Below, piece after piece: positions 1 to 64,000 of a stretch of 64,000 nt of DNA; positions within the stretch are counted from its first letter, which is position 1, and every line of letters starts with the position of its first letter. Where the stretch lies: the NCBI GenBank assembly GCA_963844965.1, contig CAWJQC010000004.1, positions 41,609-105,608 on the forward strand, in the 5' to 3' direction. The DNA comes from an uncultured bacterium. GTDB taxonomy: Bacteria; Patescibacteriota; Minisyncoccia; UBA6257; 2-01-FULL-56-20. Under the pieces are notes generated by a model. That model was not told the origin of the DNA, ran no database searches, and worked only from the letters and a program-made list of their open reading frames with translations. The translations under genes and the position numbers were made by a program.

Positions 1-633
1 TTTTCCAATCCGCCGACCATCAAAAGCTGTTTATACTGCTGCGGCGACTGCGGCAAAGCGTAAAACTGTCCTTTGAAAATGCGTGACGGCACAAGATAAT
101 CGCGTGCGCCTTCCGGCGTGGATTTTGACAGCACCGGCGTTTCTATTTCCAAAAATCCTTTCCCATCCAGAAAATCTCGTATTAACTTGATTATTCTGTG
201 CCGCGAAATCAAGTTTTTCTGCAAGCGCGCGCGCCGCAAATCCAAATATCTGTATTTCAGGCGGGTTTCCTCGTTGATCTCGTAACCGTCGGCGTCAACG
301 GAAATCGGCGTGGCTTCCGAGCGATTCAGGATTTCCAGTTCGGTCGCGCTGACTTCATAGTGACCGGTCGGCAACTTGTCGTTCACCATCGCCGGCGGCC
401 GCTTCTTGACCTCGCCTTTCACTCGCACGACATATTCCAGCCGCAGGTCGCCGGCGCCTGATAATGATGGCCCTCCGCCAGAGGCGGATCCGCCTTCGGC
501 GGAAAAAACGACCTGCGCTAAACCGCTCCGGTCGCGGAGGTCAATAAAAACCAATTTCCCGTGGTCGCGCCGCGCGTGAACCCAACCGCAAAGCTCAACT
601 TCTTTGCCTTCGTTTTTTATGATTTCTGATACA
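1..633 (-). CDS. aspS: aspartyl-tRNA synthetase, N-terminal part; partial, 3' end runs off the window start
   Basis: Minus-strand translation gives [39 protein letters not shown] ... [51 protein letters not shown]. This is the class II AspRS anticodon-binding domain and motif 1. ATG at 631-633. Confidence 0.8.
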
Positions 634-656
634 GATACCCGCATGGATTGGCGTCC

Positions 657-920
657 TTATTTAGCTCTTGCCTTATCAACCCTATCTATGGCGCTCTGAT
701 ACTGATCGCGTATCTTTTCAAGCTCCTTGCGCTGATCGATCAGTGCATTTGCTGTCGCCTGACCATGCCTGACGCCATATTTTACTTGTTCTTGAATCTG
801 CTTCTGAAGCTCCGCAATCTCTGCTAACTTCTTCGCAAGTTCTTCCTTGTAAATTTCGTACATTTCCTCGTCTTCTTGCGAAGCTTCGCCGCTATTTTGA
901 ATTATTTCTTTCCCGTCCAT
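657..920 (-). CDS. hypothetical coiled-coil protein upstream of aspS
   Basis: ORF MDGKEIIQNSGEASQEDEEMYEIYKEELAKKLAEIAELQKQIQ... ends 24 nt before the aspS start. No recognisable domain. Confidence 0.35.
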   Translation of the reverse strand: MDGKEIIQNSGEASQEDEEMYEIYKEELAKKLAEIAELQKQIQEQVKYGVRHGQATANALIDQRKELEKIRDQYQSAIDRVDKARAK

Positions 921-950
921 ATGAGTATGATATAATTTCACTATACACCA

Positions 951-1439
951 ATGCTGACTTTTGAACAAATGATCTTGCGACTCATCGTCGCCCTCGCCCT
1001 CGGAGCGCTCATTGGCCTTGAGCGCGAACTCATCGGCAAAGAAGCCGGAATACGCACGACGATGCTTGTTTCAAGCGGAGCGACAATCTTCTCAATCATC
1101 GCGATGACTCTCCCCTACCTTGTCGCGACGGACGCGTCGCAGTTGCCCGACATCCTCGCGCACAACGGCGGCTTCCTCACAATAATAGGAAACATCATCG
1201 TCGGCATCGGCTTTATCGGCGCAGGCATAATACTCAAGGAAGAAGGGCGCGTGCGCAGCCTGACCACCGCGGCGGATGTCTGGTTCGCCGCCGCCGTCGG
1301 CATTCTTGTCGGTATTGGCCTGCTCAGCTTCGCTGTCGCTTCCGCAATACTCGTTGCCGGCCTTCTCTACTTACTGCGAAAAGTTAGGCTCTCCGAATAC
1401 GTGCGGCCGGAAGATAAGGCCGAAAACGTGTCGGACTAA
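951..1439 (+). CDS. mgtC: MgtC/SapB family membrane protein
   Basis: N-terminus LGALIGLERE plus multiple TM segments, 162 aa; typical MgtC family signature. Confidence 0.7.
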   Translation: MLTFEQMILRLIVALALGALIGLERELIGKEAGIRTTMLVSSGATIFSIIAMTLPYLVATDASQLPDILAHNGGFLTIIGNIIVGIGFIGAGIILKEEGRVRSLTTAADVWFAAAVGILVGIGLLSFAVASAILVAGLLYLLRKVRLSEYVRPEDKAENVSD

Positions 1440-1455
1440 AAAACTTGTACCTTCT

Positions 1456-1486
1456 ACGCAAACAAAAACGCCCCGTTCATCGGGGT
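1456..1486 (-). terminator. rho-independent terminator after RNase P RNA
   Basis: Minus strand reads CCCCGAUGAACGGGG followed by UUUUUGUUUG. Confidence 0.5.
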
Positions 1487-1489
1487 ATT

Positions 1490-1908
1490 TTTGTTGCTGG
1501 CAATCCGTAAGCCGGATTCTGTCGCGCCTGCCTGTCGGCAGACGATGCGATCATTTATCTGGGCCCTTGATTGCTCGCGGGCTCAAGCGGCACTTCCACC
1601 TCATCGGCGGACACGGCCTTGCACCCAGTAAGGATTTAGCCGTTTCATCTCCACTTTTTTATCCCTATGGCGGAGCTGGACCGACTAGCTTGGGATTGGG
1701 TCCGTCCGACTTTTTCAAATCGGACCGTTTCTGCTCGCACCTCTATTCTTACGAACGACGGCTGTTAGCCGCTACTATTTTATCCCTCCCCAGTTTTGCC
1801 AGTAATGTCACTGGCAAAACTGGGGAGGGATGGTGTCCGGACTTTCCTCCCTACATTTTCTAGAATTTTAAGAAAATGTAGGGCGATCGCCTAGATTGCC
1901 AGCTAACT
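1490..1908 (-). ncRNA. rnpB: RNase P RNA, bacterial type A
   Basis: Minus strand contains GGGAGGAAAGUCCGGACACC (P4 5' strand) and CGACAGAAUCCGGCUUACGG (ACAGAAnCCGGCUUA, P4 3' strand). P1 pairs GUUAGCUGGCAAUC with GGAUUGCCAGCAAC. P3 hairpin is CUACAUUUUC..GAAAAUGUAG. The overlapping plus ORFs 1276-1863 are spurious. Confidence 0.8.
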
Positions 1909-1996
1909 ACAGTGTAACATTCTATCAAAAAAAATCAAGTCCGGAAGCAGTGTTCGCGACTAGCCGGTGATATTTTAATTCACGGCGGACATACCT

Positions 1997-3091
1997 TCAA
2001 CTTATATTGAAAAGCAACTTGAATATGATAAAACACAACGCCGCGAGAACCCCACTCGCGATAATATTAACAAAGCAGACAAATCCCGAATCTTTTACCA
2101 GCCGCCAGCAAACCGCTTTAAAGCGGGATGCCACATCCGCTTCAGCTGTTGAGGATGAGATAACCTGCGCCGTGGAAAGCGGGTAACCGAAAATTGTAAA
2201 AGTATAAATCACGAACGCCGATGCCATTTGCGGCGCGAAGGCGCGCGTCGGTTTAACTTTGCGTGAACGCACCCCCACTGCCTTAATCGCCCTCCAACCG
2301 CCGGCCATCACGCCCGCGGCGATGCCAAGCGAACACAACGCTATCACCCACCACGGAATAACCACCGAATCTCCCGCTCGTAAGACATTAATGCCGACTA
2401 TCACAAGTGTGAAAGCAATGACGCCCATCGCCTTTTGTGCTTCATTCGCGCCACAAGAGAACGTCTGTGCCGCCAAAGACACAGCTTGCATATTTTTAAA
2501 CGATCTATCGGCGCGGTGTCCAAATAGTCCCGAAAAACGGACCGCCACTTTAGCAAAAATACGCGCGACAGCAAACCCGACGAGAGGAGCGATAAGCATT
2601 ATAACTACGATCAAGAGCACTTTCAGCCAATGAATCGGCTGAAATCCCCAAGCGATTAAAAACGCACCGACAAGCCCGCCGATGAGCGCGTAAGATAAGG
2701 AAGACGGGACCCTAAGGCGCCTGGCCAAGAAGTTCCACACTATCGCCCCAAGCAGCGCGGCTATAATTACGAACGCGCCTACGCTCCTTTCTCCCAAAAA
2801 GCTCGGGTCAATAATTCTCTGGCTAATGGTTCTCGCTACCGCCGTTCCCAAAAGAAACGCGCCGGCAAAATTTCCCGCCGCCGCGAGCAAAAACGCCCGG
2901 GTCGGTGAAACAGAACCAGACATAATCACCGCAGCTGTTCGGTCAGACGAATCGCCAAAACCATTCATGAAGTCAAAAAACAAGCCGAGCGCTATAGCGA
3001 TCGCCGCGAGCAAGATTGCCAATCCGGTCACCGGTTCTATGACTTGCATCAATGTAAAAGTTAAATCGTTCGCGAATCGGCGCCCTAACAA
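1997..3091 (-). CDS. inorganic phosphate transporter, PiT family
   Basis: Polytopic membrane protein with duplicated PHO4-like motifs (GFGDSSDRTAAVI ... CGANEAQKAMGVI). Confidence 0.65.
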   Translation of the reverse strand: MLGRRFANDLTFTLMQVIEPVTGLAILLAAIAIALGLFFDFMNGFGDSSDRTAAVIMSGSVSPTRAFLLAAAGNFAGAFLLGTAVARTISQRIIDPSFLGERSVGAFVIIAALLGAIVWNFLARRLRVPSSLSYALIGGLVGAFLIAWGFQPIHWLKVLLIVVIMLIAPLVGFAVARIFAKVAVRFSGLFGHRADRSFKNMQAVSLAAQTFSCGANEAQKAMGVIAFTLVIVGINVLRAGDSVVIPWWVIALCSLGIAAGVMAGGWRAIKAVGVRSRKVKPTRAFAPQMASAFVIYTFTIFGYPLSTAQVISSSTAEADVASRFKAVCWRLVKDSGFVCFVNIIASGVLAALCFIIFKLLFNIS

Positions 3092-3162
3092 GTTAGTGGG
3101 CTCTAGAGTGCTTTGTTTATATTCAGTTAGCCCGCGAACTCGTCAACTGAACAATTTTTCAA

Positions 3163-3595
3163 CTATAACCCATTCTTGTTCAAAACCTCATTCACGACTC
3201 TATCCGCTTTTCTGTTCTCCTCGCGCGGCACGTGGCGGAATTCCACCATTTTAAAGTCAAATTTCAAATTCCATACACCGACGAACAGTGGCTGCAGGTT
3301 TTCTTCCATGATCTTATACTTGCCGTTCAGTTGTTTCACCACGAGTTCGGAATCCATCCTTATTTCAACATCCGACTCCTTCGCTTTCGCTTTGCCAATG
3401 AGCTGTTTTATTTTTTTAAGCGCGAAAATGACCGCTTCGTATTCGGCCTGATTGTTGGTCTTCTCGCCTAGATATTCGCCATATTCTTTATTATCAATCA
3501 CAACCCCGATAGCGGCCGGACCTGGATTTCCCCTGGAACCGCCGTCGGTATAAACGACGTATCTTTGATTCTTTGAATAATTGACCCTTCTTCAT
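3163..3595 (-). CDS. rnhA: ribonuclease HI; N-terminal region disrupted by a 1-nt frameshift
   Basis: The frame holding YVVYTDGGSRGNPGPAAIGVVIDNKEYGEY...AEYEA (RNase H catalytic core) has no start codon. The ATG at 3593-3595 overlaps the TGA of the upstream gene (ATGA) and reads MKKGQLFKESKI in a different frame. Confidence 0.65.
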
Positions 3596-4545
3596 TTTAG
3601 CCTTTCAACAACTTCCATAGCGACCCTTCCAGCGTCTTCCTTACTTTTGAAGAAAGCACCCGCGGCGCCCTTGTGGCCGCCGCCGCCGTATTTTGCCATA
3701 AGTTCACCAGCATGAATTTTTGCCTCGCGCATTCGCCAGGGATTCGCTGAAAGCCCTACCTCAAAAAGGTTGTCGCTCCTTTGCAGGCGGACGGCATAGA
3801 TGGTCTTCGGATAAAGATAGTATGGCGCGAACCGCAGCTTGCCGCTACCTGCCAATGTCAGGTCTATAAATGTCGCCTTGCCGCGAACTTTTATGTTCTT
3901 CCGGTAAAATCTCAATCCCAATCTTATCTTTTTGCGCGCACCGGCTGCGCATTCCTGAACGCGCGGGTCTTTAGCTATTTCCCTGAGCGACTTCCGGGAA
4001 AGAAGGTCTATGAGCGGCCGGCGCGTGCTGTTATCATTGGCGTTCTTTTCAATGAAGGCGTCAATGCGGAGTGCCGGCTCCTTTACTTCAAGCGTCTGCT
4101 TGGCGGATCCATAACCCGCTCCGTCAATAATGTCCAGCCATTTCGTCAACTCCTTGAAGTGCTTGGGTGGTTTCCAGTCGAAACCGACGCGCAGTGACGC
4201 CTCGGTAAAATGGCACGCCGACTTATACGACGGATCGTAACGGCGGAACTTGGATGGTCTGAACTTTTTCCGCCAGCTTTCTTTCTGAAAAGCGGTCGGA
4301 TGGTGGTCAAACCAAAAAAAAGCCCCTGGGTGGTATTGGAAATCCAAAACGATGGCCGGATTGCGCCTGCCGCGGAAGAGTTTGTGCTTCAAAAAGAATT
4401 TTTCGTCCCGCCACTGCGGTAAAATATCAAAACCGAGAGGAACATAACGCTCAATATCGTCGCCGCGGTCGCGCAAAAATGCAAGCATCACCGCCGCTGA
4501 CGCCCATCCGTCAAAATCGTTGTGAAAATAGACGTCGTAAGTCAT
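3592..4545 (-). CDS. DHH/DHHA1 phosphoesterase, NrnA-like nanoRNase/pAp phosphatase
   Basis: Motifs HNDFDGWASAAV (DHH motif I), WFDHHP, and YGGGGHKGAAG (DHHA1 GGGH motif). Confidence 0.7.
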   Translation of the reverse strand: MTYDVYFHNDFDGWASAAVMLAFLRDRGDDIERYVPLGFDILPQWRDEKFFLKHKLFRGRRNPAIVLDFQYHPGAFFWFDHHPTAFQKESWRKKFRPSKFRRYDPSYKSACHFTEASLRVGFDWKPPKHFKELTKWLDIIDGAGYGSAKQTLEVKEPALRIDAFIEKNANDNSTRRPLIDLLSRKSLREIAKDPRVQECAAGARKKIRLGLRFYRKNIKVRGKATFIDLTLAGSGKLRFAPYYLYPKTIYAVRLQRSDNLFEVGLSANPWRMREAKIHAGELMAKYGGGGHKGAAGAFFKSKEDAGRVAMEVVERLK

Positions 4546-4769
4546 TCTCTATTATGATAACGCCTGCCGCCCCTCCTCGCCAACTATCTGAAGTCATCGG
4601 CGAAAAATTCATAACCGCAGATTAGCACGGGCGTGGAAAGAAAATACCAGAATACCACGTCGTCTATGGGAAAAATATGGCCGAAAACAAGAATTGGAAA
4701 GATATATTTTCCGGGTGACCAGGACCCCGTAATTTAGACACAAAGGTCGAAACAAACTACCATTGTGTC

Positions 4770-5033
4770 ATGAGCAACAAAAAAGGGCATCGGATTGCAA
4801 AGGAAGTGAAGGCGGACATCCTCCGCCGCGTGAAGGAAGAAGGCGTTTCGGTGGCCCAAGCCGCGAAGGACCACGGCTTGCACGAGTCCACCATCTATAA
4901 CTGGCTCGGAGCCGGAGCGGCAGGCGCTCCCTCGTGGAGCGAGTTCTCCCGCCTGCAGAAGCAGAACCGCGAGCTCTTTGAGGTGGTGGGCGAGCTCACC
5001 GTGAAGCTCTCTCAGGCCCAAAAAAAGAGTTGA
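4770..5033 (+). CDS. IS3 family transposase OrfA
   Basis: 87 aa HTH/leucine-zipper protein; ends at the slippery motif CCAAAAAAAG. Confidence 0.8.
   Translation: MSNKKGHRIAKEVKADILRRVKEEGVSVAQAAKDHGLHESTIYNWLGAGAAGAPSWSEFSRLQKQNRELFEVVGELTVKLSQAQKKS
5021..5031 (+). other. programmed -1 ribosomal frameshift slippery site of the IS3 transposase
   Basis: CCAAAAAAAG heptamer (A AAA AAG) exactly at the OrfA/OrfB overlap. Confidence 0.6.
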
Positions 5034-5812
5034 CGGAGAAACGGGACAAGTCGGCCCTGGCCAGGGCCATGGGCGTCTCACGGGCATCGCTCTACTACGT
5101 TCCGAAACAGTACGCGAAGGATTGGGCATTCAAGATCCTGATCGAGGAAGAGCTGCGGCGCCATTCCTCGTACGGCTCGCGGCGCCTGGCGCAAGCCCTC
5201 CACGCGAACCGCAAACGGACCAGGCGTGTGATGAAGCTCTTTGGCATCAAGCCATACCGGAGGCGGGGCAAGAAATATCGTAAATCAAAGGCATCGCGGG
5301 CCTTTCCGAACCTCTTACTTGCCATCATGCCCTCGTACGCGAACCACGTCTGGGCAACCGATTTCACGGAGTTCCTGTATCGCGGCAAGAAAGTGTACGT
5401 GTCCACGATACTCGATCTTTTCACGAGACGATTGATGGGCGTCCATGTGGCGTTGCGGAAAGGATCGCCCCTCACGATACAGACCCTGGCCAACGCGCTT
5501 TTCCACCATCCGCATCCGGTCATCTTCCATTCGGACAACGGCAGCGAGTACAAGGCACGAGCGTTCACCGATACACTGGGGGACTGTGGCATCACGATCT
5601 CGCGGTCGCGGCCCGGTGCCCCATGGGAAAACGGCTACCAGGAATCGTTCTATGACAAGTTCAAGATTGACCTCGGTGATCCCAACCGGTTCGGGACCTT
5701 CGGCGAGCTCGTGGCGGAGATCTACAGCACCTTGTGGCAGTACAACCACACGCGGATCCACTCCGCCCTCAAGATGCCGCCGTCCGTGTTTGCCGAGAAG
5801 ATTGCGGCTTAA
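5030..5812 (+). CDS. IS3 family transposase OrfB (DDE/rve integrase core)
   Basis: WATDFTEF, HSDNGSEY and PWENGYQESF give a D, D, E triad in rve-like spacing. Confidence 0.85.
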   Translation: MTEKRDKSALARAMGVSRASLYYVPKQYAKDWAFKILIEEELRRHSSYGSRRLAQALHANRKRTRRVMKLFGIKPYRRRGKKYRKSKASRAFPNLLLAIMPSYANHVWATDFTEFLYRGKKVYVSTILDLFTRRLMGVHVALRKGSPLTIQTLANALFHHPHPVIFHSDNGSEYKARAFTDTLGDCGITISRSRPGAPWENGYQESFYDKFKIDLGDPNRFGTFGELVAEIYSTLWQYNHTRIHSALKMPPSVFAEKIAA

Positions 5813-5864
5813 CGAAAAAAAACGGCAAAAAGCCGTCGAATCACTGTCTAAAGAAACCTATCCT

Positions 5865-6128
5865 TTACAGGTGTTTATAGCTGCCATCTTCTGGTGCCCA
5901 AGACTCAAACAATTTCTTTAAGTCCTCTATGATTCCCACCTCCCACTCCATAATAACAAGCGCTGCAGTCGTTCCAAAAACGAATATGTGCGCGATTCCG
6001 TCCGAGAGGCCGGATTGCTTGACCACCGCAGCAACCCGATCGGTGATGTTTATAAAATCGTAGTGACCTTTTGTTTTGACGGAAAGGATCATCGCCATAT
6101 TATCTCGAAAGTTGCGGGTGGGGTGCAA
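5865..6128 (-). pseudogene. YjbQ/UPF0047 family gene remnant (N-terminal 87 aa only), next to the IS3 right end
   Basis: MAMILSVKTKGHYDFINITDRV...HIFVFGTTAALVIMEWE...PEDGSYKHL matches the YjbQ N-terminal two-thirds. A stop sits 13 bp from the IS end, and the about 50 aa C-terminus (AHLKASLLG...GTWQ) is missing. Confidence 0.55.
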
Positions 6129-6442
6129 ACGATTCTACCGCAAACTGGTTTTTTTTGCGGTTTTGACATGTCCATGTTTCCCAACTCTATCACTTTAATT
6201 CTATCAGAACAGAGAAAATTATATGCATCTCGGTCTGTCCGATACTAAAACTAGGTGCGGGGAGTAGTGGACGACGTTAGAACCTGTTTGATGGAAAATG
6301 CCAGCAAATTCAGTATCCCGAGTCTTGTGAGTTAGGTTCCCCCACCCTATCACCCACCATATCTACTCCGGTGGTTGGACGACATAAGGGCCTGTAAAAA
6401 AACCGAACATTCTTATCGCGATCAGCTTTGAGAAATTAACTT

Positions 6443-7498
6443 CTAGTTCCCCATCTTCGGCCCGCTTACGTCGCCATTGTTATTATATCCAGACTTTTCC
6501 CACGTGCCTTTGTAATTAATATCATCGGACAACTCAATTTTGGTTATCCATTTTATCCATTTGTATCCCCATTTTTGTTCCGCAACAAGCTGAAACGGGA
6601 AGCCTTTTTCTGCCGGAATGACAACGTTATTCATTTTATAGGCCAAGAGAATATTATTATTTTCAATATAATCCAGGGGCAGTGAGGTGGTATAACCATC
6701 GCTCGCATAAAATATGACAACTTTTGCTTGTGCTTTAATACCGGCCGATTCCAAAAGGTCTTTGACCAAGACCCCTTCCCATAAAATTTTTGCAGTCCAG
6801 CCCTCGACACAATCAAGCTCCACAACCTTAGAATATTTCTGAAAATTTAGAACTTGATCGTAGGTATAACTTTTTGGAGTCTGGACCAAGCCAGAGATTT
6901 CCAATGAGTAATTATCAATGTCTATATATTGAGTTCCTTTAATCGCGTTATCCTGAATATCGGCAATTGATGATAATTTTTCTCCCTGGTACTCCTTAAC
7001 CTGACTATCTGTTAATTGTTTTGTTGCGTAATCAGACGATAATTTAATTCTGATAAAAGAAATGCTTGCGATTCCGGCCAGCACCAAAAAAATTATTAAA
7101 AACCAAATTTTGGTTCTCAAACCTAAAAATTTATTTTCAGGAGTTGCGTTGAGTGTTTTTTCGGAAACTTTAATTCGGCCCAAGACGATATTCATCAATG
7201 CCAAAACTACTATAATAATACCCGACCAATCATGTGCAAAATTTATCCAAAATAACGGCAAAGGCGCATAGCCAATTACATGATACAATTCCAAAAACTT
7301 AAAAACGCCCGTAATAACCAGTATTGGAACAAAAAATATCAAAACCAGTCGAACAATTTTTCTTAATGCAATCACGCTTTTATTATATCGTTTCCATCCG
7401 AAGTCAACAAAAGCGAAGAGCGTCAAAAAACCACCCCGTGTGCGGAGCGGCGGAAATTTACTCCAACGGGTGGACGGTGTTAGAATATAAATCGCCAA
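6443..7498 (-). CDS. molybdopterin-dependent oxidoreductase (MsrP/YedY-like Mo domain) fused to an N-terminal membrane domain; AT-rich
   Basis: C-terminal LDCVEGWTAKILWEGVLVKDLL...GYTTSLPLDY is the sulfite-oxidase-like Mo-pterin fold. The N-terminus has 3-4 TM helices. GC is about 33% against about 54% in the flanks. Confidence 0.55.
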   Translation of the reverse strand: MAIYILTPSTRWSKFPPLRTRGGFLTLFAFVDFGWKRYNKSVIALRKIVRLVLIFFVPILVITGVFKFLELYHVIGYAPLPLFWINFAHDWSGIIIVVLALMNIVLGRIKVSEKTLNATPENKFLGLRTKIWFLIIFLVLAGIASISFIRIKLSSDYATKQLTDSQVKEYQGEKLSSIADIQDNAIKGTQYIDIDNYSLEISGLVQTPKSYTYDQVLNFQKYSKVVELDCVEGWTAKILWEGVLVKDLLESAGIKAQAKVVIFYASDGYTTSLPLDYIENNNILLAYKMNNVVIPAEKGFPFQLVAEQKWGYKWIKWITKIELSDDINYKGTWEKSGYNNNGDVSGPKMGN

Positions 7499-7555
7499 AA
7501 GTTAGAACCTCAAATTGCTTACCGGATAAGCGTTAACCGAGAAAAATTATCGTAG

Positions 7556-7626
7556 CGGGGGCAGTAGGAATCGAACCCACGTTAGCGGTTTTGGAGACCG
7601 CTGTCCTGCCACTGAACGATGCCCCC
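7556..7626 (-). tRNA. tRNA-Trp (anticodon CCA)
   Basis: GGGGGCAUCGUUCAGUGGCAGGACAGCGGUCUCCAAAACCGCUAACGUGGGUUCGAUUCCUACUGCCCCCG folds as a cloverleaf with anticodon loop CUCCAAA. Confidence 0.85.
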
Positions 7627-7628
7627 TT

Positions 7629-7652
7629 GCGCTCCGACCATGGTCGGAGCGC
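7629..7652. other. perfect 24 bp palindrome directly 5' of tRNA-Trp
   Basis: GCGCTCCGACC ATG GTCGGAGCGC; possible rpmG terminator or tRNA processing stem. Confidence 0.45.
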
Positions 7653-7724
7653 AATTTTCAAATCACAATTTCCAATTTTCAAACCATTACTGAATTACCA
7701 CTAATTACAACTGAATTACATCTA

Positions 7725-7907
7725 TTACTTCCCTCCTATCTTAACCTCCTTGTGTGCCGTATGTTTTCGGCACCACTTGCAGAATTTTTTATATTCCAGT
7801 TTCCGCTCAACTTTCTTCTTGTTCTTGGTCGTATAATAATTCCGCCGTTTGCAGACGGAACAACGCAGGGCTATTAAATTCTCGGAATGCTTGGATTTAG
7901 CTGCCAT
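7725..7907 (-). CDS. rpmG: 50S ribosomal protein L33
   Basis: MAAKSKHSENLIALRCSVCKRRNYYTTKNKKKVERKLEYKKFCKWCRKHTAHKEVKI. Confidence 0.8.
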   Translation of the reverse strand: MAAKSKHSENLIALRCSVCKRRNYYTTKNKKKVERKLEYKKFCKWCRKHTAHKEVKIGGK

Positions 7908-8027
7908 GGAATCAGAAAGTAGAAGGTAGAAAATAGAATTTAGAACATAGAACTGAGGGCGCGGAGAGAACAATCCTCAAAATTCCACACAGGAAATCTT
8001 AGCAGAAAACCGGTTTTCGCGCAAATC

Positions 8028-9822
8028 TTAAACGGTCCCTCGGGGTGACGCGCGGAACGCAGCCTCAACATCCAGGTCCTCCCAGCCGGCTTTCTTCAAT
8101 TCGCCGCGAATCACGTCGTCCACAAACGCGGCGGCGCGGGCGGCCCTGATATATTCCACGAGCTCCGGATTCTGGGAACCGGCTTGGGTTGATTTCACTT
8201 CCGCGGCCGGAGAAGCGGCGGTTGCGGCGTCCGCGCTAACTTGCCGCGCGGCTTCAGGGTTCGCCGCTGAAGCCGCTGAATTGTTTTTCTCCGCTTCTTC
8301 CCGCGTCGCCTCATGTTTTATAAGTTCTTTCTCTTCCGTCTCCAGCTTCACTATTTCCTCCTCCTCTTTTTTCATCCGCTTGCGAAGCATGACTACGACA
8401 AACGCCGCTATTATCAGAACCAACACTCCGCCGCCCGCGATAAGCCACGCGGTGAGTCCGACTCCGCTCAGCCGCTCCTTTATGACATCCCATGGCGTAT
8501 CAAGCGACCCGCCCGCGGCGATAAGCGCCGCGCACTGCTCTATATACGGGTCAGCGTATTTGTTTACGGAGAATTTCGCGTCGGAATTCTCGGCTATCTT
8601 GAATTGCTCCGTCGCTTTCTTGCACTGCTTGGCGTGCAGAAGCGCGAGACCCTGTTCCATTGAATCGGTGAAGCCGCTTGTATCGTTTTTCAGCGACTGT
8701 GCGTCAAGCGCGGCTTTCGCCAGTTCAACCGGAACGGCGGATGCGAAATTATCCCCTAAAATGTCGCTGAGCCCCGATTCAAATGTCACCAAACCAATGA
8801 CCTCTCCGTCAGCTCCGAAGAGCGGCCCTCCGCTTGAACCTTCGGAGATCTTCGCGTCCGATTGCAATATTTTGAAATCCTTATTTTGGGAATCTTTGAT
8901 GGCGGTTATCACTCCCTGTGTGAACGTCGGCTCAAGATAATCTTGCGACCCGATACTGGGCCGTACCCGGAAAGCCAAACACGTAAATTTTCTGGCCGAC
9001 AGCGGCCAACGCCGAAGCGCCGAGCTTCATGGCCGCGAGGTTACTTTCGCCAATCTTAAGAATAGCGACGTCCTTGTCGTCAAGGTTGTAGTTATCATTC
9101 ACGCTCAAAACCGTTGCCGGAAACGAATCTTTGATAAGTTCGGTGAGTTTTTGTTTCGTTGATGTCGGATTCAGCACGACGACCTCCCGCAAGATGTCAA
9201 AGCGGCTGTTGGCTTCCAGGGCGGATAAAATTTTCTTTCCATATTCTTCTCCCATGCTTTCCGCATCCAGCGAGTCAATCCCTTTATCTTTATAATACTT
9301 TTCCAAGTCCTGTATTTCATTCGGTTTCAAGGAGAACATTTCTTTGAATATCACCGACGTCATAGCCGCGCCGAGTATCGCCTGCCGCATGGTCTCTTCC
9401 GAAACAACATGGGAGTTTGTGAGGACCAGGCCGGATGGATTCACGACGAAACCGCTGCCCGCGAGATACTGCTCCGTGGAAGTGCCGTTAACGGCGCCTG
9501 ATTTCGGAAACGACACGGCAAACGTTCGGAGGTCAATGCTAAAATCGGGCACCGTTGAGGTTACCAGGAAATGCGTGAGCACCCGAACAATGGACGGCTT
9601 CGTTATGTCCGCCAATTCCTCTTCGCTCATCGCGAGCGGCTGCGGCGTGGGCATGCTCCAAAGATCGGAGAGCGACGCCGTCCCCGATCTCCCACCGCCG
9701 GGCAAACTGCGGAGAGCAACGGCGCCCAAAAACGCCGTGCTCACAAAAAGCGCGACCAAAAACAAAAAGAGCGGTAGCCATATCCGTCCACCTTCCCTAC
9801 CGTTGCCGATAAATGGCATGTA
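8028..9822 (-). CDS. membrane-anchored trypsin-like (S1) serine protease with a C-terminal TM segment and acidic/Ala-rich tail; split by a frameshift near 8950
   Basis: The N-terminal ORF carries the catalytic His (VLTNSHVV) and Asp (DVAILKI). The second frame carries the Ser motif GSSGGPLF. The two ORFs overlap at 8932-8978. Confidence 0.6.
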
Positions 9823-9949
9823 TAAATTATAACAAACCCGGAATGAGCCTGGCACTTCACGACAACTTAAACGTGGGTCTGAATTAACTCGTTCAAATCC
9901 AGCCAAAACTTAACCCGTTGCCCTAAACACTTCGTGTCGGGCAGCTAAA

Positions 9950-9985
9950 ACAAAAAAGCAGGCGATTCACCTGCTTTTTTGTTTT
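9950..9985. terminator. bidirectional rho-independent terminator hairpin
   Basis: AAAAAAGCAGG CGATTCA CCTGCTTTTTT, symmetric with U/A tracts on both sides. Confidence 0.5.
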
Positions 9986-9991
9986 AGGCTG

Positions 9992-10064
9992 AGCCGATGG
10001 CCGGATTTGAACCGGCGACCTACTCCTTACCATGGAGTTGCTCTACCAGCTGAGCTACATCGGC
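9992..10064 (-). tRNA. tRNA-Thr (anticodon GGU)
   Basis: GCCGAUGUAGCUCAGCUGGUAGAGCAACUCCAUGGUAAGGAGUAGGUCGCCGGUUCAAAUCCGGCCAUCGGCU; anticodon loop AUGGUAA. Confidence 0.85.
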
Positions 10065-10200
10065 GAACTTAGTCCCGACGCGCTTCGGGCATCGGTTTAA
10101 GTTTACTATTACGAAAACGCACAGTCAAAACACCGTGTTTTTATCCCGTCACACGGTCCTCATTTCTGGCGTGCCGGTGATTCTTCAAAAATAGCCCGGA

Positions 10201-10452
10201 CTAGGCGGCACCGGCCGTGTCGGATTTGTCCTTGCTTATGCCGAGCTTGTTCATTAAACCCTTTCTCGTTTTCTCCAGCTCGGGCAACAGCACTCGGTCC
10301 TCTACCGTAGAATTACCGGCTCCCATCCACATGTTCAATTCTGCAATCCGCTTCTCAAGATTCTTAAGCTCGGCTATATCGGCCTCGCGCCTTGCCATTT
10401 TTGCCTCATCCTCTAACCTTTTTTCTTTTCGTTCAAACCATCCCATAAACAA
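10201..10452 (-). CDS. small coiled-coil hypothetical protein (83 aa)
   Basis: ORF only; lies between the two Thr tRNAs. Confidence 0.3.
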   Translation of the reverse strand: MFMGWFERKEKRLEDEAKMARREADIAELKNLEKRIAELNMWMGAGNSTVEDRVLLPELEKTRKGLMNKLGISKDKSDTAGAA

Positions 10453-10540
10453 ATGTTAGCAAGCAAACGCCACAATATCAATATTTATGCCTACGCGTCT
10501 TATTTAAACCGAACTGTTTTACCCCACACTTTCCGCCGAA

Positions 10541-10577
10541 TGAGCCGAGGAGAGGAGTCGAACCTCCAACCTACGGT
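10541..10577 (-). other. tRNA 3' fragment (T arm plus acceptor 3' strand, discriminator U) abutting tRNA-Thr(TGT)
   Basis: Reads GUAGGUUGGAGGUUCGACUCCUCUCCUCGGCU. The T stem GGAGG/CCUCU and T loop UUCGACU are present, but the segment upstream is occupied by the Thr tRNA, so no anticodon arm exists. Confidence 0.5.
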
Positions 10578-10605
10578 TTATCCCGATTTTGCAAAATTTG
10601 CCTTG

Positions 10606-10677
10606 AGCCGGCGGTCGGATTTGAACCGACGACCTGCTGTTTACAAAACAGCTGCTCTGCCGCTGAGCTACGCCGGC
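10606..10677 (-). tRNA. tRNA-Thr (anticodon UGU)
   Basis: GCCGGCGUAGCUCAGCGGCAGAGCAGCUGUUUUGUAAACAGCAGGUCGUCGGUUCAAAUCCGACCGCCGGCU; anticodon loop UUUGUAA. Flanked by ATTTTGCAAAA direct repeats. Confidence 0.85.
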
Positions 10678-10794
10678 AATTTTTTTGCAAAATCGCGGAC
10701 TCGCGATATTGTAAGCAAATCGTAGATTTGCACAATATCGGAGCAAAACCGTTGCTCCCTGCCCCGCACCGAGCTTTGCTCTGGTGCGCGGGTG

Positions 10795-10812
10795 CCATTG
10801 AACTACCTCGAC
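10795..10812 (-). other. possible tRNA 5' fragment (acceptor 5' strand plus start of D arm) matching the 3' fragment at 10541-10577
   Basis: GUCGAGG UA GUUCAAUGG. The first 7 nt pair with CCUCGGC of the downstream fragment (one G-U). The D stem is never closed. Confidence 0.3.
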
Positions 10813-10912
10813 AAATATGCCTGAACCCAAAAATTATTCTAACAGAAAATTGAAAAATCGGCAATTTTCATCAAAAAAGCCCCGCGCTCGAAGCACGGGG
10901 CTACTCAAAATA

Positions 10913-11152
10913 TCATTGCGCCAATACCTTGTTAGGTTGAGCAACTTGCCGTCTCCCGGTGTATCCCCTGATCTCACTCAGCCCGGCATAAATGACGTGA
11001 CCAACCATCAATTCCGGACGATCTTCGTCCATACCCCCTACAAACTCACAGGGAAAACCGGCTCCCATAACAAGCTGGCAAGCATCCCTTGATTCGTTTG
11101 ACACTCCAAAGATCAGAAGGGCTTCATCTCTGATGGGGATTTCTGTTGCCAT
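10913..11152 (-). CDS. hypothetical small protein (about 80 aa)
   Basis: ORF MATEIPIRDEALLIFGVSNESRDACQLVMGAGFPCEFVGG...; no assignable family. Confidence 0.3.
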   Translation of the reverse strand: MATEIPIRDEALLIFGVSNESRDACQLVMGAGFPCEFVGGMDEDRPELMVGHVIYAGLSEIRGYTGRRQVAQPNKVLAQ

Positions 11153-11311
11153 TACAAGTCTCCTTTCGTAATTCATAATAAACTACTTTCATAATAAGTC
11201 GCGGCGCAAATTTTGTCAAATTTTCACGCATATGTGCATAAATCCTCTTTCGCGGACGCGAGAATTTCTCTATGATTAAGGAAACAACAACCGAGACCGT
11301 CAAAATTTTTT

Positions 11312-14300
11312 ATGTCCAAGTTCACGCATCTCCATATCCACTCCCACTATTCTCTGCTTGACGGCCTCACAAAAATTGACGACCTTGTCGCGCGGGTAAA
11401 GGAACTCGGAATGGATTCGGTAGCGCTCACCGACCACGGCGTTCTCTACGGCGCCGTTGAATTTTACAAAAAGGCGCGGGCCGCCGGCATAAAACCGATC
11501 CTCGGCCTCGAAACCTACGTCGCGCCGAGGGACAGGTTCAGTAAAGAAACGAGTGAGCGGTATTATCACCTCATACTCCTCGCGGAAAGCAACACCGGCT
11601 GGAAAAATCTCATAAAACTTTCCACCAAAGCGCACCTGGAAGGGTTTTATTACAAACCCCGCGTTGACAAAGACCTTCTGCGGGAATGCCACGAGGGACT
11701 CATCGCGCTCTCGGCATGCCTAGGCAGCGAGATCGGCCAGGCGCTCCTTGAAGGCAACACGGAAAAAGCTGAGCGCATCGCTCGGGAGTATGAAGAAATA
11801 TTCGGCAAAGGAAATTATTTTCTGGAGATCCAAAAACATCCGCGCATTGCCGATTCAGAAAAGATAGAGACGGGACTCATAGACCTGTCGCGCGCTACCG
11901 GCATCCCTCTCGTCGCCACGCAGGACAGCCACTACCTCCGCTCAGAGGATGCGGAATACCACGACGTGCTTCTCGCTGTGCAGACCGGCAATCAACTCGC
12001 CGACCAGGACCGCCTGACGATGAAAGACGATGACTTCTCCCTCCTTTCTCCGGAAGCAATGGCGGAAAAATTCGTGCGCGTTCCCGAAGCCATCGCCCAG
12101 ACTTCCGTTATCGCCGAGCGCTGCAATGTTGAACTGCAACTCGGAAAAGTTATCCTGCCGAATTTTCCCAAGCCGGAGGATAAAACCGCGAACGAATACC
12201 TGAGCGACTTGATAAACGAAAAGATCGGTAATCGCTTCACAAAAGAAAAACAAACTCCTGAACTTTTGAAGCGATTGGAATACGAGCTCACTACGATCGA
12301 GAAGACCGGATTCGCCGATTACTTTTTGATAGTCGCGGACATGATCAACTGGGCCAAAACCCACGGCATAGCCGTAGGCCCTGGCCGCGGTTCCGCCGCC
12401 GGAAGCCTGGCTTCGTATATCCTCGGCATAACGGACATCAATCCGCTTGAATACAACCTCCTTTTTGAGAGATTCCTGAACCCCGACAGGGTTCAAATGC
12501 CGGACGTTGACATGGATTTCGCCGACACGCGGCGCGATGAGGTCCTGGCATATCTGCGCGAAAAGTACGGCACCGACCATGTGGCGCAGATAATAACTTT
12601 CGGAACGATGATGGCGAGAGCGGCGTTGCGGGACGCGGGCCGCGCGATGGGATTTAGCTATAATTTCTGCGACCAAATCGCCAAGCTGATCCCGTTCAAT
12701 CCGACACAAGGAATGAAAGAAGGATGGCTGGACAGGTGTCTCGCCATGGTGCCGGAACTTAAATCCACCTACGAAGGCAATGTGGACGCCAAGCGCCTCA
12801 TTGACACCGCACGGCATCTTGAAGGAGTGGCGCGCCACGCGTCGGTCCACGCCTGCGGTACGGTGATCTCCAAAGAGCCGCTCGTGAATTACCTGCCGTT
12901 GCAGCTCGCGCCACAGGACAAAAACAATGTCATCACACAATTTGAGATGCACAGCGTGGAAGACCTGGGACTCCTCAAAATGGATCTCTTGGGACTCAGG
13001 AACCTCACCGTAATAGAGGAAACCGTACGCCTCGTGAAAGACACGCGCGGCGAGGAGTTGAAAATTTCCGAACTGCCGCTCAACGACAAAAAAACATTTG
13101 AACTTCTGCGGGCGGCGAACACCACGGGCGTCTTCCAGTTCGAAAGTTCCGGCATGAAACGCTATATGAAGGAAATTGAACCGACAAGCATTGAAGACCT
13201 AATCGCCCTCGTCGCTCTTTTCCGCCCCGGCCCGATGGAACTTATTCCGTCCTTTATCAATCGCAAGCATGGGCGGGAAAAAATCACATATCTTCATCCC
13301 CTGCTTGAACCAATCCTAAAAAACACCTACGGCATCGGCGTTTATCAGGAACAAATGATGCAAATCGCCCGCGACCTCGGCGGCTACACGCTCGCGGAAG
13401 CCGACACCCTGCGGAAAGCGATCGGCAAGAAAATAAAAAAACTTCTGGACGAACAGAAAGAAAAACTCATAAGCGGCATGCGCAAAAAAGGCATACCGCA
13501 AAAGACGGCGCAAGCTATCTGGGAACTCTTCCCACCTTTTGCGCGCTACGGTTTCAACAAATCGCACGCCGCCTGCTACGCCCTGATCGGCTACCGGACT
13601 GCATATCTCAAAGCGCACTATCCGGAGGAATTCATGGCGGGACTCCTCAATTCCGAGCTGAGCGATATTGACCGCATCTCGGTTCTCATAGAAGAAGCGA
13701 AGCAGTCCAACATCGGGATACTGCCGCCGGACATTAATAAAAGTTTCGTAAATTTCACACCAGAGGGAGAAAAAATCAGGTTCGGTCTGGTAGCTGTGAA
13801 AAATGTCGGCGAAGAGATAGCGAAGAACATCATAGAAGAACGGATCCGCGGCGGCCCGTTCAAGAATTTTGAGGATTTCCTCTCGCGGGTTCAGCACAAA
13901 GACCTGAACAAAAAATCCCTGGAGTCGCTCATAAAAGGCGGCGCGTTTGACTCGCTTGGCGTGGAGCGCAATCAGGCCCTCCAAGGAATGGAGGATGTGC
14001 TCAGGTTCGCGAACGTTTTCCGCAAAGGCGCAGCATCCATGAATGGCAGAAGTACTTCCCTCTTCGGTGTGAGCACGCCCAAAGCTTCGTTAAAATTGAA
14101 AATTGTTCCGCCGGCGACAAACGAGGAAAAGCTTGCCTGGGAAAAGGAACTCCTCGGATTCTACCTGTCCGAGCATCCTCTGAAGGCCTACGAGAAAAAA
14201 ATAAACGGCTACAACGCGAAGCCGATATCCGAAGTGCGGAAGATAACGAACGGCCAGCTTACGGTGCGGACCGCGGGCCTTGTCTCACAAATCAAAAAAA

Positions 14301-14509
14301 TTCTCACGAAGAACGGCCAGCCGATGCTCTTCGCGAAAATTGAGGACCTCTCCTCGCAGCCTATTGAGGTTGTCGTATTCAACAGCACTTTAGAAAAAAC
14401 GGCGAAGGCCTGGGTTCTAAACAACGTCGTCCTGCTTGAAGGCCGCGTCAACTGGCGCGACAACGAACCCAAAATCATCTGCGAGCGAGCGGCGAAGCTG
14501 GAAGCGTAA
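11312..14509 (+). CDS. dnaE: DNA polymerase III alpha subunit (compact, 1065 aa)
   Basis: N-terminal PHP domain (HLHIHSHYSLLDG), polymerase core and C-terminal OB region; intact ORF. Confidence 0.9.
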   Translation: MSKFTHLHIHSHYSLLDGLTKIDDLVARVKELGMDSVALTDHGVLYGAVEFYKKARAAGIKPILGLETYVAPRDRFSKETSERYYHLILLAESNTGWKNLIKLSTKAHLEGFYYKPRVDKDLLRECHEGLIALSACLGSEIGQALLEGNTEKAERIAREYEEIFGKGNYFLEIQKHPRIADSEKIETGLIDLSRATGIPLVATQDSHYLRSEDAEYHDVLLAVQTGNQLADQDRLTMKDDDFSLLSPEAMAEKFVRVPEAIAQTSVIAERCNVELQLGKVILPNFPKPEDKTANEYLSDLINEKIGNRFTKEKQTPELLKRLEYELTTIEKTGFADYFLIVADMINWAKTHGIAVGPGRGSAAGSLASYILGITDINPLEYNLLFERFLNPDRVQMPDVDMDFADTRRDEVLAYLREKYGTDHVAQIITFGTMMARAALRDAGRAMGFSYNFCDQIAKLIPFNPTQGMKEGWLDRCLAMVPELKSTYEGNVDAKRLIDTARHLEGVARHASVHACGTVISKEPLVNYLPLQLAPQDKNNVITQFEMHSVEDLGLLKMDLLGLRNLTVIEETVRLVKDTRGEELKISELPLNDKKTFELLRAANTTGVFQFESSGMKRYMKEIEPTSIEDLIALVALFRPGPMELIPSFINRKHGREKITYLHPLLEPILKNTYGIGVYQEQMMQIARDLGGYTLAEADTLRKAIGKKIKKLLDEQKEKLISGMRKKGIPQKTAQAIWELFPPFARYGFNKSHAACYALIGYRTAYLKAHYPEEFMAGLLNSELSDIDRISVLIEEAKQSNIGILPPDINKSFVNFTPEGEKIRFGLVAVKNVGEEIAKNIIEERIRGGPFKNFEDFLSRVQHKDLNKKSLESLIKGGAFDSLGVERNQALQGMEDVLRFANVFRKGAASMNGRSTSLFGVSTPKASLKLKIVPPATNEEKLAWEKELLGFYLSEHPLKAYEKKINGYNAKPISEVRKITNGQLTVRTAGLVSQIKKILTKNGQPMLFAKIEDLSSQPIEVVVFNSTLEKTAKAWVLNNVVLLEGRVNWRDNEPKIICERAAKLEA

Positions 14510-14600
14510 TTTTAGAAAATAGTAAGTAGAAATTAGAAAATAGAATTTTGTCGGGATTTTCGGCGAAGTTCCGATTTCTATTTTCTATTTACTATTTTCT
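14510..14600. repeat. word-repeat palindromic spacer (tagaaa/ttctat words) between convergent dnaE and the cytidylyltransferase gene
   Basis: AGAAAATAGTAAGTAGAAATTAGAAAATAGAA ... TTCTATTTTCTATTTACTATTTTCTACTTTCTA, imperfect inverted arms. Confidence 0.5.
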
Positions 14601-15006
14601 ACTTTCTATCTACGATATTGCTTTTATATCTATGCGGCTCGTGCGCCCTCAAAACAACCATCTTCGGCCGCCAACGAAATTCCTTGCGGTGATTTTTCAG
14701 GTCCTCTTTGAGCGCCACCTGGTCGTAACCCAAAGCGATAACGTCGGGCTTGTGCTTTTTCACGACCTCGTAAACGCCGAGTTCAGCGTCGCCGAGCGCG
14801 ACCTCGTCAACAAGAGGTTCTTTTCGCAGGTCGTCAATTCTCCGCGCGAGATTTCTCTGCGGCAGACGGCCCTTCAAGTACTCAGCCGTATGGTCCTGCG
14901 CGACTGCGACGAGCAAATAATGGCCGTATTCCCTGGCTTGTTTAAAAAATTGACGGTGACCTTCATGGATGCCGTCAAAAACGCCGAAGACCAGAACTTT
15001 TTTCAT
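14599..15006 (-). CDS. cytidylyltransferase-like nucleotidyltransferase (HIGH motif; TagD/HldE-domain-like)
   Basis: MKKVLVFGVFDGIHEGHRQFF... about 135 aa, Rossmann-like HxGH signature. Confidence 0.5.
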   Translation of the reverse strand: MKKVLVFGVFDGIHEGHRQFFKQAREYGHYLLVAVAQDHTAEYLKGRLPQRNLARRIDDLRKEPLVDEVALGDAELGVYEVVKKHKPDVIALGYDQVALKEDLKNHRKEFRWRPKMVVLRAHEPHRYKSNIVDRK

Positions 15007-15068
15007 GTATCACGCAACATGAAACATGTAGCAGTTAAAACGGTGCTACATGTTTCGTGTTATATGTT

Positions 15069-16517
15069 TCATTTTTTCGGACGCATCAGCGGGAAAATCA
15101 CGGTCTCGCGCACGGGCTTGTCCATCAAAATCGCGAATAGGCGCTCTGACATGCCGAAACCGGCGGCGGGCGGCATACCGTACTCCATAGCTTCCAAGTA
15201 ATCCTCGTCCAGCCGCTGGGCTTCATTGTCCCCTTCCGCACGCAACTTCATCTGCTCCTCAAACCGCGCGCGCTGGTCAAGGGGGTCATTCAGTTCCGAA
15301 AAACCATTTCCCACTTCCGTGCCACAGGCCACTACCTGAAACCGTTCCGCGACTTTCGGATTTTTCCGACTGCGTTTGGCCAAGGGTACTAATTCAACCG
15401 GTGGGTCAACCAAAAAGCACGGCTCAATCAGTTTGGGTCGGATGGCTTTCTTATATATCAGATCAATAAGGCGTCCTCTGCCGAGATTTTCCTCCGGCTG
15501 CAGGCCGAAAGAACGTGCCGTGATAAAAAGCTCTTTGCGCGTGGCAACCGTCGGGTCAAGCCCGGCAGCTTTCTTAAATTCCTCCACGTAATTCACTTTC
15601 GGCCACCTCTTCCCCCAGTTTATTTTTTTGCCGCCGAAGGTCACGGTAAAACCGCCGCAGGTTTTTTTGACAACGGCTTTGTACATTTTTTCCACGGACG
15701 CCATCATGTCGTTGTAATCGGCGTAAGCCCAGTAGTATTCCATGTGCGTGTAGTCCTGCAGATGTTCCTTGTCTATGCCTTCGTTGCGGAACACGCGGCC
15801 AATCTCAAAGACCCTTTCAAAACCGGCGACGAGAAGTTTTTTCAAAGACAGTTCCATGGATATGCGCAGGTAGAAGTCAACATCCAGCGCATTGTGATGC
15901 GTTTTGAACGGCTCGGCGTCCGCGCCTCCGGGAACGCTCTCCAGAACGGGCGTTTCCACTTCCAAAAATCCTTCGCCCTTAAGATAATTGCGGATAGTTT
16001 CCCAAAAAACGGCTTTCTTCTCAAAAAGCACCTTTGCTTCCGGATTCATAAGCAAATCCAGGTATCGTTTCCGCAGGCGCGTTTCAATGTCTTCCAGCCC
16101 GTACCACTCGCTCGGCAACGGACGCAGGGATTTCGCCAGTATTTTAAGCTCTTTAACTTCCAGACTTTCCTCTCCTTTTTTCGTCTTGAACAACGAGCCA
16201 CCCGCGTAAATAAAATCGCCGATGTCCAAAACGGATTTCCAAAATTCAAAATCCGGCAAATTGTCTTTCTTCAAAACCAGCTGCAGCTTGCCCGTGGCGT
16301 CTGCCAGATCAAGAAACACGATATTCCCCTGGTCGCGCGAGCCCAAAATGCGCCCGACCAAAGAAATCTTCTTCCGGGATTTCGCCAGCGCGTTGAATCT
16401 TTTCCGCGCCTCGGCAATCGCAAGCGTCCGCTTCGCCTCCGGCGGATACGGGTCGAGCTTCACTTTCTTTATTTCTTCCAGCTTCTTCAACCGCTCTTTG
16501 ATAAGATCGTCAAGCAT
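15069..16517 (-). CDS. lysS: lysyl-tRNA synthetase (class II)
   Basis: OB anticodon-binding N-terminus plus class II core (FRNEGIDKEHLQDYTHMEYYWAY, motif 3 at the C-terminus). Confidence 0.9.
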   Translation of the reverse strand: MLDDLIKERLKKLEEIKKVKLDPYPPEAKRTLAIAEARKRFNALAKSRKKISLVGRILGSRDQGNIVFLDLADATGKLQLVLKKDNLPDFEFWKSVLDIGDFIYAGGSLFKTKKGEESLEVKELKILAKSLRPLPSEWYGLEDIETRLRKRYLDLLMNPEAKVLFEKKAVFWETIRNYLKGEGFLEVETPVLESVPGGADAEPFKTHHNALDVDFYLRISMELSLKKLLVAGFERVFEIGRVFRNEGIDKEHLQDYTHMEYYWAYADYNDMMASVEKMYKAVVKKTCGGFTVTFGGKKINWGKRWPKVNYVEEFKKAAGLDPTVATRKELFITARSFGLQPEENLGRGRLIDLIYKKAIRPKLIEPCFLVDPPVELVPLAKRSRKNPKVAERFQVVACGTEVGNGFSELNDPLDQRARFEEQMKLRAEGDNEAQRLDEDYLEAMEYGMPPAAGFGMSERLFAILMDKPVRETVIFPLMRPKK

Positions 16518-16755
16518 TAGATTAATTATGCCCCATTATCAATCAAAATTCAAAATCGGGATAACATAAAAAGCTGTTTTTGCCGACAGGCTAAAACACC
16601 TTATATCCAAAAGAATTGAGTGGCGTTTCTTGGGAAACCCGCAGCCGATTTAGCTAGGTCTTTGCCGAAAGGCAAAGTAAATCGGCGAGGACAAGTCGAA
16701 TTTGCCGCCGGAGCAAATTCGACGGGTTCCCAAGAAATCTCGCCGCTCGATTCCC

Positions 16756-17215
16756 TCACTCTATCTTAGTAATCTGGTATACAATCTGTCCCGCCGGCGC
16801 GTTAACGGTCACGCTGTCGCCGACTTTCCTGCCGATGAACGCTCTGCCGAGCGGCGATTCGTCGGAAATCTTTCCTTCCTCCGGCTTCGCTTCATAAGAA
16901 CCGACTATCGTGTAACGCGCAATCTGATTCTCCTTTCTTGGCGAAAACCGTGGAGCAGACGCCAACTTTCTCCGCTCCTTCTGTCTTCTTTATAATCACC
17001 GCTTTTTTCAGAAGTTCCTCCAGATCAAAAATCCGCGTCTCAACGAGCGCCTGCTCTTCCCTCGCCTCCGCGTACTCGGAATTTTCCGAAAGGTCGCCGT
17101 ATTCCTTCGCGTGACGCAAACGCTCCGCGATTTCCGCGCGTTTCGTATTTTTCAGAACGTCAAGTTCCTGCTTCAATTCCTCAAGACGTTCTTTTGTTAA
17201 GTAATATCTGTCCAC
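16756..17215 (-). CDS. greA: transcription elongation factor GreA; single-base frameshift near 16945
   Basis: N-terminal coiled coil with GDLSENSEYAEAREEQ in one frame. C-terminal ENQIARYTIVGSYEAKPEEGKISDESPLGRAFIGRKVGDSV in the adjacent frame. An extra base sits in AAGAAAGGAG. Confidence 0.7.
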
Positions 17216-17277
17216 GATAGAAAATTAAAAAATTTAAAAATCAAAATGCAAAATTTGGGTGTCCTACGGACCAGATT

Positions 17278-18141
17278 TTATAATTTGTCAATTTTAAATT
17301 TTTCATTGTTATTTTGAACTTTGATTTTTACATTTTCAACTTGATACTTGCCGGTCCACAGCCACCAACGAATTTTACACGTTTCCCATAAAGTTTTCAA
17401 GTAGGCGGAAGCCGGAAGCCTTGAGCGGGCATCGTTCACCCAATGAACCGGAATTTCCTTAATTTTGTAGCCGAATTTCTTGGCCAATGCCAGGATCTCC
17501 ACGTCAAATCCCCAACCGCTGATTTTTGATAAATTGAAAATTTTTTCCGCTGCCTCATCCGTAAACGCCTTGAAGCCACACTGCGTGTCCCAAATCTTCG
17601 GCAACAGCAGTGCTTGAATGATCAAATTCCCGACCTTTCCCGGGATCTGGCGGTAGAAGGGCTGCGGCGGGTCAAGTTTGCTTCCTTTGAGCACGCGGTC
17701 ACAGATCACGACATCATATCTCTCGCGCGCCGCCACGGTCGGCGCAGAAAGCGTTCCCAGTTTCATATCATCCGAATCCGACTCAACTGGTACGCCTCCC
17801 GGAGCAAAATACGGCATCATGGCATTGAAGTGATCTATGGACGTAGAATTGTCGGCATCGGTGAAGAGCCGAATCTTCCCCCTTGCGAGAAGCATTCCCT
17901 GCCGGACAACTCCGCCCTTGCCCTTGTTCTCGGAATTATCTATCAGCTTGAGGTTTTTGATAAGCTTCGCCATATTGCTGACGATTTGGGCGGTGTTGTC
18001 CTTTGAGCCGTCGTTCACGACCAAAATTTCGTAGGAATATTCCGCGTCTGCCAGGCGCTTGTCAATATCAACGAGCGTCAAGGGCAGCCGCTCGGCCTCG
18101 TTGTAGGCGGGAATGATGATAGAAAGATAGGGCTGGGCCAT
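17278..18141 (-). CDS. family 2 glycosyltransferase (DPM1-like)
   Basis: IIIPAYNEAERLPLTL ... VVNDGSKDNT ... DADNS motifs. Confidence 0.75.
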   Translation of the reverse strand: MAQPYLSIIIPAYNEAERLPLTLVDIDKRLADAEYSYEILVVNDGSKDNTAQIVSNMAKLIKNLKLIDNSENKGKGGVVRQGMLLARGKIRLFTDADNSTSIDHFNAMMPYFAPGGVPVESDSDDMKLGTLSAPTVAARERYDVVICDRVLKGSKLDPPQPFYRQIPGKVGNLIIQALLLPKIWDTQCGFKAFTDEAAEKIFNLSKISGWGFDVEILALAKKFGYKIKEIPVHWVNDARSRLPASAYLKTLWETCKIRWWLWTGKYQVENVKIKVQNNNEKFKIDKL

Positions 18142-18276
18142 TGAAATAGAAAATAGAATTTAGAAAGTAGAAAGTAGTAGGTAGTAGGAAGAAAAAACTG
18201 AAAATTTCTAAATTCTAATTTCTGATTTCTAAACAATTAAAATTATAACACAAAAGAAACAGCTGAAATTCCACGC

Positions 18277-19038
18277 TCAAATCTTGGTTAGTATTCTTGT
18301 TCCCTGTTCTGTTATAGCAACCGTATGTTCCCAATGAGCGGATGGTGAGCCGTCGGCGGTGATAAAACTATCGTCGGCGAGCTGCTTTGTCGCCCCGGAG
18401 CCCATCGCTACCATCGGCTCAATCGCGAGCACCATTCCTGGCACAAGTTCTTCGCCTTCGCCTTTGCGGCCAAAATTCAGAACTTGCGGCTCTTCGTGAA
18501 GGTCGCGGCCGATACCGTGACCCGTGAGCGAACGAACGACCGAGAAACCATTTTTTGTCACGAACTTTTCAATAGCACAACCGATGTCCCCCACCATTTT
18601 TCCAGGCCTCGCTTCCGCAATACCAATATTAAGTGCTTCTCTCGTGACGTGAATTAATTTCTGTGCTTCACGGCCGATAGCGCCAACGGGAACGGTAATC
18701 GCCGAATCGGAATAAAATCCCTTGTATTTTAGTCCCAAATCCAATTTAAGAAGATCGCCGCTCTTCAGCGCGTAATCCGACGGCAACCCGTGCACGACAA
18801 CGTCGTTCAGGGATGCGCAAATCGTAAATGGATATGGCTTTTCGGAGCCCGCTGGTCGGTAACCCAAAAACGCCGGCTCGGCTCCAGATTCTTTTATCAG
18901 CTTCTTCGCCAATTTGTCCAAAAAAATTGTGGTGACGCCCGCGCGGACCTCTTTCCTAAGCGCCTCAACAACCGAAGCGAGCCGCTGCCCAGCCTCGGCC
19001 ATGATTTCAACCTCAGCGGGAGTTTTTATGGTGGTCAT
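18277..19038 (-). CDS. map: methionine aminopeptidase type I
   Basis: Pita-bread fold motifs (VVHGLPSDYALKSGDLLKLDLG, HGIGRDLHEEP). Confidence 0.9.
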   Translation of the reverse strand: MTTIKTPAEVEIMAEAGQRLASVVEALRKEVRAGVTTIFLDKLAKKLIKESGAEPAFLGYRPAGSEKPYPFTICASLNDVVVHGLPSDYALKSGDLLKLDLGLKYKGFYSDSAITVPVGAIGREAQKLIHVTREALNIGIAEARPGKMVGDIGCAIEKFVTKNGFSVVRSLTGHGIGRDLHEEPQVLNFGRKGEGEELVPGMVLAIEPMVAMGSGATKQLADDSFITADGSPSAHWEHTVAITEQGTRILTKI

Positions 19039-19793
19039 TACGAAAACAAAACCCGATAAAAGTCCACTGAGCCGGCGGAGGCCTTCCTCACGGTGGTTTT
19101 TCTGCCGATGCCGCGCGTTCGCAGCATAATCGTACCAATTATCTTGTTGAGCACTTTATATGGCGCGGCTCTGGCGTTAATAACTTCCAGGTTGTAACCC
19201 AATTTATCCAAAATATTGAAAACCGGCTCGGTGCGATTCTTATACTCCTTAAGACGTACCTTGATCACCTCCGGTTTATCCAATGAACGTCTGTAAAAAT
19301 TTCCGCCGCACACGGGGCAATACCTCGGCTTAACCTTGGGGTAATATTTCGCAAGCAGCGTGTAGCCGCAGGATTTACACACCATGCGGGCGCCGTTTCT
19401 CTTGATTGAATATTCTGCCGGCAGCCGCAACTCAAAAATAAATATATTCTCCCGGCCATAAAGCCGATCCAAAATCGGCATAAGCCGCTCGCCTTCGTAA
19501 ACGGTGCGCGGCGAGCCGCTGAAAGCGACGCCGAATCCCGCCTGCGCGATCTTCGTGACCGCGTTCGCCACCTCGCGCGAAACAAAGCTCGGTGTCATCA
19601 AAATCCCGCCATCAAAAAGTTTCCGCTCGCGCTTTACAATTTTTTCTTTCTGCCGCGCCTGGTCGTGCACAACCGATTCCAAAAATTTTCCCGTGTCAAA
19701 ATGAATCAGGTTCAGTTTTTGCGCCAATAAATTCGCCTGTGTTCCCTTACCCGAACCCGGCGGCCCGTAAATTATAATGGCGATTTTTTTCAT
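19038..19793 (-). CDS. adk: adenylate kinase with Zn-finger LID domain and a C-terminal extension
   Basis: IIIYGPPGSGKGTQ P-loop; CKSCGYTL..CPVCGG LID. Confidence 0.85.
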   Translation of the reverse strand: MKKIAIIIYGPPGSGKGTQANLLAQKLNLIHFDTGKFLESVVHDQARQKEKIVKRERKLFDGGILMTPSFVSREVANAVTKIAQAGFGVAFSGSPRTVYEGERLMPILDRLYGRENIFIFELRLPAEYSIKRNGARMVCKSCGYTLLAKYYPKVKPRYCPVCGGNFYRRSLDKPEVIKVRLKEYKNRTEPVFNILDKLGYNLEVINARAAPYKVLNKIIGTIMLRTRGIGRKTTVRKASAGSVDFYRVLFS

Positions 19794-19915
19794 CCCGTTA
19801 GAGACAGGGAACGCTTCGCCAGTTAGACGAACCGCTATCTGTCATTATTATTTTTGATAAATGAAGTTGGTTTGTGTAAATTAAGCGTCCCCGTAGCGAA
19901 GCGGTCTCTAACGGG
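19794..19915 (-). promoter_or_regulatory. long-range stem-loop leader ending immediately at the adk start codon
   Basis: CCCGTTAGAGAC (19794-19805) and GTCTCTAACGGG (19904-19915) are perfect 12 bp inverted repeats with nested CGCTTCG/CGAAGCG. The 3' arm directly precedes the ATG. Confidence 0.4.
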
Positions 19916-20004
19916 ATTCATGCACTTGAAACAATTCTAACACAAGATGCCCCTGCAATTTAAGGGGGATTTATGCACAGCAAATCGGCACACGCCATGT
20001 CGCG

Positions 20005-20035
20005 ACAAACAAAAACCCCGATTCTCATCGGGGAT
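20005..20035 (-). terminator. rho-independent terminator after the P-loop NTPase gene
   Basis: Minus strand reads CCCCGAUGAGAAUCGGGG followed by UUUUUGUUUG. Confidence 0.5.
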
Positions 20036-20040
20036 GCAAA

Positions 20041-20679
20041 CTATTCCGGCTCAATACCAAGAACATCGCAAACGGCGCAGAAAAGGCGCTCTTTCTTCTT
20101 TTTGAAACCTGTAGAATTATCAATTACCGTCAAATTTCTGTGTGGTCGCCAACCGGCGAGAATGCGCCGATCCAAAGCGCGGGCTTTTTTAGGGGTCTCG
20201 TATCTCACTTCGTTGCTTTTATTCCCATAATGCTTCTCTGCGCCCAACGCGGCCGTCACAAGGTGTATCACGGCGTCGTATCTCGTATAGATGTCGTGAA
20301 GCAACATTTCCTTGTCTTTCAAAATCTTTTCCAATGAAACTAGACCGTCGTATCCAACCCGATCGACGATTCCACGATCGCACAAGATTACTATATTTTC
20401 ACGGGGCAAGGTTTTTGCCAAAACCTCAGTCCCGTCTTCAAGGGCTAGTTGCAAATCAACAATATATCTCCCCATAAGGAAAGAGGTGTGTGAATCTTCC
20501 GCAACAATTCTCTTTATGTCGTATGCGCCCGTGCCTATACCGAAAAGGATGGTTGCAGCTTCCGGAACGAGCAATGGTTGCCAACCAGCCGCCTTCAACT
20601 TTCTAACGACGTACTTTATTCCCAGCGTTTTTCCCGAACAAGGCCCACCGGTAATGGCAATCTTTATAATCCTTCCCAT
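20041..20679 (-). CDS. P-loop NTPase (AAA_28/NadR-like nucleoside or nucleotide kinase fold)
   Basis: Walker A IAITGGPCSGKT near the N-terminus; about 210 aa soluble protein. Confidence 0.45.
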   Translation of the reverse strand: MGRIIKIAITGGPCSGKTLGIKYVVRKLKAAGWQPLLVPEAATILFGIGTGAYDIKRIVAEDSHTSFLMGRYIVDLQLALEDGTEVLAKTLPRENIVILCDRGIVDRVGYDGLVSLEKILKDKEMLLHDIYTRYDAVIHLVTAALGAEKHYGNKSNEVRYETPKKARALDRRILAGWRPHRNLTVIDNSTGFKKKKERLFCAVCDVLGIEPE

Positions 20680-20836
20680 TTGCGACCTCCCGGAAGATAA
20701 TTTCAATTTCGCTGCCTAAAATATATCAGAACCTTAAAATTTGTGCAACAAAAAGTTTTGTATGGTAGCGGTCAATGGACAACAACGTAGGAATGATTTA
20801 GAATTTAGTCAGCATCACAAAATACGGGAGGTGGCA

Positions 20837-21193
20837 ATGGCTACTAAGAAAAAATTCAGATTGACGAAGAAAGAGCGCACAAAACGGAATCCGAAAGGAA
20901 AAATTTCCCGCCGAATTGCCGAATTGCGCCGGAAATTTAAAAAATTTTCAAAGACGCCTACAGACAACGTGTCTATTCGTTCCTTGGTTCGCTCTAATAT
21001 TAAGCGCAAGATTAAGATGCTGAACGACCACCTGAAGGGCAAGATTGATATTTTTGCCGAGATTGCGAACGAAAAACCCAAGACCGAAGTTCTGCGTTCG
21101 GCAGAGCAGCAATTATCTTTAGCTCAAATCAGGGTAGACACGCTCAAGAAAGAATTGCAGAGAATTGTCTGGCTCAAAGATTTGGTCGGTTAG
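20837..21193 (+). CDS. hypothetical Lys/Arg-rich coiled-coil protein; opposite strand to its neighbours
   Basis: GGGAGGTGGCA precedes ATG 20837. MATKKKFRLTKKERTKRNPKGK... Confidence 0.4.
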   Translation: MATKKKFRLTKKERTKRNPKGKISRRIAELRRKFKKFSKTPTDNVSIRSLVRSNIKRKIKMLNDHLKGKIDIFAEIANEKPKTEVLRSAEQQLSLAQIRVDTLKKELQRIVWLKDLVG

Positions 21194-21379
21194 ATGTGGA
21201 ATTTACCAGACAAAATAACGGCGCCCCCTCGGCGCCGGATTTTTTTCGGCAGTTGCACATGCTTAGTTATCTAAATTTTCCCAATGCGGAGGCCATTGCC
21301 TCTCAAAAAAGAAAGGGCCGGATTATCCATCCGGACCCTGCGGCCTGCCGTGGCCGCTTCAAACCGGTCTCGCCCCGCC

Positions 21380-21814
21380 TCATTTGCCAACTTTCGGAGT
21401 GACGTCAGCCGCCGGAACGGCAAACTTGATCTCTTCTATGTCGCTGCCAAAGTCAGTACCAAGGTTATAGACAAACCTACCAACACATACCTGCTCTCCG
21501 ACTACCATCTTCAACCCTGGTTTAACAGGAACAGAACGGATCCTGTCACGCTGACTCTTGATTGCGACCCTGTCGAGGCCGAGGACCCCATCAGGTATCA
21601 CCTTCACGACGGTATAACGATAATCGTCAATGCCCTTGACATAGATGCGCAGGGACTCCCGACTGACGAGATCAATGTCTTTTTGTTCGCGCAACGCTTC
21701 TTGCTTGACGACATCGCGGGCGTGATCGTAGGCGGGTTGAGTTGCCCTCCAAACGATTCCCGCCAGAAGCAATACCGCAGAAATTAATAAAGCGACCGTA
21801 AAGTTCTTCCCCAT
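21380..21814 (-). CDS. hypothetical membrane-anchored protein (single N-terminal TM)
   Basis: MGKNFTVALLISAVLLLAGIVW... 144 aa. Confidence 0.4.
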   Translation of the reverse strand: MGKNFTVALLISAVLLLAGIVWRATQPAYDHARDVVKQEALREQKDIDLVSRESLRIYVKGIDDYRYTVVKVIPDGVLGLDRVAIKSQRDRIRSVPVKPGLKMVVGEQVCVGRFVYNLGTDFGSDIEEIKFAVPAADVTPKVGK

Positions 21815-22144
21815 GTTTCTTCCCTCCGATTTGAGATACCCAACCAGAAAAAGCTGGGCTATAAGACCGAAAACTAGATTGTGCAGAACTACTTATATGT
21901 TAGCATATAGTCAATAATAAGTCAAGTGCTTAAAAACGCTTGATTTTGTTGGCTAAAACGTACTTCGCCCTGCTATCAAGAAAGCGCACGGAGATTCTTC
22001 GCATGGCTCAGAATGACACCGGCTCTTTATAAAAAATCCGTTTTGCGCCAGCAAAACTCCTTATTTCCTACAGCATTGAGGGATGTTTCTTTGGAACCAG
22101 AAGCGGAGGCCGCGCAAAAATGAATGAGTGCGGCGAAGATTTTT

Positions 22145-22176
22145 AAAAGCCGATTTTGCCGTGAGGCAAAATCACC
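22145..22176 (-). terminator. rho-independent terminator downstream of secY
   Basis: Minus strand reads GAUUUUGCCUCACGGCAAAAUC followed by GGCUUUUAAAA. Confidence 0.5.
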
Positions 22177-22292
22177 TTAAGCACTCGCAGAAGTTTTTGT
22201 TTCGCGAGGGTGTATCGCAGGAGCGAAGGCGACGAGATGCAGCGCGTTTTCAGCAGAAAACGACGCGACCATCGCGAAATAAAAACTGGAGC

Positions 22293-23564
22293 TACTCGAT
22301 GCCCTCGTATTCGCGAACCGTCAGCTGCGAATCCACCTGCCTCATTGTCTCCAAGCGCTACCGCGACAACGATCAGAAGCGCCGTGCCCGAAATATTCAG
22401 GACCTGGACGCCGGTAAAGCGCTGGATGACGAGCGGCAAAACCGCGATCAAACCCAGAAACGCTGCGCCGAAAAACGTGATGCGGTTAACGATACCGGAA
22501 AAGAATTGGGTGGTCGCCTCGCCGGGCCGGATACCCGGAACGAATCCGCCACCCTTCTGGAGATTTTTGGCGACCTCTTCCGGATTGAACGTAATGGCGG
22601 TGTAGAAATATGTGAAAATGAAAACCAGGGCGAAGTAGAAAATTCCGTAAAAAATCTGATTGTTCAAAAACGCCGTCACGAAGCCGTTTATTTTAAGCGC
22701 GAGACTCGGAGAAAAAATGGTCGCGGCCTGAGCGATGAACTGCGGGAACAGAAGGACCGAGATCGCGAATATCAAGGGAATCATTCCGGCCTGGTTCACC
22801 TTGAGCGGTAGATAGCTTTGCGCGCCGCCATACATTTTCATGCCGCGAACCCGCCGCGCGTAGGCGACGGGAATTTTCCGTTCTCCCTCGTTCAGATAAA
22901 CCACGCCGGCGATAAGCAAGACGGCCACTACAACGAAACCGATATACGTCGGCAAAAGCGCCGGCTGATACGAAAGAAGCGCGAGTCCGAAAGACGAAGG
23001 CAGACGGCTCACGATACCCGCTAAAATTATGAGCGATATGCCGTTCCCCACCTTCTCTTCGCTTATAAGTTCTCCGAGCCACAAGGCGAGCATGGAACCC
23101 GTAACGATTACCACGACGTTCCTTATCATACTGAAAGGATCCGGCCTGTCTATGACGTTCTGGGATATGAGGAGCGTCAAAAATCCGTAAGCCGAAACGA
23201 CGGCCAGCGGCACGGTTATGAAACGCGAGTAGCGGTTGAACTTCGCCTGGCCGCGGGCTCCTTCCTCGTAATACATCTGCTTAAACTTCGGGAAAATAAT
23301 CGTGAGAAGCTGCATGATGATCGTAGCCGTGATATATGGTCCAACGCCAAGCATGACAACGGACATGTTCACAAGTCCGCCGCCCGAGAAGAAATTCAAA
23401 AATCCTAAGAGCTGATTGGAGTTGAAATAATTCTGAAGTCTAAGCGCGTCCACCCCCGGAATAGGTATCGCGGCCAGGAGCCGGTAAGCGATCAAAAACA
23501 GTGCGACCTTCAAAATTTTGTTGCGAAGGTCCTTGATTTTAAAAATTTGGAGGAATCTGTTCAT
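22293..23564 (-). CDS. secY: preprotein translocase SecY; C-terminal single-base frameshift. The ORF as sequenced runs to 22143; the corrected frame ends at the TAG at 22293-22295
   Basis: Ten-TM SecY fold. After ...VAVAL the frame reads ALGDNEAGGF... junk. The +1 frame gives ETMRQVDSQLTVREYEGIE*, the canonical SecY C-terminus. An extra G sits in CTTGGAGAC. Confidence 0.85.
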
Positions 23565-23656
23565 CTCAATAGTAAACCGCAGAATGCGACGTATTTAATG
23601 GTTGCTTGATCGCGGTTGTGTCAAATCCGATCATTTTACATGTCGCGTTGTCCATT

Positions 23657-24097
23657 CTACTTTATTGTGCCGCCGGCTTTTTCAATCTTCTCCTTGGCGC
23701 TTTTTGATACCCCGATGCCTTCCACCGCAACCGGCACGGTAATTTCCCCGTCACCTAAGATTTTAACATCTCCCGGGTAATTCGCCTTCAAAAGTCCGCT
23801 TTGCGCCAAAAAATCCTTGTCCAGCAAAATTTGCTTCCCGCCGCTTCCGGCGACCTTCAGAACAAGCGACAAATCGTCAAGATTGAATATCGTAGGCTTG
23901 GAACTCTTCGGTTTGTTCCTAAAACCCCGGCGTTTGGGAATGCGCAAAATCAAGTCGCGCTCCGCTGGGCGAATCCTGTGGCCAGCCCTGGATTTTTGAC
24001 CCTTCTGTCCGCGTCCGGAAGTCGTGCCGCGCTTGCCGCCGCGGCCAATGCGCTGCGCCTTCTTGTGGCTTTTAACTTGTAGTTGATGCAGTTGCAT
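23657..24097 (-). CDS. rplO: 50S ribosomal protein L15
   Basis: MQLHQLQVKSHKKAQRIGRGGKRGTTSGRGQKGQKSRAG... Confidence 0.9.
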   Translation of the reverse strand: MQLHQLQVKSHKKAQRIGRGGKRGTTSGRGQKGQKSRAGHRIRPAERDLILRIPKRRGFRNKPKSSKPTIFNLDDLSLVLKVAGSGGKQILLDKDFLAQSGLLKANYPGDVKILGDGEITVPVAVEGIGVSKSAKEKIEKAGGTIK

Positions 24098-24562
24098 TTA
24101 GGCTTTAAGTTTCTTCAACGCTTCTATGGTCGCCAGGGCATTAGTCAGTTTATTTGGCGTTCTGCCGAGACATTTTGCCGTCGCGTCCTTTACGCCGGCC
24201 AAAGACAGCACAAATCTTACCGCCCCGCCCGCCCTAAGACCGTGCCCGGCCACGGCCGGTTTGAGCAATACCTCAGCCGCGCTGAACTTCGCCGTTACTT
24301 CGTGGGCTATCGTGCGGCCGTCCTTCAGATTCACTTTCAAAATATTTTTCTTCGCCGCCGACTTTGATTTGGCGATTGCCTGCTGGACATCCGCGCCCTT
24401 GGCAACCCCTATCCCGACTCTGCCCTTCTCGTCACCAATGACCAAAGTCGCCCGGAAACGGAATCTTTTGCCTCCGGCGACAACGCGCGTCACGCGGCGA
24501 AGGTCCAGAACCTTCTCCTTGAATTCCTCCCTTTTTGCGATTGTTTCTCTACGCTTGAACAT
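24098..24562 (-). CDS. rpsE: 30S ribosomal protein S5; no L30 gene between S5 and L15
   Basis: dsRBD plus S5 C-terminal domain (VVAGGKRFRFRATLVIGD...GHGLRAGGAVR). Confidence 0.9.
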   Translation of the reverse strand: MFKRRETIAKREEFKEKVLDLRRVTRVVAGGKRFRFRATLVIGDEKGRVGIGVAKGADVQQAIAKSKSAAKKNILKVNLKDGRTIAHEVTAKFSAAEVLLKPAVAGHGLRAGGAVRFVLSLAGVKDATAKCLGRTPNKLTNALATIEALKKLKA

Positions 24563-24707
24563 GTTGGCGTTAAATTTCTAATATCTAATTTCTAATTTCT
24601 AAACAATATTTGAAATTCCAATGACAAAAACTTAAAATGGTCTGTTTTCAATTTGGGACTTAGAAATTGGGGTTTGTTTAGGATTTAGAAATTAGGAATT
24701 AGGGCTT

Positions 24708-25064
24708 TTATATCCTAAGTCCGCCCTTTCTGGCTCCTTCGGCCAGCGCTTTGACGCGACCATGGTACTTATACGCGCGGCGGTCCAACACCGCCTCCTT
24801 GACGCCCAACTCCACCGCTCTTTTCGCGATGAGTTCGCCGACCATCAGAGCTTCTTCGCTTTTGGATTTCTTCGCAGCCTTAATTTCGCGCGACGACGCC
24901 TGGGCAAGAGTGTGCGATTTGCCATCATCGATCAGCTGAGCGTAAATGGAACGACTGCTCCGCGAAACCGCAAGACGCGGCTTCGTGGCCGTGCCAAAAA
25001 TCCTGGCTCTGTTACGCGCCGTCCGCCGCACCCTTTTTTCGTTTAACAGTTTTTTCGGATTCAT
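24708..25064 (-). CDS. rplR: 50S ribosomal protein L18
   Basis: [29 protein letters not shown]. Confidence 0.85.
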
Positions 25065-25074
25065 ATCCAAAGCA

Positions 25075-25626
25075 TTATGCCGGGGCCGTTGTCGCCGCTC
25101 CGGCTTTTTTGCCGACTTTTCGCTTTATTACCTCGCCGCGATAGTGTATCCCCTTTCCCTTATATGGTTCGGGCTTCTTCAGCGCCCTGATATTCGCGGC
25201 CACCTTGCCGACCAGATCTTTATCAATGCCGGAAATCTTTATCGCGTTCTTCTCTACCACTACGGCAATGCCTTCCGGAATTTTCAGGCGAACCGGTTGC
25301 GCGTACCCCAAGAAAAGAACAAGCTCGTTCTTTTCGGTTTGAGCGCGATAGCCAACGCCCTCAATTTCCAGATTCTTCTCAAAGCCATTTGTGACTCCCT
25401 CAACGGAATTTTTAACCAGAGACCAAGCCGTGCCAGCAAGCGCCCGAGCGCGTCCCTCGTTGTCAGTTCCTTCGATCCGGATATCCTCACCCTCTACCTT
25501 AACACGAATTCCCGGATTGACGGCAATCTTTATTTCCCCGCGAGGTCCCTTAAAGATCAAAAAGGAACCCTCGTTTTTCACGGTAACGCCCGGCGGTAAT
25601 TTGACTGGTTTTTTGATTAAACGGCT
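25075..25626 (-). CDS. rplF: 50S ribosomal protein L6
   Basis: [33 protein letters not shown]... two L6 repeats. Confidence 0.85.
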
Positions 25627-25736
25627 CATTGATAACAAATGGAAAATGTAAATATCAAAATGTAAAATGACAACCCAAAATGCAAAAATTTTTAATTCTG
25701 AATTGTAATTTTGATTTTTGCATTTTAAATTTTACG

Positions 25737-26117
25737 TTACCATATTTGAAATAAATATTCCCCGCCGACTTTGTTTTTCCTGGCGGTTTTGTTACTCATT
25801 ATGCCTTTAGGCGTGGAAATAATACCGACGCCGTAGCCGTGTTTTACCGGCTTCAGGCTTCTGTAATCCGCATAGATGCGCCGGCTCGGCTTGCTTAATA
25901 TTTTGAAATCGTTTATGGCCGGTTTTTTACCGCCACCGGCAAGTTTAATTTCTATCGCGCCGCGCACACCGGCACTTTTCTTTTCAACGGCTTTCACGTA
26001 GCCCTCTTCGGCCAAAACTTTGGCGACGGCAAAATCAAACTTTGAGAGGGGGGTGGTGATTTTTTCTTTCCCCGAACGCTCGGCGTTTTTTATTTTTACC
26101 AGCAGATCGTAGTACAT
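25737..26117 (-). CDS. rpsH: 30S ribosomal protein S8
   Basis: MYYDLLVKIKNAERSGKEKITTPLSKFDFAVAKVLAEEGYVKAV...; start placed at the internal Met by L14/S14 spacing. Confidence 0.85.
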   Translation of the reverse strand: MYYDLLVKIKNAERSGKEKITTPLSKFDFAVAKVLAEEGYVKAVEKKSAGVRGAIEIKLAGGGKKPAINDFKILSKPSRRIYADYRSLKPVKHGYGVGIISTPKGIMSNKTARKNKVGGEYLFQIW

Positions 26118-26125
26118 AAATTTTA

Positions 26126-26311
26126 TTACCAAGACGCCTTTTTGACCCCGGGTATTTCCTGCTGCGTTGCCATTTCCCTGAAGCAAATCCTGCAAAGATT
26201 GAATTTCCTTATGTAGCCGCGTTTTCTGCCGCAACGAAAACACCGCCGCACAATTCGCGTGGAATATTTTGGCGTTTTTTTGCTTCTTGCGATGACAGAT
26301 TCTTTGGCCAT
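26126..26311 (-). CDS. rpsN: 30S ribosomal protein S14 type Z (zinc-binding, 61 aa)
   Basis: [61 protein letters not shown]. Confidence 0.85.
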
Positions 26312-26392
26312 GATTATAAATAAATTTTCAATTTTTAATTTTCAATTTTAAAATGTTTGGAAATTGTAAAATTGAGAATTATAAAATTGTTT

Positions 26393-26911
26393 TCATTTCT
26401 TCTTTAGCGGCAATCCTAACTCCCTAAATTTCTCTATCGCCCATTGCCGATCTTTCTTGCGCGGAACGATGCTCACTCCCAACGAAAAAGAGAGTGGCGA
26501 TTCTTCCGGCTTCACTTCAGGAAAAACAAATTGTTCTTTAAAGCCGACGTTCAGAACGCCTCCGCGATCAACCGCGCCAAGATCTACCCCCCTGAAATCT
26601 CGGACCCTTGGCCATACTATCTTAACCAAGCGCTCAAAAAAATCAACCATTTTTCCGCGCCTTAATGTAGCTTTCAAGCCGACGATCTGGCCTTCGCGCA
26701 CCTTGAAGCCGGATATCGATTTTTTGGCGCGCCTTACCTGAGGCTTCTGGCCCGCAATGAGCGCGATGTCGCGCGATACCTGCGGCAGCCCCCTTTCCTC
26801 AAAGTTGGGGTTTTGAGCTGCGCGACCCACGCCGGCGTCAATGACGATCTTCTCTAAAAACTGTGTTACACGCCGACTGTTCTCGGATTGTTTTGGCTGT
26901 TCGTATTTCAT
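26393..26911 (-). CDS. rplE: 50S ribosomal protein L5; start uncertain (26911 or 26926)
   Basis: KIVIDAGVGRAAQNPNFEE...GKMVDFFERLVKIVWPRVRDFRG. Confidence 0.8.
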   Translation of the reverse strand: MKYEQPKQSENSRRVTQFLEKIVIDAGVGRAAQNPNFEERGLPQVSRDIALIAGQKPQVRRAKKSISGFKVREGQIVGLKATLRRGKMVDFFERLVKIVWPRVRDFRGVDLGAVDRGGVLNVGFKEQFVFPEVKPEESPLSFSLGVSIVPRKKDRQWAIEKFRELGLPLKKK

Positions 26912-26912
26912 T

Positions 26913-27218
26913 TTATGTTGTGGCATTACATTTCTTGCAATATCGGACTTTTCGCCCAGATTCAAAACGGTAACCAACGCGCGTCGCTTTCTTGCAACCT
27001 GAACATACCAGCATCACCTTGGATGCCGGCATCGGACGCGGAACCATGACCGTTTCGCCTTTCTGCCCCTGTCTCTTCGGACGCACGCGCTTCTTATAGA
27101 GATTTAGTCCTTCAACGGTAGCGCGTCCATCGTCTGGAAAAACATTCAAAACGGTGCCGCTTTTGCCGCGATCTTTGCCGGATAATATTTTAACTTGGTC
27201 GCCTTTCTTTATGTGCAT
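26913..27218 (-). CDS. rplX: 50S ribosomal protein L24 with Cys-rich C-terminal extension
   Basis: MHIKKGDQVKILSGKDRGKSGTVLNVFPDDGRATVEGLNLYKK (KOW). Confidence 0.85.
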   Translation of the reverse strand: MHIKKGDQVKILSGKDRGKSGTVLNVFPDDGRATVEGLNLYKKRVRPKRQGQKGETVMVPRPMPASKVMLVCSGCKKATRVGYRFESGRKVRYCKKCNATT

Positions 27219-27229
27219 GATTGAAGTTC

Positions 27230-27599
27230 TTATACAATTTCTTCGGCCATCGTCATTAATTTTTCAAAACCTTTTTCCTTGAGCTCGCGCGGTAAAGGAC
27301 CGAAGATCCTGGTCGCTATCGGTTCCTTCTTGGCGTCAATCAGCACAACCGCGTTCTCGTCAAAACGCACGTAAGAACCATCCAAACGCCTTATGGGACT
27401 CTTTCGTGCGCACGATGAGCACCCGGACGATGTCCTTTTTCTTCACGGTTTTTCTGGGCTCGGCGACCTGAACGGAGGTCACGATAACGTCACCCACACC
27501 TCCATATCTCCTGCGCGTTGCTCCCAAAATTCTAAAGCAACGGACGATTTTCGCGCCGGAATTATCAGCAACCTTTAAAATACTCCTTTCTTGTATCAT
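27230..27599 (-). CDS. rplN: 50S ribosomal protein L14; single-base frameshift near 27355
   Basis: [43 protein letters not shown]...VRTK in frame 1, then [41 protein letters not shown] in the next frame. An extra A sits in ACGAAAGAG. Confidence 0.8.
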
Positions 27600-27668
27600 T
27601 GCTTTGTAAAATGTTTACTGCGACATGTGAAATGTTTTATTTATATGATCTTTCCATGTCGCTTGTCG

Positions 27669-27929
27669 CTATTCTACTTTTGCCACGATTCTCCATCTTT
27701 TCTCTTTTGATGTCGGCCTTGTTTCCTCTATGACAACCTTATCGCCAACGCGATATTCGTTTTTCTCGTCATGCACTTTAAACCGCGCGGTGACCCTATA
27801 GTACTTTTGGTACTTGGGATGCTTTTTAAACCTTTCTATTTCAATTACCCTCGTCTTCTGCATCTTGTCGCTTACCACCACGCCCTCAAGCTTCCTATGA
27901 TTTAATTTTGCGTTGGATTTTTCCGCCAT
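27669..27929 (-). CDS. rpsQ: 30S ribosomal protein S17
   Basis: RKLEGVVVSDKMQKTRVIEIERFKKHPKYQKYYRVTARFKVHDE. Confidence 0.85.
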   Translation of the reverse strand: MAEKSNAKLNHRKLEGVVVSDKMQKTRVIEIERFKKHPKYQKYYRVTARFKVHDEKNEYRVGDKVVIEETRPTSKEKRWRIVAKVE

Positions 27930-27934
27930 GATAA

Positions 27935-28144
27935 TTATTTGTTGCCGTTATTTTCGGCCTCGCGCATGAAGGTAAGCACCCTCGCGATATCTCTGCGCAG
28001 TTTTCTTAATTCTTCCACGTTCTTGACCTTGCCGGCTGCCAAATCAAACTTCAAAACTCTTAGGCGCTCTCTCCACTCCTTGAGGAGTTTCGCAAGTTCC
28101 GGCATCGGCTTGGTTTTTAATTCTTGGATCTCTTTACGTTTCAT
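27935..28144 (-). CDS. rpmC: 50S ribosomal protein L29
   Basis: MKRKEIQELKTKPMPELAKLLKEWRERLRVLKFDLAAGKVKN. Confidence 0.85.
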   Translation of the reverse strand: MKRKEIQELKTKPMPELAKLLKEWRERLRVLKFDLAAGKVKNVEELRKLRRDIARVLTFMREAENNGNK

Positions 28145-28148
28145 ATCG

Positions 28149-28560
28149 TTATTTACTAATGACCTTGCTTTTGAACGGCAGTTTATATCCGGCGAGGCGC
28201 AGGGCTTCCTTTGCCATATCCCCGTCCACGCCGTCTATTTCAAATATAACCCGACCGGGCTTCACGGGGAATACGTAGTGGTCAACGCTTCCTTTCCCGC
28301 CGCCCATGGTGGTTTCCGGCGGCCGCATGGTGACCGGCTTATCCGGGAAAACGCGTATCCAGAGCCGGCCGCTGCGCTTCAAGTGATTCGTAATGGTTTT
28401 CCTCGCAGCTTCAATCTGCTTGGAATTCAACCACGACGGCTCAAGCGCCTTCAGACCGTACTCGCCGTAATTCAACCCCAAACCGCGCGTTTCCACCGGC
28501 GCGCTTGCGCGACCTGCCCTTTTGCCACTTCCTATGTTTTACTTTTTTGGGAATCAACAT
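28149..28560 (-). CDS. rplP: 50S ribosomal protein L16; single-base frameshift near 28480
   Basis: ATG at 28558-28560 gives [25 protein letters not shown]. The downstream frame gives [30 protein letters not shown]... An extra T sits in CGGTTTGGGG. Confidence 0.8.
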
Positions 28561-28645
28561 GGTTTTATAAATTCGAAACTTAAAAATCAAAAGGCAAAAG
28601 TGGGATTAAAAAGTTTTAAATTTTGACCTTTGATTTTGTTATTTG

Positions 28646-29329
28646 CTACTTTTTGTTTTCTGTTTTGTCTTTTTGGAATATCTCTCCTTTATATATCCAA
28701 ACCTTGACTCCCACCGTTCCATACGTGGTGTAGGCGACGGCGTGGCCGTAATCTATATTGGCGCGGAGGGTGTGGAGCGGCAAAGAACCGCCCTGCGCCG
28801 CAAGCCACTCGCGCCTCGCAATCTCGTTGCCGTCAAGCCGGCCGGAAAGAAGCACTTTTGCGCCTTTCACTTCCTTGTTTTGTTTGACGCCTTCAAGATA
28901 TTTTTTCATCGTCCTGCGGTAAGGCATGCGTTTTTCCAGATCCCAGGCGATCTGCTGCGCAACGTATTGTGCAGAAATTTCGGACCTTTTCAGTTCCTCA
29001 ACGTTCACACTCAAGTTCCCGGTCAATTTCTTGACTCCCTTGAGCTTCCTTACTGCCGCCTCAATCGCCTTGTTCAGTTCTTCTATGCCTTTGCCGCCCC
29101 TGCCGATTATGAAACCCGGCCTTGCGGCTTTTATCCAAATCTTGATATTTCCGCCGGTGCGTTCTATCTCCACGGCAGCGATGCCCGCCTGCCCGATTTT
29201 ATCCGTAATCACCCTTCTAACTGCTTCATCCTCTTCCAGAAATTTTGCGTAATTCTTGGAAAACCAGCGCACTGGCCAATTCTTGGTAACACCAAGCCGA
29301 TATGATAACGGATTTATTTTTTGTCCCAT
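28646..29329 (-). CDS. rpsC: 30S ribosomal protein S3
   Basis: MGQKINPLSYRLGVTKNW... KH and S3-C domains. Confidence 0.9.
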   Translation of the reverse strand: MGQKINPLSYRLGVTKNWPVRWFSKNYAKFLEEDEAVRRVITDKIGQAGIAAVEIERTGGNIKIWIKAARPGFIIGRGGKGIEELNKAIEAAVRKLKGVKKLTGNLSVNVEELKRSEISAQYVAQQIAWDLEKRMPYRRTMKKYLEGVKQNKEVKGAKVLLSGRLDGNEIARREWLAAQGGSLPLHTLRANIDYGHAVAYTTYGTVGVKVWIYKGEIFQKDKTENKK

Positions 29330-29337
29330 GATTTTAT

Positions 29338-29853
29338 TTATTTGGCGAATCCAGCCTTTCTGCTGAAAATTCTCCTGAAGAAACCGGGTCTTTTCTTCGG
29401 CTCGGCGACTTCTTTTTTGGCCTTTTCAACTCTTTTCTTTTTCGCCGGTTTTTCCTCTCCCGGCGGCAACTTAACTTTTTTAGGAACAACTATCTTGAAC
29501 CGCGGCGAAGCCAGATCCGGTTTCTCCGCTAAAATCATAGTAACGTGGCTCATTTTTCTCTGTATCGGCGTGGCTGTGCCGCGCGCGCGGGGCAGATATC
29601 TTTTGAGCATGGGGCCCTGGTCAACGCGCACACTCTCAACGAGAAATCTTTCTTCGGCTAAGCGCTTATTGTTCTTGATATCGGCGACGGCGGAACGCAA
29701 AAGCTTCAAAAGCGGTACGGCGGCTCGGCGCCTTATGGACATAAGCTGCGCTTCCGCTTCGTGGATAGGCAGTCCTTTAAGCAGATCGGCAATGGCGCGC
29801 ACCTTGCGCGGAGTCATTCTAAGATAATTCAGTTTTACTGTTTGCTTATTCAT
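29338..29853 (-). CDS. rplV: 50S ribosomal protein L22 with basic C-terminal extension
   Basis: YLRMTPRKVRAIADLLKGLPIHEAEAQL... Confidence 0.85.
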   Translation of the reverse strand: MNKQTVKLNYLRMTPRKVRAIADLLKGLPIHEAEAQLMSIRRRAAVPLLKLLRSAVADIKNNKRLAEERFLVESVRVDQGPMLKRYLPRARGTATPIQRKMSHVTMILAEKPDLASPRFKIVVPKKVKLPPGEEKPAKKKRVEKAKKEVAEPKKRPGFFRRIFSRKAGFAK

Positions 29854-29865
29854 GCGTAATTTTTA

Positions 29866-30198
29866 TTATTTCTTGACCTCCTTTGCCGGCGCGGCAGCCG
29901 GTGCTCCAGCGACAGCGGCGCTCGCCTCCAACTCACGCTGCATCTTGCCGCCGTGCCGCGTGAACTTCCTCGTCGGCGCGAATTCTCCCAAGCGATGGCC
30001 GACCATTTCTTCGCTCACTTTAACCTCAATGAAGATCTTGCCGTTGTGAACGCCGAAAGTGAATCCCACCATTTCCGGTGAAATCTCCGAAGCCCGCGAC
30101 CATGTCTTAACAACCACCTTGTCGTCGGGCCTGAGTTTGGAAACCTTCTTAAGAAGTTTCGGGTCAACATAAGGACCTTTCTTTAGCGAGCGGCTCAT
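29866..30198 (-). CDS. rpsS: 30S ribosomal protein S19
   Basis: [19 protein letters not shown]... [17 protein letters not shown]. Confidence 0.9.
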
Positions 30199-30274
30199 AA
30201 TGATAAATTTTCAATTTCCAATTTTCCAATTTCCAAACGTTTGGAAATTCTGAACTTGGAATTATTTTCTCCGT

Positions 30275-31087
30275 TTAATTATAAGTTTTGCTCGACCATT
30301 TTTTCTTATTGCGGGTCTTGTGCCCGCCGGTAACCTTACCCCACAACGTTTTTGGTTTTCTCGTGCCGCGCGGCTGTCTGCCCTCGCCGCCGCCGTAGGG
30401 ATGATCAACCGGATTCATGGCTGTGCCGCGGACGGTCGGCCTCACGCCAAGCCAGCGCGAGCGGCCGGCTTTTCCTATTGTAACCAAATTATGCTCGGGA
30501 TTGGAAAGTTGTCCGATGGAAGCGAAGGAGTTCCAGGAAACCCTTCGTATCTCGCCGGAGGACAACTTCAGGTCCGTATAGCCATCGGCGTTCGCGAGGA
30601 CCTCCACGTAAGAACCGGCGGAACGGGCCAGCTTCCCGCCCACGCCCGGCTTCAATTCTATATTATGTACTTGGTAGCCAACTGGAATATTCTTCAATCT
30701 TAACCTATTTCCGATTTTAAGAGGCGCGGTATCGGACGTCACGATGGTATCCCCGACCGCGAGCCCCTGAGCCGCGAGAACGTAGCGGCGCTCGCCATTG
30801 GCGTATAAAACCCTGGCGATGAATGTGGTTCTGTAAGGATCATATTCCAAAGTTTCAACCTTGGCCGGCATATCCGGGAATTCGCTCTGCACGAAATCTA
30901 CCATCCTGTACAGCTTTTTGTGACCGCCGCCCTGATGGCGCACCGTGATTCTTCCCTGCGAGTTCCTGCCCGCGTGGTCCTGAAGGCGCCTAAGCAGCGG
31001 CTTATACGGTTCTGTTTTTGTAAGCGCACCATAATCGGGTACCGTCATCTGCCTGCGTCCCGGAGTTGTTGGCTTGTAAGCTTTCAT
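30275..31087 (-). CDS. rplB: 50S ribosomal protein L2
   Basis: GRNSQGRITVRHQGGGHKKLYR...GAGSYVEVLANADGY... Confidence 0.9.
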   Translation of the reverse strand: MKAYKPTTPGRRQMTVPDYGALTKTEPYKPLLRRLQDHAGRNSQGRITVRHQGGGHKKLYRMVDFVQSEFPDMPAKVETLEYDPYRTTFIARVLYANGERRYVLAAQGLAVGDTIVTSDTAPLKIGNRLRLKNIPVGYQVHNIELKPGVGGKLARSAGSYVEVLANADGYTDLKLSSGEIRRVSWNSFASIGQLSNPEHNLVTIGKAGRSRWLGVRPTVRGTAMNPVDHPYGGGEGRQPRGTRKPKTLWGKVTGGHKTRNKKKWSSKTYN

Positions 31088-31094
31088 CGGAAAA

Positions 31095-31370
31095 TTATTG
31101 TATGTCTATTTTTTGTCCGGCCTTAAGCGTCACAATCGCTTTTTTGTATCCAGATTGTTTGCCGCGCAGGGCGCCGACGCGCTTATGCTTGGCCGGGCGA
31201 TTGACGATATTGACTGCGACCGCATCGGCTTTGTAAATTTCTTTCACCGCTTTTTTGATCTCCGGCTTGGTGGCGTCATTCCTCACGAGAAAAACGTATT
31301 TGCCGAACTTGGACAAGTCGGTCGCTCTCTCTGTCACCCACGGTTTTTTTATCAAAAATACGCTGCTCAT
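31095..31370 (-). CDS. rplW: 50S ribosomal protein L23
   Basis: KPWVTERATDLSKFGKYVFLVRNDATKPEIKKAVKEIY. Confidence 0.85.
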   Translation of the reverse strand: MSSVFLIKKPWVTERATDLSKFGKYVFLVRNDATKPEIKKAVKEIYKADAVAVNIVNRPAKHKRVGALRGKQSGYKKAIVTLKAGQKIDIQ

Positions 31371-32011
31371 GATTTGTAACGTTTACCCATAATTTCAACG
31401 GCTTTTCTGTCCATGAAAATATTCTTATAGTTCAAAATGTCGTAGAGATTCAGCGACTCCGGAGGAACAGTTTTTGTCTTGACCAAATTCCGCGAGGCGC
31501 GCGCCAAATTTTTGTTTTCTTTGTTCGCGACAAGAAGTAGATCAAATTTTTTATCCTTCTTTTTCAAGTTCAAAACCGGCGCGAGCGCCGCGGCAAGAAC
31601 CTTGGTTTTCGGCCGCTCCACGTTCAAATCTTCAAAAATCCTCACGTCATTGTCTTTGAGTTTGCGCGAGAGCGCGCTCACGAGAGCCAGACGCTTCATT
31701 TTCTTGTTTATCTTCTGCGAATAATCGCGCAACTTGGAAGGTCCGTGCGCCTTGCCGCCGCCAACCCACAACGGCGAGCGGATAGAGCCATGCCTCGCGC
31801 GCCCCGTTCCCTTCTGCCGCCACGGCTTTCTGCCGCCGCCTCGGACTTCGGCGCGGGTCTTTGCGTGCGCCCACGGGCGTCTGGCGTTCGCAAGCTGGGC
31901 AACCAAAACCTGTTGCACAAGCTCCGGATTCCACTTCACGCCAAAAATCTTGTCGGGTAGTTCAATCTCGCCGACCACCTCGTTTTTTAAATTATAAACC
32001 GCGGCTTTCAT
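31367..32011 (-). CDS. rplD: 50S ribosomal protein L4
   Basis: RRPWAHAKTRAEVRGGGRKPWRQKGTGRARHGSIRSPLWVGGG. Confidence 0.9.
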   Translation of the reverse strand: MKAAVYNLKNEVVGEIELPDKIFGVKWNPELVQQVLVAQLANARRPWAHAKTRAEVRGGGRKPWRQKGTGRARHGSIRSPLWVGGGKAHGPSKLRDYSQKINKKMKRLALVSALSRKLKDNDVRIFEDLNVERPKTKVLAAALAPVLNLKKKDKKFDLLLVANKENKNLARASRNLVKTKTVPPESLNLYDILNYKNIFMDRKAVEIMGKRYKS

Positions 32012-32012
32012 T

Positions 32013-32564
32013 CTATTTTCTATTTTCTATTTTCTGTACTTCCAAAATCCCTCCCCTCGCTCCGGGAACCGCTCCCTTTATAAAAAGCAATCCGTTCTCT
32101 TTATCAACGCCGGCGACCTTCAAATTTTTTACCGTCACGCGCTCGTCGCCCATGTGGCCGGCCATGCGGTGGCCCGGCGTAACCCGCTGGGGCGCGGTGC
32201 TGCCGATGGAACCGCCGGCGCGGAAACGGTTTTTCTGTCCGTGTGTTTTCGGTCCGCCGGCGAAACCATGGCGCTTGACGACACCAGCAAAGCCACGTCC
32301 CTTCATCGTGCCCGACACGCGCACCACATCACCTTCCTTGAAAGCATCAACCTCTATTGCGTCACCAACTTTAAATTTCTCGCTTTCGGTTCTGAATTCC
32401 CGCTTTTGCTTTCCGAGAGCGAGCTGAACGGCTTCATATCCGTCCCGTTCGTTAGTGCGAACAAAAGTTACCTTATTCGGCTGCGCGCGAAGCACCGTCA
32501 CGGGCACGACGGTTTTGTCCTTCCAAATCTGGGTCATCTTCAATTTTTTCGCCAGGATAAACAT
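32013..32564 (-). CDS. rplC: 50S ribosomal protein L3
   Basis: MTQIWKDKTVVPVTVL... GRGFAGVVKRHGFAGGPKTHGQ. Confidence 0.9.
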   Translation of the reverse strand: MFILAKKLKMTQIWKDKTVVPVTVLRAQPNKVTFVRTNERDGYEAVQLALGKQKREFRTESEKFKVGDAIEVDAFKEGDVVRVSGTMKGRGFAGVVKRHGFAGGPKTHGQKNRFRAGGSIGSTAPQRVTPGHRMAGHMGDERVTVKNLKVAGVDKENGLLFIKGAVPGARGGILEVQKIENRK

Positions 32565-32765
32565 AACTTAATAAAAATCCGCCCAAGCACACCCGGGCGG
32601 TCCGGCTGTCCTTGTGAAAACGTTCTTAATTATTGTCCAGAACGTCCATTAAAGAGACAAGCTAATACTACGCCGGAATGCCTGGAACGTCAATAGCACC
32701 CCCTCCACAAGCAAAATCGGCCTGATTTTGCCGCCTTGCCTTCTAAAATGTCGGTAAAATAAAAA

Positions 32766-32790
32766 GCCGGGCCGTTAGAACTTCAGCCCG
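32766..32790 (-). terminator. rho-independent terminator between the inserted module and rplC
   Basis: Minus strand reads CCGGGCUGAAGUUCUAACGGCCCGG followed by CUUUUUAUUUU, immediately after the stop of the 32800-33903 gene. Confidence 0.55.
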
Positions 32791-32799
32791 GCAACTTGC

Positions 32800-33903
32800 T
32801 CACCGAAGAATGAAACGTCCCGGTTTGCTTGAGTAATCAGAGAAGAAATTCGCATACGGGAAACGCAGAACACCATAGCCGTGCGTCACGCTTTTTGAGA
32901 CGAACGCGGGCCTTTCTCGTTTCCATCGCTCATACTCTTCTTCCTTGAACAGCACGACGCGTAGCGGATTGCGCGATTCATCAATAACGGCAGGAAGAGC
33001 AAACTCCCAAAACGCCATGTCGTCCTGTTCGTCGCGCGTGAAGAGCGAACGAACGTCGGCGATATCGCCTTCGGCCCAGAACGCGAATCCGCCGCAGGAA
33101 GTCAAATATATTCTCTCCAACTCTTTCGGCCGAATACCCTCCAACTTCAACAAATCAAATCTGTTACAAACAGCCAAAGGCTTTAACCGAGAATAGTAAA
33201 AAAGTTGTCGCGCTTCCTTTCTTACACATTTGGCAAATATGTCCTCGATGTAGGCGGCGAGGAACGGGAGCTCGTGACTAATGTCGGCATCAAAACAGTT
33301 GACCGAATGTTCAACCGGCAGGGCGTATTTCCAAATGCTCGGAATCGTTTCTTGGAGAATGGCAAGTGTGTCCGGCACCGACCCGCCGATAGTACTGAGA
33401 GAATTGAGGCCGGGAACCGTTTCGCCGTGTATGAAGTGCCGGTGGCAAACCGACACATACCGGAGATATATACCCATGCCGTCGCTGTGCATGAATTCCA
33501 GAAGACGCAGGGTTTTTTCCGGCGCGAACATAACGAGCACGCATTTCTTCGTTTTCTCAATCGGCACCGTTTCGCCGGGCAGTACGTGCCCTTTATCCCC
33601 GAGCGCGCGGAGAAGTTCTTCGGCGGCTTCATCGCAACCGTCACGCCGGAGCTGGGCATAAAAATCGGCGAGAACGCGCGCATCGCTGAAAAGTCCGTTA
33701 AGTTCGTTCAAAAACGCGGTTGGGGTGTCGGCTTTATCGGCGATATTTGCCAACGTTTCCGTCATAAATCCGAGTTTGCCGCGCCTTCGCCCAAACACTT
33801 TATGGCCGGCGAGTTTCTGAAATAACCGGTCAAATTGCTGTCCACGAAGAACCGTCTTTCCTTCAGGCACCTGTTTCATGGGAACCTCCTTGTTCCGAAA
33901 CAC
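32800..33903 (-). CDS. hypothetical cytoplasmic protein (367 aa); first upstream gene of the module inserted in the S10 operon
   Basis: Intact ORF with no TM; Cys/His-containing segment ...YLRYVSVCHRHFIHGETVPG...; no family assigned. Confidence 0.45.
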   Translation of the reverse strand: MFRNKEVPMKQVPEGKTVLRGQQFDRLFQKLAGHKVFGRRRGKLGFMTETLANIADKADTPTAFLNELNGLFSDARVLADFYAQLRRDGCDEAAEELLRALGDKGHVLPGETVPIEKTKKCVLVMFAPEKTLRLLEFMHSDGMGIYLRYVSVCHRHFIHGETVPGLNSLSTIGGSVPDTLAILQETIPSIWKYALPVEHSVNCFDADISHELPFLAAYIEDIFAKCVRKEARQLFYYSRLKPLAVCNRFDLLKLEGIRPKELERIYLTSCGGFAFWAEGDIADVRSLFTRDEQDDMAFWEFALPAVIDESRNPLRVVLFKEEEYERWKRERPAFVSKSVTHGYGVLRFPYANFFSDYSSKPGRFILR

Positions 33904-34082
33904 ATCTGAAGCAACACTTCCTGGGAAATGCCTATTCGTCTGCCTTTCAGCAGACCGTCTCCTGGGAAACGTGGATTAGCGCATTTTCAAAGAACATGCA
34001 CCGAACAAATCATAAGCAATGCGGACTTCTAAGTCAAGCGCATCGTAGATGCGGCCGACACCGAAAATCTTCCGTTCCCAAT

Positions 34083-35000
34083 TTACTGTGCCACCATAAG
34101 CGTCCTCCTTATTGAGTCAAACTGATTAAGCAATGCCGTGCGGTCAAATTCATGGACAACGCCAGGCGGATAGTTATAAATATCCGTGGAGTGTATGAGA
34201 TAGCGCACCGCGAGGCAGGGATTTGTGCCGGGAACGGCCCAGACTTGTTCTTCGTAAAAATTGCCCGCCGCCCCTTCGGTCGTCGTAGCAACGGAATACT
34301 CCGCGCCGCCGTCGGTCACATTCTCTGCGACCAGATTTTGCCGGTCAAGAAAAGGAAGCGCGCTGCAATCCTTTATGTTCGGAGTTTCTTCAACCGACAC
34401 GCCCGTGTCGTAGTGTGAAAGATTGGTACCGGTCGCCATCGCGGCGGGAATAACAAATTTGACGCCGCTGATATCCTTGCCCGGGCCGAGTTCCTGATAC
34501 TTATACGAAGCGTCAACGGAGTAGCCCACGGGATAACGTATGGAAAAACCCGCCGTTCCGCTTGCGTAAGTTTGCGGCAAACCGCCCGAGTCTGGCGCAA
34601 GCACAATACAGCCAACGTAATTTTTCTCTTCGTTATTCTCAAAAACGAGCGCGCCGTTGCCCTTGCCCCAGAAAACGAACGACTCGTCACTGTTGGCGTA
34701 ACGTATTCCGTCCGCCGATATTGTTTGCGGCAAAGTGAATCTGCGCCCGTCGCTTAAAACCAAGGCAACGCTCCCACCGGGAACCGGCGGCTCGCCGGGC
34801 TTTACGGGCGGCGGAGTTCCCTTGTAAAAACTTGCGTCAATCGTCTTTCCGCCATTGCACAGATAGGTAACTTCATTGATAGGCGCGGGCGCCGCGGACT
34901 TTTCCGGCGCGCCGCGGCGGGCGTACCAAAACCACACGCCAAAAAACACCAAGATGACCGCGAGCACCGCAAACAATATTTTAATATTCCTAAATTCCAT
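34083..35000 (-). CDS. membrane-anchored protein with MliC-like (lysozyme-inhibitor-type) N-terminal domain plus unknown C-terminal domain
   Basis: TM anchor MEFRNIKILFAVLAVILVFFGVWFWY, then VTYLCNGGKTIDASFYKG...LVLSDGRRFTLPQTISADGIRYANSDESFVFWGKGNGALVF (MliC/PliC-like pattern). Confidence 0.45.
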   Translation of the reverse strand: MEFRNIKILFAVLAVILVFFGVWFWYARRGAPEKSAAPAPINEVTYLCNGGKTIDASFYKGTPPPVKPGEPPVPGGSVALVLSDGRRFTLPQTISADGIRYANSDESFVFWGKGNGALVFENNEEKNYVGCIVLAPDSGGLPQTYASGTAGFSIRYPVGYSVDASYKYQELGPGKDISGVKFVIPAAMATGTNLSHYDTGVSVEETPNIKDCSALPFLDRQNLVAENVTDGGAEYSVATTTEGAAGNFYEEQVWAVPGTNPCLAVRYLIHSTDIYNYPPGVVHEFDRTALLNQFDSIRRTLMVAQ

Positions 35001-35098
35001 GATTTTAGTTTTTAGAAACGCCCGATCCGATAAGCACAGGTGGCACTCTGTGGAGATAGCGAGAGGCACCAGTTGCAACTTCGCCAAACCAACCGCCG

Positions 35099-35410
35099 TC
35101 AGCTGTAAGCCAAAATGATAAACACAATCGCGACGATTACGACGAGGAACGTAATGGTTGCCGCAACAAGATTTATCGCTTCCCTTTTTTTGCCGTTAAA
35201 GTACCAAAGAATCGGCCGGCCGAAGATAACAATGCCCATTACAGCCGCGGAAATCACAAAAACAAGAAGAAACGCCGAGACGACCAGCACCCCGCCCCCG
35301 GGACCGAAAACGTGGTTCGCGTTTGAAATCAAAAGAGCGACGAGCCCCACGTAGGCCGCGGCGGCAAGCGCGTTAAGCAAGCCGTAGCCGATTATTCGTT
35401 TTGTTTTCAT
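35099..35410 (-). CDS. small integral membrane protein (3 TM, 103 aa)
   Basis: Hydrophobic profile; ORF tightly packed between neighbours. Confidence 0.4.
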   Translation of the reverse strand: MKTKRIIGYGLLNALAAAAYVGLVALLISNANHVFGPGGGVLVVSAFLLVFVISAAVMGIVIFGRPILWYFNGKKREAINLVAATITFLVVIVAIVFIILAYS

Positions 35411-35422
35411 TGTATAGAAATA

Positions 35423-36814
35423 TTACTGCTGGCATGCCTGGCCCGTCAGCCACGGTCCACTCGTGGCGTTGGGATCGTATGGCACGAGCGGCACTACGCA
35501 CGACCAGGAAAGGCCAGTGGATTTGAGCACGATTTTGCTATCGCTTCGGTCCGTTATTACGCTACGCAGTCCGATGGTAATTGTCGGGTCAACGCCGGAA
35601 ATGCCCATGCGGTGCACCCCCAATATTTCAATCGGGAGCATTCTCTGGGTGGTTGGTCCTAATGGGAAGGAAAACGGAACGTTAATGTTCTCTCCGCTGT
35701 GCGTGAAGGGAATAGATGGGTCAGCCGCCAGATTTTCCAGGTGATAATCGGTTGACGGATCATCAGCTACGCGCAAAACCAGCGGCGAATCGGCGACATT
35801 CAAAGCCGTGTAAGAAATATCAACGTTTAGTCCGGTAATCGTAATCTGGTTGGAATCTATATTGTTGAAAACAAGACCACCATTGTCCGTACTTTCCTGA
35901 AGCACGGTGCTCATGGCCGACGGCGAAGTGACGATCAGTTGGCCGGGGTCGGTCGTAAAGGAAAAATTTTTGGACTGAACCCGCTGGTCGTTTCCGGAAG
36001 TCTGAGCCAAACCGATGGCACAAGCGTATGAAGTTCTCACATCGAACATCGGATTTTGGTCGGTATCGTCGGAAGACGGGATATTCGGCGGCGGATTGCA
36101 GGAGAACGAAACGAAAAAACGCGGCACCGAACCGCTGCCGCCGATGGAAGTTTCGTCCAAACCCCATATTACACTGCTTTTTGTGCCTGCGAACGTGGTA
36201 AATTTTGCTTCGTATGGGCCGTCAAACCGTTCGTTCAAAGAAAGCGTGGTGGCGTCCAAAAACGTCCGCGCCGTAATTACCGCCGGGACGGAAGCGGCGG
36301 CTGTTGTCGGGGTCGTAGCGGATTTTGCCTGCGCTCCGGCCTTTTTACTTGTAGTTTTCCCACCGGACTGGGTGGTCGCGGCGGCCGTCGTGGCGGTCGT
36401 TGTGGAAAACGGCACATCCACGCTTGGCAATAGTCCCGCCACAATCTCCGTCTGTGCATCCAAACTCGCGACGCTTGAGGTGGCAACGCTTGAAGTAGCC
36501 GTGGAAGTTGAGAACGCAATAACACTTTGCATCATGGCAATCTCTTTCGGGACGCCTACTGCCATGCCCAGGCGTGCCTGCATGCCCATAACTTCAATCG
36601 TCTGTTTATAGGAAACAATTTCCGTCAAAGTTTTCGCCGCGAAAACTCCTCCGAAGAGGATTGCCGCGAGCCCGACAAGAAAAGGAACTCTCGTGCTGAA
36701 CAACTTCAAGATTTTTCCGGAGATATTTCCGCCGCCCAAAAAAATGGCCTTGAAGCCGCCGGGTCTGGCGGGCTTTTCACGGCGCACAATATCTTGTACG
36801 CGCCTGTTATTCAT
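35423..36814 (-). CDS. membrane-anchored extracytoplasmic protein with Ser/Thr/Ala-rich linker and Cys-containing C-terminal domain (463 aa)
   Basis: N-terminal TM (VPFLVGLAAILFGGVFAA), low-complexity STTTATTAAATT linker, C-terminal beta-rich region with paired Cys. Confidence 0.45.
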   Translation of the reverse strand: MNNRRVQDIVRREKPARPGGFKAIFLGGGNISGKILKLFSTRVPFLVGLAAILFGGVFAAKTLTEIVSYKQTIEVMGMQARLGMAVGVPKEIAMMQSVIAFSTSTATSSVATSSVASLDAQTEIVAGLLPSVDVPFSTTTATTAAATTQSGGKTTSKKAGAQAKSATTPTTAAASVPAVITARTFLDATTLSLNERFDGPYEAKFTTFAGTKSSVIWGLDETSIGGSGSVPRFFVSFSCNPPPNIPSSDDTDQNPMFDVRTSYACAIGLAQTSGNDQRVQSKNFSFTTDPGQLIVTSPSAMSTVLQESTDNGGLVFNNIDSNQITITGLNVDISYTALNVADSPLVLRVADDPSTDYHLENLAADPSIPFTHSGENINVPFSFPLGPTTQRMLPIEILGVHRMGISGVDPTITIGLRSVITDRSDSKIVLKSTGLSWSCVVPLVPYDPNATSGPWLTGQACQQ

Positions 36815-37109
36815 TTGACGTATTGTTATATATTACCTCAGGACGCGTGGGGATTCAAACGTAGGCAAAATCGCAGTTTTGTTGCGGCAGGGCAAATCAC
36901 CCGGAGCGCTGAAGGATTAAAAAACAAAGCCGCAACCACGACTGTTCACTTTTTATGAACAATCATTTTATCGCTTGTTAAAAATTGAAACTGCCGACCG
37001 TGGATACAAAAATCTTTCAAAAGCCCGAAAAGAAAACACCCCGAAAACGAATTGGCTTTCGGGGCGACTTGTTAGAAAAAAACAGGAGTCAGGATTCTAT
37101 TCTCTGGTT

Positions 37110-37554
37110 TCAATTGAGGCCCGTTGCGGCAAGAAGTGTGCGGCGAATCACCGAATCGTGTCCCATCTCATTGTATGTGGCCGCCTCTATACGCCTCTCC
37201 AAAACAGCAGGAAGCCCAAGTATTTCTTTCTTGACCTCCCGTTCGGCAGAGCTCGCCACACCTTCCGTAATCATCGCGTATACCGCAGTCAACGGATAGT
37301 AGTCATTTTCCGCGGTGATGATGACACCGAGCGGCGTCAGCTTCCATCGGTGGGGTCTTTGCGCAGATACTCAAGAATACGCTGTAGTCGTAGATATCGC
37401 GCCCCAACAGTGCGCCGAAGAACAGCAACAAAACACCCTGAATTCCTACGACCACGTGATGACCTTGTATTTGATCTTTTGAAAAAAGAGCGAAAGCGGT
37501 GCATATTCCACCAAACACCAGCAGCACGACAAGCGATGGCTTAGCGCCCTTCAT
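37110..37554 (-). CDS. small two-TM membrane protein, probably frameshifted (two adjacent ORFs 37303-37554 and 37110-37292)
   Basis: MKGAKPSLVVLLVFGGICTAFALF...GVLLLFFGALLG in one frame. ...GVIITAENDYYPLTAVYAMITEGVASSAEREVKKEILGL... continues in the next frame. Confidence 0.3.
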
Positions 37555-37826
37555 ATACCCCCCCTTCCTCTTTTTTATCTTTGGCCTATCCAGCTGGCCT
37601 CAACCTAACACAGCGAAAGTTATTAGTCAAATGCGGCGGCTTTTTATAACTTGCGCGCTGATCACGGCAAAAATCTGCCGCCGGCCGGGAATGCGGGGGT
37701 TTAAACGAGGTCCAGCTGGTCCTCGGCCACAGGGTTTTAGAAAACCAATTCAAAACTGCCCTTTCCTGCGCTTCGCCGAAGGCTTCGGCAAGGCGAGCGG
37801 GCGGTGGTGAAAAAAATTACCTAGTT

Positions 37827-38174
37827 CTATTTGCCGTCGGCGCTGCTGGCCGGAAACTCGGAAGACGCGTCTCCGTCGTTCATCCATTGCCAAATTTCGG
37901 CTCGGCGCTTTTCGGCGCCGGGAAACACGTCATCGGGTATGGCAATACGCCGCAATTCTTCTTCGGTCAAGCTGCTGAGGTTAACCGACGAGGGGTCTTT
38001 GCCTAAAAGAGATTTGAGCGTTTTAAGGCTCGCTTTTATCCGTTTCGGGGCGAGAGCGTCCTTATTCCACAACTCTGAATCTTTTCTAATTGCGTCCAAA
38101 TTTTCGTGCGCCAGGGCGATCCTGTCGTTCCTGGAGAGTTCGTTCCCGCCAATCTTATCTGCAGGTTCTGGCAT
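37827..38174 (-). CDS. hypothetical cytoplasmic protein (115 aa); first gene after rpsJ
   Basis: ORF only; acidic C-terminus. Confidence 0.4.
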   Translation of the reverse strand: MPEPADKIGGNELSRNDRIALAHENLDAIRKDSELWNKDALAPKRIKASLKTLKSLLGKDPSSVNLSSLTEEELRRIAIPDDVFPGAEKRRAEIWQWMNDGDASSEFPASSADGK

Positions 38175-38287
38175 AAATTTATATTACAACAATTTAATTT
38201 CTAAGTCCAAGCCCTGAATTAACAGAGAAATTCAAAACCGCCTTTTCGGGCGGCTTTGTTTCTGCGTAATTCCGCGTAGTTCCGCGC

Positions 38288-38618
38288 TTAGACCATTTTG
38301 ATTTCCACATCTACGCCAGCCGGTAAATTCAGATTGCTCAGCGATTCCACGATTTTCTGACTGGGATTCAGTATTTCCACGAGGCGCTTGTGGACGCGGA
38401 GCTCAAACTGCTCGCGCGAGTCCTTGTGGACGAATGTTGAACGATTTACGGTGTAGCGCTTAATCTCGGTCGGCAGCGGAATCGGCCCTACGATGCGCGC
38501 GTCCTGCCTCTCGGCGGCTTCAATAATTTGCCGCGCCGAATTATCAATCAGCTTGTGATCTGTATGACTTGATTCTCAGCCTGATTTTTTGCGGAAGGTC
38601 CGCTACTTTTTTGGCCAT
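38288..38618 (-). CDS. rpsJ: 30S ribosomal protein S10; single-base frameshift near 38555. Missed by the ORF track
   Basis: [19 protein letters not shown] then, after a shift, [64 protein letters not shown]...GVDVEIKMV. Confidence 0.75.
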
Positions 38619-38929
38619 TATTTTTTCCTATTGAGGGAATTCATCCGGATGTTCGTCCTCGTATTTTTCAAGAAGTCCGTTGTACAGATTTATATCCCTT
38701 TCGAGTTTGGAGCAGGATTCAAGCTCCCAGTGCCCGATATCCCCTTGACGGGACGCCGCTGGCTCGCCACTTCCGCAAATTGGCTCTCTAATCGCTTAAC
38801 CAGGGCTTTCAGTTTTTCGTAGTCCTCGTGATTTTGAGGCGGATTTTTCAACCAGCTCCTGTTGTCAAAGTTAGTTTCTTTTTCCTCACCAAGCTAATTT
38901 TGGATTCACTGCGATTTTTTTCACCCATA

Positions 38930-40132
38930 TTATTTCAGTATCTTAGTCACCGCTCCTGCGCCGACCGTCTTGCCGCCTTCGCGGATGGCAAAACGCTGTT
39001 TTTCTTCAAGCGCGACCGGGAAATGAGTTTCACGGTGAGTTTAACGGTGTCGCCCGGCATGACCATTTCCATGCCTGCCGGCAAGGGTCACTTCGCCCGT
39101 AACATCGGTCGTCCTGATATAGAACTGCGGCTTGTAGCCGTTGAAGAACGGCGAGTGGCGGCCGCCTTCCTCTTTTGAAAGCACGTAAACCTCGCGCTCG
39201 AATTCCGTGTGCGGCGTGACGCTGCCCGGCTTCGCGACAACCTGCCCGCGCTCCACGTCTTCTTTCTTCAGGCCGCGGAGCAGAACGCCGACGTTGTCGC
39301 CCGCCATGCCTTCGTCCAAGAGTCTTATTGAACATTTCAATGCCCGTGACGACGGTCTTCTGCCGTCGGCCTGCAGGCCGACGATCTCCACTTCTTCGTT
39401 CACTTTCACCTTGCCGCGCTCCACGCGGCCGGTCACGACCGTGCCGCGTCCTTCAATCGAGAAGATGTCTTCGATCGGCATAAGGAACGGCTTGTCGAAG
39501 TCGCGGACCGGATCGGGAATGAATGTCATCCACCGCTTTGATAAGGTCCAAGATCGGTTTCGCGTCCGGGTCGTCGGCGATTTCGCGGCCAACGCTTTCA
39601 AAGCCGAACCGCGGATGATCGGAGTCGTGTCGCCCGGGAATTCGTATTTCTTCAAAAGCTCGCGGACTTCGGACTCAACGAGATCAATGAGTTCCGGATC
39701 GTCCACCTGATCGCACTTATTAAGAAACACGACGATGGTCGGCACGCCGACCTGGCGGGCAAGCAAAATGTGCTCGCGCGTCTGCGGCATCGGGCCGTCG
39801 GTCGCGGCGACGACCAAAATCGCGCCGTCCATCTGCGCGGCGCCCGTGATCATGTTCTTGATATAGTCGGCGTGTCCCGGCGCGTCAATGTGCGCGTAGT
39901 GGCGCTTCTCGGATTCGTACTCCGAATGGTGCAGGGCGATCGTGATGCCGCGCGCCTTTTCCTCCGGAGCGTTGTCAATTTGGTCCACTCTCTCTTCTTT
40001 CTTCGTCAGACCCTTCAAATGCAAAACGTGCATAATCGCGGCGGTCAGGGTCGTCTTGCCGTGGTCAACGTGGCCGATCGTGCCGATGTTCATGTGCGGC
40101 TTGGCCCGGTAGAATTTTTCTTTTTCAGCCAT
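38930..40132 (-). CDS. tuf: elongation factor Tu; at least four compensating single-base indels (1203 nt = 401 codons overall)
   Basis: [18 protein letters not shown] and NKCD motifs are intact. Out-of-frame islands: [22 protein letters not shown] should be [21 protein letters not shown]; the C-terminus is restored as [20 protein letters not shown]...[29 protein letters not shown] in alternate frames. Confidence 0.8.
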
Positions 40133-40259
40133 GGTTTTATTATTTTATTTTTATTTATTTTTTTAGTGAGAACCTGGCCTGATGGATATCGCGTATGAAA
40201 AGCCCCAAACCAATCGACCGGGGCCGCGAACACATCATCGGACCTTATAATGCTAGATT

Positions 40260-40440
40260 ATATACCATTCCCCCAACTGCTGTCAATTGCCATTGTGGAA
40301 TGATTGTGGACGGCGAAAGGGGGCAGGATTTGGACAAATCATAGATAGATAGCATGAATTAATTTATTACTTATTAACGGATTAACGAATTGCGAATTGA
40401 ATCCGATGCGTTAATACGTTAATTCGTTAATTTTAATAGA
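40260..40440. repeat. AT-rich palindromic TTAACGAATT/AATTCGTTAA repeat cluster upstream of tuf
   Basis: GGATTAACGAATTGCGAATTGAATCCGATGCGTTAATACGTTAATTCGTTAATT; operator- or promoter-like. Confidence 0.4.
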
Positions 40441-40482
40441 ATAAAAAACCCGCCGACGCTTACACCTAACGCGCGGCGGGCT
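40441..40482 (-). terminator. rho-independent terminator after the secreted hypothetical gene
   Basis: Minus strand reads GCCCGCCGCGCG..CGUCGGCGGG followed by UUUUUUAU. Confidence 0.5.
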
Positions 40483-40492
40483 CGTTCAAGAC

Positions 40493-41296
40493 TCATTTCC
40501 CTAGAGCGGAAAACGCCTCGTTGCCGGGATACTTTCTATGAAGGTAATCGTGGATATTAGCTTTGTCATCTGCGGTATATTGGCAGGCGTTTTTCTTGTC
40601 CGTGATTATCTTCAAAATCACGAACCAAACGTCGTCGGCGTACATACCGCCGTCCAGAGCCACCGATTCGAATATTAATTCCCGGCCGCGATAGTCGTTG
40701 TTCGGAATGCCGAACAGTGTTGTCACCACGGGATGCGACGACGCCCTATAGTTCGTAAGGCCGAGAAGGAATTTCGCGCCACGGTACTTTGAGGCGGAAG
40801 CGACGGCAACGGCGGACTGCAAGGTGTTTTTTGCCGCCCACCACGAGCCGCAGCCATACAACAGAACTGCCTTGGTATATAGAAGATTCGCCTCTACATA
40901 CTGATAAAAATCAATCTGCTTGCCGTTTCCTATTTTCTTATCAGCCTTGTTGATGCCCACATCAAGCAGCTTGAAAAAATCCGCGCGCGGGCCGTCCTCC
41001 AATTTAGGCGCGTCCTTTTTTTGTTCGTGCCGAAGCCGGAAAAGCCAGCTCAAAGATAGCCGCAGTTCACCGACGGGATCGTCCGGCTCCATTTCCGCGT
41101 ATTTTCTGAACTTGGCGTCGGCGCAGTTATAATCGCTGTTGTAAAAACAATTCAGGCCCGCCTCAAGCACAGCACGGCTCTCGGGCCTCATCTCACGGTC
41201 CGAGATAGAATCCGCAGAAAAAACCGGGGCAGCCGAACCCGAGAAGAGACACACCGACATAAAAAAGATGAGCATCCTCGTTCTCTTCGCGCCCAT
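40493..41296 (-). CDS. secreted hypothetical protein (signal peptide, 267 aa) inserted between fusA and tuf
   Basis: MLIFFMSVCLFSGSAAPVFSA signal-like N-terminus; no family. Confidence 0.45.
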   Translation of the reverse strand: MGAKRTRMLIFFMSVCLFSGSAAPVFSADSISDREMRPESRAVLEAGLNCFYNSDYNCADAKFRKYAEMEPDDPVGELRLSLSWLFRLRHEQKKDAPKLEDGPRADFFKLLDVGINKADKKIGNGKQIDFYQYVEANLLYTKAVLLYGCGSWWAAKNTLQSAVAVASASKYRGAKFLLGLTNYRASSHPVVTTLFGIPNNDYRGRELIFESVALDGGMYADDVWFVILKIITDKKNACQYTADDKANIHDYLHRKYPGNEAFSALGK

Positions 41297-41436
41297 TTTT
41301 CTCCTTTCAACGGCAAAATTTCAACGCAAGCCCATCAGCTACGAAGCATTATACGGAAATACTTCATAAAAGTCAAACAAATTGCCAAATTGCCCCGAGG
41401 GCGCAAGAGAACGCGACCAGGATCTCCGGCAAAAAA

Positions 41437-43541
41437 TTACCGTTTTTTGCCTTCGATAATCAACTGCGCAATGTTCTGCGGCACTGGCTCATAATGGTCA
41501 AATTCCATCGTGAACGCTCCCCTGCCTTGCGTCATGGAACGCAACTCGGTCGCGTAGCCGAACATTTCCGCGAGCGGAACTTTGGCGTCAATCACTTTCA
41601 CGTTGGGCCGGTCGGAAATTTCCTCAATCCTGCCGCGCTTGGAGTTCAAGTTGCCGCTCACCTCGCCCAAAAATTCTATCGGGATGATAACCTGAAGCTT
41701 CATTATCGGCTCCAATATGACCGGCTTCGCGCGCTTCGCCGCTTCCTGCAGGGCGATGGAGCCAGCAATTTTGAAAGCCGCCTCCGACGAGTCAACTTCA
41801 TGGAAAGAGCCGTCATAGAGCGAAACTTCAAGGTCGGTCATCGGGTAGTGGGCAACGACCCCCTTACTCAATGCTTCCACCACACCTTTTTCCACCGCCG
41901 GGATGAATTCGTTCGGAATGATCCCTCCCTGATATCGTCTATGAAAACAAATCCCTTGCCGCGCTCCAAGGACTTCACGCGCAGCCAGACATGTCCGTAT
42001 TGTCCGCGGCCGCCGGATTGCCTGATATATTTGCCTTCCGCCTCCGCTTCGCCCATAATCGTTTCTTTATAGGCAACCTGCGGCCGCCCCACCGAACCCT
42101 CAACACCGAACTCCCGCTTCATCCTGTCAACAATAATTTCCAGGTGCAACTCGCCCATGCCAGAAATAATCGTCTCGCCAGTTTCCAGGTCGCCCGCCAC
42201 GCGGAAAGTCGGGTCTTCTTCCGCCAAGCGGTGCAGGGCAATGCTCATTTTTTCCTGGTCGGCTTTCGTCTTCGGCTCAATGCGAATGCCGATCACCGGC
42301 TCGGGGAATATGATCTTCTCAAGCACTATCGGCGCGTCGGGACTGCAAAGCGTGTCGCCGGTCGTCGTATTCTTCAAACCGACGATCGCCGCGATATCTC
42401 CGGCATGCACTTCCTCCATTTCTTCGCGGTGGTTGGCGTGCATCCGCACCACGCGGCCGACACGTTCCTGCTGGTCCTTCTTGGAATTCAAAACGTACGT
42501 GCCGCGCTTCAAAACGCCGGAATAATTCCGGAAATAGGTTAAAGTGCCGACGTACGGGTCTGTCGCAACCTTGAAAGCCAGCGCCGAGAACGGCTCTTCG
42601 TCCTTGGGGTGCCGCACGATATCGGCGCCGCTCTTCGGGTCAATGCCCTTAACCGGAGGAAGGTCCGTCGGCGCGGGCAAATATTCCACAACCGAGTCAA
42701 GCATAAATTGCACGCCTTTGTTTTTCAGGGCCGAACCGCAAAGCACCGGCACAATTTTGTTGGCAATAACGGCTTTGCGCAAAACGCGGCGCAAATCTTC
42801 AATGTCAAGCTCAGTACCATCCAAATACTTGGTCATCAAGGCATCGTCATTGTCCACAATGCGTTCCACAAGTTCATGCCGCGCCTTCTTCACGTGCACT
42901 TTCATATTTTCCGGCATCGGAATTTCTGTAATCTTTTCGCCATGTTCACCCTCCGAGCCGTACGCCTTTTCGGTTAAGAGGTCTATCATTCCCACGAATT
43001 CACCCTCAAGGCCGATGTTCAACTGCAAAGGCAGTGCGTTCGGCGTGAGCCGTTCTTTGATTGACTGCAAACTTTTTTCAAAGCTCGCACCCAAGCGGTC
43101 AAGTTTGTTAATAAAGCAAATCCGCGGCACGTGGTACTCATCGGCATAGCGCCAGTTCGTTTCCGACTGCGGCTCAACACCTGCGACGCCATCAAAGACG
43201 ACAACCGCGCCGTCCAAAACGCGGAGCGAACGCTTCACCTCCACCGTAAAGTCAATGTGCCCCGGCGTGTCAATCAAATTTATCATATGCTCAAATTTTT
43301 TGTCGCCCTTGCGGTAAGTCGGAATCCAGAACGCCGTCGTTGCGGCGGAAGTAATCGTAATTCCCCTCTCACGTTCCTGCTCCATCCAATCCATCACCGT
43401 GTCGCCCGTGTGCACCTCGCCGATTTTGTGACTGACGCCCGTATAAAAAAGCACCCGTTCGCTCACGGTGGTTTTGCCGGCATCTATATGGGCGATGATG
43501 CCGATGTTACGGACCTTCTCGACAGGATACATTCTAGGCAT
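41437..43541 (-). CDS. fusA: elongation factor G; single-base frameshift near 41880
   Basis: N-terminal ORF has [17 protein letters not shown] and NKLD. C-terminal ORF (41437-41895) holds domains IV-V. The two overlap at 41868-41895. Confidence 0.85.
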
Positions 43542-43755
43542 TGAATTTGAATAAACTTATTTTAATTCTCGCGCATATTGATGCGGGAAAGGGGTCGGGA
43601 AAACGGGAGTTTTCCCGTATAGGAAAAAGGCCGGAGGCCGAGTTAAAAACCGAGAGGTTTTTAAGGAGCGGGTTGCTGTATAGCGACTCGCGACCGTCTA
43701 TATGCGCGATTATTCCTATATTTCTTACTTTTTCTACTGGATATTGTCGCGGCAT
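43534..43755 (-). other. upstream mini-ORF duplicating the first 20 codons of fusA ([20 protein letters not shown]), then unrelated sequence; overlaps the fusA start
   Basis: 19/20 aa identical to the true EF-G N-terminus ([20 protein letters not shown]), but 18 of 20 codons differ at synonymous sites (AT-rich codons). Followed by hairpins GGCCUCCGGCC and CGGGAAAACUCCCG(U4). Confidence 0.45.
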
Positions 43756-43763
43756 AAAATAAA

Positions 43764-44150
43764 TTATTTATCTTCTTCAACTTCCGGCAAACCTGTTCCG
43801 CCTCTCACCCCTTGGCCGCCGCTCTCCACGTAAGACATGGTGACATCGAATGCGTTCCGGAGATAAGGAATTTTGGCGGGACTGCTGTTGCCTTCCTCTA
43901 TCTCCGACCAGCTAATTTTGCCTTTTTCCAAAAGAGCGCTCAGAACTTCTATTTTTGATTTGGTGCCGAAATCCAAAACCGTTTCCGGTGGTGCATAAGC
44001 GATGTTTTTACCCTGCCGAAGCGCTTCCAATTCGTGGCGTTTCGCTCGTTCCTTATATTCTTCCAATTTTAATCGCAATTGCTTTACGCGCCGTCCGTCA
44101 GTAGGCAAAACTATCTCTAAACCACTTTTTTCGGCTTCCGGACCTTTCAT
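43764..44150 (-). CDS. hypothetical protein (128 aa) inserted between rpsG and fusA
   Basis: ORF only; charged, coiled-coil-like. Confidence 0.4.
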   Translation of the reverse strand: MKGPEAEKSGLEIVLPTDGRRVKQLRLKLEEYKERAKRHELEALRQGKNIAYAPPETVLDFGTKSKIEVLSALLEKGKISWSEIEEGNSSPAKIPYLRNAFDVTMSYVESGGQGVRGGTGLPEVEEDK

Positions 44151-44278
44151 CGTGGCAAATAATTACCGGGCGAAGTGCGCGAATGCCCTGTTCGCTTCCG
44201 CCCCCGCACCAAAGCTACGCTTGGTACGGGACTCCGCCTCTTCTAAATATCTTAAATTAAGGTGGCTACGCATTCTGT

Positions 44279-44746
44279 TTATCTGGCAAAGTGTGCAAAG
44301 GCACGATTAGCCTCAGCCATCCGGTGCATATCTAACTTCTTTTTGATTGCCGCGCCTTCATTCTTGGAAGCGGCAATGATTTCTTCCGCCAATTTGTCGG
44401 CCATGGGCTTGCCTTTGCGGCTGCGCGCAGTGCCGATTATCCAGCGGATTGCCAAAATAAACCTGCGTTCGGGGCGCACTTCAATCGGCACTTGATAGTT
44501 CGCGCCGCCGACCCGCCGCGATTTCACCTCCAATAAAGGCGAGGCGTTTTCAACGGCTTTCTCAAAAACCTTCAGGGAATCTTCTTTCGTGATTTCTTTC
44601 ACTTTATCAAACGCGTCATAGACAATTTTTTCGGCAATTGATTTCTTGCCGTCGCGCATCACGTAATTAATAAAACGCTCCACGTCTATGCGCTCATGCT
44701 TTATGTCCGGCTTGTGATATTTTTTGTAAACTCGTTTTTTGCGCAT
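44279..44746 (-). CDS. rpsG: 30S ribosomal protein S7
   Basis: ...[56 protein letters not shown]... Confidence 0.9.
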
Positions 44747-44829
44747 TGTTACATATGGTTGTCATTCCGAGCTTTGCGAGGAATCTCATGAGATCCTTCA
44801 CTTCGCTCAGGATGATGCTCTGCGGAGCG

Positions 44830-45240
44830 TCATTTCGGCCGCTTTACACCGTATTTACTGCGCTGCTGTTTCCTGTTATCCACTCCGGTCGTGTCCAAAA
44901 TTCCGCGGATAACGTGGTAGCGCACGCCCGGCAAGTCCTTCACGCGGCCGCCGCGCACGAGAACGATGGAGTGCTCCTGCAGGGTGTGGCCTTCGCCGGG
45001 AATATAAGCCGTGATTTCCATGCCGTTCGTGAGACGGACGCGCGCGACTTTGCGCAGAGCCGAGTTCGGTTTCTTCGGCGTTGTCGTGAAAACCTTGAGG
45101 CAAACGCCGCGCTTGAACGGTGAGCCGGAATCCACCGGCCGATTCTTCAGCGTGTTGAAATAATAAGACAGCGCCGGCGCCTTGGTCTTTGCTTTAAGCG
45201 GCTTCCTTCCTTTTTTAATTAGTTGACGGATTGTCGGCAT
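44830..45240 (-). CDS. rpsL: 30S ribosomal protein S12
   Basis: [12 protein letters not shown]...[59 protein letters not shown]. Confidence 0.9.
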
Positions 45241-45410
45241 CCTTAGATAATCTCCAATTTACAATACCCAATTTCCAACTAAATTTCCAGATTAACAAAA
45301 TTAGCAGCCAGCCACAGCCGCTACATTAGGAAAGTGTACAGTAAACGGCGGCCAGTGTCAAACCCACCACGCTTACCCACCGCGCCTAAGAGAGATAAAA
45401 AAAAGCCGCT

Positions 45411-46124
45411 TCAAAATCCGAAAGACTGCCCCGTGATGAGCGTGAAAAGAAACTGAATGATGGGCGCTATGAGCTGAAATCCGAAGAATACGAAAATGAG
45501 AACGAGAATCATGCCGTAGCGCTCCAGGAAATATGCCGCGCGGTAGCTCGCTTCGGTTTTCGGCAAAACGGCGAATAAAACCTTGGAGCCGTCAAGCGGC
45601 GGAATGGGAACAAGGTTGAATACGGCGAGCAGAATGTTAATAAGAGTTATCACAAAAAAAGCATATAAAATCATAGCAACTGGCGAAGTTAGTAAAGTTA
45701 AAACTAGGTCCGTTCTGCCAGAAAGCACGGCTATAGCCATATTATTTCGCAACATTTCGGATACTGGCAAAAACCGACTAGCAATTCCAAAAAAAATTGC
45801 TATTAACAAGTTTGAAGCTGGCCCAGCAACGGCGATTTTTCCAGCTCCAGAAAGAGGATCGCGCAGATTATTCGGGTTGTATGGCACGGGCTTCGCCCAA
45901 CCGAAGACCATGCTGCCTCCGGTCAAAAAATAAAGAGAAACCGGCAGCAGAAACGAGCCGAAGAAATCCAGATGTTTTATGGGATTCAAAGTCAGCCGCC
46001 CGGCGAGCCGCGCCGTGGGGTCGCCCAAGTGCTCGGCGACGACGCCGTGCGAAACCTCGTGGATTACGGCGGACATTATGAGTATCGCGAGCCAAAATAA
46101 AAAAGCGATTGTGGATGTCATATC
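45411..46124 (-). CDS. site-2 protease family (M50) zinc metalloprotease
   Basis: HEVSHG (HExxH) within a TM helix, multiple TMs, LDG motif. Confidence 0.7.
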   Translation of the reverse strand, partial: DMTSTIAFLFWLAILIMSAVIHEVSHGVVAEHLGDPTARLAGRLTLNPIKHLDFFGSFLLPVSLYFLTGGSMVFGWAKPVPYNPNNLRDPLSGAGKIAVAGPASNLLIAIFFGIASRFLPVSEMLRNNMAIAVLSGRTDLVLTLLTSPVAMILYAFFVITLINILLAVFNLVPIPPLDGSKVLFAVLPKTEASYRAAYFLERYGMILVLIFVFFGFQLIAPIIQFLFTLITGQSFGF

Positions 46125-46222
46125 AACAATAATATCCGAAAACCGCGGTCTTTGCCAATTAAGAAAAAACAAATTAAAATGAGCATGTCGCCCTCGTGGT
46201 GAAACTTGCCCTCCCACCTTTG

Positions 46223-46294
46223 TCCCTGTAGCTCAACGGATAGAGCGTGTGGCTTCGAACCACAAGGTTGCAGGTTCAAATCCTGCCAGGGACG
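46223..46294 (+). tRNA. tRNA-Arg (anticodon UCG), embedded between perfect 13 bp inverted repeats
   Basis: GUCCCUGUAGCUCAACGGAUAGAGCGUGUGGCUUCGAACCACAAGGUUGCAGGUUCAAAUCCUGCCAGGGACG. Flanks are CCCTCCCACCTTT / AAAGGTGGGAGGG. Confidence 0.85.
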
Positions 46295-46327
46295 CAAAGG
46301 TGGGAGGGTGAAGATATCATATGTGGC

Positions 46328-46375
46328 TTCGAACCACAGGTTCCAGGTTCGAGTCCTGGCGAGGGCACACACAAC
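46328..46375 (+). other. partial duplicate of the tRNA-Arg 3' half (anticodon arm through acceptor), att-like repeat
   Basis: UGUGGCUUCGAACCACAGGUUCCAGGUUCGAGUCCUGGCGAGGGCA lies 33 nt after the intact tRNA. Confidence 0.5.
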
Positions 46376-46464
46376 ATTTCGTATCGCGGCATCGTGGGGG
46401 CCGACGCTCTAGCGCGACCCCGAGAGGCCTACCGATACGGAATATCGTCCTCCTTATTTCTCTA

Positions 46465-46716
46465 TTAAGAGCCGGCAAAAATACTTTTGATAAGGCTTGT
46501 AATGCCGCCTGCTATCAGCACGATCACAAAACCGACTGCCGCATACGTAAGGGTCTTCTTCCCTTTCGAAAATTTTTCAGGATCGCCAGCCGCCGTCATC
46601 ATTTGAAACCCGCCGACAAGCACCATTATACTTGTGAGCGGCGCTGCAATATCGTAAAAAAGAAATCCCGCCACACTATTCGCGACGGACACCAAGCTGC
46701 CCCCCCATTCGTACAA
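46465..46716 (-). CDS. small two-TM protein resembling TrbC/VirB2-type conjugative pilins
   Basis: LVSVANSVAGFLFYDIAAPLTSIMVLVGGFQMMTAAGDPEKFSKGKKTLTYAAVGFVIVLIAGGITSLIKSIF. The pattern matches VirB2/TrbC pilins by eye only. Confidence 0.35.
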   Translation of the reverse strand: MYEWGGSLVSVANSVAGFLFYDIAAPLTSIMVLVGGFQMMTAAGDPEKFSKGKKTLTYAAVGFVIVLIAGGITSLIKSIFAGS

Positions 46717-46883
46717 TTTGGATCGAACGGATTAAAAAGTTGGTTGGGAGGGCACGCGGCAAAAGCTAACTTCGCGACGGTTAAGGCGCTGACTGTTATT
46801 AAAATCTTTGTTGTGCGGCGGATAATATGCATATGGATTATTATAGCATACGAGATAGCGTGGCAGAAGCCCATTTTGTTTAG

Positions 46884-48278
46884 CTATTTCTGCAAGCTCA
46901 GAATTTTATTCCTGAACGTCAACTTACTCTTGAAGCAAGATAGCAATTCGCGTTTCTCGACCGTGCTGCCCTTTTTGAGAAGATATTTTGCGTACGTTTT
47001 AAGGTCAATTTCTTTAGTGGCCGCTTTCGATCCTTCTCCCAAGACATCGTTCGCGAATTTGCGATATCGTTCCATCTCGTCTTCGAATTTCTTCTGCATC
47101 CCAATCTCACTGATATCCATCTCGTCAATGATAGCGAGAAGTTGAGCGATCAATTCCTCTTCGCGAATGTATCCGCACTTGCAATCCTTATCTTTCGAGC
47201 GTGAGCATCCATAGTACACGTACCGCGCCGTCGTTCCATCCTTGTGCGCCTTATATTTCTCGCACGCACTGATGCCCGATCCGCATAGGCCGCACGAGAT
47301 CAGTTTCGTAAACGAAAATTCCTTTATCTCCGACCTGATGACAAAATCTCGGTGCAGCTGCTCCTGTACTTTATCGAACAGCTCCCGCGAAATGATTGCT
47401 TCGTGCTTGCCGCTGTACCAGTTACCGCTCTTCAGTGGATACTCAAAGATGCCGCAGTAAAATGGATTTTTGAGGATGATATAAATATTGGATAACGAAA
47501 GCACTTTCCCATTCTTTGTTCTGAATTTGATTTCCGACTTCAGCCAATGATAAAGCTTCCGGCCCGACCATTGTTCGTCGGCGACTTTCTGGAGCATTTG
47601 CTTGATGACGGGCGCTCGCAGGGGATCAATGATAACTTCACAAGGACGGTCGGTGCTCTTCTCGTTAAGATACCCTGTCGGTGCGATAGACGGACGCAAA
47701 CCTTGTTCGCACCGCATCCGTAATCCGCGCTTCACGTTTTCCGATTTGTTATCATTCTCAAGTTTCGCTTGGCTGCACAAAATCATCAACATGAATTTCT
47801 CGCTCGGCGAGTTCGTGAATTTCTGGCTGAAGGTTCTGATCTCGATAAGTAATTTTTGATCCATCAAGTCCACCAAGCCGCCAAGGTCGCCCGCGTTGCG
47901 GCTCAAGCGATCCGGCGCCCATGTAAGGATACCGTTGAATTCGCCGGAACGAATATCAATAAGCAACTCGTTAAAAATTTTTCGCTGGCCGACAGCTTTT
48001 GCGGAATGGCTTTCCTTTCTAACTTCGGCGATCTCAAGGTTATCGCGCTCGGCGATTTTCAGCATCTCCTTTATCTGACTATCAATGGAAAGCACTTGCT
48101 GTTCCTCGCTCTCCGTACTTTTCCTCGCATAGAGGCAGTATTTTATTTTTATCGCTTCGGCCTTTGTCGCAGAAACGCCCGACTGATCCCAGCCCTTTGG
48201 TATATTTGTTATTTTCTCCATACCTAAGGGATGCCGCAACGGCGGAAGGAGTCCAGAGCATCCTTGTCGGTAACTCAA
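46884..48278 (-). CDS. large serine recombinase (integrase)
   Basis: N-terminal resolvase domain with YARKSTESEEQ (catalytic Ser), recombinase domain, Zn-ribbon CGLCG..C and coiled-coil C-terminus. Confidence 0.8.
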   Translation of the reverse strand: MSYRQGCSGLLPPLRHPLGMEKITNIPKGWDQSGVSATKAEAIKIKYCLYARKSTESEEQQVLSIDSQIKEMLKIAERDNLEIAEVRKESHSAKAVGQRKIFNELLIDIRSGEFNGILTWAPDRLSRNAGDLGGLVDLMDQKLLIEIRTFSQKFTNSPSEKFMLMILCSQAKLENDNKSENVKRGLRMRCEQGLRPSIAPTGYLNEKSTDRPCEVIIDPLRAPVIKQMLQKVADEQWSGRKLYHWLKSEIKFRTKNGKVLSLSNIYIILKNPFYCGIFEYPLKSGNWYSGKHEAIISRELFDKVQEQLHRDFVIRSEIKEFSFTKLISCGLCGSGISACEKYKAHKDGTTARYVYYGCSRSKDKDCKCGYIREEELIAQLLAIIDEMDISEIGMQKKFEDEMERYRKFANDVLGEGSKAATKEIDLKTYAKYLLKKGSTVEKRELLSCFKSKLTFRNKILSLQK

Positions 48279-48377
48279 AACTCGATATCAGGCGACGAAG
48301 GGGCAAAGAAGGCAAGCAGAGTGATTTCCCCAGCCACCCTCTTTAAGACCATTTATAAACGAGCTATAATAATTCTA

Positions 48378-49343
48378 ATGTTCAGTACCAATGCGCGACG
48401 GGTAATGTGTGTCGTTGCAGGTTTGATTTTGACTTCGCTCGCTTGGATCGGATGCGCGAATTATTTCAACTGGTACGCCGACACAATCGGTCCCGTGGCC
48501 TGGTTTGGCACCCTGTTCCTATTTGCCGCAGCAGGAGTCGGCGCCGGTCTGCTCTTCGAAAAATCGACCAGGGCTCATTATCAGTCTGCAATGACGGCAA
48601 ATCCCCAACTTAAGGAACGAATGGAAACTACTCTCGGAAGGCGCCTCAAGTTTGGCTACGTGCTTGCCGGGCTTTATGTCGCCTATAGGCTTTTCGGATA
48701 TTATCTGTTTTTTGTTCTCGGCTTCTCTTTATCTCCAGCGGCCCATCTTCAACTGATTCTTTCGGCGGTCGTTGAGGCGGTTGTCGCCTTAGTGTGTTTG
48801 TTGCTTTATTGGGAGCGCGGAGAAGATGCCAGTACGGCGAATATAAAAAAGCATTTGCTTGTCTATGTTATTTTCTTCTTCGTTCTCGCAGTGGTTGACG
48901 GTGTCGCACTGCTTGTCTTGAAGCCCGCTTCGGCGGTAGTTCAAACACCCGCAACTCTCGAATCCGCGCTCGAAGCATTTTCCGCCGAGGAATTTTCCGG
49001 GGCAGCAGCAAAAGGGGCGCAAGCGCTACAAGTAAAAGATATGGTCGGGATAGCTTCGGCGCTCCAGAAGATCAATGCTCATTTTAACCAATCATTAACC
49101 AGCGCGGATCTTTATGACATGCGGTACACCATTAATTGGGGCTTGAATGAAGCAATTGCATATTACCAATTCGAGGCCGACGATCAATCCATTTACGCTC
49201 TTCAGCTTACCGAAAATCTTGCGACCAGCAATATTGCCGAGAGTTATTATTCGTTTCCGGCAGGTAGCACCTCCGCTCTAACCGGACAGAGGTATCTCTT
49301 CGTGGCAAACGGATTCAAACGCGGCCGAAACTTTGTTCCTTGA
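48378..49343 (+). CDS. hypothetical polytopic membrane protein
   Basis: Four or more TM helices followed by a soluble C-terminal domain; no family. Confidence 0.4.
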   Translation: MFSTNARRVMCVVAGLILTSLAWIGCANYFNWYADTIGPVAWFGTLFLFAAAGVGAGLLFEKSTRAHYQSAMTANPQLKERMETTLGRRLKFGYVLAGLYVAYRLFGYYLFFVLGFSLSPAAHLQLILSAVVEAVVALVCLLLYWERGEDASTANIKKHLLVYVIFFFVLAVVDGVALLVLKPASAVVQTPATLESALEAFSAEEFSGAAAKGAQALQVKDMVGIASALQKINAHFNQSLTSADLYDMRYTINWGLNEAIAYYQFEADDQSIYALQLTENLATSNIAESYYSFPAGSTSALTGQRYLFVANGFKRGRNFVP

Positions 49344-49522
49344 TACTGCAGGTGCTTATCTCAACCTACCTATGCAATCTCCGATTATGAACGAAGACCT
49401 TTATTATCCTTTAACGGCATCTGCTCCTTCGTGGACAGTGTCCGTCCTCTTTACGAGCACTACGGAGGAGGGACAACAGCAAGTTCACGCTCTATAATAC
49501 CTTTGACGCGAATACCGAGCGG

Positions 49523-49918
49523 GTGACGACGAGTACTTACGTTCCCTCCGGAAACTATTTGCCCTTGTCACCACAATCGCCATCCGTGTCGATGAACGTT
49601 GCTCCGCCTCCCTCAAATTCCTCCCTGAAAATAATTTCTCCTGCCAACGGACAGAAATTGAAGCAGGGGTCAACATACACGATTAGCTGGCAGTCGTCTG
49701 GTGATTTCAATTTTGTCGTCGGGAATATCGTCGCTCCCGTTCCGGGCGAAGGGGGTGTAGGAATATTCCAAGCCCCCGCGACTTCAAGCCGCTATAGCTG
49801 GACCGTGCCGACCGGCTTCCCACCTGGGATGTATAAACTGGGGCTTGCGGGCAGCGATCAAGATTTTGTGAATCATAATTTTGCCTCGTCCAGTGTTTCA
49901 ATCTACATCATTCCGTAG
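49523..49918 (+). CDS. Ser/Thr-rich beta-sandwich (Kre9/KNH-like) surface domain protein
   Basis: ISPANGQKLKQGSTYTISWQSSG ... YSWTVPTGFPPGMYKLGL pattern. Confidence 0.35.
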   Translation: MTTSTYVPSGNYLPLSPQSPSVSMNVAPPPSNSSLKIISPANGQKLKQGSTYTISWQSSGDFNFVVGNIVAPVPGEGGVGIFQAPATSSRYSWTVPTGFPPGMYKLGLAGSDQDFVNHNFASSSVSIYIIP

Positions 49919-49959
49919 TAAAACTTATTTAAGATGAGACGCGGCCTTGGGACACCCTT

Positions 49960-50420
49960 TTAGTGCCTCATTTGTCTCATTTGCATAAAAAAGCCTTATT
50001 TTATGGGCATCGATTTTTCGGAATGAGACACTGCTTTGTATAAATCGGACACGTCCAGAATGGCATTTCTGTGTCCGATTTGTCCGATTTGCCTCCAAAA
50101 TGTTACACACCACAAAGTGCAAAAGTTGTGTAACATTTGTAACATTTTGAGGAAAAGCGGGGGGTTGGAACATGGGAATGGGACACGAAAAATCGACCTC
50201 TTGTGTCCCATTTGTTCCATTTTGTAGAAATGAGCCCTGCTGCGTTACGTTTGCCGCGTTACATTCCGAACGCTCAGAAATCTTTGATTTATCTACCTAA
50301 CAGGACAGCTCCCCAAAAAAGTGCCGCCCTCTCAACTTTTCACATCGCGTTACATTTGTTACATGTTACATTTGATCCCTCCGAAAACCGCGACCGTGAG
50401 CCTTCCAAGGGAAATTTGGG
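49960..50420. repeat. iteron-like direct and inverted repeat field
   Basis: Repeated GGGACAC(N)..TGTCNNATTTG units (49997, 50080-50100 tandem TGTCCGATTTGTCCGATTTG, 50200-50225). Also GTTACATTTGTTACATGTTACATTTG, TGTAACATTTGTAACATTTTG and GCGTTACGTTTGCCGCGTTACATTCC. Confidence 0.5.
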
Positions 50421-50580
50421 GTCGTCCTCAAAAACCCTTATACTGATTGCACAGGGAAAGTCCGCATCCGCGAGGGGGCACAACAAAACTATATCTTTTT
50501 AGTTACCGCACGGTTGTCGTCGAGACGCGTGAAAAACAAAAAAGGAGCTTGCAGAGCTCCTCTATCTAACTCAACCTAAC

Positions 50581-51300
50581 TCAACGGGATGCGGCGGAAA
50601 CATGGGACAGCACGTCCGCAATGGCGTTCACGAGAACTCTTAATCCGTCTCTCCGGTAGAAAATTTCCTCACCGTCTGCCGGTCCGAAGCGATCAATGTG
50701 GCGGTGAGATTTTTTCCTTATGAAACGACTGTTCGAAAGAGCGTGTAAGTTTACCCTTATGTTCTCAATCATTTTCTCGTGATAAGGGTTCTCCCTGCCA
50801 TGCCATTGCTCACAAAGGGCAATCTCGCCTTCGGCGGTCGTAAAAAACAACGACCGAAGGAAGTAATTAAAGTGACGCTCAACGGCAGTCTCAACCAATC
50901 TTTGCAACTCCGGCCCGCTTTTCGCGCTTCCCAAGACCGGTATCGCCGAGATATCGTTACCATACTTCTTTTTGGCCAAGTGGTCCCAGGCATAACCAAG
51001 AGCGATGAGCCAACGTTTGCCGTGGACGGTGGCAAGGAACACGTCGCCGTACTTCATATATAACCTTTCCGAATTATTGCCGTTGACGGCATGGTCGTCA
51101 ACGATCGCGTAGACAGATGACGGAATGGGCAACTCGATTTTCCTACGGGGACGCAATCTATAATCATCCCAAAGTCCGTGAAATACCCCGTAGGTAAGTT
51201 CCTCAGGCGTAATCAACCGCCTGAACGGATGGACAATAGAACGAAGAGCACCGTGCTTTCCTTCCAGCACTTCCTTCAGGCGTTTTCTAAAAATTTTCAT
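50581..51300 (-). CDS. hypothetical protein (about 240-274 aa)
   Basis: ORF only. Confidence 0.35.
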   Translation of the reverse strand: MKIFRKRLKEVLEGKHGALRSIVHPFRRLITPEELTYGVFHGLWDDYRLRPRRKIELPIPSSVYAIVDDHAVNGNNSERLYMKYGDVFLATVHGKRWLIALGYAWDHLAKKKYGNDISAIPVLGSAKSGPELQRLVETAVERHFNYFLRSLFFTTAEGEIALCEQWHGRENPYHEKMIENIRVNLHALSNSRFIRKKSHRHIDRFGPADGEEIFYRRDGLRVLVNAIADVLSHVSAASR

Positions 51301-51628
51301 CCGACCCCCAATCAAAAGATTTTCACTCAAACAACTGCAAGCAGTATAACGAAATTTTTTGAATTTGGCAAATTTGATATTTTTCGCCGCAGAAGCCAAC
51401 GCCACTTCTCGGCCATAAAAATATCCGCAAACGGCAACCGTTTGCGGATTTCAACTTATCGCGACGCACTCTCAACGCACCTCACGCACAAAACACGCAC
51501 CTGCCGCCAAGGAATCTCGCCCTCAGCGGCGAGAAGAAAATCTCCGGCCAATATAAAGCCCATGGATTCAAGAATTCGCGCGCGGCATTTGCAACAATTC
51601 ACTTTCACGCCGACCTTCCTTAGAATTT

Positions 51629-52648
51629 TCAATCGCGCCTCTTCAAAACAGGCGGCTGCTCCTCGCCCTTATTACCTTTATTCTCGCCGCCCTGCTGTGT
51701 CTGGTCGGTCGGCTCGCGCTTCTTAAGCGTCGGCTTTCCTTCGGTTACTTTCCTTCTGCTCGTCACAATTTGCAGCCGATCTTTCACGTCATCAAACTCG
51801 GATGTAGACACGAGATACTGGTCCTTTTTCGGAAGAATTTCCTTAATCTCCTTCTCTATTTTTATAATCCTGTCACCAGTTGGCGGATGGTCGGCAAAAA
51901 CGTTTGGCACGCTTCCGGGTATTCGCCTTTCTTCTTCAATAACCTTGGAAAACATACCTACGTAGGACTCCGGGTCGTAGCCCGCCTTATACATGTACTG
52001 CAATCCCAGATAGTCCGCCTCGGCCTCGTCGTTGCGGCTGAATTTTAAAAACGCAATAGGTATGCCAAAGTTCATGGCCTCCATAGTCGCAATGTAAACA
52101 GGATAAGACATGGGTACGAAGATAAGAGGAATTGTGGCGTATTGGAGGAGCGTGGCTTTTGTCATCTGCGACGCCCAATGCCGGCACGCAACGTGCGCAA
52201 TCTCGTGCGCCATCACTCCGGCAACCTGACTTTCTCCATCGGCAACAAGAAGCAGGCCAGAATTAATATACAAGAACCCGCCAGGGAGAGCGAAGGCGTT
52301 GATTCCGGGCGCATCTATAACTTTCACCGTAAGAGGAACTTTCAGGTCCGAATTCCGCGCAATGTTCTGAGCGACGCGGTTGACATACTCGCCCACCACA
52401 GGGTCGGTCAAAAGTTTCGCCGATTTCTCAACTTCGGTGGAGTATTGTTTCCCGATGGCAATCTCTTTTTCAATGGAAATTATTGACTTGTGCGCGACCT
52501 TGCGGTTGCCGATTTCTTCGGGGTTGTCTTTGCTCTTCTGTCCGTCCGCCGAAGCGCCATAAGCCCTGGGAGGGCACGCCATAATGGCCAAAAGGATAGC
52601 AAGAATAATTACAAGAATCAGGTATCGTTTCTTGACCGTACCGCTCAT
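51629..52648 (-). CDS. M48 family zinc metallopeptidase (BepA/YcaL-like), secreted or membrane-anchored
   Basis: HEIAHVACRH (HExxH), GINAFALPGGFLYINSGLL; N-terminal signal/TM. Confidence 0.7.
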   Translation of the reverse strand: MSGTVKKRYLILVIILAILLAIMACPPRAYGASADGQKSKDNPEEIGNRKVAHKSIISIEKEIAIGKQYSTEVEKSAKLLTDPVVGEYVNRVAQNIARNSDLKVPLTVKVIDAPGINAFALPGGFLYINSGLLLVADGESQVAGVMAHEIAHVACRHWASQMTKATLLQYATIPLIFVPMSYPVYIATMEAMNFGIPIAFLKFSRNDEAEADYLGLQYMYKAGYDPESYVGMFSKVIEEERRIPGSVPNVFADHPPTGDRIIKIEKEIKEILPKKDQYLVSTSEFDDVKDRLQIVTSRRKVTEGKPTLKKREPTDQTQQGGENKGNKGEEQPPVLKRRD

Positions 52649-52881
52649 AAGCCACCTCCTTTTCCAGATTCAACCAACTGCTTCCACTCTACCAAAAAGC
52701 GGGAAAAAATCCAGAACCTGTCCAAGTCGTTGCGGAAAGACGTTTTTGGATATAAAATAATAAAACCGGCCGCGAAGCCCGACATAATCAGCGCCATTCG
52801 GCTTAATAAAAATCCGCCCATAGCTCCCACCTTCGCCGAGGCTTCGGCGGGCAAGCAACTGGCCCCGCACCAAAATTTATC

Positions 52882-52954
52882 CGCGCGTAGCTCAACTGGC
52901 AGAGCAGCTCCCTCTTAAGGAGACGGTTGCAGGTTCGACTCCTGCCGCGCGGAC
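52882..52954 (+). tRNA. tRNA-Lys (anticodon CUU)
   Basis: CCGCGCGUAGCUCAACUGGCAGAGCAGCUCCCUCUUAAGGAGACGGUUGCAGGUUCGACUCCUGCCGCGCGGA; anticodon loop CUCUUAA. Confidence 0.8.
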
Positions 52955-53084
52955 TGGAAAAATTAAGGATAAATTTGGTGCGGGTTAGACGCCGCAGCTC
53001 TCCTCTTACAACCGCGTAGCGAGGCGAGGATAAAAATCGCCAATTTTTATTTTCGCCGAGCGAGCGGGTGGCGAAACAGGTTTT

Positions 53085-53125
53085 CGCAGGAAAAGGTTCC
53101 AGGTTCAAGTCCCTGCTTGCCAGCA
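53085..53125 (+). other. tRNA T-arm-like repeat matching the fragment at 46328-46375 (candidate att core)
   Basis: AAAGGTTCCAGGTTCAAGTCCCTGCTTGCCAG versus ACAGGTTCCAGGTTCGAGTCCTGGCGAGGGCA (21/23 identities in the core). Confidence 0.4.
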
Positions 53126-53623
53126 GGCAGGCAGGTGGGCGGACACAGAATCGAGGATCTCCGGCAGCTCACCTCTTTTTTATTGACAACACACACGTTA
53201 TTTTTTAATCTAAACAGTAGCGTCTGTTAAAAATTAAAAATCGGGAGCGGCAATGTATAGTCTGTTTGGAAGATTCGAGCGGATAGGCGAAGCGAAATAT
53301 TCCGCCGAGGAAATCTGTCTTTTCCGGTTAATCGACCTTCTATTACATCGCGGATGGAGATTCCTGGGATGCCTGTGGAACGGCAAAAAATATAAGATAA
53401 AAATAAAAAATCTCCGCACCGGCAAAAAACGCTCTTTCAAATCAGGACGCCCATATTGGCTCTCAAGCGATGCCGACGGAAATTTATTCTAACCCCACCG
53501 AATGAACAGGTGGGTTTTTGTTTTGGGGTAAATTTGGTATAATATGTGCGCGATGTGCTTGGCTCATATTGGGAAAACGTGGCGCCGGACACCGAACAAA
53601 TTCCGTTCTATGTATAAATCATT

Positions 53624-56305
53624 ATGAGTGGGATAAAAATAAATCTTTCTCTCAGCGAAATCCCAGGCATCGGCCCGCGTTTTCTGGAACGGCTGGGAAA
53701 ACTCGGCATAAAAACCGTCCGTGATCTCATTTATCATTTTCCGGCCCGCTACGAGGATTTCTCCCAGATATACAAAATTTCCGACGTTGAGCCGGGGGAA
53801 CAGGTAACAATACGTGGCGTTGTTGAAGACACCAAACTGCGGCGGACTTGGAGAAAACACATGACAATCGCCGAAGCCCTGATCCGCGACGATTCCGGAA
53901 CGATACGCGCCATCTGGTTCAACCAACCATATGTTTTGAACACTCTGCGGGTCGGGCGCACGGCGAATTTCGCAGGCAAAATATCCATATCGGACGAGGA
54001 CGAAATTTATTTGAGCCACCCGGCTTATGAAATCGTCGGCAGTCGGGAGTCGGGAACGGAGAAGCAAGAAACAAAACATACAGCGCGGCTCGTCCCCATT
54101 TATCCCGAAACGCGCGGCCTCACATCCAAGGGGTTGAGATATCTGATCCAGCCAATTCTGAAAAACAGCGAACAGCTGGAGGAATGGCTGCCGCCGGAAG
54201 TTCTGCGCGAAAATAATTTTCCCGAAATAAACCTTGCGCTCAGATCCATACACTTCCCCGAAAAAACCGAGGATGCTCTTGTCGCGAAAAAACGCTTCAC
54301 TTTTGAAAACCTGTTCCTGCTGCAACTCGCCAATCTTGAACAAAAATTGAAACTCGCGCGCGAAAAAGCGCCAGTGATCAAAACCGACATAGAACACCTG
54401 AAAAAAATGATCTCGGAACTGCCATACGAACTCACGTTTTCGCAAAAGAAATCATTGTGGGAAATCATCCAGGACCTCGCCAAAAAACAGCCGATGAACC
54501 GCCTGCTCCAGGGCGACGTGGGCTCCGGCAAGACGGTTGTCGCGGCGCTCGCCGCGGTAATTACCGCGGAAAACGGGCTGCAGACCGCGTTTATGGCGCC
54601 AACCGAGGTTCTCGCGAGACAGCATTTTGAAACATTGAAAAAATTATTCGCCGGAATTCCCTCGATCCATCAACCCGTAGTTGGGCTTCTCACGTCAAGC
54701 GAAGCAAAAATCCTCTACGCGACAGACCTTGAATCAAAAATCAAAAAACCGGAGTTGCAGGAAAAAATAAAAAACGGCGAGGTAAAAATAGCCATCGGCA
54801 CGCACGCTTTGATACAAAAAGACGTGGCGTTCGGCAATCTTGCCTTTATCATCATTGACGAACAGCATAGATTCGGCGTCTCACAACGAGCTGCGCTCGT
54901 TCGCGGACAGACGCAGAATGATAATACGCGGACAGACGCTGAACAACTACTATACGAAAAAACGACGTTTGAGATAAGAAAAAGTCTGTTTGAGGTGAGA
55001 AAACAACTGGGCCTTGGTCATAAAGAAGTGGTGTATCAGAAAGCATTGGAGGAGGAGTTCAAGAAATCCGGTGTAATATTTGAGAAAGAAAAGAAAATTC
55101 CTGTCGTTTATAACAAGAAAAAGATTGGCGTTTATCAACCGGATTTTGTCATAGATAATGAAGTAATTTTGGAACTTAAGGCTCTTCCCTTTATCGGCGG
55201 CATCGAAAAAAAACAGCTGTGGAATTATTTGAGGGGTTCGGATTACAAACTCGCGCTTATGGCAAACTTTGGACCGGAAAGATTATCCATAGAGCGGGTA
55301 GTATACGATATTGCGCGGAGTCGGCGGCTGTCAGCGTCCGGTCAGCAACTGTCCGCGCCTATCCCCCACCTCCTCTCAATGTCCGCCACGCCAATCCCAC
55401 GCACGCTCATGCTCACCGTCTTCGGCGATTTGGATATATCGCTCATCACCGAACTTCCCGCCGGCAGAAAAAATATCGTAACAAAAATAATCCCCCCACG
55501 GGGCAGGAGCGAAGCCTATGAATTCATCCGCGGCGAAGTGAGGGCCAGCCGGCAGGTTTTTGTCATCTGCCCCCGCATTGACAAACCGCAGACAGGCGCA
55601 GACCACACGCAGACAAACGCAGACAAGACACAGACAGACGCAGACAATTTTCAGCGGCTGTCTGCGTCAAGTCAGCGACTGTCCGCGTTAAGTCCACGTA
55701 AGTCCGCGTTAGTGTGGGAAGTAAGATCCGTGAAAGAAGAATTTGAAAAATTATCCAAGAAAATTTTTCCGGATTTGCGCGTCGCCATGCTCCACGGCCA
55801 GCTCAAGCCAAAAGAAAAAGCGGGTATCATGAAGGACTTCCGCAACTACAAAATAGATATTCTCGTTTCAACTTCCGTCGTGGAAGTTGGCGTGGACGTG
55901 CCGAACGCAACAATAATGATGATTGAAGGCGCCGATCGCTTCGGGCTGGCTCAGATCTACCAATTCCGCGGACGCGTGGGGCGCGGCGAACACCAATCCT
56001 ATTGCTTCCTGTTCACGGATTCGTCCGCCAAAACTACGCGCGAGCGGCTGCAGGCCGTCCTTGAAGCCAAGAACGGCTTTGAGCTCGCCGAGAAGGACCT
56101 GAAGATCCGCGGTCCCGGCGAATTCCTCGGCACGGCGCAGACCGGCTTTCCCGACACGGCGATGAGCGGCCTCATGAACCCGGAGCTCGTGAAAGCAAGC
56201 CGCGAAGCGGCGGCAAAAATCGTCCAAAAAGATCCGCTTTTCAAAAATTATCCGCTCCTGAAAACCAAATTAAACGAGTTCCGGAAGGAAATCCACTTGG
56301 AGTAG
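53624..56305 (+). CDS. recG: ATP-dependent DNA helicase RecG (893 aa) carrying two in-frame insertions
   Basis: Wedge/OB N-terminus; helicase motifs GSGKTVVA, IIIDEQHRFGV, SATPIPRTL, TSVVEVGVDVPNA, QFRGRVGRG; intact ORF. Confidence 0.85.
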   Translation: MSGIKINLSLSEIPGIGPRFLERLGKLGIKTVRDLIYHFPARYEDFSQIYKISDVEPGEQVTIRGVVEDTKLRRTWRKHMTIAEALIRDDSGTIRAIWFNQPYVLNTLRVGRTANFAGKISISDEDEIYLSHPAYEIVGSRESGTEKQETKHTARLVPIYPETRGLTSKGLRYLIQPILKNSEQLEEWLPPEVLRENNFPEINLALRSIHFPEKTEDALVAKKRFTFENLFLLQLANLEQKLKLAREKAPVIKTDIEHLKKMISELPYELTFSQKKSLWEIIQDLAKKQPMNRLLQGDVGSGKTVVAALAAVITAENGLQTAFMAPTEVLARQHFETLKKLFAGIPSIHQPVVGLLTSSEAKILYATDLESKIKKPELQEKIKNGEVKIAIGTHALIQKDVAFGNLAFIIIDEQHRFGVSQRAALVRGQTQNDNTRTDAEQLLYEKTTFEIRKSLFEVRKQLGLGHKEVVYQKALEEEFKKSGVIFEKEKKIPVVYNKKKIGVYQPDFVIDNEVILELKALPFIGGIEKKQLWNYLRGSDYKLALMANFGPERLSIERVVYDIARSRRLSASGQQLSAPIPHLLSMSATPIPRTLMLTVFGDLDISLITELPAGRKNIVTKIIPPRGRSEAYEFIRGEVRASRQVFVICPRIDKPQTGADHTQTNADKTQTDADNFQRLSASSQRLSALSPRKSALVWEVRSVKEEFEKLSKKIFPDLRVAMLHGQLKPKEKAGIMKDFRNYKIDILVSTSVVEVGVDVPNATIMMIEGADRFGLAQIYQFRGRVGRGEHQSYCFLFTDSSAKTTRERLQAVLEAKNGFELAEKDLKIRGPGEFLGTAQTGFPDTAMSGLMNPELVKASREAAAKIVQKDPLFKNYPLLKTKLNEFRKEIHLE
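54903..55357 (+). mobile_element. in-frame insertion inside recG encoding a GxxExxY-type PD-(D/E)xK domain, bounded by inverted repeats
   Basis: Left end is a tandem CGCGGACAGACGC (54903, 54927). Right end is GGCTGTCAGCGTCC...CAGCAACTGTCCGCG (55349-55357 is the reverse complement of CGCGGACAG). Encoded segment: GLGHKEVVYQKALEEEFKKSGVIFEKEKKIPVVYNKKKIGVYQPDFVIDNEVILELKA...LMANFGPERLSIERV. Confidence 0.5.
55588..55712 (+). mobile_element. second, cargo-less in-frame palindromic insertion of the same repeat family inside recG
   Basis: CAGACAGGCGCAGACC...GACAGACGCAGACAATTTTCAGCGGCTGTCTGCGTCAAGTCAGCGACTGTCCGCG. Translates as QTGADHTQTNADKTQTDADNFQRLSASSQRLSALSPRKS between conserved RecG blocks. 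Confidence 0.45.
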
Positions 56306-56571
56306 TGCCTTCGGTAAAAATGCTTTTCGGTAAAACTCGTTTTCAAACGACCGTCCGCTCATTCCGACAATCAATAGGCGGTAGCAGTGCCGCAAACGCC
56401 GTTCAGATAATTTTGAAGCGTTGCTTCCCAAGCATAATCGTTGCCAGCGGCGCAGAAGTGGGACAAGTGGCTCCACTTGTTACCTATTTCACATAAGCCT
56501 GCGTTTCCTTCCGATGCTCTGCCGGATTCTTTTGATCGGCTCTCGCTATTTTCGTGGAACTTGTTATGTCA

Positions 56572-59017
56572 CTACTGCTCCATATGACCGACAAGGGTGC
56601 ATGTATAAAAGTTACCAGTGCATTGGGATGAATTAGTAACATCCCAACAAGTTGAATAAGTCTCCAGCGCGCCACTACAAGGAGTGGTATTAGCGCATGA
56701 ACTGTTGTAGTAACGAATATAAGTCATATACTGCGGGCAGAAGTAAATCGGCGTCCCGCCTGTAACTTTAAGAGTGCCGGGAATGATGACGTTGCCGTTT
56801 GCTAGAACCTGTATAGCTGCTCCGGTTGTAGTAGCTGTACCAGTATTCGGCATACTGCCGCCAATACCGACGTTGCCGGCATAGTTGATGACTAATTTAT
56901 TTGATTCTGCCGCACTAGGATAATTTCCCACCATAAGCATGGCGCCCTGATTAACATCGCCCACATCGAGCAGCACCGCATCCGCATTGGTCGTAGCCGC
57001 GGTGCCGTAGAACGTGCCGGTATTGGTATCCCTGTTCTGCTCGAACTGGGTGCCGTAATCACCGGTGTTATACAAGAACGAATAGGTGGGATTACTAAAA
57101 TCGCTGTACATCTCAAGGCCGGGGCCGGTACCGGCAGTATTTGAATATGCATAAAATTGATAGTTGGCGGGCGCCGCCGCTCCCACCCCGATTCCGGAGG
57201 TGAATAAACCTCCTCCAGTTACCGTCAGTTTCTGGGTCGGCGCCGTATTCCCGATGCCGACGTTGCCGGAGGAATTCCAAATACCGGTGCCAGGCATCGT
57301 AACGTTGCCAGTAAAGGTCGGGCTCGCTAAAAGCGCCGCTCCGGTAACCTGCGCTACCCCGTAGTCACCAGATGCCGCCACCACGGCTCCGGTTCCGCCA
57401 AATACCGAGGTGACGCCGCCGCTCGGCCAAGCCGTGATGCAATTCGCCCCGGAGATGCAATATTGAGTGGCGTTTGCGGTAACCGTTGACGTACAGAGCG
57501 TACCCTCCGCCTGAGTTTGTGAAATACCCACCGTAGCCGCCGGAGTTGGTGGCTAATCCATAAACTCCTACGCCGTTACCTGCCGCTGACTGTCCGGCAA
57601 CCCCTACCCAGTAAGAAGCGCCGACCTGTCCGCCGAGAATCCCATTCGTTGTGGCGTTGCTATTATTTCCCGTTACCGAGCCGACCCATGATGAATTGAC
57701 GGCGCTCGTGAAACTGCCTACGCCAGCAACAACCAACGGATATGCCGGCGTCGTCGTCCCGATGCCGACGTTGCCGTTCGTGATGGAGAAATATGGACCA
57801 CCCCCCATCCCAGTGCCAAGCGCCAAATTGAGGCCATAAGATTGTGACGTCAAATCAGCGTATGTAAATGCTCCGTTGCTGGTGGTGAACTTTATCCAAT
57901 CTACGTTTGACCCGTTTGTATTGTCTAGCCGTAAGGTAGACGTACTTCCACTCTGAATATCAAGTTTTGCGACCGGCGCCGTGTTCCCGATGCCGACGTT
58001 GCCGTTGTTATTTATAAACAAGGCGGGTGACGCGCCGGATGAGTCAGAACCCTGAGTCAAAAAGGCCATTGGAGAACCGTTACTGCCGATCCGGGCCCAG
58101 TTCGCAACTGCTGCCGGTCCAAGCTGTAGCAAGGCATCGGTACCGTTAGATGTCAAGTCAAACTTGGCGAATTTTGACCCGTTCACGACATGCAACGTCG
58201 TTGCCGGCGACGCCGTCCCGATGCCGACGTTGCCGCCATATGCAAGCGTCATTATTTGGGAGTACCAACTGCTGGGGTTCTGATACCCAATCGTCAAGAC
58301 CGAATTATCTGACGCTGGTGCAAAAACATACCCATTATTACTGCCAGCCATATCGCGGAGCTTGAAGGCTCCAAAGACATCAAGTGTATTTTGTGGTGAC
58401 GGCGTCCCGATGCCGACCGAGCCCGAGAAATACCCGCCGCCGTAGACGGAGAGGGCCTGCGGCAAGTTGCTGGCGGAGGATGTGGTAACGCCCAGAGCGG
58501 AAGAAACAAACACACTGTGGGGGAACCCGTAGGGAACGCCGGAATCGGCCTCTAGAGAATTGAACACCGCGGGCGTGACATAGCCGGCGTTGACGGTCCC
58601 GTTAAAATTGCCGTGGATCGTGCCGTTCACGTCAAGCTGGTAGCCAGGCGACGCCGTCCCGATGCCGACAGAACCGTCATTGCGCACGACAAGTATGGGC
58701 GACGAATTCGGATAAAGGATCTTCAATGTGTAATTCGCGGCATCAGCGGACGAAGAAGCAACGATGAGGAGTTTGGTTTCCGGCAGAGGCGTGGGCGTAC
58801 CAACGCCCAGATTCCCAGCCGCATTAGTGCTTACCGCTCCCGAACCGAAACCGGGGGTGGGAGGAGGAGAGGCAAACGCGTAGTAGGTAGTAGGTAGTAG
58901 GTAGTAGGTAGTAGCGAGAATGACGAAAAACAAAACGTGCGGCGCAAAACTCGGACGCACACCGTAAAACTTGCGGCGGAGCTTTTGCTGTTTTTGGAAC
59001 AAATCTGCGTCCATCAT
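56572..59017 (-). CDS. large repetitive surface protein (GNVGIGT-type Gly-rich repeats, Cys-rich C-terminal domain); frameshift near 57400-57530
   Basis: Two overlapping ORFs (57365-59017 and 56572-57531) in the same direction. Repeated NGNVGIGTTAP / SYGLNLALGTGMGGGPYFSITNGNVGIG units. Probable signal peptide MRPSFAPHVLFFVILATTYYLLPTTYYAFA from a GTG start. Confidence 0.5.
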
Positions 59018-59040
59018 AATAATTTACTACCTACTACCTA
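58879..59040. repeat. long inverted repeat (GTAGTAGGTAGTAGG x5 versus CTACCTACTACC) bracketing the start and signal-peptide coding region of the surface protein gene
   Basis: 58879-58913 GTAGTAGGTAGTAGGTAGTAGGTAGTAGGTAGTAGC and 59017-59040 CTACCTACTACCTACTACCTACC. Confidence 0.5.
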
Positions 59041-59251
59041 CTACCTACCGCTTTTAATTGTTTCGGGGCGACAATCTCATAGCTTTATTATATAAGAACA
59101 GGGAAAGATATGTAGAAAGGGGTGTGCATAGGCGCGAAAACTGCCCGAGCGGCGGCCGCAAATTTCCCGGCCATCCGGGATATAAAAAAGGCTCTCGCGA
59201 GGAATTGCGAATTGCGAATCCTCACGAGAGCCAAACATACCGGAGGGGAAT

Positions 59252-59959
59252 CTAGTGGCCGACGATGGGTGGAAGACCGGCCTGGTAGCGGCGGTAATTC
59301 CCCATGTACCGGTCCGCCACCTGAATATTCCGCACGCCGTACCAAACGTGAACCGTGCTAAGGTAACCGGCAAAGCCGATGCTTGCGAGACGCTCGGCCC
59401 TCACCATTCTCCTGCCCCACTTATGTCCCCCCCATTTATGCTCTGTCCAGCGAGGGATAGCCGAAGAAAAGTAGGAAAAAACGACATCGAACGCCGAGGC
59501 GCTCCCTAACACCCCAGCAATATTGCGATTGCCAAATTGGGTATATAGGGAGTCCGTCTCACGGGGGCCCTGCTGGCTAGCATAACGCAAACCGTTGCTA
59601 GCGACGTACTCTGGAATAAAGGGTGGCGTAGAGAGGGAACGGAACGTGGTTATGTTGTCAAACGCAAATGGCCCGCGCTCAACACCCCACATCCAAGCCT
59701 GTGTCCTCTCAAGCTTGCTCTGGTCCCGGTTTAACTTGCCGCCAGGCCAAGCCATAACCCTAAACACCTTATCAAAGGTTGATGGCTCAACCGGTGCCGC
59801 CGAACGCAAGGGCGAGATAGCGGGTGCGAGTGCCGGTGCAGACGCGGCGGATGCCGCCACGGGCGTTGACGCTAAGGGCAGTTCGGTAAGACCGTCTGCC
59901 GGAAACGCGCGAACCGAAATGATTGTCAAGATTGTCAACAAAAGCACCAGTCGCTTCAT
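59252..59959 (-). CDS. secreted hypothetical protein
   Basis: Signal peptide MKRLVLLLTILTIISVRAFPA. A palindromic TTGCGCAAAGCAATTTGG / CCAAATCGCTTTGCGCAA site lies upstream. Confidence 0.4.
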   Translation of the reverse strand: MKRLVLLLTILTIISVRAFPADGLTELPLASTPVAASAASAPALAPAISPLRSAAPVEPSTFDKVFRVMAWPGGKLNRDQSKLERTQAWMWGVERGPFAFDNITTFRSLSTPPFIPEYVASNGLRYASQQGPRETDSLYTQFGNRNIAGVLGSASAFDVVFSYFSSAIPRWTEHKWGGHKWGRRMVRAERLASIGFAGYLSTVHVWYGVRNIQVADRYMGNYRRYQAGLPPIVGH

Positions 59960-60097
59960 AACGACCTCCTCAAAAAGATTTAATTTAATTGCGCAAAGCA
60001 ATTTGGCTACTCCCAAGAATAACCAAATCGCTTTGCGCAAGCAATATATTCATTTTTCAAGATACTTGCCTATCTATGCTAATTATAGCACAAATAA

Positions 60098-60700
60098 ACA
60101 ACCTGTCAACCCCCACCTTTTTCCGAAAAGGTGGGGGTCAAGTGGCCGCGGCGGCTGACCCGCTGAAGCGACGATACCCTACAACTCATAAATCTCATCT
60201 CGCTTGCCTATTTTGAGTATATAAATTGCGCCATTTCTAACGTCAAATACCAACCTATAATCGCCCACGCGAAATCTGAACTCCCCGCCGCGGTTGTCAG
60301 CCAAACGCTTGGCAAACCTCAACGGATTATCCTCTGACGCATAAATGCGCATCTTCTTTGCTTTGCGATGCGCACTTGAACTTCTCTCGGCAGGGATTCC
60401 AACTGCTTAGCCGCCCGCTTGGCATAGAAAATCTTCGTTACAATCCCAACTTCTTAAACAGCTTATCCTGCGATATAGTTTTTTTTGCCTTGATTTCTTT
60501 TCTCGCTTCGCGGACATCCAAAATATGCGCGAGGTAGCCAAGCAGGGCGCCGAAGCGAGCATCCGTTTTCCTCAAACGCTCGTATTCTTGTTTTGGTATA
60601 GTAACCGTGGTCATATAAGTGCATTATAGTAAACCGGCGGCGGATATCAACCCCCACACCAAACGAGGACTTTCCGGGTCCCGCGCCGAAGGCGCATGTC
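60098..60700. repeat. about 0.6 kb direct repeat, copy 1 (degenerate RelE-like toxin plus intact antitoxin)
   Basis: About 97% identical to 62117-62715. Toxin start codon is ATG to ACG, plus a 5 bp indel. Terminal hairpins CCCCCACCTTTTTCCGAAAAGGTGGGGG and CCCCCACACCAAACGAGGAC. Confidence 0.7.
60438..60614 (-). CDS. orphan antitoxin (59 aa) of the degenerate repeat copy
   Basis: MTTVTIPKQEYERLRKTDARFGALLGYLAHILDVREARKEIKAKKTISQDKLFKKLGL, identical to the copy-2 antitoxin. Confidence 0.45.
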   Translation of the reverse strand: MTTVTIPKQEYERLRKTDARFGALLGYLAHILDVREARKEIKAKKTISQDKLFKKLGL

Positions 60701-60737
60701 CTCGTTAGGATTCTCGATAGGAATTGCCGGTGCGACA

Positions 60738-60956
60738 TTACAACAGAGAAACAAACTGCTCCGGTGCAAGTTCGGCATCACGTAGTATTTTGCGAAGCAG
60801 AGAAACATCCACTGCCTTATAGTTCGGCACCGTTACGGATTTCTTGCCGGGACAGGACAAACGAATATGGCTGCCGCGCTGGCGAACTTCGCGATAACCG
60901 AACTTTGCCAAAGCAGAAATAATCTTGCGGCCGGAGATAACAGGCAGTTTAGACAT
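60738..60956 (-). CDS. hicA: HicA-family toxin (YcfA-like mRNA interferase)
   Basis: GYREVRQRGSHIRLSCPGKKSVTVPNYKAVDVSLLRKILRDAEL. Confidence 0.6.
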   Translation of the reverse strand: MSKLPVISGRKIISALAKFGYREVRQRGSHIRLSCPGKKSVTVPNYKAVDVSLLRKILRDAELAPEQFVSLL

Positions 60957-60962
60957 GACGAG

Positions 60963-61214
60963 CTATACGGCAATTGTATGTAAGCTGATTTCCTGCGGCT
61001 TGTAATCCTGCAAAATTTGCCTGGACTGCTTTTCTTCCAAAATAAGCATTATAACCTCTCGGATATTGCGGAGCGCCTCGTCAATCGTCTTGCCCTGCGC
61101 ATAACATCCTTCAAAAACAGGGCATTCAACAACATAAAACCCGCTCTCTCCTTTTTCGGCGAGGAGCGGCAATTGCCGGCCGCGGCCTATAAATTTTGCT
61201 CTTGTTCTTGCCAT
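60963..61214 (-). CDS. hicB: HicB-family antitoxin
   Basis: GFYVVECPVFEGCYAQGKTIDEALRNIREVIMLILEE (HicB/UPF0150 RNase H-like fold pattern). Confidence 0.6.
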   Translation of the reverse strand: MARTRAKFIGRGRQLPLLAEKGESGFYVVECPVFEGCYAQGKTIDEALRNIREVIMLILEEKQSRQILQDYKPQEISLHTIAV

Positions 61215-61493
61215 AGTGAAATAATACCACAACCCTTTAGGCGGTCAAGTGAAATTGGTAGCCAAAATCGCCCTGCCACACTAAAACCCCTTTAAATTCT
61301 TCCAGCAAGCAAACTGCCCGCGCTTTTCCGCGCGGGCTTTTTTTAAATCCCCGCTGAATACCCAGCCGAGACGTGGCGGAGACGAAACAGTGAGATATCT
61401 TTCTTTCCTCGCTTCGCAAGAAATCTTGCCGTTCCTCCGCGAGCCAATATCTACGGCCCCCGGCTGGAGGGATGAAATGAAATGGACGCTCAA

Positions 61494-61688
61494 CTATTTC
61501 TGTTTAATCTCTCTAATACCGAGGTCCCGGCAGATTTTCTTTGCCAAAAATTCATTGATTTCGCTATGGCGGGGCACCGTAGACGAACGTCTGACTTTGG
61601 GGTTAAAAAAGACGCTGTGCTTGGCGCCTTCCCGAACAAAAACACACCCCTCATGCTCAATGTGGCAAATTAAAACAACTCGCTTCAT
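61494..61688 (-). CDS. hicA: HicA-family toxin, second pair
   Basis: GAKHSVFFNPKVRRSSTVPRHSEINEFLAKKICRDLGI. Confidence 0.55.
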   Translation of the reverse strand: MKRVVLICHIEHEGCVFVREGAKHSVFFNPKVRRSSTVPRHSEINEFLAKKICRDLGIREIKQK

Positions 61689-61691
61689 TCA

Positions 61692-61907
61692 TCAAACTGT
61701 AAGCAGCTGCCGCGTCAACTTCTGTTTGCCGGCCTCGGCATCAGCCAGCGCCCGGTTGGTTTCCAAAATTAGCCGAAGCGCTTCTTTAAGATTTTCTTTT
61801 ACTTCCTTCACGCTTTTCCCTTGAGTATTTACCCCGGGCACTTCCTCTATCCAGCCGACATACCATTTACCGCTTTTTTTAAACACGGCTGTAAATTTGT
61901 ATTTCAT
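61692..61907 (-). CDS. hicB: HicB-family antitoxin, second pair
   Basis: MKYKFTAVFKKSGKWYVGWIEEVPGVNTQGKSVKEVKENLKEALRLILE. Confidence 0.55.
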   Translation of the reverse strand: MKYKFTAVFKKSGKWYVGWIEEVPGVNTQGKSVKEVKENLKEALRLILETNRALADAEAGKQKLTRQLLTV

Positions 61908-62203
61908 GACTGCCATACATTTAAGATAATCCCAAAGCATGTAGCTGTCAACTCCTCTCAACTCCCGAGAAAACCCAGATGGCGAGCTTCTCCCTGCCTC
62001 GATAGGGTAGAAAAACAACTCAAACAGCCCAACGAAATTCGTTGGGCTGGATTTTTTTAACCAATGGCGTCACCCGCCGTTGAATTCCTTAATATCTTTT
62101 GGCGAACACCGTTTAAACTACCTGTCAACCCCCACCTTTTTTCCGAAAAGGCGGGGGTCAAGCGGCCGCGGCGGCTGACCCGCTGAGCTGAAGCGACGAT
62201 ACC

Positions 62204-62458
62204 CTACAACTCATAAATCTCATCTCGCTTGCCTATTTTGAGTATATAAATTGCGCCATTTCTAACGTCAAATACCAACCTATAATCGCCCACGCGAAAT
62301 CTGAACTCCCCGCCGCGGTTATCAGCCAAACGCTTGGCAAACCTCAACGGATTATCCTCTGACGCATAAAAGCGCATCTTCTTCGCGATGCGCATTTGAA
62401 CTTCTCTCGGCAGGGATTCCAACCGCTTAGCCGCCCGCTTGGCATAGAAAATCTTCAT
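62204..62458 (-). CDS. RelE/ParE-family type II toxin
   Basis: MKIFYAKRAAKRLESLPREVQMRIAKKM...EFRFRVGDYRLVFDVRNGAIYILKIGKRDEIY. Confidence 0.7.
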   Translation of the reverse strand: MKIFYAKRAAKRLESLPREVQMRIAKKMRFYASEDNPLRFAKRLADNRGGEFRFRVGDYRLVFDVRNGAIYILKIGKRDEIYEL

Positions 62459-62634
62459 TACAATCCCAACTTCTTAAACAGCTTATCCTGCGATATAGTT
62501 TTTTTTGCCTTGATTTCTTTTCTCGCTTCGCGGACATCCAAAATATGCGCGAGGTAGCCAAGCAGGGCGCCGAAGCGAGCATCCGTTTTCCTCAAACGCT
62601 CGTATTCTTGTTTTGGTATAGTAACCGTGGTCAT
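62458..62634 (-). CDS. cognate antitoxin (59 aa); stop overlaps the toxin ATG (TAATGA)
   Basis: Same sequence as 60438-60614; coupled to the toxin. Confidence 0.5.
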   Translation of the reverse strand: MTTVTIPKQEYERLRKTDARFGALLGYLAHILDVREARKEIKAKKTISQDKLFKKLGL

Positions 62635-62946
62635 ATTAAGTGCATTATAGCAAACCGGCGGCGGATGTCAACCCCCACACCAAACGAGGACGCGCGCCTT
62701 CGGCGCAGGACCCGGAAAGTCCTCGTTTGGTGTGGGGGTAAATTATGCCGAAAAAGCCGGAAGGAAAGATGCGATCTATGTTTCTCCCGCAAGAATACCC
62801 CCGCCGCAGGCGGGGGATGAATTGCGGTTCGAGAAACATAAACCCCGCCGATGGCGGGGTGAACTACCACCTAACATGCTGCATGTGCTAAGTATTTCGT
62901 GCGCAGCACGGCAGTTGAGATACCACCGCTGTGAGGCGGTGGTAGT

Positions 62947-64000
62947 TCATTTCAGAAGAGCGTCAACTTTTTCTTGGAGCGCGGCGTTCTGCGCCTGAAG
63001 AGCGCTGATCTCTTGTTGCTGCTCCTTGATGGATTCTATCATCGGCGCGATAAGCCCAGTATAATCCAGACCAAGGGTTCCGCTCGCGTCAGTTTCCACC
63101 AACTGCGGGAAAACCGTCTGTACATTCTGCGCGGTTAAACCGAGCTGCTCTCCACTGCCCATCAGTTTTGTATCTTTCCATTCAAAGGAAACCGGCGTCA
63201 GTAACTCAAGCTCCGCAAGCGAACCCGACAGTGGAACTATATTCTTCTTCAAACGCTCGTCGGAGCTATTTATCCACTGCCCAGCATTGTTTGTATACTC
63301 GCCGTGGGCTCCCTGAAAGTCATACGTACTGCCGGAACCATAGACGCCGATTGCAGCAGTTGAAAACACCCCATACCCTGCGGGATTACCGAAGTATCCA
63401 GCGGAACCGTTCGCGCCCGCGGTATCCGAATATCCTTCCACCCCAACCCCAGTACCAGCGTTGTAGCCATAGACGGCGGGAAGACCATTACCAGTACCGT
63501 AGCCATAGACCCCATACCCAGTCGCACCAGCAGTGCCATAGACACCATACATAGAGCCGGTGCCATAAATCCCTGCCCCAGCTTGCCCGGCGCCACCGAC
63601 GCTTAATGTTGACGCCGGTGCCGTCGTCCCGATGCCGACGTTGCCGTTCGTGATGGAGAAATATGGACCACCCCCCATCCCAGTGCCAAGCGCCAAATTG
63701 AGGCCATAAGATTGTGACGTCAAATCAGCGTATGTAAATGCTCCGTTGCTGGTGGTGAACTTTATCCAATCTACGTTTGACCCGTTTGTTTTGTCTAGCC
63801 GTAAGGTAGACGTACTTCCACTCTGAATATCAAGTTTTGCGACCGGCGCCGTGTTCCCGATGCCGACGTTGCCGTTCGTGATGGAGAAATATGGACCACC
63901 CCCCATCCCAGTGCCAAGCGCCAAATTGAGGCCATAAGATTGTGACGTCAAATCAGCGTATGTAAATGCTCCGTTGCTGGTGGTGAACTTTATCCAATCT
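62947..64000 (-). CDS. tail-fibre-like repetitive protein with C-terminal peptidase S74 intramolecular-chaperone domain; partial, 5' end beyond the window
   Basis: C-terminal SSDERLKKNIVPL...LNPVSFEWKD... (S74 SDxRxK motif) plus coiled-coil. GNVGIG repeats. Shares identical 260 bp modules with the gene at 57365-59017. Confidence 0.6.
   Translation of the reverse strand, partial: DWIKFTTSNGAFTYADLTSQSYGLNLALGTGMGGGPYFSITNGNVGIGNTAPVAKLDIQSGSTSTLRLDKTNGSNVDWIKFTTSNGAFTYADLTSQSYGLNLALGTGMGGGPYFSITNGNVGIGTTAPASTLSVGGAGQAGAGIYGTGSMYGVYGTAGATGYGVYGYGTGNGLPAVYGYNAGTGVGVEGYSDTAGANGSAGYFGNPAGYGVFSTAAIGVYGSGSTYDFQGAHGEYTNNAGQWINSSDERLKKNIVPLSGSLAELELLTPVSFEWKDTKLMGSGEQLGLTAQNVQTVFPQLVETDASGTLGLDYTGLIAPMIESIKEQQQEISALQAQNAALQEKVDALLK

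What the first reader, a model, noticed from the sequence alone, without database searches (positions are those of the whole stretch)
4720..7560. Islet at the 3' side of tRNA-Trp: AT-rich Mo-oxidoreductase gene, truncated yjbQ and an IS3 element
On the minus strand, downstream of tRNA-Trp, lie a 33% GC gene (flanks are about 54%). It encodes a YedY/MsrP-type molybdopterin domain fused to a membrane domain. Next is a YjbQ family gene that stops after 87 aa, 13 bp from the right inverted repeat of an intact IS3-family element with a functional A7G frameshift site. The compositional jump, the truncated gene at an IS end, and the tRNA anchor point to horizontal acquisition followed by IS-mediated deletion. 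A molybdoenzyme is unexpected in a genome with this reduced a ribosomal-gene layout, because it needs the Moco biosynthesis genes.
Basis: partly seen in the sequence, partly recalled or inferred. Interest (0 to 1): 0.5.

Follow-up and report, generated by a model that had tools for sequence, protein, structure and literature searches.

The report
Foreign gene and IS beside tRNA-Trp
Next to a tRNA-Trp gene in a small Patescibacteria-type genome lie a borrowed AT-rich membrane oxidoreductase gene and a native yjbQ gene cut short by a jumping-gene element, which is an ordinary patch of genome flux and not a new kind of system.

Summary
All four described features are present; several numbers need correcting. 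The oxidoreductase gene (most likely 6443-7375, minus strand, 310 aa) has 36.7% GC against 50% for the window. It is the strongest compositional outlier among 47 genes. It is 82% identical in DNA to genes in other, lower-GC Patescibacteria contigs, and that similarity covers only the gene itself. Two contigs with an identical tRNA-Trp carry different cargo at this site. Lateral acquisition is therefore well supported. No integrase gene and no repeat of the tRNA end is present, so tRNA-targeted integration is not shown. The IS3-family element spans 4716-5869 and looks intact. It cuts yjbQ after codon 76 and supplies the stop codon. The missing 59 codons are nowhere in the 64 kb, so an IS-associated deletion or rearrangement is likely. 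The IS is a mosaic compared with sibling copies, which points to recombination between IS copies, but this is not proven. The claim that a molybdoenzyme is unexpected here does not hold as a peculiarity of this genome: more than 7,000 homologues exist, and every one that carries a source organism name is from Patescibacteria-type bacteria. Whether this genome makes molybdenum cofactor could not be tested. Interest is low to moderate.

The parts
7555..7626 (-). tRNA-Trp (anticodon cca). It marks the edge of the conserved backbone: dnaE, tRNA-Thr(tgt), tRNA-Thr(ggt), rpmG, tRNA-Trp.
   Evidence: ARAGORN; Rfam tRNA model, 61.3 bits. An identical 70-nt match was found in metagenome contigs L021 and L022. 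L021 has the same gene order.
7421..7451 (-). Terminator-like hairpin with a T run, downstream of tRNA-Trp and upstream of the likely start of the oxidoreductase gene.
   Evidence: Consensus scan: 9-pair stem with 6 G-C pairs, then TTTTT. This is a pattern match only. It lies inside the 5' extension of the longest ORF.
6434..7410 (-). Segment that is 82% identical in DNA to oxidoreductase genes of other Patescibacteria contigs. This is the probable extent of the laterally acquired DNA: the gene, about 35 nt upstream and 9 nt downstream.
   Evidence: blastn of window 5800-7700 against L001-L005; GC values; tetranucleotide outlier.
6443..7375 (-). Coding sequence (GTG start, 310 aa) of a membrane-anchored SUOX-fold (MsrP/YedY-like) molybdopterin-domain protein. 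It has three N-terminal membrane helices and a C-terminal Oxidored_molyb domain. The longest possible ORF reaches 7498.
   Evidence: PF00174, E 1.7e-35; homologue lengths 294-325 aa; alignment A1 with invariant Cys189 and His48; AlphaFold2 model, mean pLDDT 79; fold matches to SorA and YedY; dN/dS 0.11-0.15.
5870..6098 (-). 5' fragment of yjbQ (UPF0047). 76 native codons end in ...YKH, and the next codon is cut after its first base.
   Evidence: PF01894 positions 1-61 of 117; TIGR00149 positions 3-75 of 132; 62% identity to the full-length 135-aa P0122 over residues 1-76; native-like GC3.
4716..5869 (+). IS3-family insertion sequence, 1154 bp. Imperfect 25-nt terminal repeats lie at 4716-4740 and 5845-5869. 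orfA is 4770-5033, the slippery A AAA AAG is 5021-5027, and orfB is 5030-5812 in the -1 frame with a DD(35)E triad. It supplies the TAA stop (5865-5867) of the yjbQ fragment.
   Evidence: Pfam and NCBIfam hits; ends fixed by alignment to related copies L012-L016, L020 and L023; repeats match at 15 of 25 positions; single copy in the window; GC 57.5%.
5069..5272 (+). The part of orfB (first 68 residues of the annotated protein P0246) that is only 69% identical to sibling IS copies. Everything from 5273 to the stop is identical to them at protein level. This is the mosaic breakpoint.
   Evidence: Cluster members P0243, P0245, P0124 and P0244; pairwise alignment; sliding-window DNA identity to sub-lineages.
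4546..4715 (.). Left flank of the IS, up to the start of the DHH-family gene (3592-4545, minus strand). It holds no trace of the yjbQ 3' part.
   Evidence: tblastn of full-length YjbQ and of its C-terminal 61 residues against the whole window gave no hit in this flank; the best hit anywhere had E = 1.1. An independent Logan contig, L006, confirms this junction.

Best explanation
The stretch downstream of tRNA-Trp is a patchwork made by two separate, ordinary events in a Patescibacteria (CPR)-type genome.

(1) A single gene of about 980 bp was acquired laterally from a lower-GC Patescibacterium. It landed just after the tRNA-Trp terminator, at a position where content varies between related genomes. 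The gene encodes a three-helix membrane anchor fused to a MsrP/YedY-like molybdopterin (SUOX-fold) domain that is predicted to face outward. This family is very common in Patescibacteria and is under purifying selection. By analogy with MsrPQ and the fused heme-MoCo proteins, it most likely reduces oxidised substrates at the cell surface (inferred).

(2) A 1154-bp IS3-family element interrupted the native yjbQ gene after codon 76. The rest of yjbQ, and an unknown amount of DNA, was then lost or moved. The most likely route is recombination between two diverged IS copies, or an IS-mediated adjacent deletion.

Shown: the compositional outlier, the gene-limited homology, the different cargo in contigs sharing the tRNA-Trp, the exact IS boundaries, the absence of the yjbQ 3' part, and the mosaic IS.
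Inferred: the direction and mode of transfer, the deletion mechanism, and the enzyme's substrate and cofactor.
For: Composition:
- GC 36.7% against 50.1% for the window; GC z = -4.2 and GC3 z = -4.1; top tetranucleotide outlier.

Homology:
- 83% and 81% protein identity and 82% DNA identity to genes in contigs of 37.6% and 44.6% GC, covering only 6434-7410, with unrelated neighbours there.

The site in related contigs:
- L021 shares the order dnaE, tRNA-Thr, tRNA-Thr, rpmG, tRNA-Trp and an identical tRNA-Trp. Downstream it carries DUF4238, AbiU2 and a large serine recombinase. L022 carries a 1632-aa ORF there.

The IS:
- IS3 model above cut-off, A AAA AAG motif, -1 frame, TG...CA ends.
- Sibling copies in the protein database are 100% identical to OrfB from residue 69 onward but only 69% identical before it.
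- The left repeat is of the 'GGACCCC' type seen in L016 and L020. The right repeat is of the 'GGATAGG' type seen in L013 and L023.

yjbQ:
- It breaks right after ...YKH compared with the full-length P0122. No C-terminal part is present anywhere in the window.

Independent contigs:
- Contigs from sample ERR10755942 reproduce the tRNA-to-oxidoreductase junction and the DHH-to-IS junction.

The protein:
- PF00174 hit; invariant Cys189 aligns with the cysteine of SoxC's 'eCAAnggmEW' motif, which I take from general knowledge of sulfite-oxidase-family enzymes to be the molybdenum ligand; fold matches to YedY at rmsd 2.0-2.3 A.
- DUF4405-type membrane domains, annotated in many homologues, have been shown to bind heme b (PMC11334425).
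Against: - No close relative of this genome was available. The best relative shares 81% identity in DnaE (first 146 residues), and DHH homologues reach only 50%. An older acquisition shared by a whole clade therefore cannot be excluded.
- dS against the nearest homologues is 0.65-0.76, so no donor is identified and the transfer cannot be dated.
- A measure of synonymous codon choice did not mark the gene as an outlier (z = -0.6).
- The missing target-site duplication is not informative, because six related IS copies also lack one.
- The mosaic could come from gene conversion between IS copies without any deletion. The DNA of the sibling copies could not be retrieved, and it is only inferred that they belong to the same genome.
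- The assembly carries indel errors in essential genes. The IS-to-yjbQ junction has no independent confirmation.
Confidence: 0.7

Rival explanations
1. A tRNA-targeted integrative island, the stronger form of the first reader's idea. A site-specific recombinase inserted a block of foreign DNA into the 3' end of tRNA-Trp, and the IS later removed the recombinase gene and the far attachment site.
For: The foreign gene begins about 180 bp past the tRNA 3' end. In L021, an island carrying a large serine recombinase and abortive-infection-type genes lies directly downstream of the identical tRNA-Trp.
Against: The window has no integrase and no direct repeat of the tRNA 3' end. The best match was 13 nt, inverted, E = 0.42. 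Foreign homology is limited to a single gene, and native-composition yjbQ follows it. L021 also shows no repeat of the tRNA end in the part held here.
Confidence: 0.12
2. Simple IS insertion into yjbQ with nothing lost. On this view the 3' half lies beyond the left IS end but is unrecognisable because of divergence or assembly indel errors.
For: The left flank is 170 bp (4546-4715), and the missing part is 59 codons (177 nt), so the sizes nearly match. The assembly has frameshift errors elsewhere.
Against: None of the three reading frames of the flank resembles the YjbQ C-terminus. tblastn at E up to 50 gives no hit in that flank. The independent contig L006 matches this stretch at 99.9%, with one gap in 1204 columns, so the flank is not an assembly artefact.
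Confidence: 0.07
3. Assembly artefact. The contig is a chimera joined at the IS, which is a repeat, so the adjacency of yjbQ, the IS and the DHH gene is not real.
For: Apparent sibling IS copies exist on several contigs. The short-contig assembly of sample ERR10755942 breaks 36 nt inside the IS. The window has indel errors typical of uncorrected long reads in tuf, fusA and a protease gene.
Against: The left junction and the tRNA-to-oxidoreductase junction are reproduced independently. A misjoin would still leave yjbQ truncated at an IS end. Composition on both sides of the IS is native-like.
Confidence: 0.08
4. The oxidoreductase gene is vertically inherited, and its low GC reflects gene-specific constraints, not transfer.
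For: The family is near-universal in many Patescibacteria lineages, and the gene is under purifying selection. The synonymous-codon likelihood is not an outlier.
Against: GC3 is 0.38 against 0.50-0.75 in all 43 other genes. DNA identity to genes in lower-GC contigs is 82%, higher than the 73% seen for dnaE with the closest syntenic relative. Both contigs that share the tRNA-Trp lack the gene at this site.
Confidence: 0.05

Closest known systems
IS3-family insertion sequences (for example IS911 and IS3, which use A AAA AAG programmed -1 frameshifting)
   Same: It has two overlapping reading frames in the 0 and -1 phases. The slippery heptamer A AAA AAG sits at the overlap. The transposase has an rve-type DD(35)E triad and scores above the NCBIfam IS3 cut-off. 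The terminal inverted repeats run TG...CA.
   Different: At 1154 bp it is shorter than most IS3 members (general knowledge). There is no target-site duplication here or in six related copies. The two end repeats match at only 15 of 25 positions and belong to different sub-lineage types. Its relatives sit in small Patescibacteria-like genomes, for example at least three copies in one 805-kb contig.
MsrP/MsrQ (YedY/YedZ), the periplasmic methionine sulfoxide reductase with its heme b membrane partner
   Same: The domain has the SUOX fold, and YedY is among the best structural matches (rmsd 2.0-2.3 A over 177 columns). The conserved CVEGW cysteine is present. A membrane domain precedes an outward-facing catalytic domain. 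Many homologues carry DUF4405, a heme b cytochrome structurally similar to MsrQ (PMC11334425).
   Different: It is a single polypeptide with only three membrane helices. There is no twin-arginine signal. The score of 66.6 bits is far below the MsrP equivalog cut-off of 207. In this clade the second conserved histidine of the membrane domain is replaced (N in the window protein), and Pfam finds no DUF4405 in the window protein.
Sco3746-type fused heme-MoCo membrane proteins, inserted by Sec and Tat together (Tooke et al. 2017, PMC5449189)
   Same: A polytopic membrane domain with conserved histidine is fused to a C-terminal MoCo-binding domain that is predicted to lie outside the membrane.
   Different: Sco3746 homologues have five membrane helices and a conserved twin-arginine motif before the last one (PMC5449189). 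This family has three helices. An RR pair occurs in the corresponding loop in only 5 of 40 aligned members, and the window protein has LRTK there.
YjbQ/UPF0047 (TIGR00149, 'secondary thiamine-phosphate synthase enzyme')
   Same: The N-terminal 76 residues align with the family, and with the full-length homologue P0122 at 62% identity.
   Different: The C-terminal 59 residues, about 45% of the protein, are missing, and the score falls below the family cut-off (50.9 against 67.75 bits). It is presumably inactive.

Membership tests
IS3 family insertion sequence | Transposase matches the family model above the curated threshold (rve-type DDE domain) | tested here: met
   NF033516 scores 192.6 bits against a cut-off of 160 for orfB. 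PF00665 rve has E 9e-21. The D, D and E residues were read from the translation (WATDFTEF, HSDNGSEY, YQESFY).
IS3 family insertion sequence | orfA and orfB overlap in the 0 and -1 frames, with an A6G/A7G-type slippery site | tested here: met
   orfA is 4770-5033 and orfB is 5030-5812 in the -1 phase. A AAA AAG lies at 5021-5027 in the orfA frame. Whether frameshifting actually occurs was not tested.
IS3 family insertion sequence | Terminal inverted repeats ending 5'-TG...CA-3' | tested here: met
   4716-4740 and 5845-5869 match at 15 of 25 positions, with TG and CA at the tips. The boundaries coincide with those of related copies in other contigs.
IS3 family insertion sequence | Short (3-5 bp) target-site duplication | tested here: not met
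   The flanks are ...CCGGG and GGTGT.... Six related copies (L012-L016, L020) also show none, so this may be a property of the lineage or a result of recombination between copies.
MsrP (YedY) methionine sulfoxide reductase catalytic subunit | Oxidored_molyb (SUOX-fold) domain with the molybdenum-ligand cysteine | tested here: met
   PF00174 has E 1.7e-35. Cys189 is invariant in 40 homologues and aligns with the cysteine of SoxC's 'eCAAnggmEW' motif; that this cysteine is the molybdenum ligand is taken from general knowledge, not tested. The fold matches YedY.
MsrP (YedY) methionine sulfoxide reductase catalytic subunit | Score above the equivalog threshold | tested here: not met
   NF003767 scores 66.6 bits against a cut-off of 207. 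The SoxC, SorA and SorT models are also far below their cut-offs.
MsrP (YedY) methionine sulfoxide reductase catalytic subunit | Twin-arginine (Tat) export signal | tested here: not met
   There is no RR at the N-terminus or before the third helix of the window protein. RR is present in that loop in only 5 of 40 homologues.
MsrP (YedY) methionine sulfoxide reductase catalytic subunit | The host makes or obtains molybdenum cofactor | not testable with these tools
   Only 64 kb of the genome is available. The source contig could not be retrieved, and the single scan of genome collections had been used. No Moco riboswitch lies upstream.
Sco3746-type Sec/Tat dual-inserted heme-MoCo proteins | Five membrane helices with a conserved twin-arginine motif before the last one | tested here: not met
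   The model has three helices (residues 2-26, 41-67 and 88-122). No conserved RR is present. The family definition is taken from PMC5449189.
DUF4405 (PF14358) heme b membrane cytochrome | Pfam match and conserved heme-ligand histidines | tested here: inconclusive
   Many homologues carry PF14358, but the window protein and its closest relatives do not. His48 is invariant. The second histidine of the consensus is N in the window protein.
YjbQ / UPF0047 | Full-length domain of about 117-132 residues | tested here: not met
   Only model positions 1-61 of 117 (Pfam) and 3-75 of 132 (TIGR00149, 50.9 bits against a cut-off of 67.75) are present. The rest is absent from the window.
tRNA-anchored genomic island | Integrase or recombinase gene, plus a direct repeat of the tRNA 3' end at the far border | tested here: not met
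   No such gene lies in 4500-7554. No repeat of the tRNA end is present.
tRNA-anchored genomic island | Deviant composition, and variable content at the same tRNA in relatives | tested here: met
   GC and GC3 z-scores are about -4. L021 and L022 carry other genes after the identical tRNA-Trp.

The most novel reading that the evidence does not exclude
The gene belongs to a very large family found mainly in Patescibacteria: a three-helix membrane anchor fused to a SUOX-fold domain. Charge distribution predicts that the domain faces outward, yet the family has no twin-arginine export signal. These organisms are generally described as lacking cofactor biosynthesis (general knowledge, not tested here). 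If they really lack Moco and heme synthesis and Tat export, the family cannot mature like any known molybdoenzyme. It would then either load a cofactor scavenged from a host outside the cell, or bind another pterin, as the SUOX-fold PruR proteins do (PruR appears among the fold matches). The repeated lateral spread of the gene between Patescibacteria of different GC content would fit a portable surface function that depends on the host.
Probability: 0.15. Interest if true: 0.6.

Novelty: new member of a known kind. Interest (0 to 1): 0.25.

Why it matters
For this locus the result is mainly a clean-up. It shows an ordinary lateral gene gain, and an ordinary IS3 element that has destroyed a small gene, in a reduced genome.

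Three points have some wider use.
- It documents an IS3 lineage that lives and recombines in Patescibacteria genomes. Several apparent sibling copies exist, and a related genome has at least three copies.
- It shows that the position after tRNA-Trp is variable in this lineage. In one relative it holds a defence-type island with a serine recombinase.
- It draws attention to a very large, unstudied family of membrane-anchored molybdopterin-domain proteins in organisms thought unable to make the cofactor. This is a question about the family, not about this window.

Tried and rejected
- **Close relatives through the neighbouring DHH-family protein.** The genome collection gave only 50%-identical hits, with no shared neighbours and no tRNA. 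They were of no use for synteny.
- **Retrieving the source contig (216,488 bp) and the sibling IS copies.** Look-ups of P0121, P0124, P0243 and P0245 found nothing on record. Neither the rest of the genome (Moco genes, the other half of yjbQ) nor the DNA of the sibling IS copies could be examined.
- **IS DNA against the plasmid collection.** No match.
- **Target-site duplication as a test for deletion.** Rejected, because related IS copies also lack one.
- **A simple two-part chimera model of the IS at DNA level.** Only the 5130-5270 segment clearly switches sub-lineage, so the mosaic is patchy.
- **Repeat of the tRNA 3' end as an attachment site.** None in the window and none in L021.
- **Moco riboswitch or other RNA upstream of the gene.** None.
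- **Stop codon and extra base in the oxidoreductase gene on Logan contig L007.** I considered these as evidence of pseudogenisation. I rejected this as unreliable, because the changes sit at a GATC motif and in a homopolymer, which is typical of read errors.
- **Literature on Patescibacteria and molybdopterin, Moco or sulfite oxidase.** The searches returned nothing that addresses this family.


Full report
**What is in the sequence**

The window has 50.1% GC. It carries a typical bacterial ribosomal-protein and translation-factor region together with tRNA genes. On the minus strand the order is:
- dnaE side, then tRNA-Thr(tgt) at 10605-10677 and tRNA-Thr(ggt) at 9991-10064;
- a trypsin-like protease in two ORFs;
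- rpmG at 7725-7973;
- tRNA-Trp at 7555-7626;
- an ORF at 6443-7498 with an Oxidored_molyb domain (PF00174, E 1.7e-35);
- a UPF0047/YjbQ fragment at 5865-6128, covering Pfam positions 1-61 of 117;
- an IS with orfA (4770-5033) and orfB (5030-5812) on the plus strand;
- a DHH-family gene at 3592-4545, an RNase H-like gene, and a PHO4 phosphate transporter.

**Corrections to the description**

The oxidoreductase gene has 36.7% GC for the likely coding sequence and 37.8% for the longest ORF. The surrounding genes average 51.4%, not 54%.

Homologues are 294-325 aa and cover 82-89% of the 351-aa ORF. A GTG at 7375 gives 310 aa and aligns with their N-termini. A terminator-like hairpin at 7451-7430 lies inside the longer ORF, between the tRNA and this start. 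I therefore take 6443-7375 as the gene.

The YjbQ fragment is 77 aa from its ATG. That protein is in the database as P0121, from a 216,488-bp NCBI/ENA contig.

**Is the oxidoreductase gene foreign?**

Composition says yes. Against 43 other genes of the window, its GC has z = -4.2 and its GC3 (0.38) has z = -4.1, the lowest of all. The 1-kb stretch 6501-7500 has the largest tetranucleotide distance from the window average (z = 4.1). A likelihood measure of synonymous codon choice did not separate it (z = -0.6). I attribute this to the rather flat codon usage of the background.

Homology agrees. The closest proteins are P0001 (83% identity) and P0002 (81%). They lie in contigs of 37.6% and 44.6% GC, with unrelated neighbours and no tRNA nearby. 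DNA identity to them is 82% and is confined to window 7410-6434. That span is the gene, about 35 nt upstream and 9 nt downstream. dN/dS is 0.11-0.15, so the gene is under purifying selection. dS is 0.65-0.76, so no donor is identified and the transfer cannot be dated.

**Do relatives carry the gene at this site?**

Searching with the DHH protein found only 50%-identical genes without shared neighbours. An exact search for the tRNA-Trp sequence in metagenome contigs was more useful and found two contigs.

- L021 has DnaE at 81% identity (first 146 residues) and L33 at 72%. It has the same order: tRNA-Thr(tgt), tRNA-Thr(ggt), rpmG, tRNA-Trp. Downstream of its tRNA-Trp lie a DUF4238 gene, two unknown genes, a HEPN/AbiU2 gene and a large serine recombinase.
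- L022 has a 1632-aa ORF with no Pfam match downstream of the tRNA.

Similarity between the window and L021 stops about 17 nt past the tRNA. The site is therefore variable in this lineage, and the oxidoreductase gene is not a conserved resident. These relatives are not close: L021 has 42.8% GC. An acquisition shared by a narrower clade cannot be excluded.

**Is the tRNA an integration anchor?**

The window has no integrase and no repeat of the tRNA 3' end. The best match was 13 nt, inverted, E = 0.42. The foreign segment is a single gene. The next gene, yjbQ, has native composition (GC3 z = -0.7). I conclude that the tRNA marks a variable spot, and that site-specific integration is not shown here.

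**The insertion sequence**

Alignment with related copies from other contigs fixes the ends at 4716 (TG) and 5869 (CA), a length of 1154 bp. The related copies are L012-L015 (77% OrfB identity, at least three copies in one 804,691-bp contig), L016-L019, L020 and L023.

- OrfB exceeds the NCBIfam IS3 threshold (192.6 against 160 bits) and has the DD(35)E residues.
- The heptamer A AAA AAG lies at 5021-5027 in the orfA frame, and orfB is in the -1 frame.
- The element is a single copy within the window.
- It has 57.5% GC and GC3 of 0.76-0.78, so it deviates in the opposite direction from the oxidoreductase gene.

The IS looks intact.

**The yjbQ truncation**

Compared with the full-length homologue P0122 (135 aa, 62% identity), the window gene runs to ...YKH. 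It is cut after the first base of the next codon, exactly at the IS end, and the TAA stop at 5865-5867 is IS sequence.

The 170 bp between the other IS end and the DHH gene do not encode the missing 59 residues in any frame. A permissive tblastn of the whole window finds nothing (best E = 1.1). The 3' part has therefore been deleted or moved.

The flanks (GGG and GGT) are not a duplication. Six related copies also lack one, so I give this no weight.

**A clue to the mechanism**

The 90%-identity protein cluster that holds the window's OrfB (P0246, on the 216,488-bp contig) also holds four siblings. They are on NCBI/ENA contigs of 331,718, 126,036 and 34,664 bp, and one of them occurs on three contigs.

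The three full-length siblings were compared with the window's OrfB. P0243 was aligned formally: it is identical from residue 69 to the end (179 residues) but only 69% identical over the first 68 residues. P0245 and P0124 show the same pattern apart from a few scattered differences. P0244 is a 125-aa fragment that lacks the divergent part. The breakpoint is near 5272.

The two end repeats also differ in type:
- the left repeat carries GGACCCC, as both ends do in L016 and L020;
- the right repeat carries GGATAGG, as in L013 and L023.

Sliding-window DNA identity shows that 5130-5270 is much closer to the L016 type (0.80-0.88) than to the L023 and L013 types (about 0.60). Elsewhere the three are similar.

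The window copy is therefore a mosaic of IS sub-lineages. Recombination between two diverged copies in direct orientation would leave exactly one hybrid IS, with unrelated flanks, and would delete what lay between them. Gene conversion between copies would give the same mosaic without a deletion. A classical IS-mediated adjacent deletion would explain the loss without the mosaic. The DNA of the siblings could not be retrieved, and it is only an inference that they come from the same genome.

**Independent support and caveats about the assembly**

Two short contigs from sample ERR10755942 reproduce window 3548-4751 (DHH gene, flank and 36 nt of the IS) and 6548-7582 (oxidoreductase gene into tRNA-Trp) at 99.7-99.9% identity. 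The IS-to-yjbQ junction has no such support.

The window itself has frame breaks in tuf, fusA and the protease gene. This is typical of uncorrected long-read assemblies. For the same reason I do not read the stop codon and extra base in L007 as pseudogenisation.

**What the protein is**

The AlphaFold2 model (mean pLDDT 79) has three long helices (2-26, 41-67 and 88-122) followed by a beta-rich domain. The best structural matches are sulfite dehydrogenase SorA and E. coli YedY/MsrP (rmsd 2.0-2.3 A over 177 columns). Small PruR pterin-binding proteins rank lower.

In an alignment of 40 homologues, 41 columns are invariant, including Cys189 in CVEGW and His48 in HDW. In a profile search, Cys189 aligns with the cysteine of SoxC's 'eCAAnggmEW' motif, which I take from general knowledge of sulfite-oxidase-family enzymes to be the molybdenum ligand. 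Scores against the MsrP, SoxC, SorA and SorT equivalog models are far below their thresholds. The protein therefore belongs to the SUOX superfamily but to none of these named families.

Many homologues carry DUF4405 in the membrane part. That domain has been shown to bind heme b and resembles MsrQ (PMC11334425). The window's clade lacks the Pfam hit and has lost the second conserved histidine.

The distribution of positive charges places the catalytic domain outside the membrane (read from the sequence). Fused heme-MoCo proteins of the Sco3746 type are known, but they have five helices and a twin-arginine motif that is required for Tat export (PMC5449189). This family has three helices and no conserved RR.

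By analogy, the most likely role is reduction of oxidised substrates at the cell surface, with electrons coming from the membrane. This is inferred. The rubrerythrin, peroxiredoxin and ferredoxin-thioredoxin-reductase genes near the P0002 homologue are a weak hint at oxidative-stress repair.

**The 'unexpected molybdoenzyme' argument**

The search returned 7,288 homologues at E <= 1e-5 among 8,000 scored candidates. Among the best 120, every hit that carries a source organism name is from Parcubacteria, Patescibacteria, Nealsonbacteria, Falkowbacteria or Pacebacteria; most hits are unnamed or carry only a functional label. The gene is therefore a standard item of Patescibacteria gene content and not an oddity of this genome.

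Whether these organisms make Moco could not be tested with these tools. Literature searches found nothing on the point. The cofactor question is real, but it concerns the family as a whole. I record it as the most novel reading and give it a low probability.

**Verdict**

- Lateral gain of the oxidoreductase gene is well supported.
- IS-associated loss of the yjbQ 3' part is well supported, with the mechanism left open.
- The tRNA acting as an integration anchor is not supported.
- The molybdoenzyme surprise is not supported.

The locus is a new example of known kinds of events, and its interest is low to moderate.

Noticed in passing
window 38900-39100 (tuf 3' end), 41840-41920 (fusA), 8900-9000 (trypsin-like protease): Essential genes show frame breaks. 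The last 60 or so codons of tuf switch frame at least twice. fusA is split into ORFs of 557 and 152 aa, and the protease into ORFs of 324 and 316 aa. This looks like indel errors of an uncorrected long-read assembly and not real pseudogenes.
   Followed up: partly
L021 2600-6800 (metagenome contig Ga0209515_10003901): In a relative with an identical tRNA-Trp and the same tRNA-Thr/rpmG order, the DNA just downstream of tRNA-Trp carries DUF4238, two unknown genes, a HEPN/AbiU2 abortive-infection-type gene and a large serine recombinase. This is probably a mobile defence island at the same site.
   Followed up: partly
window 7652-7690, 30206-30245, 26323-26360, 45250-45285 (minus strand): Short tandem runs of an 8-9-nt unit (GGAAATTG / GAAAATTG) occur in intergenic spaces of the ribosomal-protein region, in two cases just upstream of a start codon. 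Their function is unknown.
   Followed up: partly
window 7627-7654: A perfect 28-nt palindrome (TTGCGCTCCGACCATGGTCGGAGCGCAA) lies directly between rpmG and tRNA-Trp. A similar GC-rich hairpin sits at the same place in L021. It may be a terminator or a processing signal.
   Followed up: no
L007 (Logan contig, sample ERR10755942), corresponding to window about 6840 and 6600: The independent contig differs from the window by GATC to GAAT, which creates a TAA stop in the oxidoreductase gene, and by one extra A in a homopolymer. These are probably read errors at a methylation motif and a homopolymer, but a disrupted allele in the population cannot be excluded.
   Followed up: partly
L013, L014, L015 (ENA contig_38233, 804,691 bp): A related IS3 element (77% OrfB identity) is present in at least three identical copies in one small Patescibacteria-like genome, two of them about 5 kb apart in inverted orientation. 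None of the copies has a target-site duplication.
   Followed up: partly
L016 2119-2688 and L023 1111-3511: Other members of this IS lineage also sit beside damaged or mobile genes. One lies directly after a 189-aa tRNA-synthetase-class-II fragment (L016). Another lies two genes from a large serine recombinase (L023).
   Followed up: no
window 60738-60956 and 62204-62458: Small ORFs that look like toxin-antitoxin components by eye: one HicA-like (…GSHIRL…) and one RelE/ParE-like. They were not checked against any library.
   Followed up: no

What the first reader, a model, noticed from the sequence alone, without database searches (positions are those of the whole stretch)
10541..10812. Disrupted tRNA(Gly-like) gene whose halves bracket a palindrome-rich segment containing tRNA-Thr(UGU)
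Immediately 3' of tRNA-Thr(UGU) lies a clean T arm plus acceptor 3' strand (GGAGGUUCGACUCCUCUCCUCGGC-U) with no D or anticodon arms. About 230 nt upstream, on the same strand, sits GUCGAGGUAGUUCAAUGG. Its first 7 nt pair with that acceptor 3' strand (one G-U), and the rest is a canonical start of a D arm (UAGUUCAAUGG, as in tRNA-Gly(UCC)-type genes), but the D stem is never closed. Between the halves are a 16 bp compound hairpin (CGATATTGTGCAAATC..GATTTGCTTACAATATCG), a GGAGCAA..TTGCTCC hairpin, a CCCGCGCACC..GGTGCGGGG hairpin, and ATTTTGCAAAA direct repeats flanking the Thr tRNA. This looks like a tRNA gene broken by insertion of a small element that carries its own tRNA, or an att-site scar. 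In E. coli the analogous locus is thrU-tyrU-glyT-thrT.
Basis: seen in the sequence. Interest (0 to 1): 0.6.

Follow-up and report, generated by a model that had tools for sequence, protein, structure and literature searches.

The report
tRNA gene nested inside tRNA gene
The "broken tRNA" is the bacterium's original threonine tRNA gene, split in its anticodon by a small structured insert that carries a complete replacement tRNA with the same anticodon; this Russian-doll arrangement recurs at other tRNA genes and in related genomes and I found no description of it.

Summary
All features lie on the minus strand. The outer gene (10812..10543) is the counterpart of the uninterrupted tRNA-Thr(UGU) found beside dnaE in related Paceibacteria (Patescibacteria).

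It carries two inserts:
- A 35-nt palindromic hairpin in the D loop.
- A 163-nt module exactly between anticodon nucleotides G35 and U36. The module has a roughly 20-bp hairpin (Pa) and a 13-bp helix (Pb) whose tip is the complete inner tRNA-Thr(UGU).

Deleting both inserts in silico gives a sequence that ARAGORN calls tRNA-Thr(UGU).

The same design occurs at tRNA-Arg(UCG) and tRNA-Lys(CUU) in this window. It also occurs at the Thr locus of at least four other assemblies. The Pa/Pb module is 85-93% identical in three distant genomes whose closer relatives lack it, which points to horizontal movement. At the Arg locus a relative keeps the window's "outer" tRNA intact, itself nested in an older shell, so replacement happens in layers.

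Best reading: a mobile, site-specific insertion that is tolerated because it brings its own replacement tRNA. The outer gene is the disabled predecessor. Whether the tRNA-shaped shell still has a role is open. I found no description of this in the literature searched.

The parts
10836..10864 (-). Sigma-70-like promoter (TTGCCG, 17 nt, TAGAAT) upstream of the outer 5' half. It probably drives the whole nested unit.
   Evidence: The region is about 84% conserved with L161.
10793..10812 (-). Outer tRNA-Thr(UGU), 5' part: acceptor 5' strand GUCGAGG (10812-10806), U8 A9, D-stem 5' strand GUUC (10803-10800), D loop AAUGGCA.
   Evidence: Matches the GCCGGAG UA GCUC AAUGGCA of relatives. L161 has GCCGAGG UA G.
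10758..10792 (-). 35-nt palindromic hairpin inserted in the outer D loop (CCCGCGCACC, 12-nt loop, GGUGCGGGG, then CAGG). Its arms belong to the CCC-n-CAC(C)/(G)GUG-n-GGG family of palindromic elements.
   Evidence: Absent from the L163 and L162 outers. Family: 18 elements versus 0 in shuffles.
10744..10757 (-). Outer tRNA: D-stem 3' strand GAGC, A26, anticodon-stem 5' strand ACGGU, then U32 U33 U34 G35.
10699..10743 (-). Pa: a long imperfect hairpin at the 5' end of the anticodon-loop insert (CUCCGAUAUUGU-G-CAAAUC, loop UAC, GAUUUG-CUU-ACAAUAUCG-C-GAG-U).
   Evidence: Nearly invariant in L163 and L100.
10678..10698 (-). CC-G linker, Pb 5' arm CGAUUUUGCAAAA (10695-10683) and leader AAAUU.
   Evidence: perfect 13-bp inverted repeat. 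(one compensatory C:G to U:A change versus L163).
10606..10677 (-). Inner, complete tRNA-Thr(UGU): the presumed working gene.
   Evidence: ARAGORN. Rfam, 72.7 bits. G1:C72 and C2:G71 are intact.
10581..10605 (-). Trailer CAAGGCAAA, Pb 3' arm UUUUGCAAAAUCG (10596-10584) and GGA, which pairs with the UCC after Pa. This is the end of the 163-nt insert.
10543..10580 (-). Outer tRNA, 3' part: U36 A37 A38, anticodon-stem 3' strand ACCGU, variable loop AGGUU, T arm GGAGG UUCGACU CCUCU, acceptor 3' strand CCUCGGC, U73.
   Evidence: A 30-nt block is identical in L161.
46190..46367 (+). Second nest. The outer tRNA-Arg(UCG) is interrupted in its D loop by a 14-bp helix (GCCCUCCCACCUUU/AAAGGUGGGAGGGU) that carries a complete tRNA-Arg(UCG) at 46222-46295.
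   Evidence: The outer exons (15 + 54 nt) are identical to an intact tRNA in L164.
52814..53143 (+). Third nest. The outer tRNA-Lys(CUU) pieces (CCGCCCA UA GCUC ... UGGGCGG A) carry a helix with a complete tRNA-Lys(CUU) (52881-52954), an insert of about 85 nt at 37/38, and a small hairpin in the T region.

Best explanation
The region is one transcription unit that holds two tRNA-Thr(UGU) genes, one inside the other.

The outer gene is the lineage's original tRNA-Thr(UGU) beside dnaE. It was invaded exactly between anticodon nucleotides G35 and U36 by a 163-nt structured module made of hairpin Pa and helix Pb. The tip of Pb is a complete tRNA-Thr(UGU). A 35-nt palindromic element separately entered the D loop.

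The promoter upstream of the outer 5' half transcribes everything. RNase P and 3' end processing cut the inner tRNA from the tip of Pb, and that tRNA does the decoding. The outer gene cannot decode, because its anticodon loop has become a three-way junction and no known bacterial machinery removes such an insert. Its halves fold back into a tRNA-shaped shell.

The module moves between genomes and always lands in the same tRNA. The invasion is survivable only because the module supplies the same anticodon. Repeated rounds build layers, with each former inner tRNA becoming the next outer shell, and old shells decay.

Shown: the anatomy, the homology, the recurrence, the patchy distribution and the layering. 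Inferred: the processing steps, the loss of decoding by the outer gene, and how the module moves.
For: - **Identity of the outer gene.** It is the counterpart of uninterrupted tRNA-Thr(UGU) genes at the same position next to dnaE. Removing the inserts in silico gives a tRNA-Thr(UGU) by ARAGORN, in the window and in L163.
- **Folding.** The whole unit folds as nested cloverleaves: z = -7.9 for the window, -6.0 for L163, -7.2 for L161.
- **Base-pair support.** The window/L163 consensus has 77 pairs, 15 with compensatory double changes and none broken.
- **Same insertion site, different modules.** Site 35/36 is used in the window, L163, L100, L162, L092 and, approximately, L161. The window and its sister L161 (DnaE 90%) share the same outer gene but hold different modules. 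L163 and L092 share another outer type and also hold different modules.
- **Patchy distribution.** The Pa/Pb scaffold is 85-93% identical in the window, L163 and L100. These genomes have DnaE identities of 69-77% and saturated fourfold sites (0.39-0.54). Their nearer relatives L161, L162/L092 and L022 lack it.
- **Layering.** In L164 the window's outer tRNA-Arg is intact and sits inside an older shell. The window's outer Arg exons are identical to it.
- **Decay series.** L163's outer is intact. The window's has U2.G71, U11.G24 and the D-loop insert. L161's and L162's are not callable as tRNA. In L100 both the inner and the outer are dead. L032 and L098 keep only a 5' relic.
- **Rarity of the helices.** Perfect helices of 10 bp or more flank only 5 of 118 tRNAs examined, all of them nested or relic-bearing cases.
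- **Independent assemblies.** The arrangement is seen in at least five independent assemblies, which argues against an assembly artefact.
Against: - The outer 3' block (30 nt) is identical between the window and L161 although neutral sites are saturated, while the anticodon-stem region differs. A dead relic should decay evenly. This needs either very recent independent invasions or continued selection on the acceptor/T-arm shell.
- Pa/Pb is still about 93% conserved in L100, where both tRNAs look dead.
- The roughly 85-nt insert in the outer Lys gene is conserved, with compensatory changes, between the window and L164 (read by eye from the two sequences).
- No transposase, homing endonuclease or integrase was found at the Thr locus, so how the module moves is unknown.
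- Only 64 kb of this genome is visible, so I cannot show that the inner gene is the only working tRNA-Thr(UGU).
- There are no expression data.
- My scans required an intact T arm and 7/7 acceptor pairing, which biases the sample towards well-preserved shells.
Confidence: 0.6

Rival explanations
1. The insert is a true intron of a new kind, and the outer gene still makes a working tRNA-Thr(UGU). The module would be cut out at G35|C and A|U36 and the exons rejoined, so one gene would yield two tRNAs.
For: - The boundaries are clean, and exact removal restores a canonical tRNA in the window and in L163.
- Only U34, G35 and U36 are left unpaired at the three-way junction.
- Position 35/36 is where Patescibacteria carry group I introns in other tRNAs (PMC13011429).
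- Outer stems show compensatory changes between genomes.
- Pa is followed by U-CCA in L163 and L100, and by U-CCG in the window. That makes it resemble an RNase P minihelix substrate whose predicted cut is the 5' boundary.
- RNase P and RNase Z leave 3'-OH and 5'-phosphate ends, which are what ATP-dependent RNA ligases join (established enzymology, from my own knowledge).
Against: - There is no group I core: no RF00028 match at E up to 10.
- The 5' exon ends in G and the insert ends in A, so the U and omega-G rules of group I introns are not met.
- I could find no bulge-helix-bulge motif.
- In L100, where the inner tRNA is truncated and the outer would be needed, the outer is also degenerate: A35 and no anticodon-stem 3' strand.
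- The L161 and L162 outers cannot be restored to a tRNA.
- The product would duplicate the inner tRNA.
- The D-loop modules in Arg replace G18/G19.
Confidence: 0.12
2. The outer gene no longer decodes, but its acceptor/T-arm shell is kept by selection, perhaps together with Pa/Pb. It would act as a tRNA-like handle that sets the transcript ends, recruits RNase P or the CCA-adding enzyme, or protects the precursor until the inner tRNA is released. Plant mitochondrial t-elements work in a comparable way.
For: - A 30-nt outer T arm plus acceptor block is identical between the window and L161, although fourfold sites are only 0.52-0.54 identical and the interior cannot be aligned.
- Acceptor pairing is 7/7 in the window (Thr, Arg, Lys), L161, L163, L100 and the L164 shell C, even where the D and anticodon arms have decayed.
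- The C2-to-U change keeps pairing with G71.
Against: - Part of this pattern comes from how I found the cases: the scans demanded an intact T arm and acceptor.
- L162 has an acceptor mismatch. L078 lacks the 5' strand. L092, L098 and L032 lack the 3' half.
- Most tRNAs in these genomes manage without such a shell.
Confidence: 0.2
3. The region is an attachment-site scar of an integrative element. The 3' piece would be an att duplicate of a tRNA 3' end and the 5' 18-mer a coincidence.
For: - True att-like duplicates of tRNA 3' ends do occur nearby in relatives: L161 after Thr(GGU) and L164 after shell C.
- A large serine recombinase gene lies about 500 nt from the Arg nest.
Against: - The 5' piece is conserved and pairs with the 3' piece in four other genomes.
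- The D stem, anticodon stem and loop nucleotides of the same tRNA are all present in order around the inserts.
- No integrase gene was seen near the Thr locus in the ORF list, and there are no direct repeats at the boundaries.
- The 3' piece differs in sequence from the inner tRNA, so it is not a copy of it.
Confidence: 0.03
4. The pattern is a chance resemblance, or a chimeric metagenome assembly.
For: The window comes from an uncultured organism, and short 7-nt complements are common.
Against: - The same architecture appears in independent assemblies with different sequences: GCA_040960625.1, GCA_041480965.1, a Logan assembly of SRR18214642 and JGI contigs.
- The fold z-scores are -6 to -8.
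- There are 15 compensatory pairs.
Confidence: 0.02

Closest known systems
Group I introns in the anticodon loops of Patescibacteria tRNA genes, including the unusual 35/36 site (Nakagawa et al. 2026, PMC13011429)
   Same: Same phylum. The insert is in the anticodon loop at 35/36, has clean boundaries, and hides the host tRNA from standard tRNA finders. Relatives here carry classical group I introns in tRNA-Thr(GGU) at 36/37.
   Different: No group I core. No U at the 5' splice site and no terminal G. Only 163 nt, of which 72 are a complete tRNA. Probably not spliced. It carries a replacement gene instead.
Rickettsia palindromic elements (Ogata et al. 2000; from my own knowledge)
   Same: Small palindromic selfish DNA that lands inside genes at tolerated places, in frame in proteins and also in RNA genes. 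The D-loop hairpin and several tRNA-bearing helices share arms (CCC-n-CACC / GGUG-n-GGG) with elements that sit in frame inside dnaE of L149 and L077.
   Different: A different phylum and sequence family. Here some elements carry a whole tRNA at their tip and sit inside the tRNA gene of the same anticodon. The Pa/Pb module has different arms.
Integrative elements that target tRNA genes and restore the 3' end they displace (Williams 2002; from my own knowledge)
   Same: The same logic: the invader of an essential tRNA gene brings the sequence needed to keep the function. The anticodon loop and T loop are known preferred target sites.
   Different: Those elements are kilobases long, encode an integrase, and replace only the 3' part, leaving a duplicated 3' fragment. 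Here a module of about 160 nt with no gene for an enzyme brings a whole tRNA and leaves both halves of the old gene around it.
Disrupted archaeal and algal tRNA genes: bulge-helix-bulge introns, split tRNAs of Nanoarchaeum, permuted tRNAs (PMC4090602, PMC3978253)
   Same: tRNA genes interrupted at non-canonical positions, including the D loop. Long complementary helices hold the two halves together, as Pb would after the inner tRNA is released.
   Different: The host is bacterial (bacterial RNase P RNA and DnaE). I could find no bulge-helix-bulge motif, and the halves are neither separated nor permuted. In those systems the interrupted gene is the working one. Here it is most likely not.
Intervening sequences in bacterial 23S rRNA (from my own knowledge)
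   Same: Helical inserts in the loops of a structured RNA, cut out without re-ligation, with a patchy distribution among strains.
   Different: Fragmented rRNA remains functional. A tRNA cut in its anticodon cannot decode.

Membership tests
Canonical bacterial tRNA (the inner gene) | Cloverleaf that scores above the Rfam RF00005 gathering threshold, with an anticodon assigned. | tested here: met
   72.7 bits against a threshold of 29. ARAGORN calls Thr(UGU).
   The split loop reads UUUG|UAA, giving the anticodon UGU. ARAGORN calls Thr after in-silico removal of the inserts. It is 85% identical to intact tRNA-Thr(UGU) genes of relatives.
Group I intron in a tRNA | Conserved catalytic core (P3-P9), detectable with RF00028 or by similarity to the divergent Patescibacteria Thr introns. 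| tested here: not met
   No RF00028 match at E up to 10. By eye, no resemblance to the Thr(GGU) introns of L008, L016, L025 and L026. Only about 90 nt are not tRNA.
Group I intron in a tRNA | The 5' exon ends in U (a U.G pair in P1) and the intron ends in G. | tested here: not met
   The boundaries are G35|C and A|U36 in the window, L163 and L100.
Group I intron in a tRNA | Insertion in the anticodon loop with exact restoration of the tRNA on removal. | tested here: met
Archaeal-type bulge-helix-bulge intron | Two 3-nt bulges separated by a 4-bp helix at the splice sites. | tested here: not met
   The two boundaries face each other at a three-way junction, and no 4-bp central helix can be drawn. 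Checked by inspection.
Archaeal-type bulge-helix-bulge intron | The host encodes a splicing endonuclease (EndA). | not tested
   Only 64 kb of the genome was available.
tmRNA, one-piece or two-piece | A tRNA-like domain with G3:U70, a tag reading frame, and detection by ARAGORN or Rfam. | tested here: not met
   Position 3:70 is C:G. ARAGORN finds no tmRNA. The beta-tmRNA match is 10 bits against a threshold of 84.
att scar of an integrative element | A direct repeat of the tRNA 3' end, with an integrase gene between or beside the repeats. | tested here: not met
   The 3' piece is not a copy of the inner tRNA (72% identity overall, different T arm). No integrase gene was seen within about 2 kb in the ORF list. 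Pfam found nothing for the two small neighbouring ORFs.
Palindromic selfish elements (like Rickettsia palindromic elements) | A recurring family of palindromic arms at many sites, including in frame within protein genes and within RNA genes. | tested here: met
   This applies to the D-loop hairpin and to the Arg and Lys helices. There are 18 elements with perfect arms of 11 bp or more, against 0 in shuffles. Two sit in frame in dnaE. The Pb arms of the Thr module are not of this family.
Mobile insertion element (the Pa/Pb module) | A distribution that conflicts with host phylogeny, plus sequence conservation above the neutral level. | tested here: met
   85-93% identity in the window, L163 and L100. 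Absent from their nearer relatives. Fourfold sites are saturated.
Mobile insertion element (the Pa/Pb module) | An identified mobilising enzyme or demonstrated transposition. | not testable with these tools
   The module encodes no enzyme. No matches in the viral or phage collections.

The most novel reading that the evidence does not exclude
The Pa/Pb module could be a new class of bacterial tRNA intron, defined by the cell's own tRNA end-processing enzymes.

- Pa followed by U-CCA would mimic an acceptor/T-arm minihelix, so RNase P would cut at G35|C.
- The Pb helix with its unpaired A would direct RNase Z to cut at A|U36.
- The inner tRNA would be released by the same two enzymes.
- The resulting 3'-OH and 5'-phosphate ends would sit side by side in the anticodon loop, where an RNA ligase could seal them.

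One gene would then give two tRNAs. A related possibility is that the conserved acceptor/T-arm shell plus Pa/Pb is a functional tRNA-like RNA in its own right.
Probability: 0.1. Interest if true: 0.95.

Novelty: new variant of a known kind. Interest (0 to 1): 0.68.

Why it matters
- **A further class of disrupted tRNA gene.** If this reading holds, it adds nested genes to the known intron-containing, split and permuted ones: the invader of an essential RNA gene pays for the damage by carrying a full replacement.
- **Rapid allele turnover.** It would explain why tRNA-Thr(UGU) alleles turn over unusually fast at one locus in Paceibacteria while neighbouring tRNAs stay nearly constant.
- **Hidden tRNA remains.** Tiny, streamlined Patescibacteria genomes would hold layered tRNA remains that standard annotation cannot see.
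- **A possible processing role.** The conserved tRNA-shaped shell and the very conserved Pa/Pb scaffold raise the testable possibility of a processing role, or even a splicing route that relies on RNase P and RNase Z.
- **Annotation.** tRNA counts and tRNA-based integration-site predictions in candidate-phyla genomes should take such nests into account.

Tried and rejected
- **Gly identity.** Rejected by comparison with relatives and by ARAGORN after in-silico removal of the inserts.
- **tmRNA or two-piece tmRNA.** Rejected.
- **Group I intron.** No core, and the boundary nucleotides are wrong.
- **Bulge-helix-bulge intron.** No motif.
- **Repeat family in the window.** Counts of GGTGCGGGG (15 against 16 expected) and TTTTGCAAAA (only the two arms) showed no proliferation. 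A later search based on paired arms did reveal a palindromic family across loci.
- **Closer relatives.** The genome and metagenome scans gave at most 78% DnaE identity. The useful relatives came from the protein search plus exact-protein look-ups. Look-ups of the window's own DnaE and of the 87-aa neighbouring ORF found nothing.
- **Phage or viral origin.** No matches for Pa, Pb or the CCC-arm patterns.
- **Known RNA families.** Rfam finds only tRNAs in the nested loci.
- **A promoter inside Pa** (TTGTGC, 16 nt, TACAAT). Noticed by eye but not called by the scan, so left as a possibility.
- **Literature.** Four searches found the group I intron paper but nothing on nested tRNA genes.
- **Co-conversion of exon sequence next to the module.** Module copies of the same type do not share identical flanking exon sequence, so this is not supported.
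Full report
**What is in the sequence.** All features lie on the minus strand. ARAGORN and Rfam find one tRNA in the interval, tRNA-Thr(UGU) at 10677..10606, scoring 72.7 bits. GUCGAGG-UA-GUUCAAUGG lies at 10812..10795. GGAGG UUCGACU CCUCU CCUCGGC U lies at 10567..10543.

Folding 10815..10538 as RNA gives -121.7 kcal/mol, z = -7.9. The fold shows more than two loose halves:
- The acceptor strands pair 7/7.
- GUUC (10803-10800) pairs with GAGC (10757-10754) around a 35-nt hairpin.
- ACGGUUU pairs with AAACCGU around the rest.
- Inside that lie a long hairpin (Pa) and a perfect 13-bp helix, CGAUUUUGCAAAA/UUUUGCAAAAUCG (Pb), whose tip is the annotated tRNA.

Read in order, the outer pieces are acceptor, U8 A9, D arm, A26, ACGGU, UUUG | UAA, ACCGU, AGGUU, T arm, acceptor, U73. 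That is a complete tRNA-Thr(UGU) interrupted in two places. A 35-nt insert sits in the D loop (10792-10758). A 163-nt insert sits exactly between G35 and U36 (10743-10581).

**Identity of the outer gene.** The neighbouring dnaE gene places the organism in Patescibacteria, class Paceibacteria, near Liptonbacteria. In about twenty related genomes a plain tRNA-Thr(UGU) sits at this same spot, divergent from dnaE. The L003 and L009 genes read GCCGGAG UA GCUC AAUGGCA GAGC A GCGCU UUUGUAA AGCGA AGGUU GGAGG UUCGACU CCUCU CUCCGGC U. This matches the window's outer pieces segment by segment. With both inserts deleted, the window's outer sequence is called tRNA-Thr(UGU) by ARAGORN. It is 85% identical to those uninterrupted genes, and the inner tRNA is only 72% identical to it. 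So the disrupted gene is Thr, not Gly. No Tyr or Gly gene lies between the two Thr genes in this clade.

**The arrangement recurs in the window.**
- *Arg.* At 46190-46367 an outer tRNA-Arg(UCG) has, in its D loop, a 14-bp helix (GCCCUCCCACCUUU/AAAGGUGGGAGGGU) that carries a complete tRNA-Arg(UCG). Rfam sees the outer only as a partial tRNA, 30.2 bits. ARAGORN calls the outer Arg(UCG) after removal of the insert.
- *Lys.* At 52814-53143 the pieces of an outer tRNA-Lys(CUU) surround a helix-borne tRNA-Lys(CUU) and further inserts.

In all three nests the inner and outer anticodons are the same. Among 118 tRNAs in the window plus 167 fetched loci, perfect flanking helices of 10 bp or more occur only at these three, at L163 Thr and at L078 Ile.

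**The arrangement recurs in relatives.** The protein search found closer relatives than the contig scans did.
- *L161* (DnaE 90% identical) has the same outer gene: GCCGAGG UA G at the 5' end, and a 30-nt block from the variable loop to the 3' end identical to the window's. Its interior is completely different, and its inner tRNA-Thr(UGU) is of another type (GCCACCU), 91% identical to the resident genes of other Paceibacteria.
- *L162* has a nest at the same site with one acceptor mismatch and no anticodon-stem 3' strand.
- *L163* has an outer gene of yet another type (GCCAUCC/GGAUGGC) that is a perfect tRNA-Thr(UGU) once its insert is removed. That insert is homologous to the window's Pa/Pb module.
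- The RNAalifold consensus of the window and L163 units has 77 pairs, 15 with compensatory double changes and none broken. Pa is invariant.
- *L100* carries the same Pa/Pb module, but the tip of Pb holds only the 3' third of a tRNA. Its outer gene has A35 and no anticodon-stem 3' strand, so both copies look dead there.
- *L092* has the L163-type outer 5' half followed, after UUUG, by a different module.
- *L032 and L098* keep only a 5' relic upstream of a complete gene.
- *L078*, a distant genome, has tRNA-Ile(GAU) on a 12-bp helix inside the D loop of another tRNA. The helix and its flanks resemble the window's Arg case.

**Age and mobility.** Fourfold-degenerate sites of dnaE are 0.39-0.54 identical among these genomes, which is saturated. 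Against that background the Pa/Pb scaffold is 85-93% identical among the window, L163 and L100. Those three have pairwise DnaE identities of 69-77%, and their nearer relatives (L161; L162 and L092; L022) lack the module. The same outer gene type holds different modules (window versus L161; L163 versus L092). The same module type sits in different outer gene types. This two-by-two pattern indicates repeated, independent invasion of the same site by modules that move between lineages.

The Arg locus gives a direct before-and-after pair. In L164, from the same assembly as L161, the tRNA that is the interrupted outer gene in the window is intact. The window's 15 + 54 exon nucleotides are identical to it. 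That intact tRNA is itself the inner gene of an older shell. Replacement therefore proceeds in layers.

**A link to palindromic elements.** Several helices share arms of the form CCC-n-CAC(C)...UUU / AAA...(G)GUG-n-GGG. They include the helices that carry the Arg, Lys (window), Ile (L078) and Thr (L161, L162) tRNAs, and the D-loop hairpin of the window's Thr outer gene. A scan for such pairs with perfect arms of 11 bp or more finds 18 in 1.53 Mb and none in five shuffles. Two of them sit in frame inside dnaE of L149 and L077. This recalls the Rickettsia palindromic elements (from my own knowledge). The Pb arms of the Thr module are a different sequence.

**How it most likely works.** A sigma-70-like promoter (10864-10836), conserved in L161, lies upstream of the outer 5' half. 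No convincing promoter was called inside the insert. The unit is therefore probably one transcript. The inner tRNA has all the features RNase P and 3' processing need. The outer has its anticodon loop replaced by a three-way junction in which only U34, G35 and U36 are unpaired. The insert has no group I core and no bulge-helix-bulge motif (and inspection).

I therefore take the inner gene as the working one and the outer as its disabled predecessor. Carrying the same anticodon is what makes the invasion survivable. The range of outer-gene states fits this reading: intact in L163; two G-U changes and a D-loop insert in the window; not callable as tRNA in L161 and L162; both copies dead in L100; 5' relics only in L032 and L098.

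**What this does not explain.**
- The outer T arm and acceptor are better kept than a dead relic should be. A 30-nt block is identical between the window and L161 while the anticodon-stem region differs.
- Pa/Pb stays conserved even in L100.
- The roughly 85-nt insert in the outer Lys gene is conserved, with compensatory changes, between the window and L164 (read by eye).

Part of this pattern comes from how I found the cases, because my scans demanded an intact T arm and acceptor. Very recent invasions would explain more of it. A retained role for the tRNA-shaped shell remains possible, in processing or stability, or even a splicing route that uses RNase P and RNase Z. Pa is followed by U-CCA in L163 and L100, which is suggestive. 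I give these readings 0.2 and 0.12.

**Novelty.** Four literature searches found the recent report of group I introns at 35/36 in Patescibacteria tRNAs (PMC13011429) and reviews of archaeal disrupted tRNAs (PMC4090602, PMC3978253). They found nothing on a tRNA nested in a tRNA gene of the same anticodon. I class the finding as a new variant of known kinds: selfish insertions in RNA genes, and invaders that restore their tRNA target. The mechanism of movement is unknown.

Noticed in passing
window 46190-46367 (+): A second nested tRNA. A complete tRNA-Arg(UCG) sits on a 14-bp helix inside the D loop of another tRNA-Arg(UCG). In relative L164 the outer one is intact and is itself nested in an older shell.
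   Followed up: yes
window 52814-53143 (+); L164 290-752; L166 about 1000-1330 (-): A third nest at tRNA-Lys(CUU). The outer gene also carries a structured insert of about 85 nt at position 37/38, conserved with compensatory changes between the window and L164, plus extra inserts in the T region. In L164 the inner and outer Lys genes share the same acceptor and T arm.
   Followed up: partly
window 46884-48278 (-): A large serine recombinase gene (Resolvase, Recombinase and zinc-ribbon domains) lies about 500 nt downstream of the Arg nest, followed by genes of unknown function. This may be an integrated element at the tRNA-Arg locus.
   Followed up: partly
window about 43579-43710 (+); L161 7420-7285 (-); L164 2590-2455 (-); L166 about 1120-1000 (-); also L011, L093: A conserved element of about 125 nt that starts GGGAAAGGGGTCGGGAAAACGGGAGTTTTCCCGT. 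In relatives it sits in the T loop of leftover tRNA 3' pieces, followed by a duplicate of the tRNA 3' end. In the window it is intergenic and flanked by the inverted repeat TCGCGCATAT/ATATGCGCGA. Rfam gave no match where it was scanned (L161, L164).
   Followed up: partly
L149 6452-6552, L077 4077-4154; window 62672-62738: Palindromic elements with arms CCCC-n-CACC..TTTT / AAAA..GGTG-n-GGGG. Two are inserted in frame, with no stop codons, at the same place in dnaE of two genomes. The window has a palindrome with 20-bp arms at 62672-62738.
   Followed up: partly
L008 about 450-740, L016 about 4820-5100, L025 about 4785-5040, L026 about 4330-4625 (all -): tRNA-Thr(GGU) genes interrupted at 36/37 by introns of about 190-230 nt with a group I-like core. 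ARAGORN misses them. They match the 'divergent group I introns' described in PMC13011429.
   Followed up: partly
window 53624-56305 (+): RecG helicase with a PD-(D/E)XK_3 nuclease domain inserted at residues 447-558. The same domain is a free-standing gene between rpsG and fusA in L164.
   Followed up: no
window 8028-9906 (-): A trypsin-like protease is split into two overlapping reading frames (8932-9906 and 8028-8978). This may be a frameshift or a sequencing error.
   Followed up: no
window 1493-1902 (-): The RNase P RNA only just reaches the Rfam threshold (100.2 against 100) and spans 410 nt for a 367-position model, which suggests extra inserts.
   Followed up: no
window 10201-10452 (-): An 83-aa reading frame with no Pfam match fills the gap between the outer 3' piece and tRNA-Thr(GGU). 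It is absent from L161, where the two lie 46 nt apart.
   Followed up: no
L100 about 130-60 (-); L022 4185-4296: Further possible nests. A tRNA 5' piece (GCCCAUG UA GUUU AACGGCA plus a hairpin) lies just upstream of tRNA-Thr(GGU) in L100. tRNA-Trp in L022 is flanked by CCCTCACCTTTT/AAAAGGTGGGGG arms, with a possible leftover T-loop and acceptor piece after them.
   Followed up: no

Follow-up and report, generated by a model that had tools for sequence, protein, structure and literature searches.

The AT-rich gaps between the ribosomal-protein genes of this tiny candidate-phyla-radiation (CPR) bacterium are copies of a few hairpin-forming repeat families built from 7-base words. In each copy, two heptanucleotide simple-sequence arrays in inverted orientation flank a short unique loop. 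The elements have been duplicated between stop–start junctions, both within single genomes and across related CPR genomes (Parcubacteria-like), and their arrays vary in length by whole 7-nt units. A role as RNase III sites or insulators is unproven and is not conserved in relatives. The survey covers a single 64-kb stretch of the genome (the window), in which the GC content of the spacers is 0.12–0.38, against approximately 0.50 for the window.

Architecture and placement of the elements

Nine segments of the window were self-similar at lag 7, compared with 0.0 in 30 block shuffles, and none at lags 4–6 and 8–12. TRF retrieved period-7 arrays at nearly all sites. Word-armed hairpins numbered ten, while block shuffles preserving local composition yielded 0.03 ± 0.18. 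A preliminary description of the sequence had given the word length as 5–7 nt, which the TRF and lag results correct to a period of 7, and had assigned a different word to each spacer, whereas three AT-rich families recur: A (TAGAAAW/WTTTCTA), B (CAAAATN) and C (CAATTTY). A repeat search recovered inverted arms at 24578–24606/24674–24702 (29 nt, 86% complementary; the example chosen in that description), 14513–14553/14561–14601 (41 nt, 80%) and 25637–25681/25688–25732 (45 nt, 71%). The features are as follows, with fold z-scores, which for the spacers of the preliminary description were calculated on the minus (transcribed) strand relative to 200 dinucleotide-shuffled sequences.

7648–7720, minus: family C and ACTGAATTACA arrays in the rpmG/tRNA-Trp gap, unpaired and adjoining a separate GC-rich perfect hairpin
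7914–7953, minus: single family A array directly upstream of the likely rpmG start, with no partner arm
14513–14609, no strand assigned: family A palindrome between the convergent dnaE (+) and a cytidylyltransferase-like gene, 'CTPt' (−); arms 27–41 nt with 80–89% complementarity
15005–15072, minus: palindrome of ACATGAA-type words between a LysRS-like gene and 'CTPt'; z = −5.4
17221–17336, minus: family B palindrome between glycosyltransferase and GreA-like genes; z = −2.3; the final ~20 codons of the glycosyltransferase ORF lie in arm 17285–17336
18144–18233, minus: family A palindrome, map/glycosyltransferase spacer; z = −3.9; extended −10-like motif TGTTATAAT upstream, 3′ arm adjoining the ATG; the ortholog in locus L158 (16870–16920) is a single array
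24573–24703, minus: family A palindrome, L18/S5 spacer; z = −4.8
25637–25733, minus: family B palindrome, S8/L6 spacer; period 7, ~7 copies per arm; z = −3.3
26323–26390, minus: family C palindrome, L5/S14 spacer; z = −3.7
27620–27662, minus: plain non-word hairpin, S17/L14 spacer; z = −6.1; excluded from the class, as TRF found no tandem array
28583–28637, minus: family B palindrome, S3/L16 spacer; weak fold, z = −1.6
30206–30265, minus: family C palindrome, L2/S19 spacer; z = −1.9
32011–32035, minus: single family A array, TAGAAAA ×3.6 with 100% matches (TRF), partner arm absent; supplies the final codons of L3 with its stop, and adjoins the L4 ATG
40373–40432, minus: palindrome of the 8-nt word TTAACGNA upstream of tuf, with a canonical intrinsic terminator on one side and a near-consensus TTGACA-N18-TATAAT promoter-like site on the other
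45249–45278, minus: single family C array upstream of rpsL
54901–55358, plus: word arrays of the same family as the next element, in frame in recG; 155 aa added where Thermotoga maritima RecG has 6
55580–55694, plus: GC-rich palindrome of CGCAGACA words (period ~10), in frame within recG; 44 aa added where T. maritima RecG has 4
58880–59048, minus: perfect (GTAGGTA)n/(TACCTAC)n arms (24 nt, 100%); a hypothetical 550-aa ORF has its annotated start within the 111-nt loop

All the spacer sequences in the preliminary description were found where it placed them, and the two-armed word design that it proposed for 11 spacers holds for eight, which are AT-rich inverted tandem-word arrays. The misfits are 27600–27668, an ordinary hairpin with no words, and 7910–7975 (z = +1.3) and 32012–32040, both single heptamer arrays, the latter coinciding with the end of L3. 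The palindrome at 17216–17277 exists, but its second arm lies outside that interval, at 17285–17336 in the glycosyltransferase ORF 3′ end. Hairpins do not separate every pair of cistrons, as had been supposed: between L3 and SecY, six of the 18 junctions carry one and 11 are compact.

Placement is not confined to mRNA interiors and includes a convergent gene pair, a terminator–promoter gap, ORF ends and in-frame positions in recG. Canonical GC-rich terminators with a U-tract are present elsewhere in the window, so the word palindromes constitute a separate class. Word palindromes outside the operon, which would count against a constant operon design, were found in part. They are denser in or near the ribosomal cluster, with nine of 11 elements within 14.5–30.3 kb (binomial P = 1e-4; not significant when counted per junction, Fisher P = 0.11), but are also found at 14513–14609, 40373–40432, 58880–59048 and, in recG, 55580–55694. 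The right arms of the two recG elements are identical at 34 of 37 positions, and the larger element encodes, in frame between its arms, a GxxExxY/PDDEXK_3 nuclease domain (PF13366, E = 8.5e-28; TIGR04256, E = 2e-31). Stand-alone GxxExxY genes were found in loci L153–L155 and L157.

Copies within and among genomes

Within the window, similarity between elements extends into non-repeat tails and loops. The elements of the spacers beginning at 18142 and 24563 match at 33 of 36 nt (arm 18202–18237). Those of the L5/S14 and L2/S19 spacers (beginning at 26312 and 30199) are 84% identical over the whole spacer, and 28583–28637 is 95% identical to the 17216 element over 20 nt. The same pattern was detected in relatives: in L159, the S8/L6 and L18/S5 elements are identical (79/79 nt); L158 carries the same element at four junctions; and in L002 the S14/S8 and S8/L6 elements are 90% identical over 110 nt and differ by exactly one 7-nt unit. 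The comparison loci were picked via L5 and L6, so this sample is skewed to ribosomal clusters.

Across genomes, elements at non-orthologous junctions are 86–96% identical, compared with 66–78% for the flanking ribosomal genes. Between L158 and L159, an element is 96% identical over 81 nt in a locus at 78.5%, and between L158 and L002 elements reach 87–96% against 66–74% for genes. The L073 L14/L24 element matches that of L002 L23/L2 (86% over 102 nt), although the L24 and L5 genes of these two loci were not alignable with blastn. The window L5/S14 element is 96% identical to L158 L23/L2 over 28 nt.

Among relatives with the same operon, none, few or nearly all junctions are filled, and sites and families differ. 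Despite identical gene order, elements are absent in L001, L003 and L074–L076, and occupy other junctions with other word families in L002, L158, L073 and L077. The L14/L24 junction, empty in the window, is occupied in L158, L073 and L077, by a different family in each. For the S10–spc cluster, the window has a summed spacer length of 700 nt, L002 1593 nt, L001 164 nt and L003 277 nt.

Origin and possible functions

We consider it probable (roughly 0.6) that what fills the spacers is a dispersed palindromic repeat, mobile over evolutionary time and present as copies from several families, and the best reading of the elements is as REP/MITE-like palindromes of heptanucleotide simple-sequence arrays that are tolerated at stop–start junctions. 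Arrays would lengthen or shorten through replication slippage, and whole elements, with loop and flanks, would reach new junctions through a copy-paste process such as transposition, homing or gene conversion. Their persistence between cistrons may reflect an AT-richness equal to that of the native leaders in this organism, which lacks Shine–Dalgarno (SD) motifs, and a fold-back that would keep each stop near the following start, so that operon expression would be little disturbed. Transcribed elements should form imperfect AU-rich hairpins, and any effect as RNase III sites, as exonuclease barriers or on coupling would probably be a secondary consequence rather than their raison d'être. The regional enrichment near translation genes counts against mobile repeats. 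So does a hint of selection on the RNA or leader in family A copies of L158 and L159, in which the start-proximal 3′ array is 95% conserved, compared with 77% for the 5′ arm, and ten of 17 one-sided changes retain sense-strand pairing as G–U. Within the 64 kb, a mobilising gene for the AT-rich families (transposase, RAYT or other) was not found, and no target-site duplication was definable for the elements. The non-repeat tail TCTAAACAA is inner in the 24563 copy and outer in the 18142 copy, arm order relative to the tail being variable, which poorly fits a transposon with fixed ends.

It is unlikely that the elements are instead purpose-built intercistronic RNA hairpins that segment the polycistronic ribosomal-protein mRNA as RNase III or other processing sites, 3′-exonuclease barriers or translational insulators. 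As the preliminary description anticipated, most spacers are predicted to fold as large imperfect hairpins if transcribed, with sense stems of 16–40 imperfect base pairs, z-scores down to about −6 (−6.0 for 14510–14620, minus strand) and stems that fill nearly the entire stop-to-start spacer. Family A changes are mostly A-to-G and keep pairing, and the elements are locally enriched near the ribosomal cluster. REP and Correia-type palindromes, which affect mRNA stability or are RNase III targets, offer a precedent. However, the sense RNA showed no fold advantage over the antisense in 33 elements: antisense is more stable in ~8–9 of the 13 co-directional elements of the window, and in relatives sense is more stable in seven and antisense in ten, with three ties; G–U pairs likewise gave no sense-strand advantage. 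The constant operon design once proposed is further weakened by the low occupancy of junctions, by relatives in which the same operon lacks elements or carries others elsewhere, by copies in a terminator–promoter gap and at a convergent junction, by two listed sites that are single arrays unable to fold, and by the recG-internal copy, where cleavage would destroy the mRNA.

Quite unlikely, too, is that the heptamer arrays are cis-acting translation-initiation leaders binding S1, Csp-like proteins or another factor, with the partner arm sequestering the leader, so that translation of a cistron would depend on that of the one upstream (coupling). The −25 to −1 regions of ~30 translation genes have a GC content of 0.08–0.36 and no SD-like motif. 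In the window, L4, rpmG, rpsL and GT2 (the glycosyltransferase gene) each have an array adjoining the start; in L158 and L159 the same holds for S14, S8, L6 and S5, where the array ends ...TCTAAAC-TTG(start). The greater conservation of the start-proximal array points the same way, and a similar proposal has been made for TAACTGA repeats (PMC4679880). Nevertheless, there are many word families and both arm orders, most genes, and all in several relatives, start without an array, elements are also present at gene 3′ ends and at the convergent junction, and a binding factor was not identified.

Origin in situ, with AT-rich intergenic DNA yielding arrays and chance palindromes without copying, is very unlikely. 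Heptamer arrays do belong to a general slippage-prone class (PMC4692102, PMC4679880), two copies differ by a single 7-nt unit, and an exact (ATTCTAA)4 array also occurs in 12 unrelated viral contigs. The excess of word hairpins over composition-preserving shuffles (10 versus 0.03) argues against it, and copies across junctions and genomes have aperiodic word order, loops and flanks in common, above neighbour-gene identity; these cross-locus and cross-genome identities largely refute it. An assembly or sequencing artefact in low-complexity DNA is barely credible: the window has probable indel errors (frameshifts in L16, L14, EF-G and one protease), but the same families recur in assemblies made independently by other projects (L002, L073, L077, L158 and L159), and elements always lie exactly between intact genes.

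Comparison with known repeat systems

Among the long simple-sequence repeats of many bacteria, heptanucleotide arrays are the most common (PMC4692102, PMC4679880). As summarised there from Mrazek et al. 2007, this class, which includes the cyanobacterial STRR heptamers, resembles the window elements in that 7-nt units are repeated in tandem between genes, vary in number and are often paired in inverted orientation, with the potential to form stem-loops, and in its patchy phylogeny. In Xanthomonas, GGGAATC arrays form 70–75 convergent inverted pairs (PMC4692102, PMC4679880). Unlike the class as summarised, the small CPR genome studied here combines several AT-rich word families, its arms, loops and flanks are copied together between junctions and are common to several genomes, and the elements fill stop–start junctions of the S10–spc operon. 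TAACTGA repeats, found in marine Beggiatoaceae, cyanobacteria and Bacteroidetes, likewise form heptamer arrays a few nucleotides upstream of start codons, at genes where ribosome-binding sites are rare, including the ribosomal-protein operons of Beggiatoaceae, and their cross-phylum sharing, as here, suggests horizontal spread; however, they are almost always direct and of one word (1/170 inverted), whereas the window elements are mostly palindromes of several families (PMC4679880).

REP/BIME sequences, thought to be miniature mobile elements, are also multi-copy imperfect palindromes between co-directional and convergent ORFs, often transcribed, with some copies inside replication or repair genes (PMC3733652). 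The window elements are longer (60–145 nt), with heptamer-array arms, and no RAYT gene was found in the 64 kb. The GTAG/CGTC tag of REP was present in two of 24 elements, equal to background. Neisseria Correia/NEMIS sequences are MITE-like intergenic hairpin elements, and Rickettsia palindromic elements insert in frame into genes. The former share with the window elements dispersed hairpin-forming copies co-transcribed with their neighbours, and the latter share with the recG copy in-frame insertion into conserved proteins. In contrast to both, the elements described here have internally repetitive arms, no defined terminal inverted repeats with target-site duplication and, for the AT-rich families, no known transposase partner.

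Judging from the abstracts, the invasions of organelle genomes by hairpin repeats in sponges (RHE; PMC2800124), Fusarium (palindromic microsatellites; PMC7218506) and Volvox (PMC2670323) are similar in that short hairpin-forming, partly microsatellite-like repeats, considered selfish, colonise the intergenic regions of small genomes, although those repeats are organellar and have different units. Finally, 23S rRNA intervening sequences are inserts bounded by inverted repeats, some with a small ORF, that are excised by RNase III (PMC11270868). Here the inserts sit in a protein-coding gene or between genes rather than in rRNA, and the ORF family is PDDEXK_3 rather than 23S_rRNA_IVP; as in those inserts, an inverted-repeat stem encloses a small ORF in the recG GxxExxY insert and around the stand-alone GxxExxY genes.

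Setting and architecture of the word-array spacers

The word-array spacers are a real and statistically strong feature of the window. The favoured explanation is that they belong to several families of mobile, REP/MITE-like palindromes, built from heptanucleotide arrays, that have colonised stop-start junctions in some CPR lineages. Streamlining is considered typical of CPR genomes, and few bacterial gene arrays are as compact and conserved as the S10-spc cluster. Genes were called with a codon-usage-scored caller and Pfam. The window has a GC content of ~50%, with the str, S10 and spc ribosomal clusters on its minus strand. The closest relatives of its L5 and L6 are uncultured Patescibacteria/CPR, some named homologues being labelled Parcubacteria, Paceibacterota or Liptonbacteria. 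The genome survey covers 64 kb, and the comparative loci (handles L001, L002, L158 and the like) are biased to ribosomal clusters.

Main genes of the window (Pfam)
32564-22143, minus strand: ribosomal genes from L3 to SecY
19793-18277: adk and map
Further down from adk and map: family-2 glycosyltransferase, GreA-like, LysRS-like and cytidylyltransferase-like (CTPt) genes
11312-14509, plus strand: dnaE
39-45 kb: tuf, fusA, rpsG and rpsL

A single frameshift splits each of the genes for L16 (28149-28560), L14 (27230-27599), fusA (41437-43532) and a trypsin-like protease (8028-9906) into two ORFs. In the essential genes, these are most likely assembly indel errors rather than pseudogenes.

The 11 spacers of the preliminary description are present and strongly AT-rich (GC 0.12-0.38), and a repeat search recovered inverted arms, including the example given there (24578-24606 / 24674-24702, 29 nt, 86%). 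Folding of the transcribed strand beat dinucleotide shuffles in nine of the 11 (z -1.6 to -6.1). Three sites do not fit the shared design of paired word arrays, 27600-27668 being a plain hairpin and 7910-7975 and 32012-32040 single arrays without a partner, while the partner arm of 17216-17277 lies outside that range, at 17285-17336, within the end of the glycosyltransferase ORF. Other details had to be revised. Instead of words of 5-7 nt, Tandem Repeats Finder returned heptamers at almost every site; instead of a different word in each spacer, all-against-all blastn-short comparison revealed recurring families; and hairpins expected between every pair of cistrons occupy 6 of the 18 S10-spc junctions.

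Period-7 arrays were found by Tandem Repeats Finder at 17 places in the window. Lag-7 arrays numbered 9 against 0.0 in 30 block shuffles, with none at lags 4-6 and 8-12. Hairpins were detected as gapless inverted arms that are internally periodic, and the window contained 10 of them against 0.03 in shuffles keeping the dinucleotide content of each 150-nt block. Because word hairpins and lag-7 arrays so far exceed the shuffles, the architecture is real and cannot be put down to AT-richness. The length of an element is 54-159 nt, and its arms, of 17-41 nt, are made up of 3-7 heptamers.

Word families of the window (blastn-short)
Family A, TAGAAAW: 7905, 14505, 18142, 24563, 32005
Family B, CAAAATN: 17216, 25630, 28561
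Family C, CAATTTY: 7640, 26312, 30199, 45239
Family D, GC-rich, CGCAGACA: inside recG

Likeness between copies extends beyond the periodic part: the family A elements at 18142 and 24563 match at 33 of 36 nt, and the matching stretch takes in the tail TCTAAACAAT. The L5/S14 and L2/S19 spacers are 84% identical over their whole length.

Hairpin spacers of the S10-spc cluster
L2/S19: 76 nt
S3/L16: 85 nt
S17/L14: 69 nt, plain hairpin
L5/S14: 81 nt
S8/L6: 107 nt
L18/S5: 145 nt

The L15/SecY junction is long (92 nt) but unstructured, and the 11 other S10-spc junctions are compact or overlapping. The pattern had been described in and around the ribosomal cluster; the same design was found in several settings outside that cluster.

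Word palindromes outside the ribosomal cluster
14513-14609: between the convergent dnaE and CTPt genes
15005-15072: gap between the LysRS-like and CTPt genes
17221-17336 and 18144-18233: further word palindromes
40373-40432: upstream of tuf, flanked by a TTGACA-N18-TATAAT promoter-like site and a canonical terminator (GC-rich, with a T-tract)
58880-59048: around the start of a hypothetical ORF, with perfect 24-nt arms

Nine of 11 elements fall within 14.5-30.3 kb (P = 1e-4 by length). Counted per junction, the ribosomal cluster shows no significant excess (5/18 vs 6/60, P = 0.11).

Turnover and probable copying in relatives, and occurrence in other lineages

All CPR relatives compared have the same ribosomal gene order, yet their spacers are very unlike. 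Between L3 and SecY, the spacers of the window add up to 700 nt; the totals are 1593 nt for L002 and ~1055 for L004, against 164 for L001 and 277 for L003. In L002, 14 of 19 junctions are expanded; L074-L076 are compact like L001 and L003, and word-palindrome elements are absent from all five of these compact loci. It is striking that 6 to 14 S10-spc junctions are filled with hairpins in some Parcubacteria-like lineages and none in sister lineages. The occupied junctions of the window and L002 overlap only in part. The window has filled L5/S14 and L18/S5 junctions that are compact in L002, and the reverse holds for L3/L4, L23/L2, L14/L24, L24/L5, S14/S8, L6/L18 and S5/L15. Families differ as well: at L14/L24, where the window has no element, L158, L073 and L077 have three word families unrelated to one another, and S8/L6 carries family B in the window and family A in L158 and L159. 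Hairpins were not conserved at orthologous junctions, the window, L002, L158, L073 and L077 differing in both occupancy and family. In L158, a gene with a dCMP/cytidine deaminase domain (L158:6339-6743) also sits between S3 and L16.

Within single loci, the S8/L6 and L18/S5 elements of L159 are identical over 79 nt, and L158 has the same element at four junctions. Two L002 copies, compared from stop to start codon, are 90% identical, the length difference being exactly one heptamer. This 7-nt indel is a whole-unit change in copy number between related copies, which, together with 7-nt tandem units beyond chance, places the arrays among heptanucleotide long simple-sequence repeats (LSSR/STRR-like). 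Family A copies of L158 likewise vary in the length of the 3' arm (29-45 nt with the start-proximal ATTCTAA array). Between loci, L158 and L159 are 96% identical in the S8/L6 element and 78.5% across the locus. Between L073 and L002, blastn aligns only elements that sit at different junctions (86% over 102 nt, 76% over 92 nt), and no alignment was returned for their L24 and L5 genes. L158 and L002 are 66-74% identical in genes and 87-96% in common elements at different junctions; family C is common to the window, L158 and L002. That the repeats are better conserved than the adjacent ribosomal genes is equally striking.

In many bacteria, long simple-sequence repeats reportedly have heptanucleotide units more often than units of any other class, and polymerase slippage has been proposed for them (PMC4692102, PMC4679880). 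In Xanthomonas, 70-75 of ~185 GGGAATC arrays form convergent inverted pairs, and a comparison of two species found that position is usually kept while length varies (PMC4692102). In Beggiatoaceae, TAACTGA arrays lie just 5' of start codons without ribosome-binding sites, including those of r-protein operons (PMC4679880). Slippage in situ cannot account for elements whose aperiodic word order, loops and flanks recur at non-orthologous sites of diverged genomes. Judging from these alignments, copying between sites and lineages, or very strong constraint, is required to explain the cross-genome identities.

Among mobile palindromes, REP/BIME sequences resemble the elements in forming multi-copy families that lie between co-directional or convergent ORFs (here, among others, at the dnaE/CTPt junction) and now and then within a gene (here recG). 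REPs also occur inside repair genes (PMC3733652). However, the elements are longer than the 20-40 bp REP unit and internally repetitive. REP membership proper was rejected, as 2 of 24 elements have GTAG/CTAC close to the end of an arm, which is background (0.08 in 12-nt windows). No Y1 transposase (RAYT) was present among the ORFs scanned in the 64-kb window. As for possible MITE traits, some families have common termini (TGAGATAC...GTATCAT in L073 and L002), no target-site duplication is recognisable and arm order is variable; the pairing of a nuclease-bearing and an arms-only form, as would be expected of a MITE with an autonomous partner, was seen only in the GC-rich recG family. TIGR arrays are set apart by their published description, with units of ~36 nt and not 7.

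The same detector matched heptamer-array palindromes in the ribosomal clusters of one Endomicrobium and of the Planctomycetota loci L010, L014, L019 and L028, and found none in 108 of the 118 loci from other lineages.

GC-rich heptamer palindromes of the same architecture in or near ribosomal clusters of Planctomycetota
L010: 13439-13554
L014: 14279-14368 and 15762-15892
L019: 11990-12093 and 19147-19230
L028: 2446-2532

One of these contains TTGGTCA, a cyanobacterial STRR heptamer. The findings extend the range of prevalent heptanucleotide arrays beyond cyanobacteria (STRR), Xanthomonas and Beggiatoa to CPR and Planctomycetota. An exact (ATTCTAA)4 array was additionally retrieved in 12 viral contigs from IMG/VR (L160-L171), in several of them beside other heptamer arrays, with an imperfect inverted partner or directly 5' of a start codon.

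Possible action at the RNA or DNA level

Given ordinary transcription of the operon, the hairpins are predicted to form in its mRNA. A sense stem of ~20 bp or more is predicted for most elements, AU-rich and with regular mismatches, three of them having z > -2.4. The preliminary description proposed that such hairpins are RNase III or other processing sites, or translational insulators. Selection on the sense-strand hairpin itself would be expected to show as an excess of G-U pairs in the sense strand. This sense-specific signature was absent from both the window and its relatives. Of 13 co-directional elements in the window, ~8-9 fold more stably as antisense, and the cluster elements have 12 G-U pairs in sense and 25 in antisense. 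Among 20 elements of relatives, the more stable strand is sense in seven and antisense in ten, with three ties (G-U 46 vs 60). A putative RNase III or insulator function is neither conserved nor backed by strand asymmetry. For the recG copy, a processing role is unlikely because the copy is in-frame and cleavage of recG mRNA would be harmful. Conservation among six family A copies speaks against a wholly neutral reading, with 95% for the start-proximal 3' array and 77% for the 5' arm. One-sided changes in the 24 predicted pairs of family A keep pairing as G-U in ten cases and break it in five.

Arrays often abut start codons, in the window those of L4, rpmG, rpsL and the glycosyltransferase, and in L158 those of S14, S8, L6 and S5, where the element continues directly into a TTG start. 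No Shine-Dalgarno-like motif was found upstream of ~30 translation genes in the window, and across ~40 start codons such motifs are essentially absent, which suggests that initiation in this organism is SD-independent. The 25 nt before starts are AT-rich (GC 0.08-0.36) in a genome of 50% GC, and because native leaders are AT-rich, the elements resemble normal initiation regions. Tolerance at junctions may arise in this way, the elements mimicking AT-rich leaders while the hairpin would hold stop and start close together. The palindromes offer a clean natural system for following palindromic-repeat spread and its effect on polycistronic expression without Shine-Dalgarno sites.

Intrinsic termination was rejected as a reading of the elements, their AU-rich stems not being flagged, while canonical terminators were located at 21219-21237, 20016-20033 and 32579-32600; the sole match of the terminator scan to a word palindrome is the GC-richer core 14543-14575. 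The promoter scan (34 matches vs 16 expected) is uninformative because AT-rich islands inflate matches. At Rfam gathering thresholds, only RNase P and tRNAs pass in the window, and the spacers have no match, r-protein leaders included. The bacterial RNase P RNA (1493-1902) barely reaches its threshold, with 100.2 bits against 100.

recG inserts, GxxExxY nucleases and other repeats of the window

Compared with T. maritima RecG, the recG gene of the window contains two clean in-frame insertions.

recG and its insertions (alignment)
53624-56305: recG
54901-55358: insert 1, 155 aa replacing 6, a GxxExxY / PDDEXK_3 nuclease domain between inverted CGCAGACA-type arrays
55580-55694: insert 2, 44 aa replacing 4, an arms-only copy of the same palindrome, 230 nt downstream

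The nuclease domain matches PF13366 (E = 8.5e-28) and TIGR04256 (E = 2e-31), and the right arms of the two inserts are identical at 34 of 37 positions. One nuclease homologue (P0001) lies within LepA with a similar translated flank, and another (P0003) occupies the same recG site in a Rifle-aquifer CPR genome. No further copy of the recG nuclease insert was retrieved by tblastn in any compared locus. The four stand-alone GxxExxY genes for which surrounding DNA was available (L153:1380-2035, L154:1380-2085, L155:1380-2030 and L157:1080-1720) are all bracketed by inverted repeats exceeding all 100 shuffles, which overlap the genes' own N- and C-terminal codons. In three of the four, these are arrays of GCGAAW-type words, and L153 and L154 have the termini TAGAAGCG...CGCTTCTA in common. 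GCGAAT-type words like the nuclease-flanking ones fill r-protein spacers of L073, L077, L002 and L158. The open literature searched mentions GxxExxY / PF13366 only in passing and assigns the family no function, and no description of inverted repeats bracketing such genes was found in the literature searched.

GxxExxY nucleases inside inverted word arrays are a candidate enzyme link, and their arrangement suggests a nuclease-bearing 'autonomous' form of the word-array palindromes. The palindromes would then be non-autonomous members of an undescribed 'REPtron-like' CPR system, in which autonomous members carry a GxxExxY nuclease between arrays of its own recognition word and the nuclease drives homing or copying into stop-start junctions, and even into recG and lepA in frame. 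We regard this fuller scheme as improbable. The nuclease-linked arrays have a period of ~10-12, not 7, and no nuclease gene was found for families A-C, so that the nuclease is not our main explanation for the palindromes.

Several other features of the window were recorded. An IS3-type transposase pair with an integrase core (rve) lies at 4770-5812. Perfect 13-14-nt inverted repeats stand on both sides of tRNA-Thr(tgt) (10584-10596 / 10683-10695) and of tRNA-Arg(tcg) (46209-46222 / 46295-46308), and could form a processing stem enclosing each tRNA. A large serine recombinase gene (46222-48221) adjoins tRNA-Arg and a partial tRNA-like match (46307-46359), which suggests an integrated element. 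Three hairpins in a row in non-coding DNA at 50040-50400 are made of 9-nt words TGTnnnATT (TGTCCGATT, TGTAACATT and TGTCCCATT), a period different from that of the heptamer elements, and could be operator or iteron-like sites. Finally, two stretches of ~60 nt within 60186-60503 recur exactly ~2 kb away, within 62211-62523.
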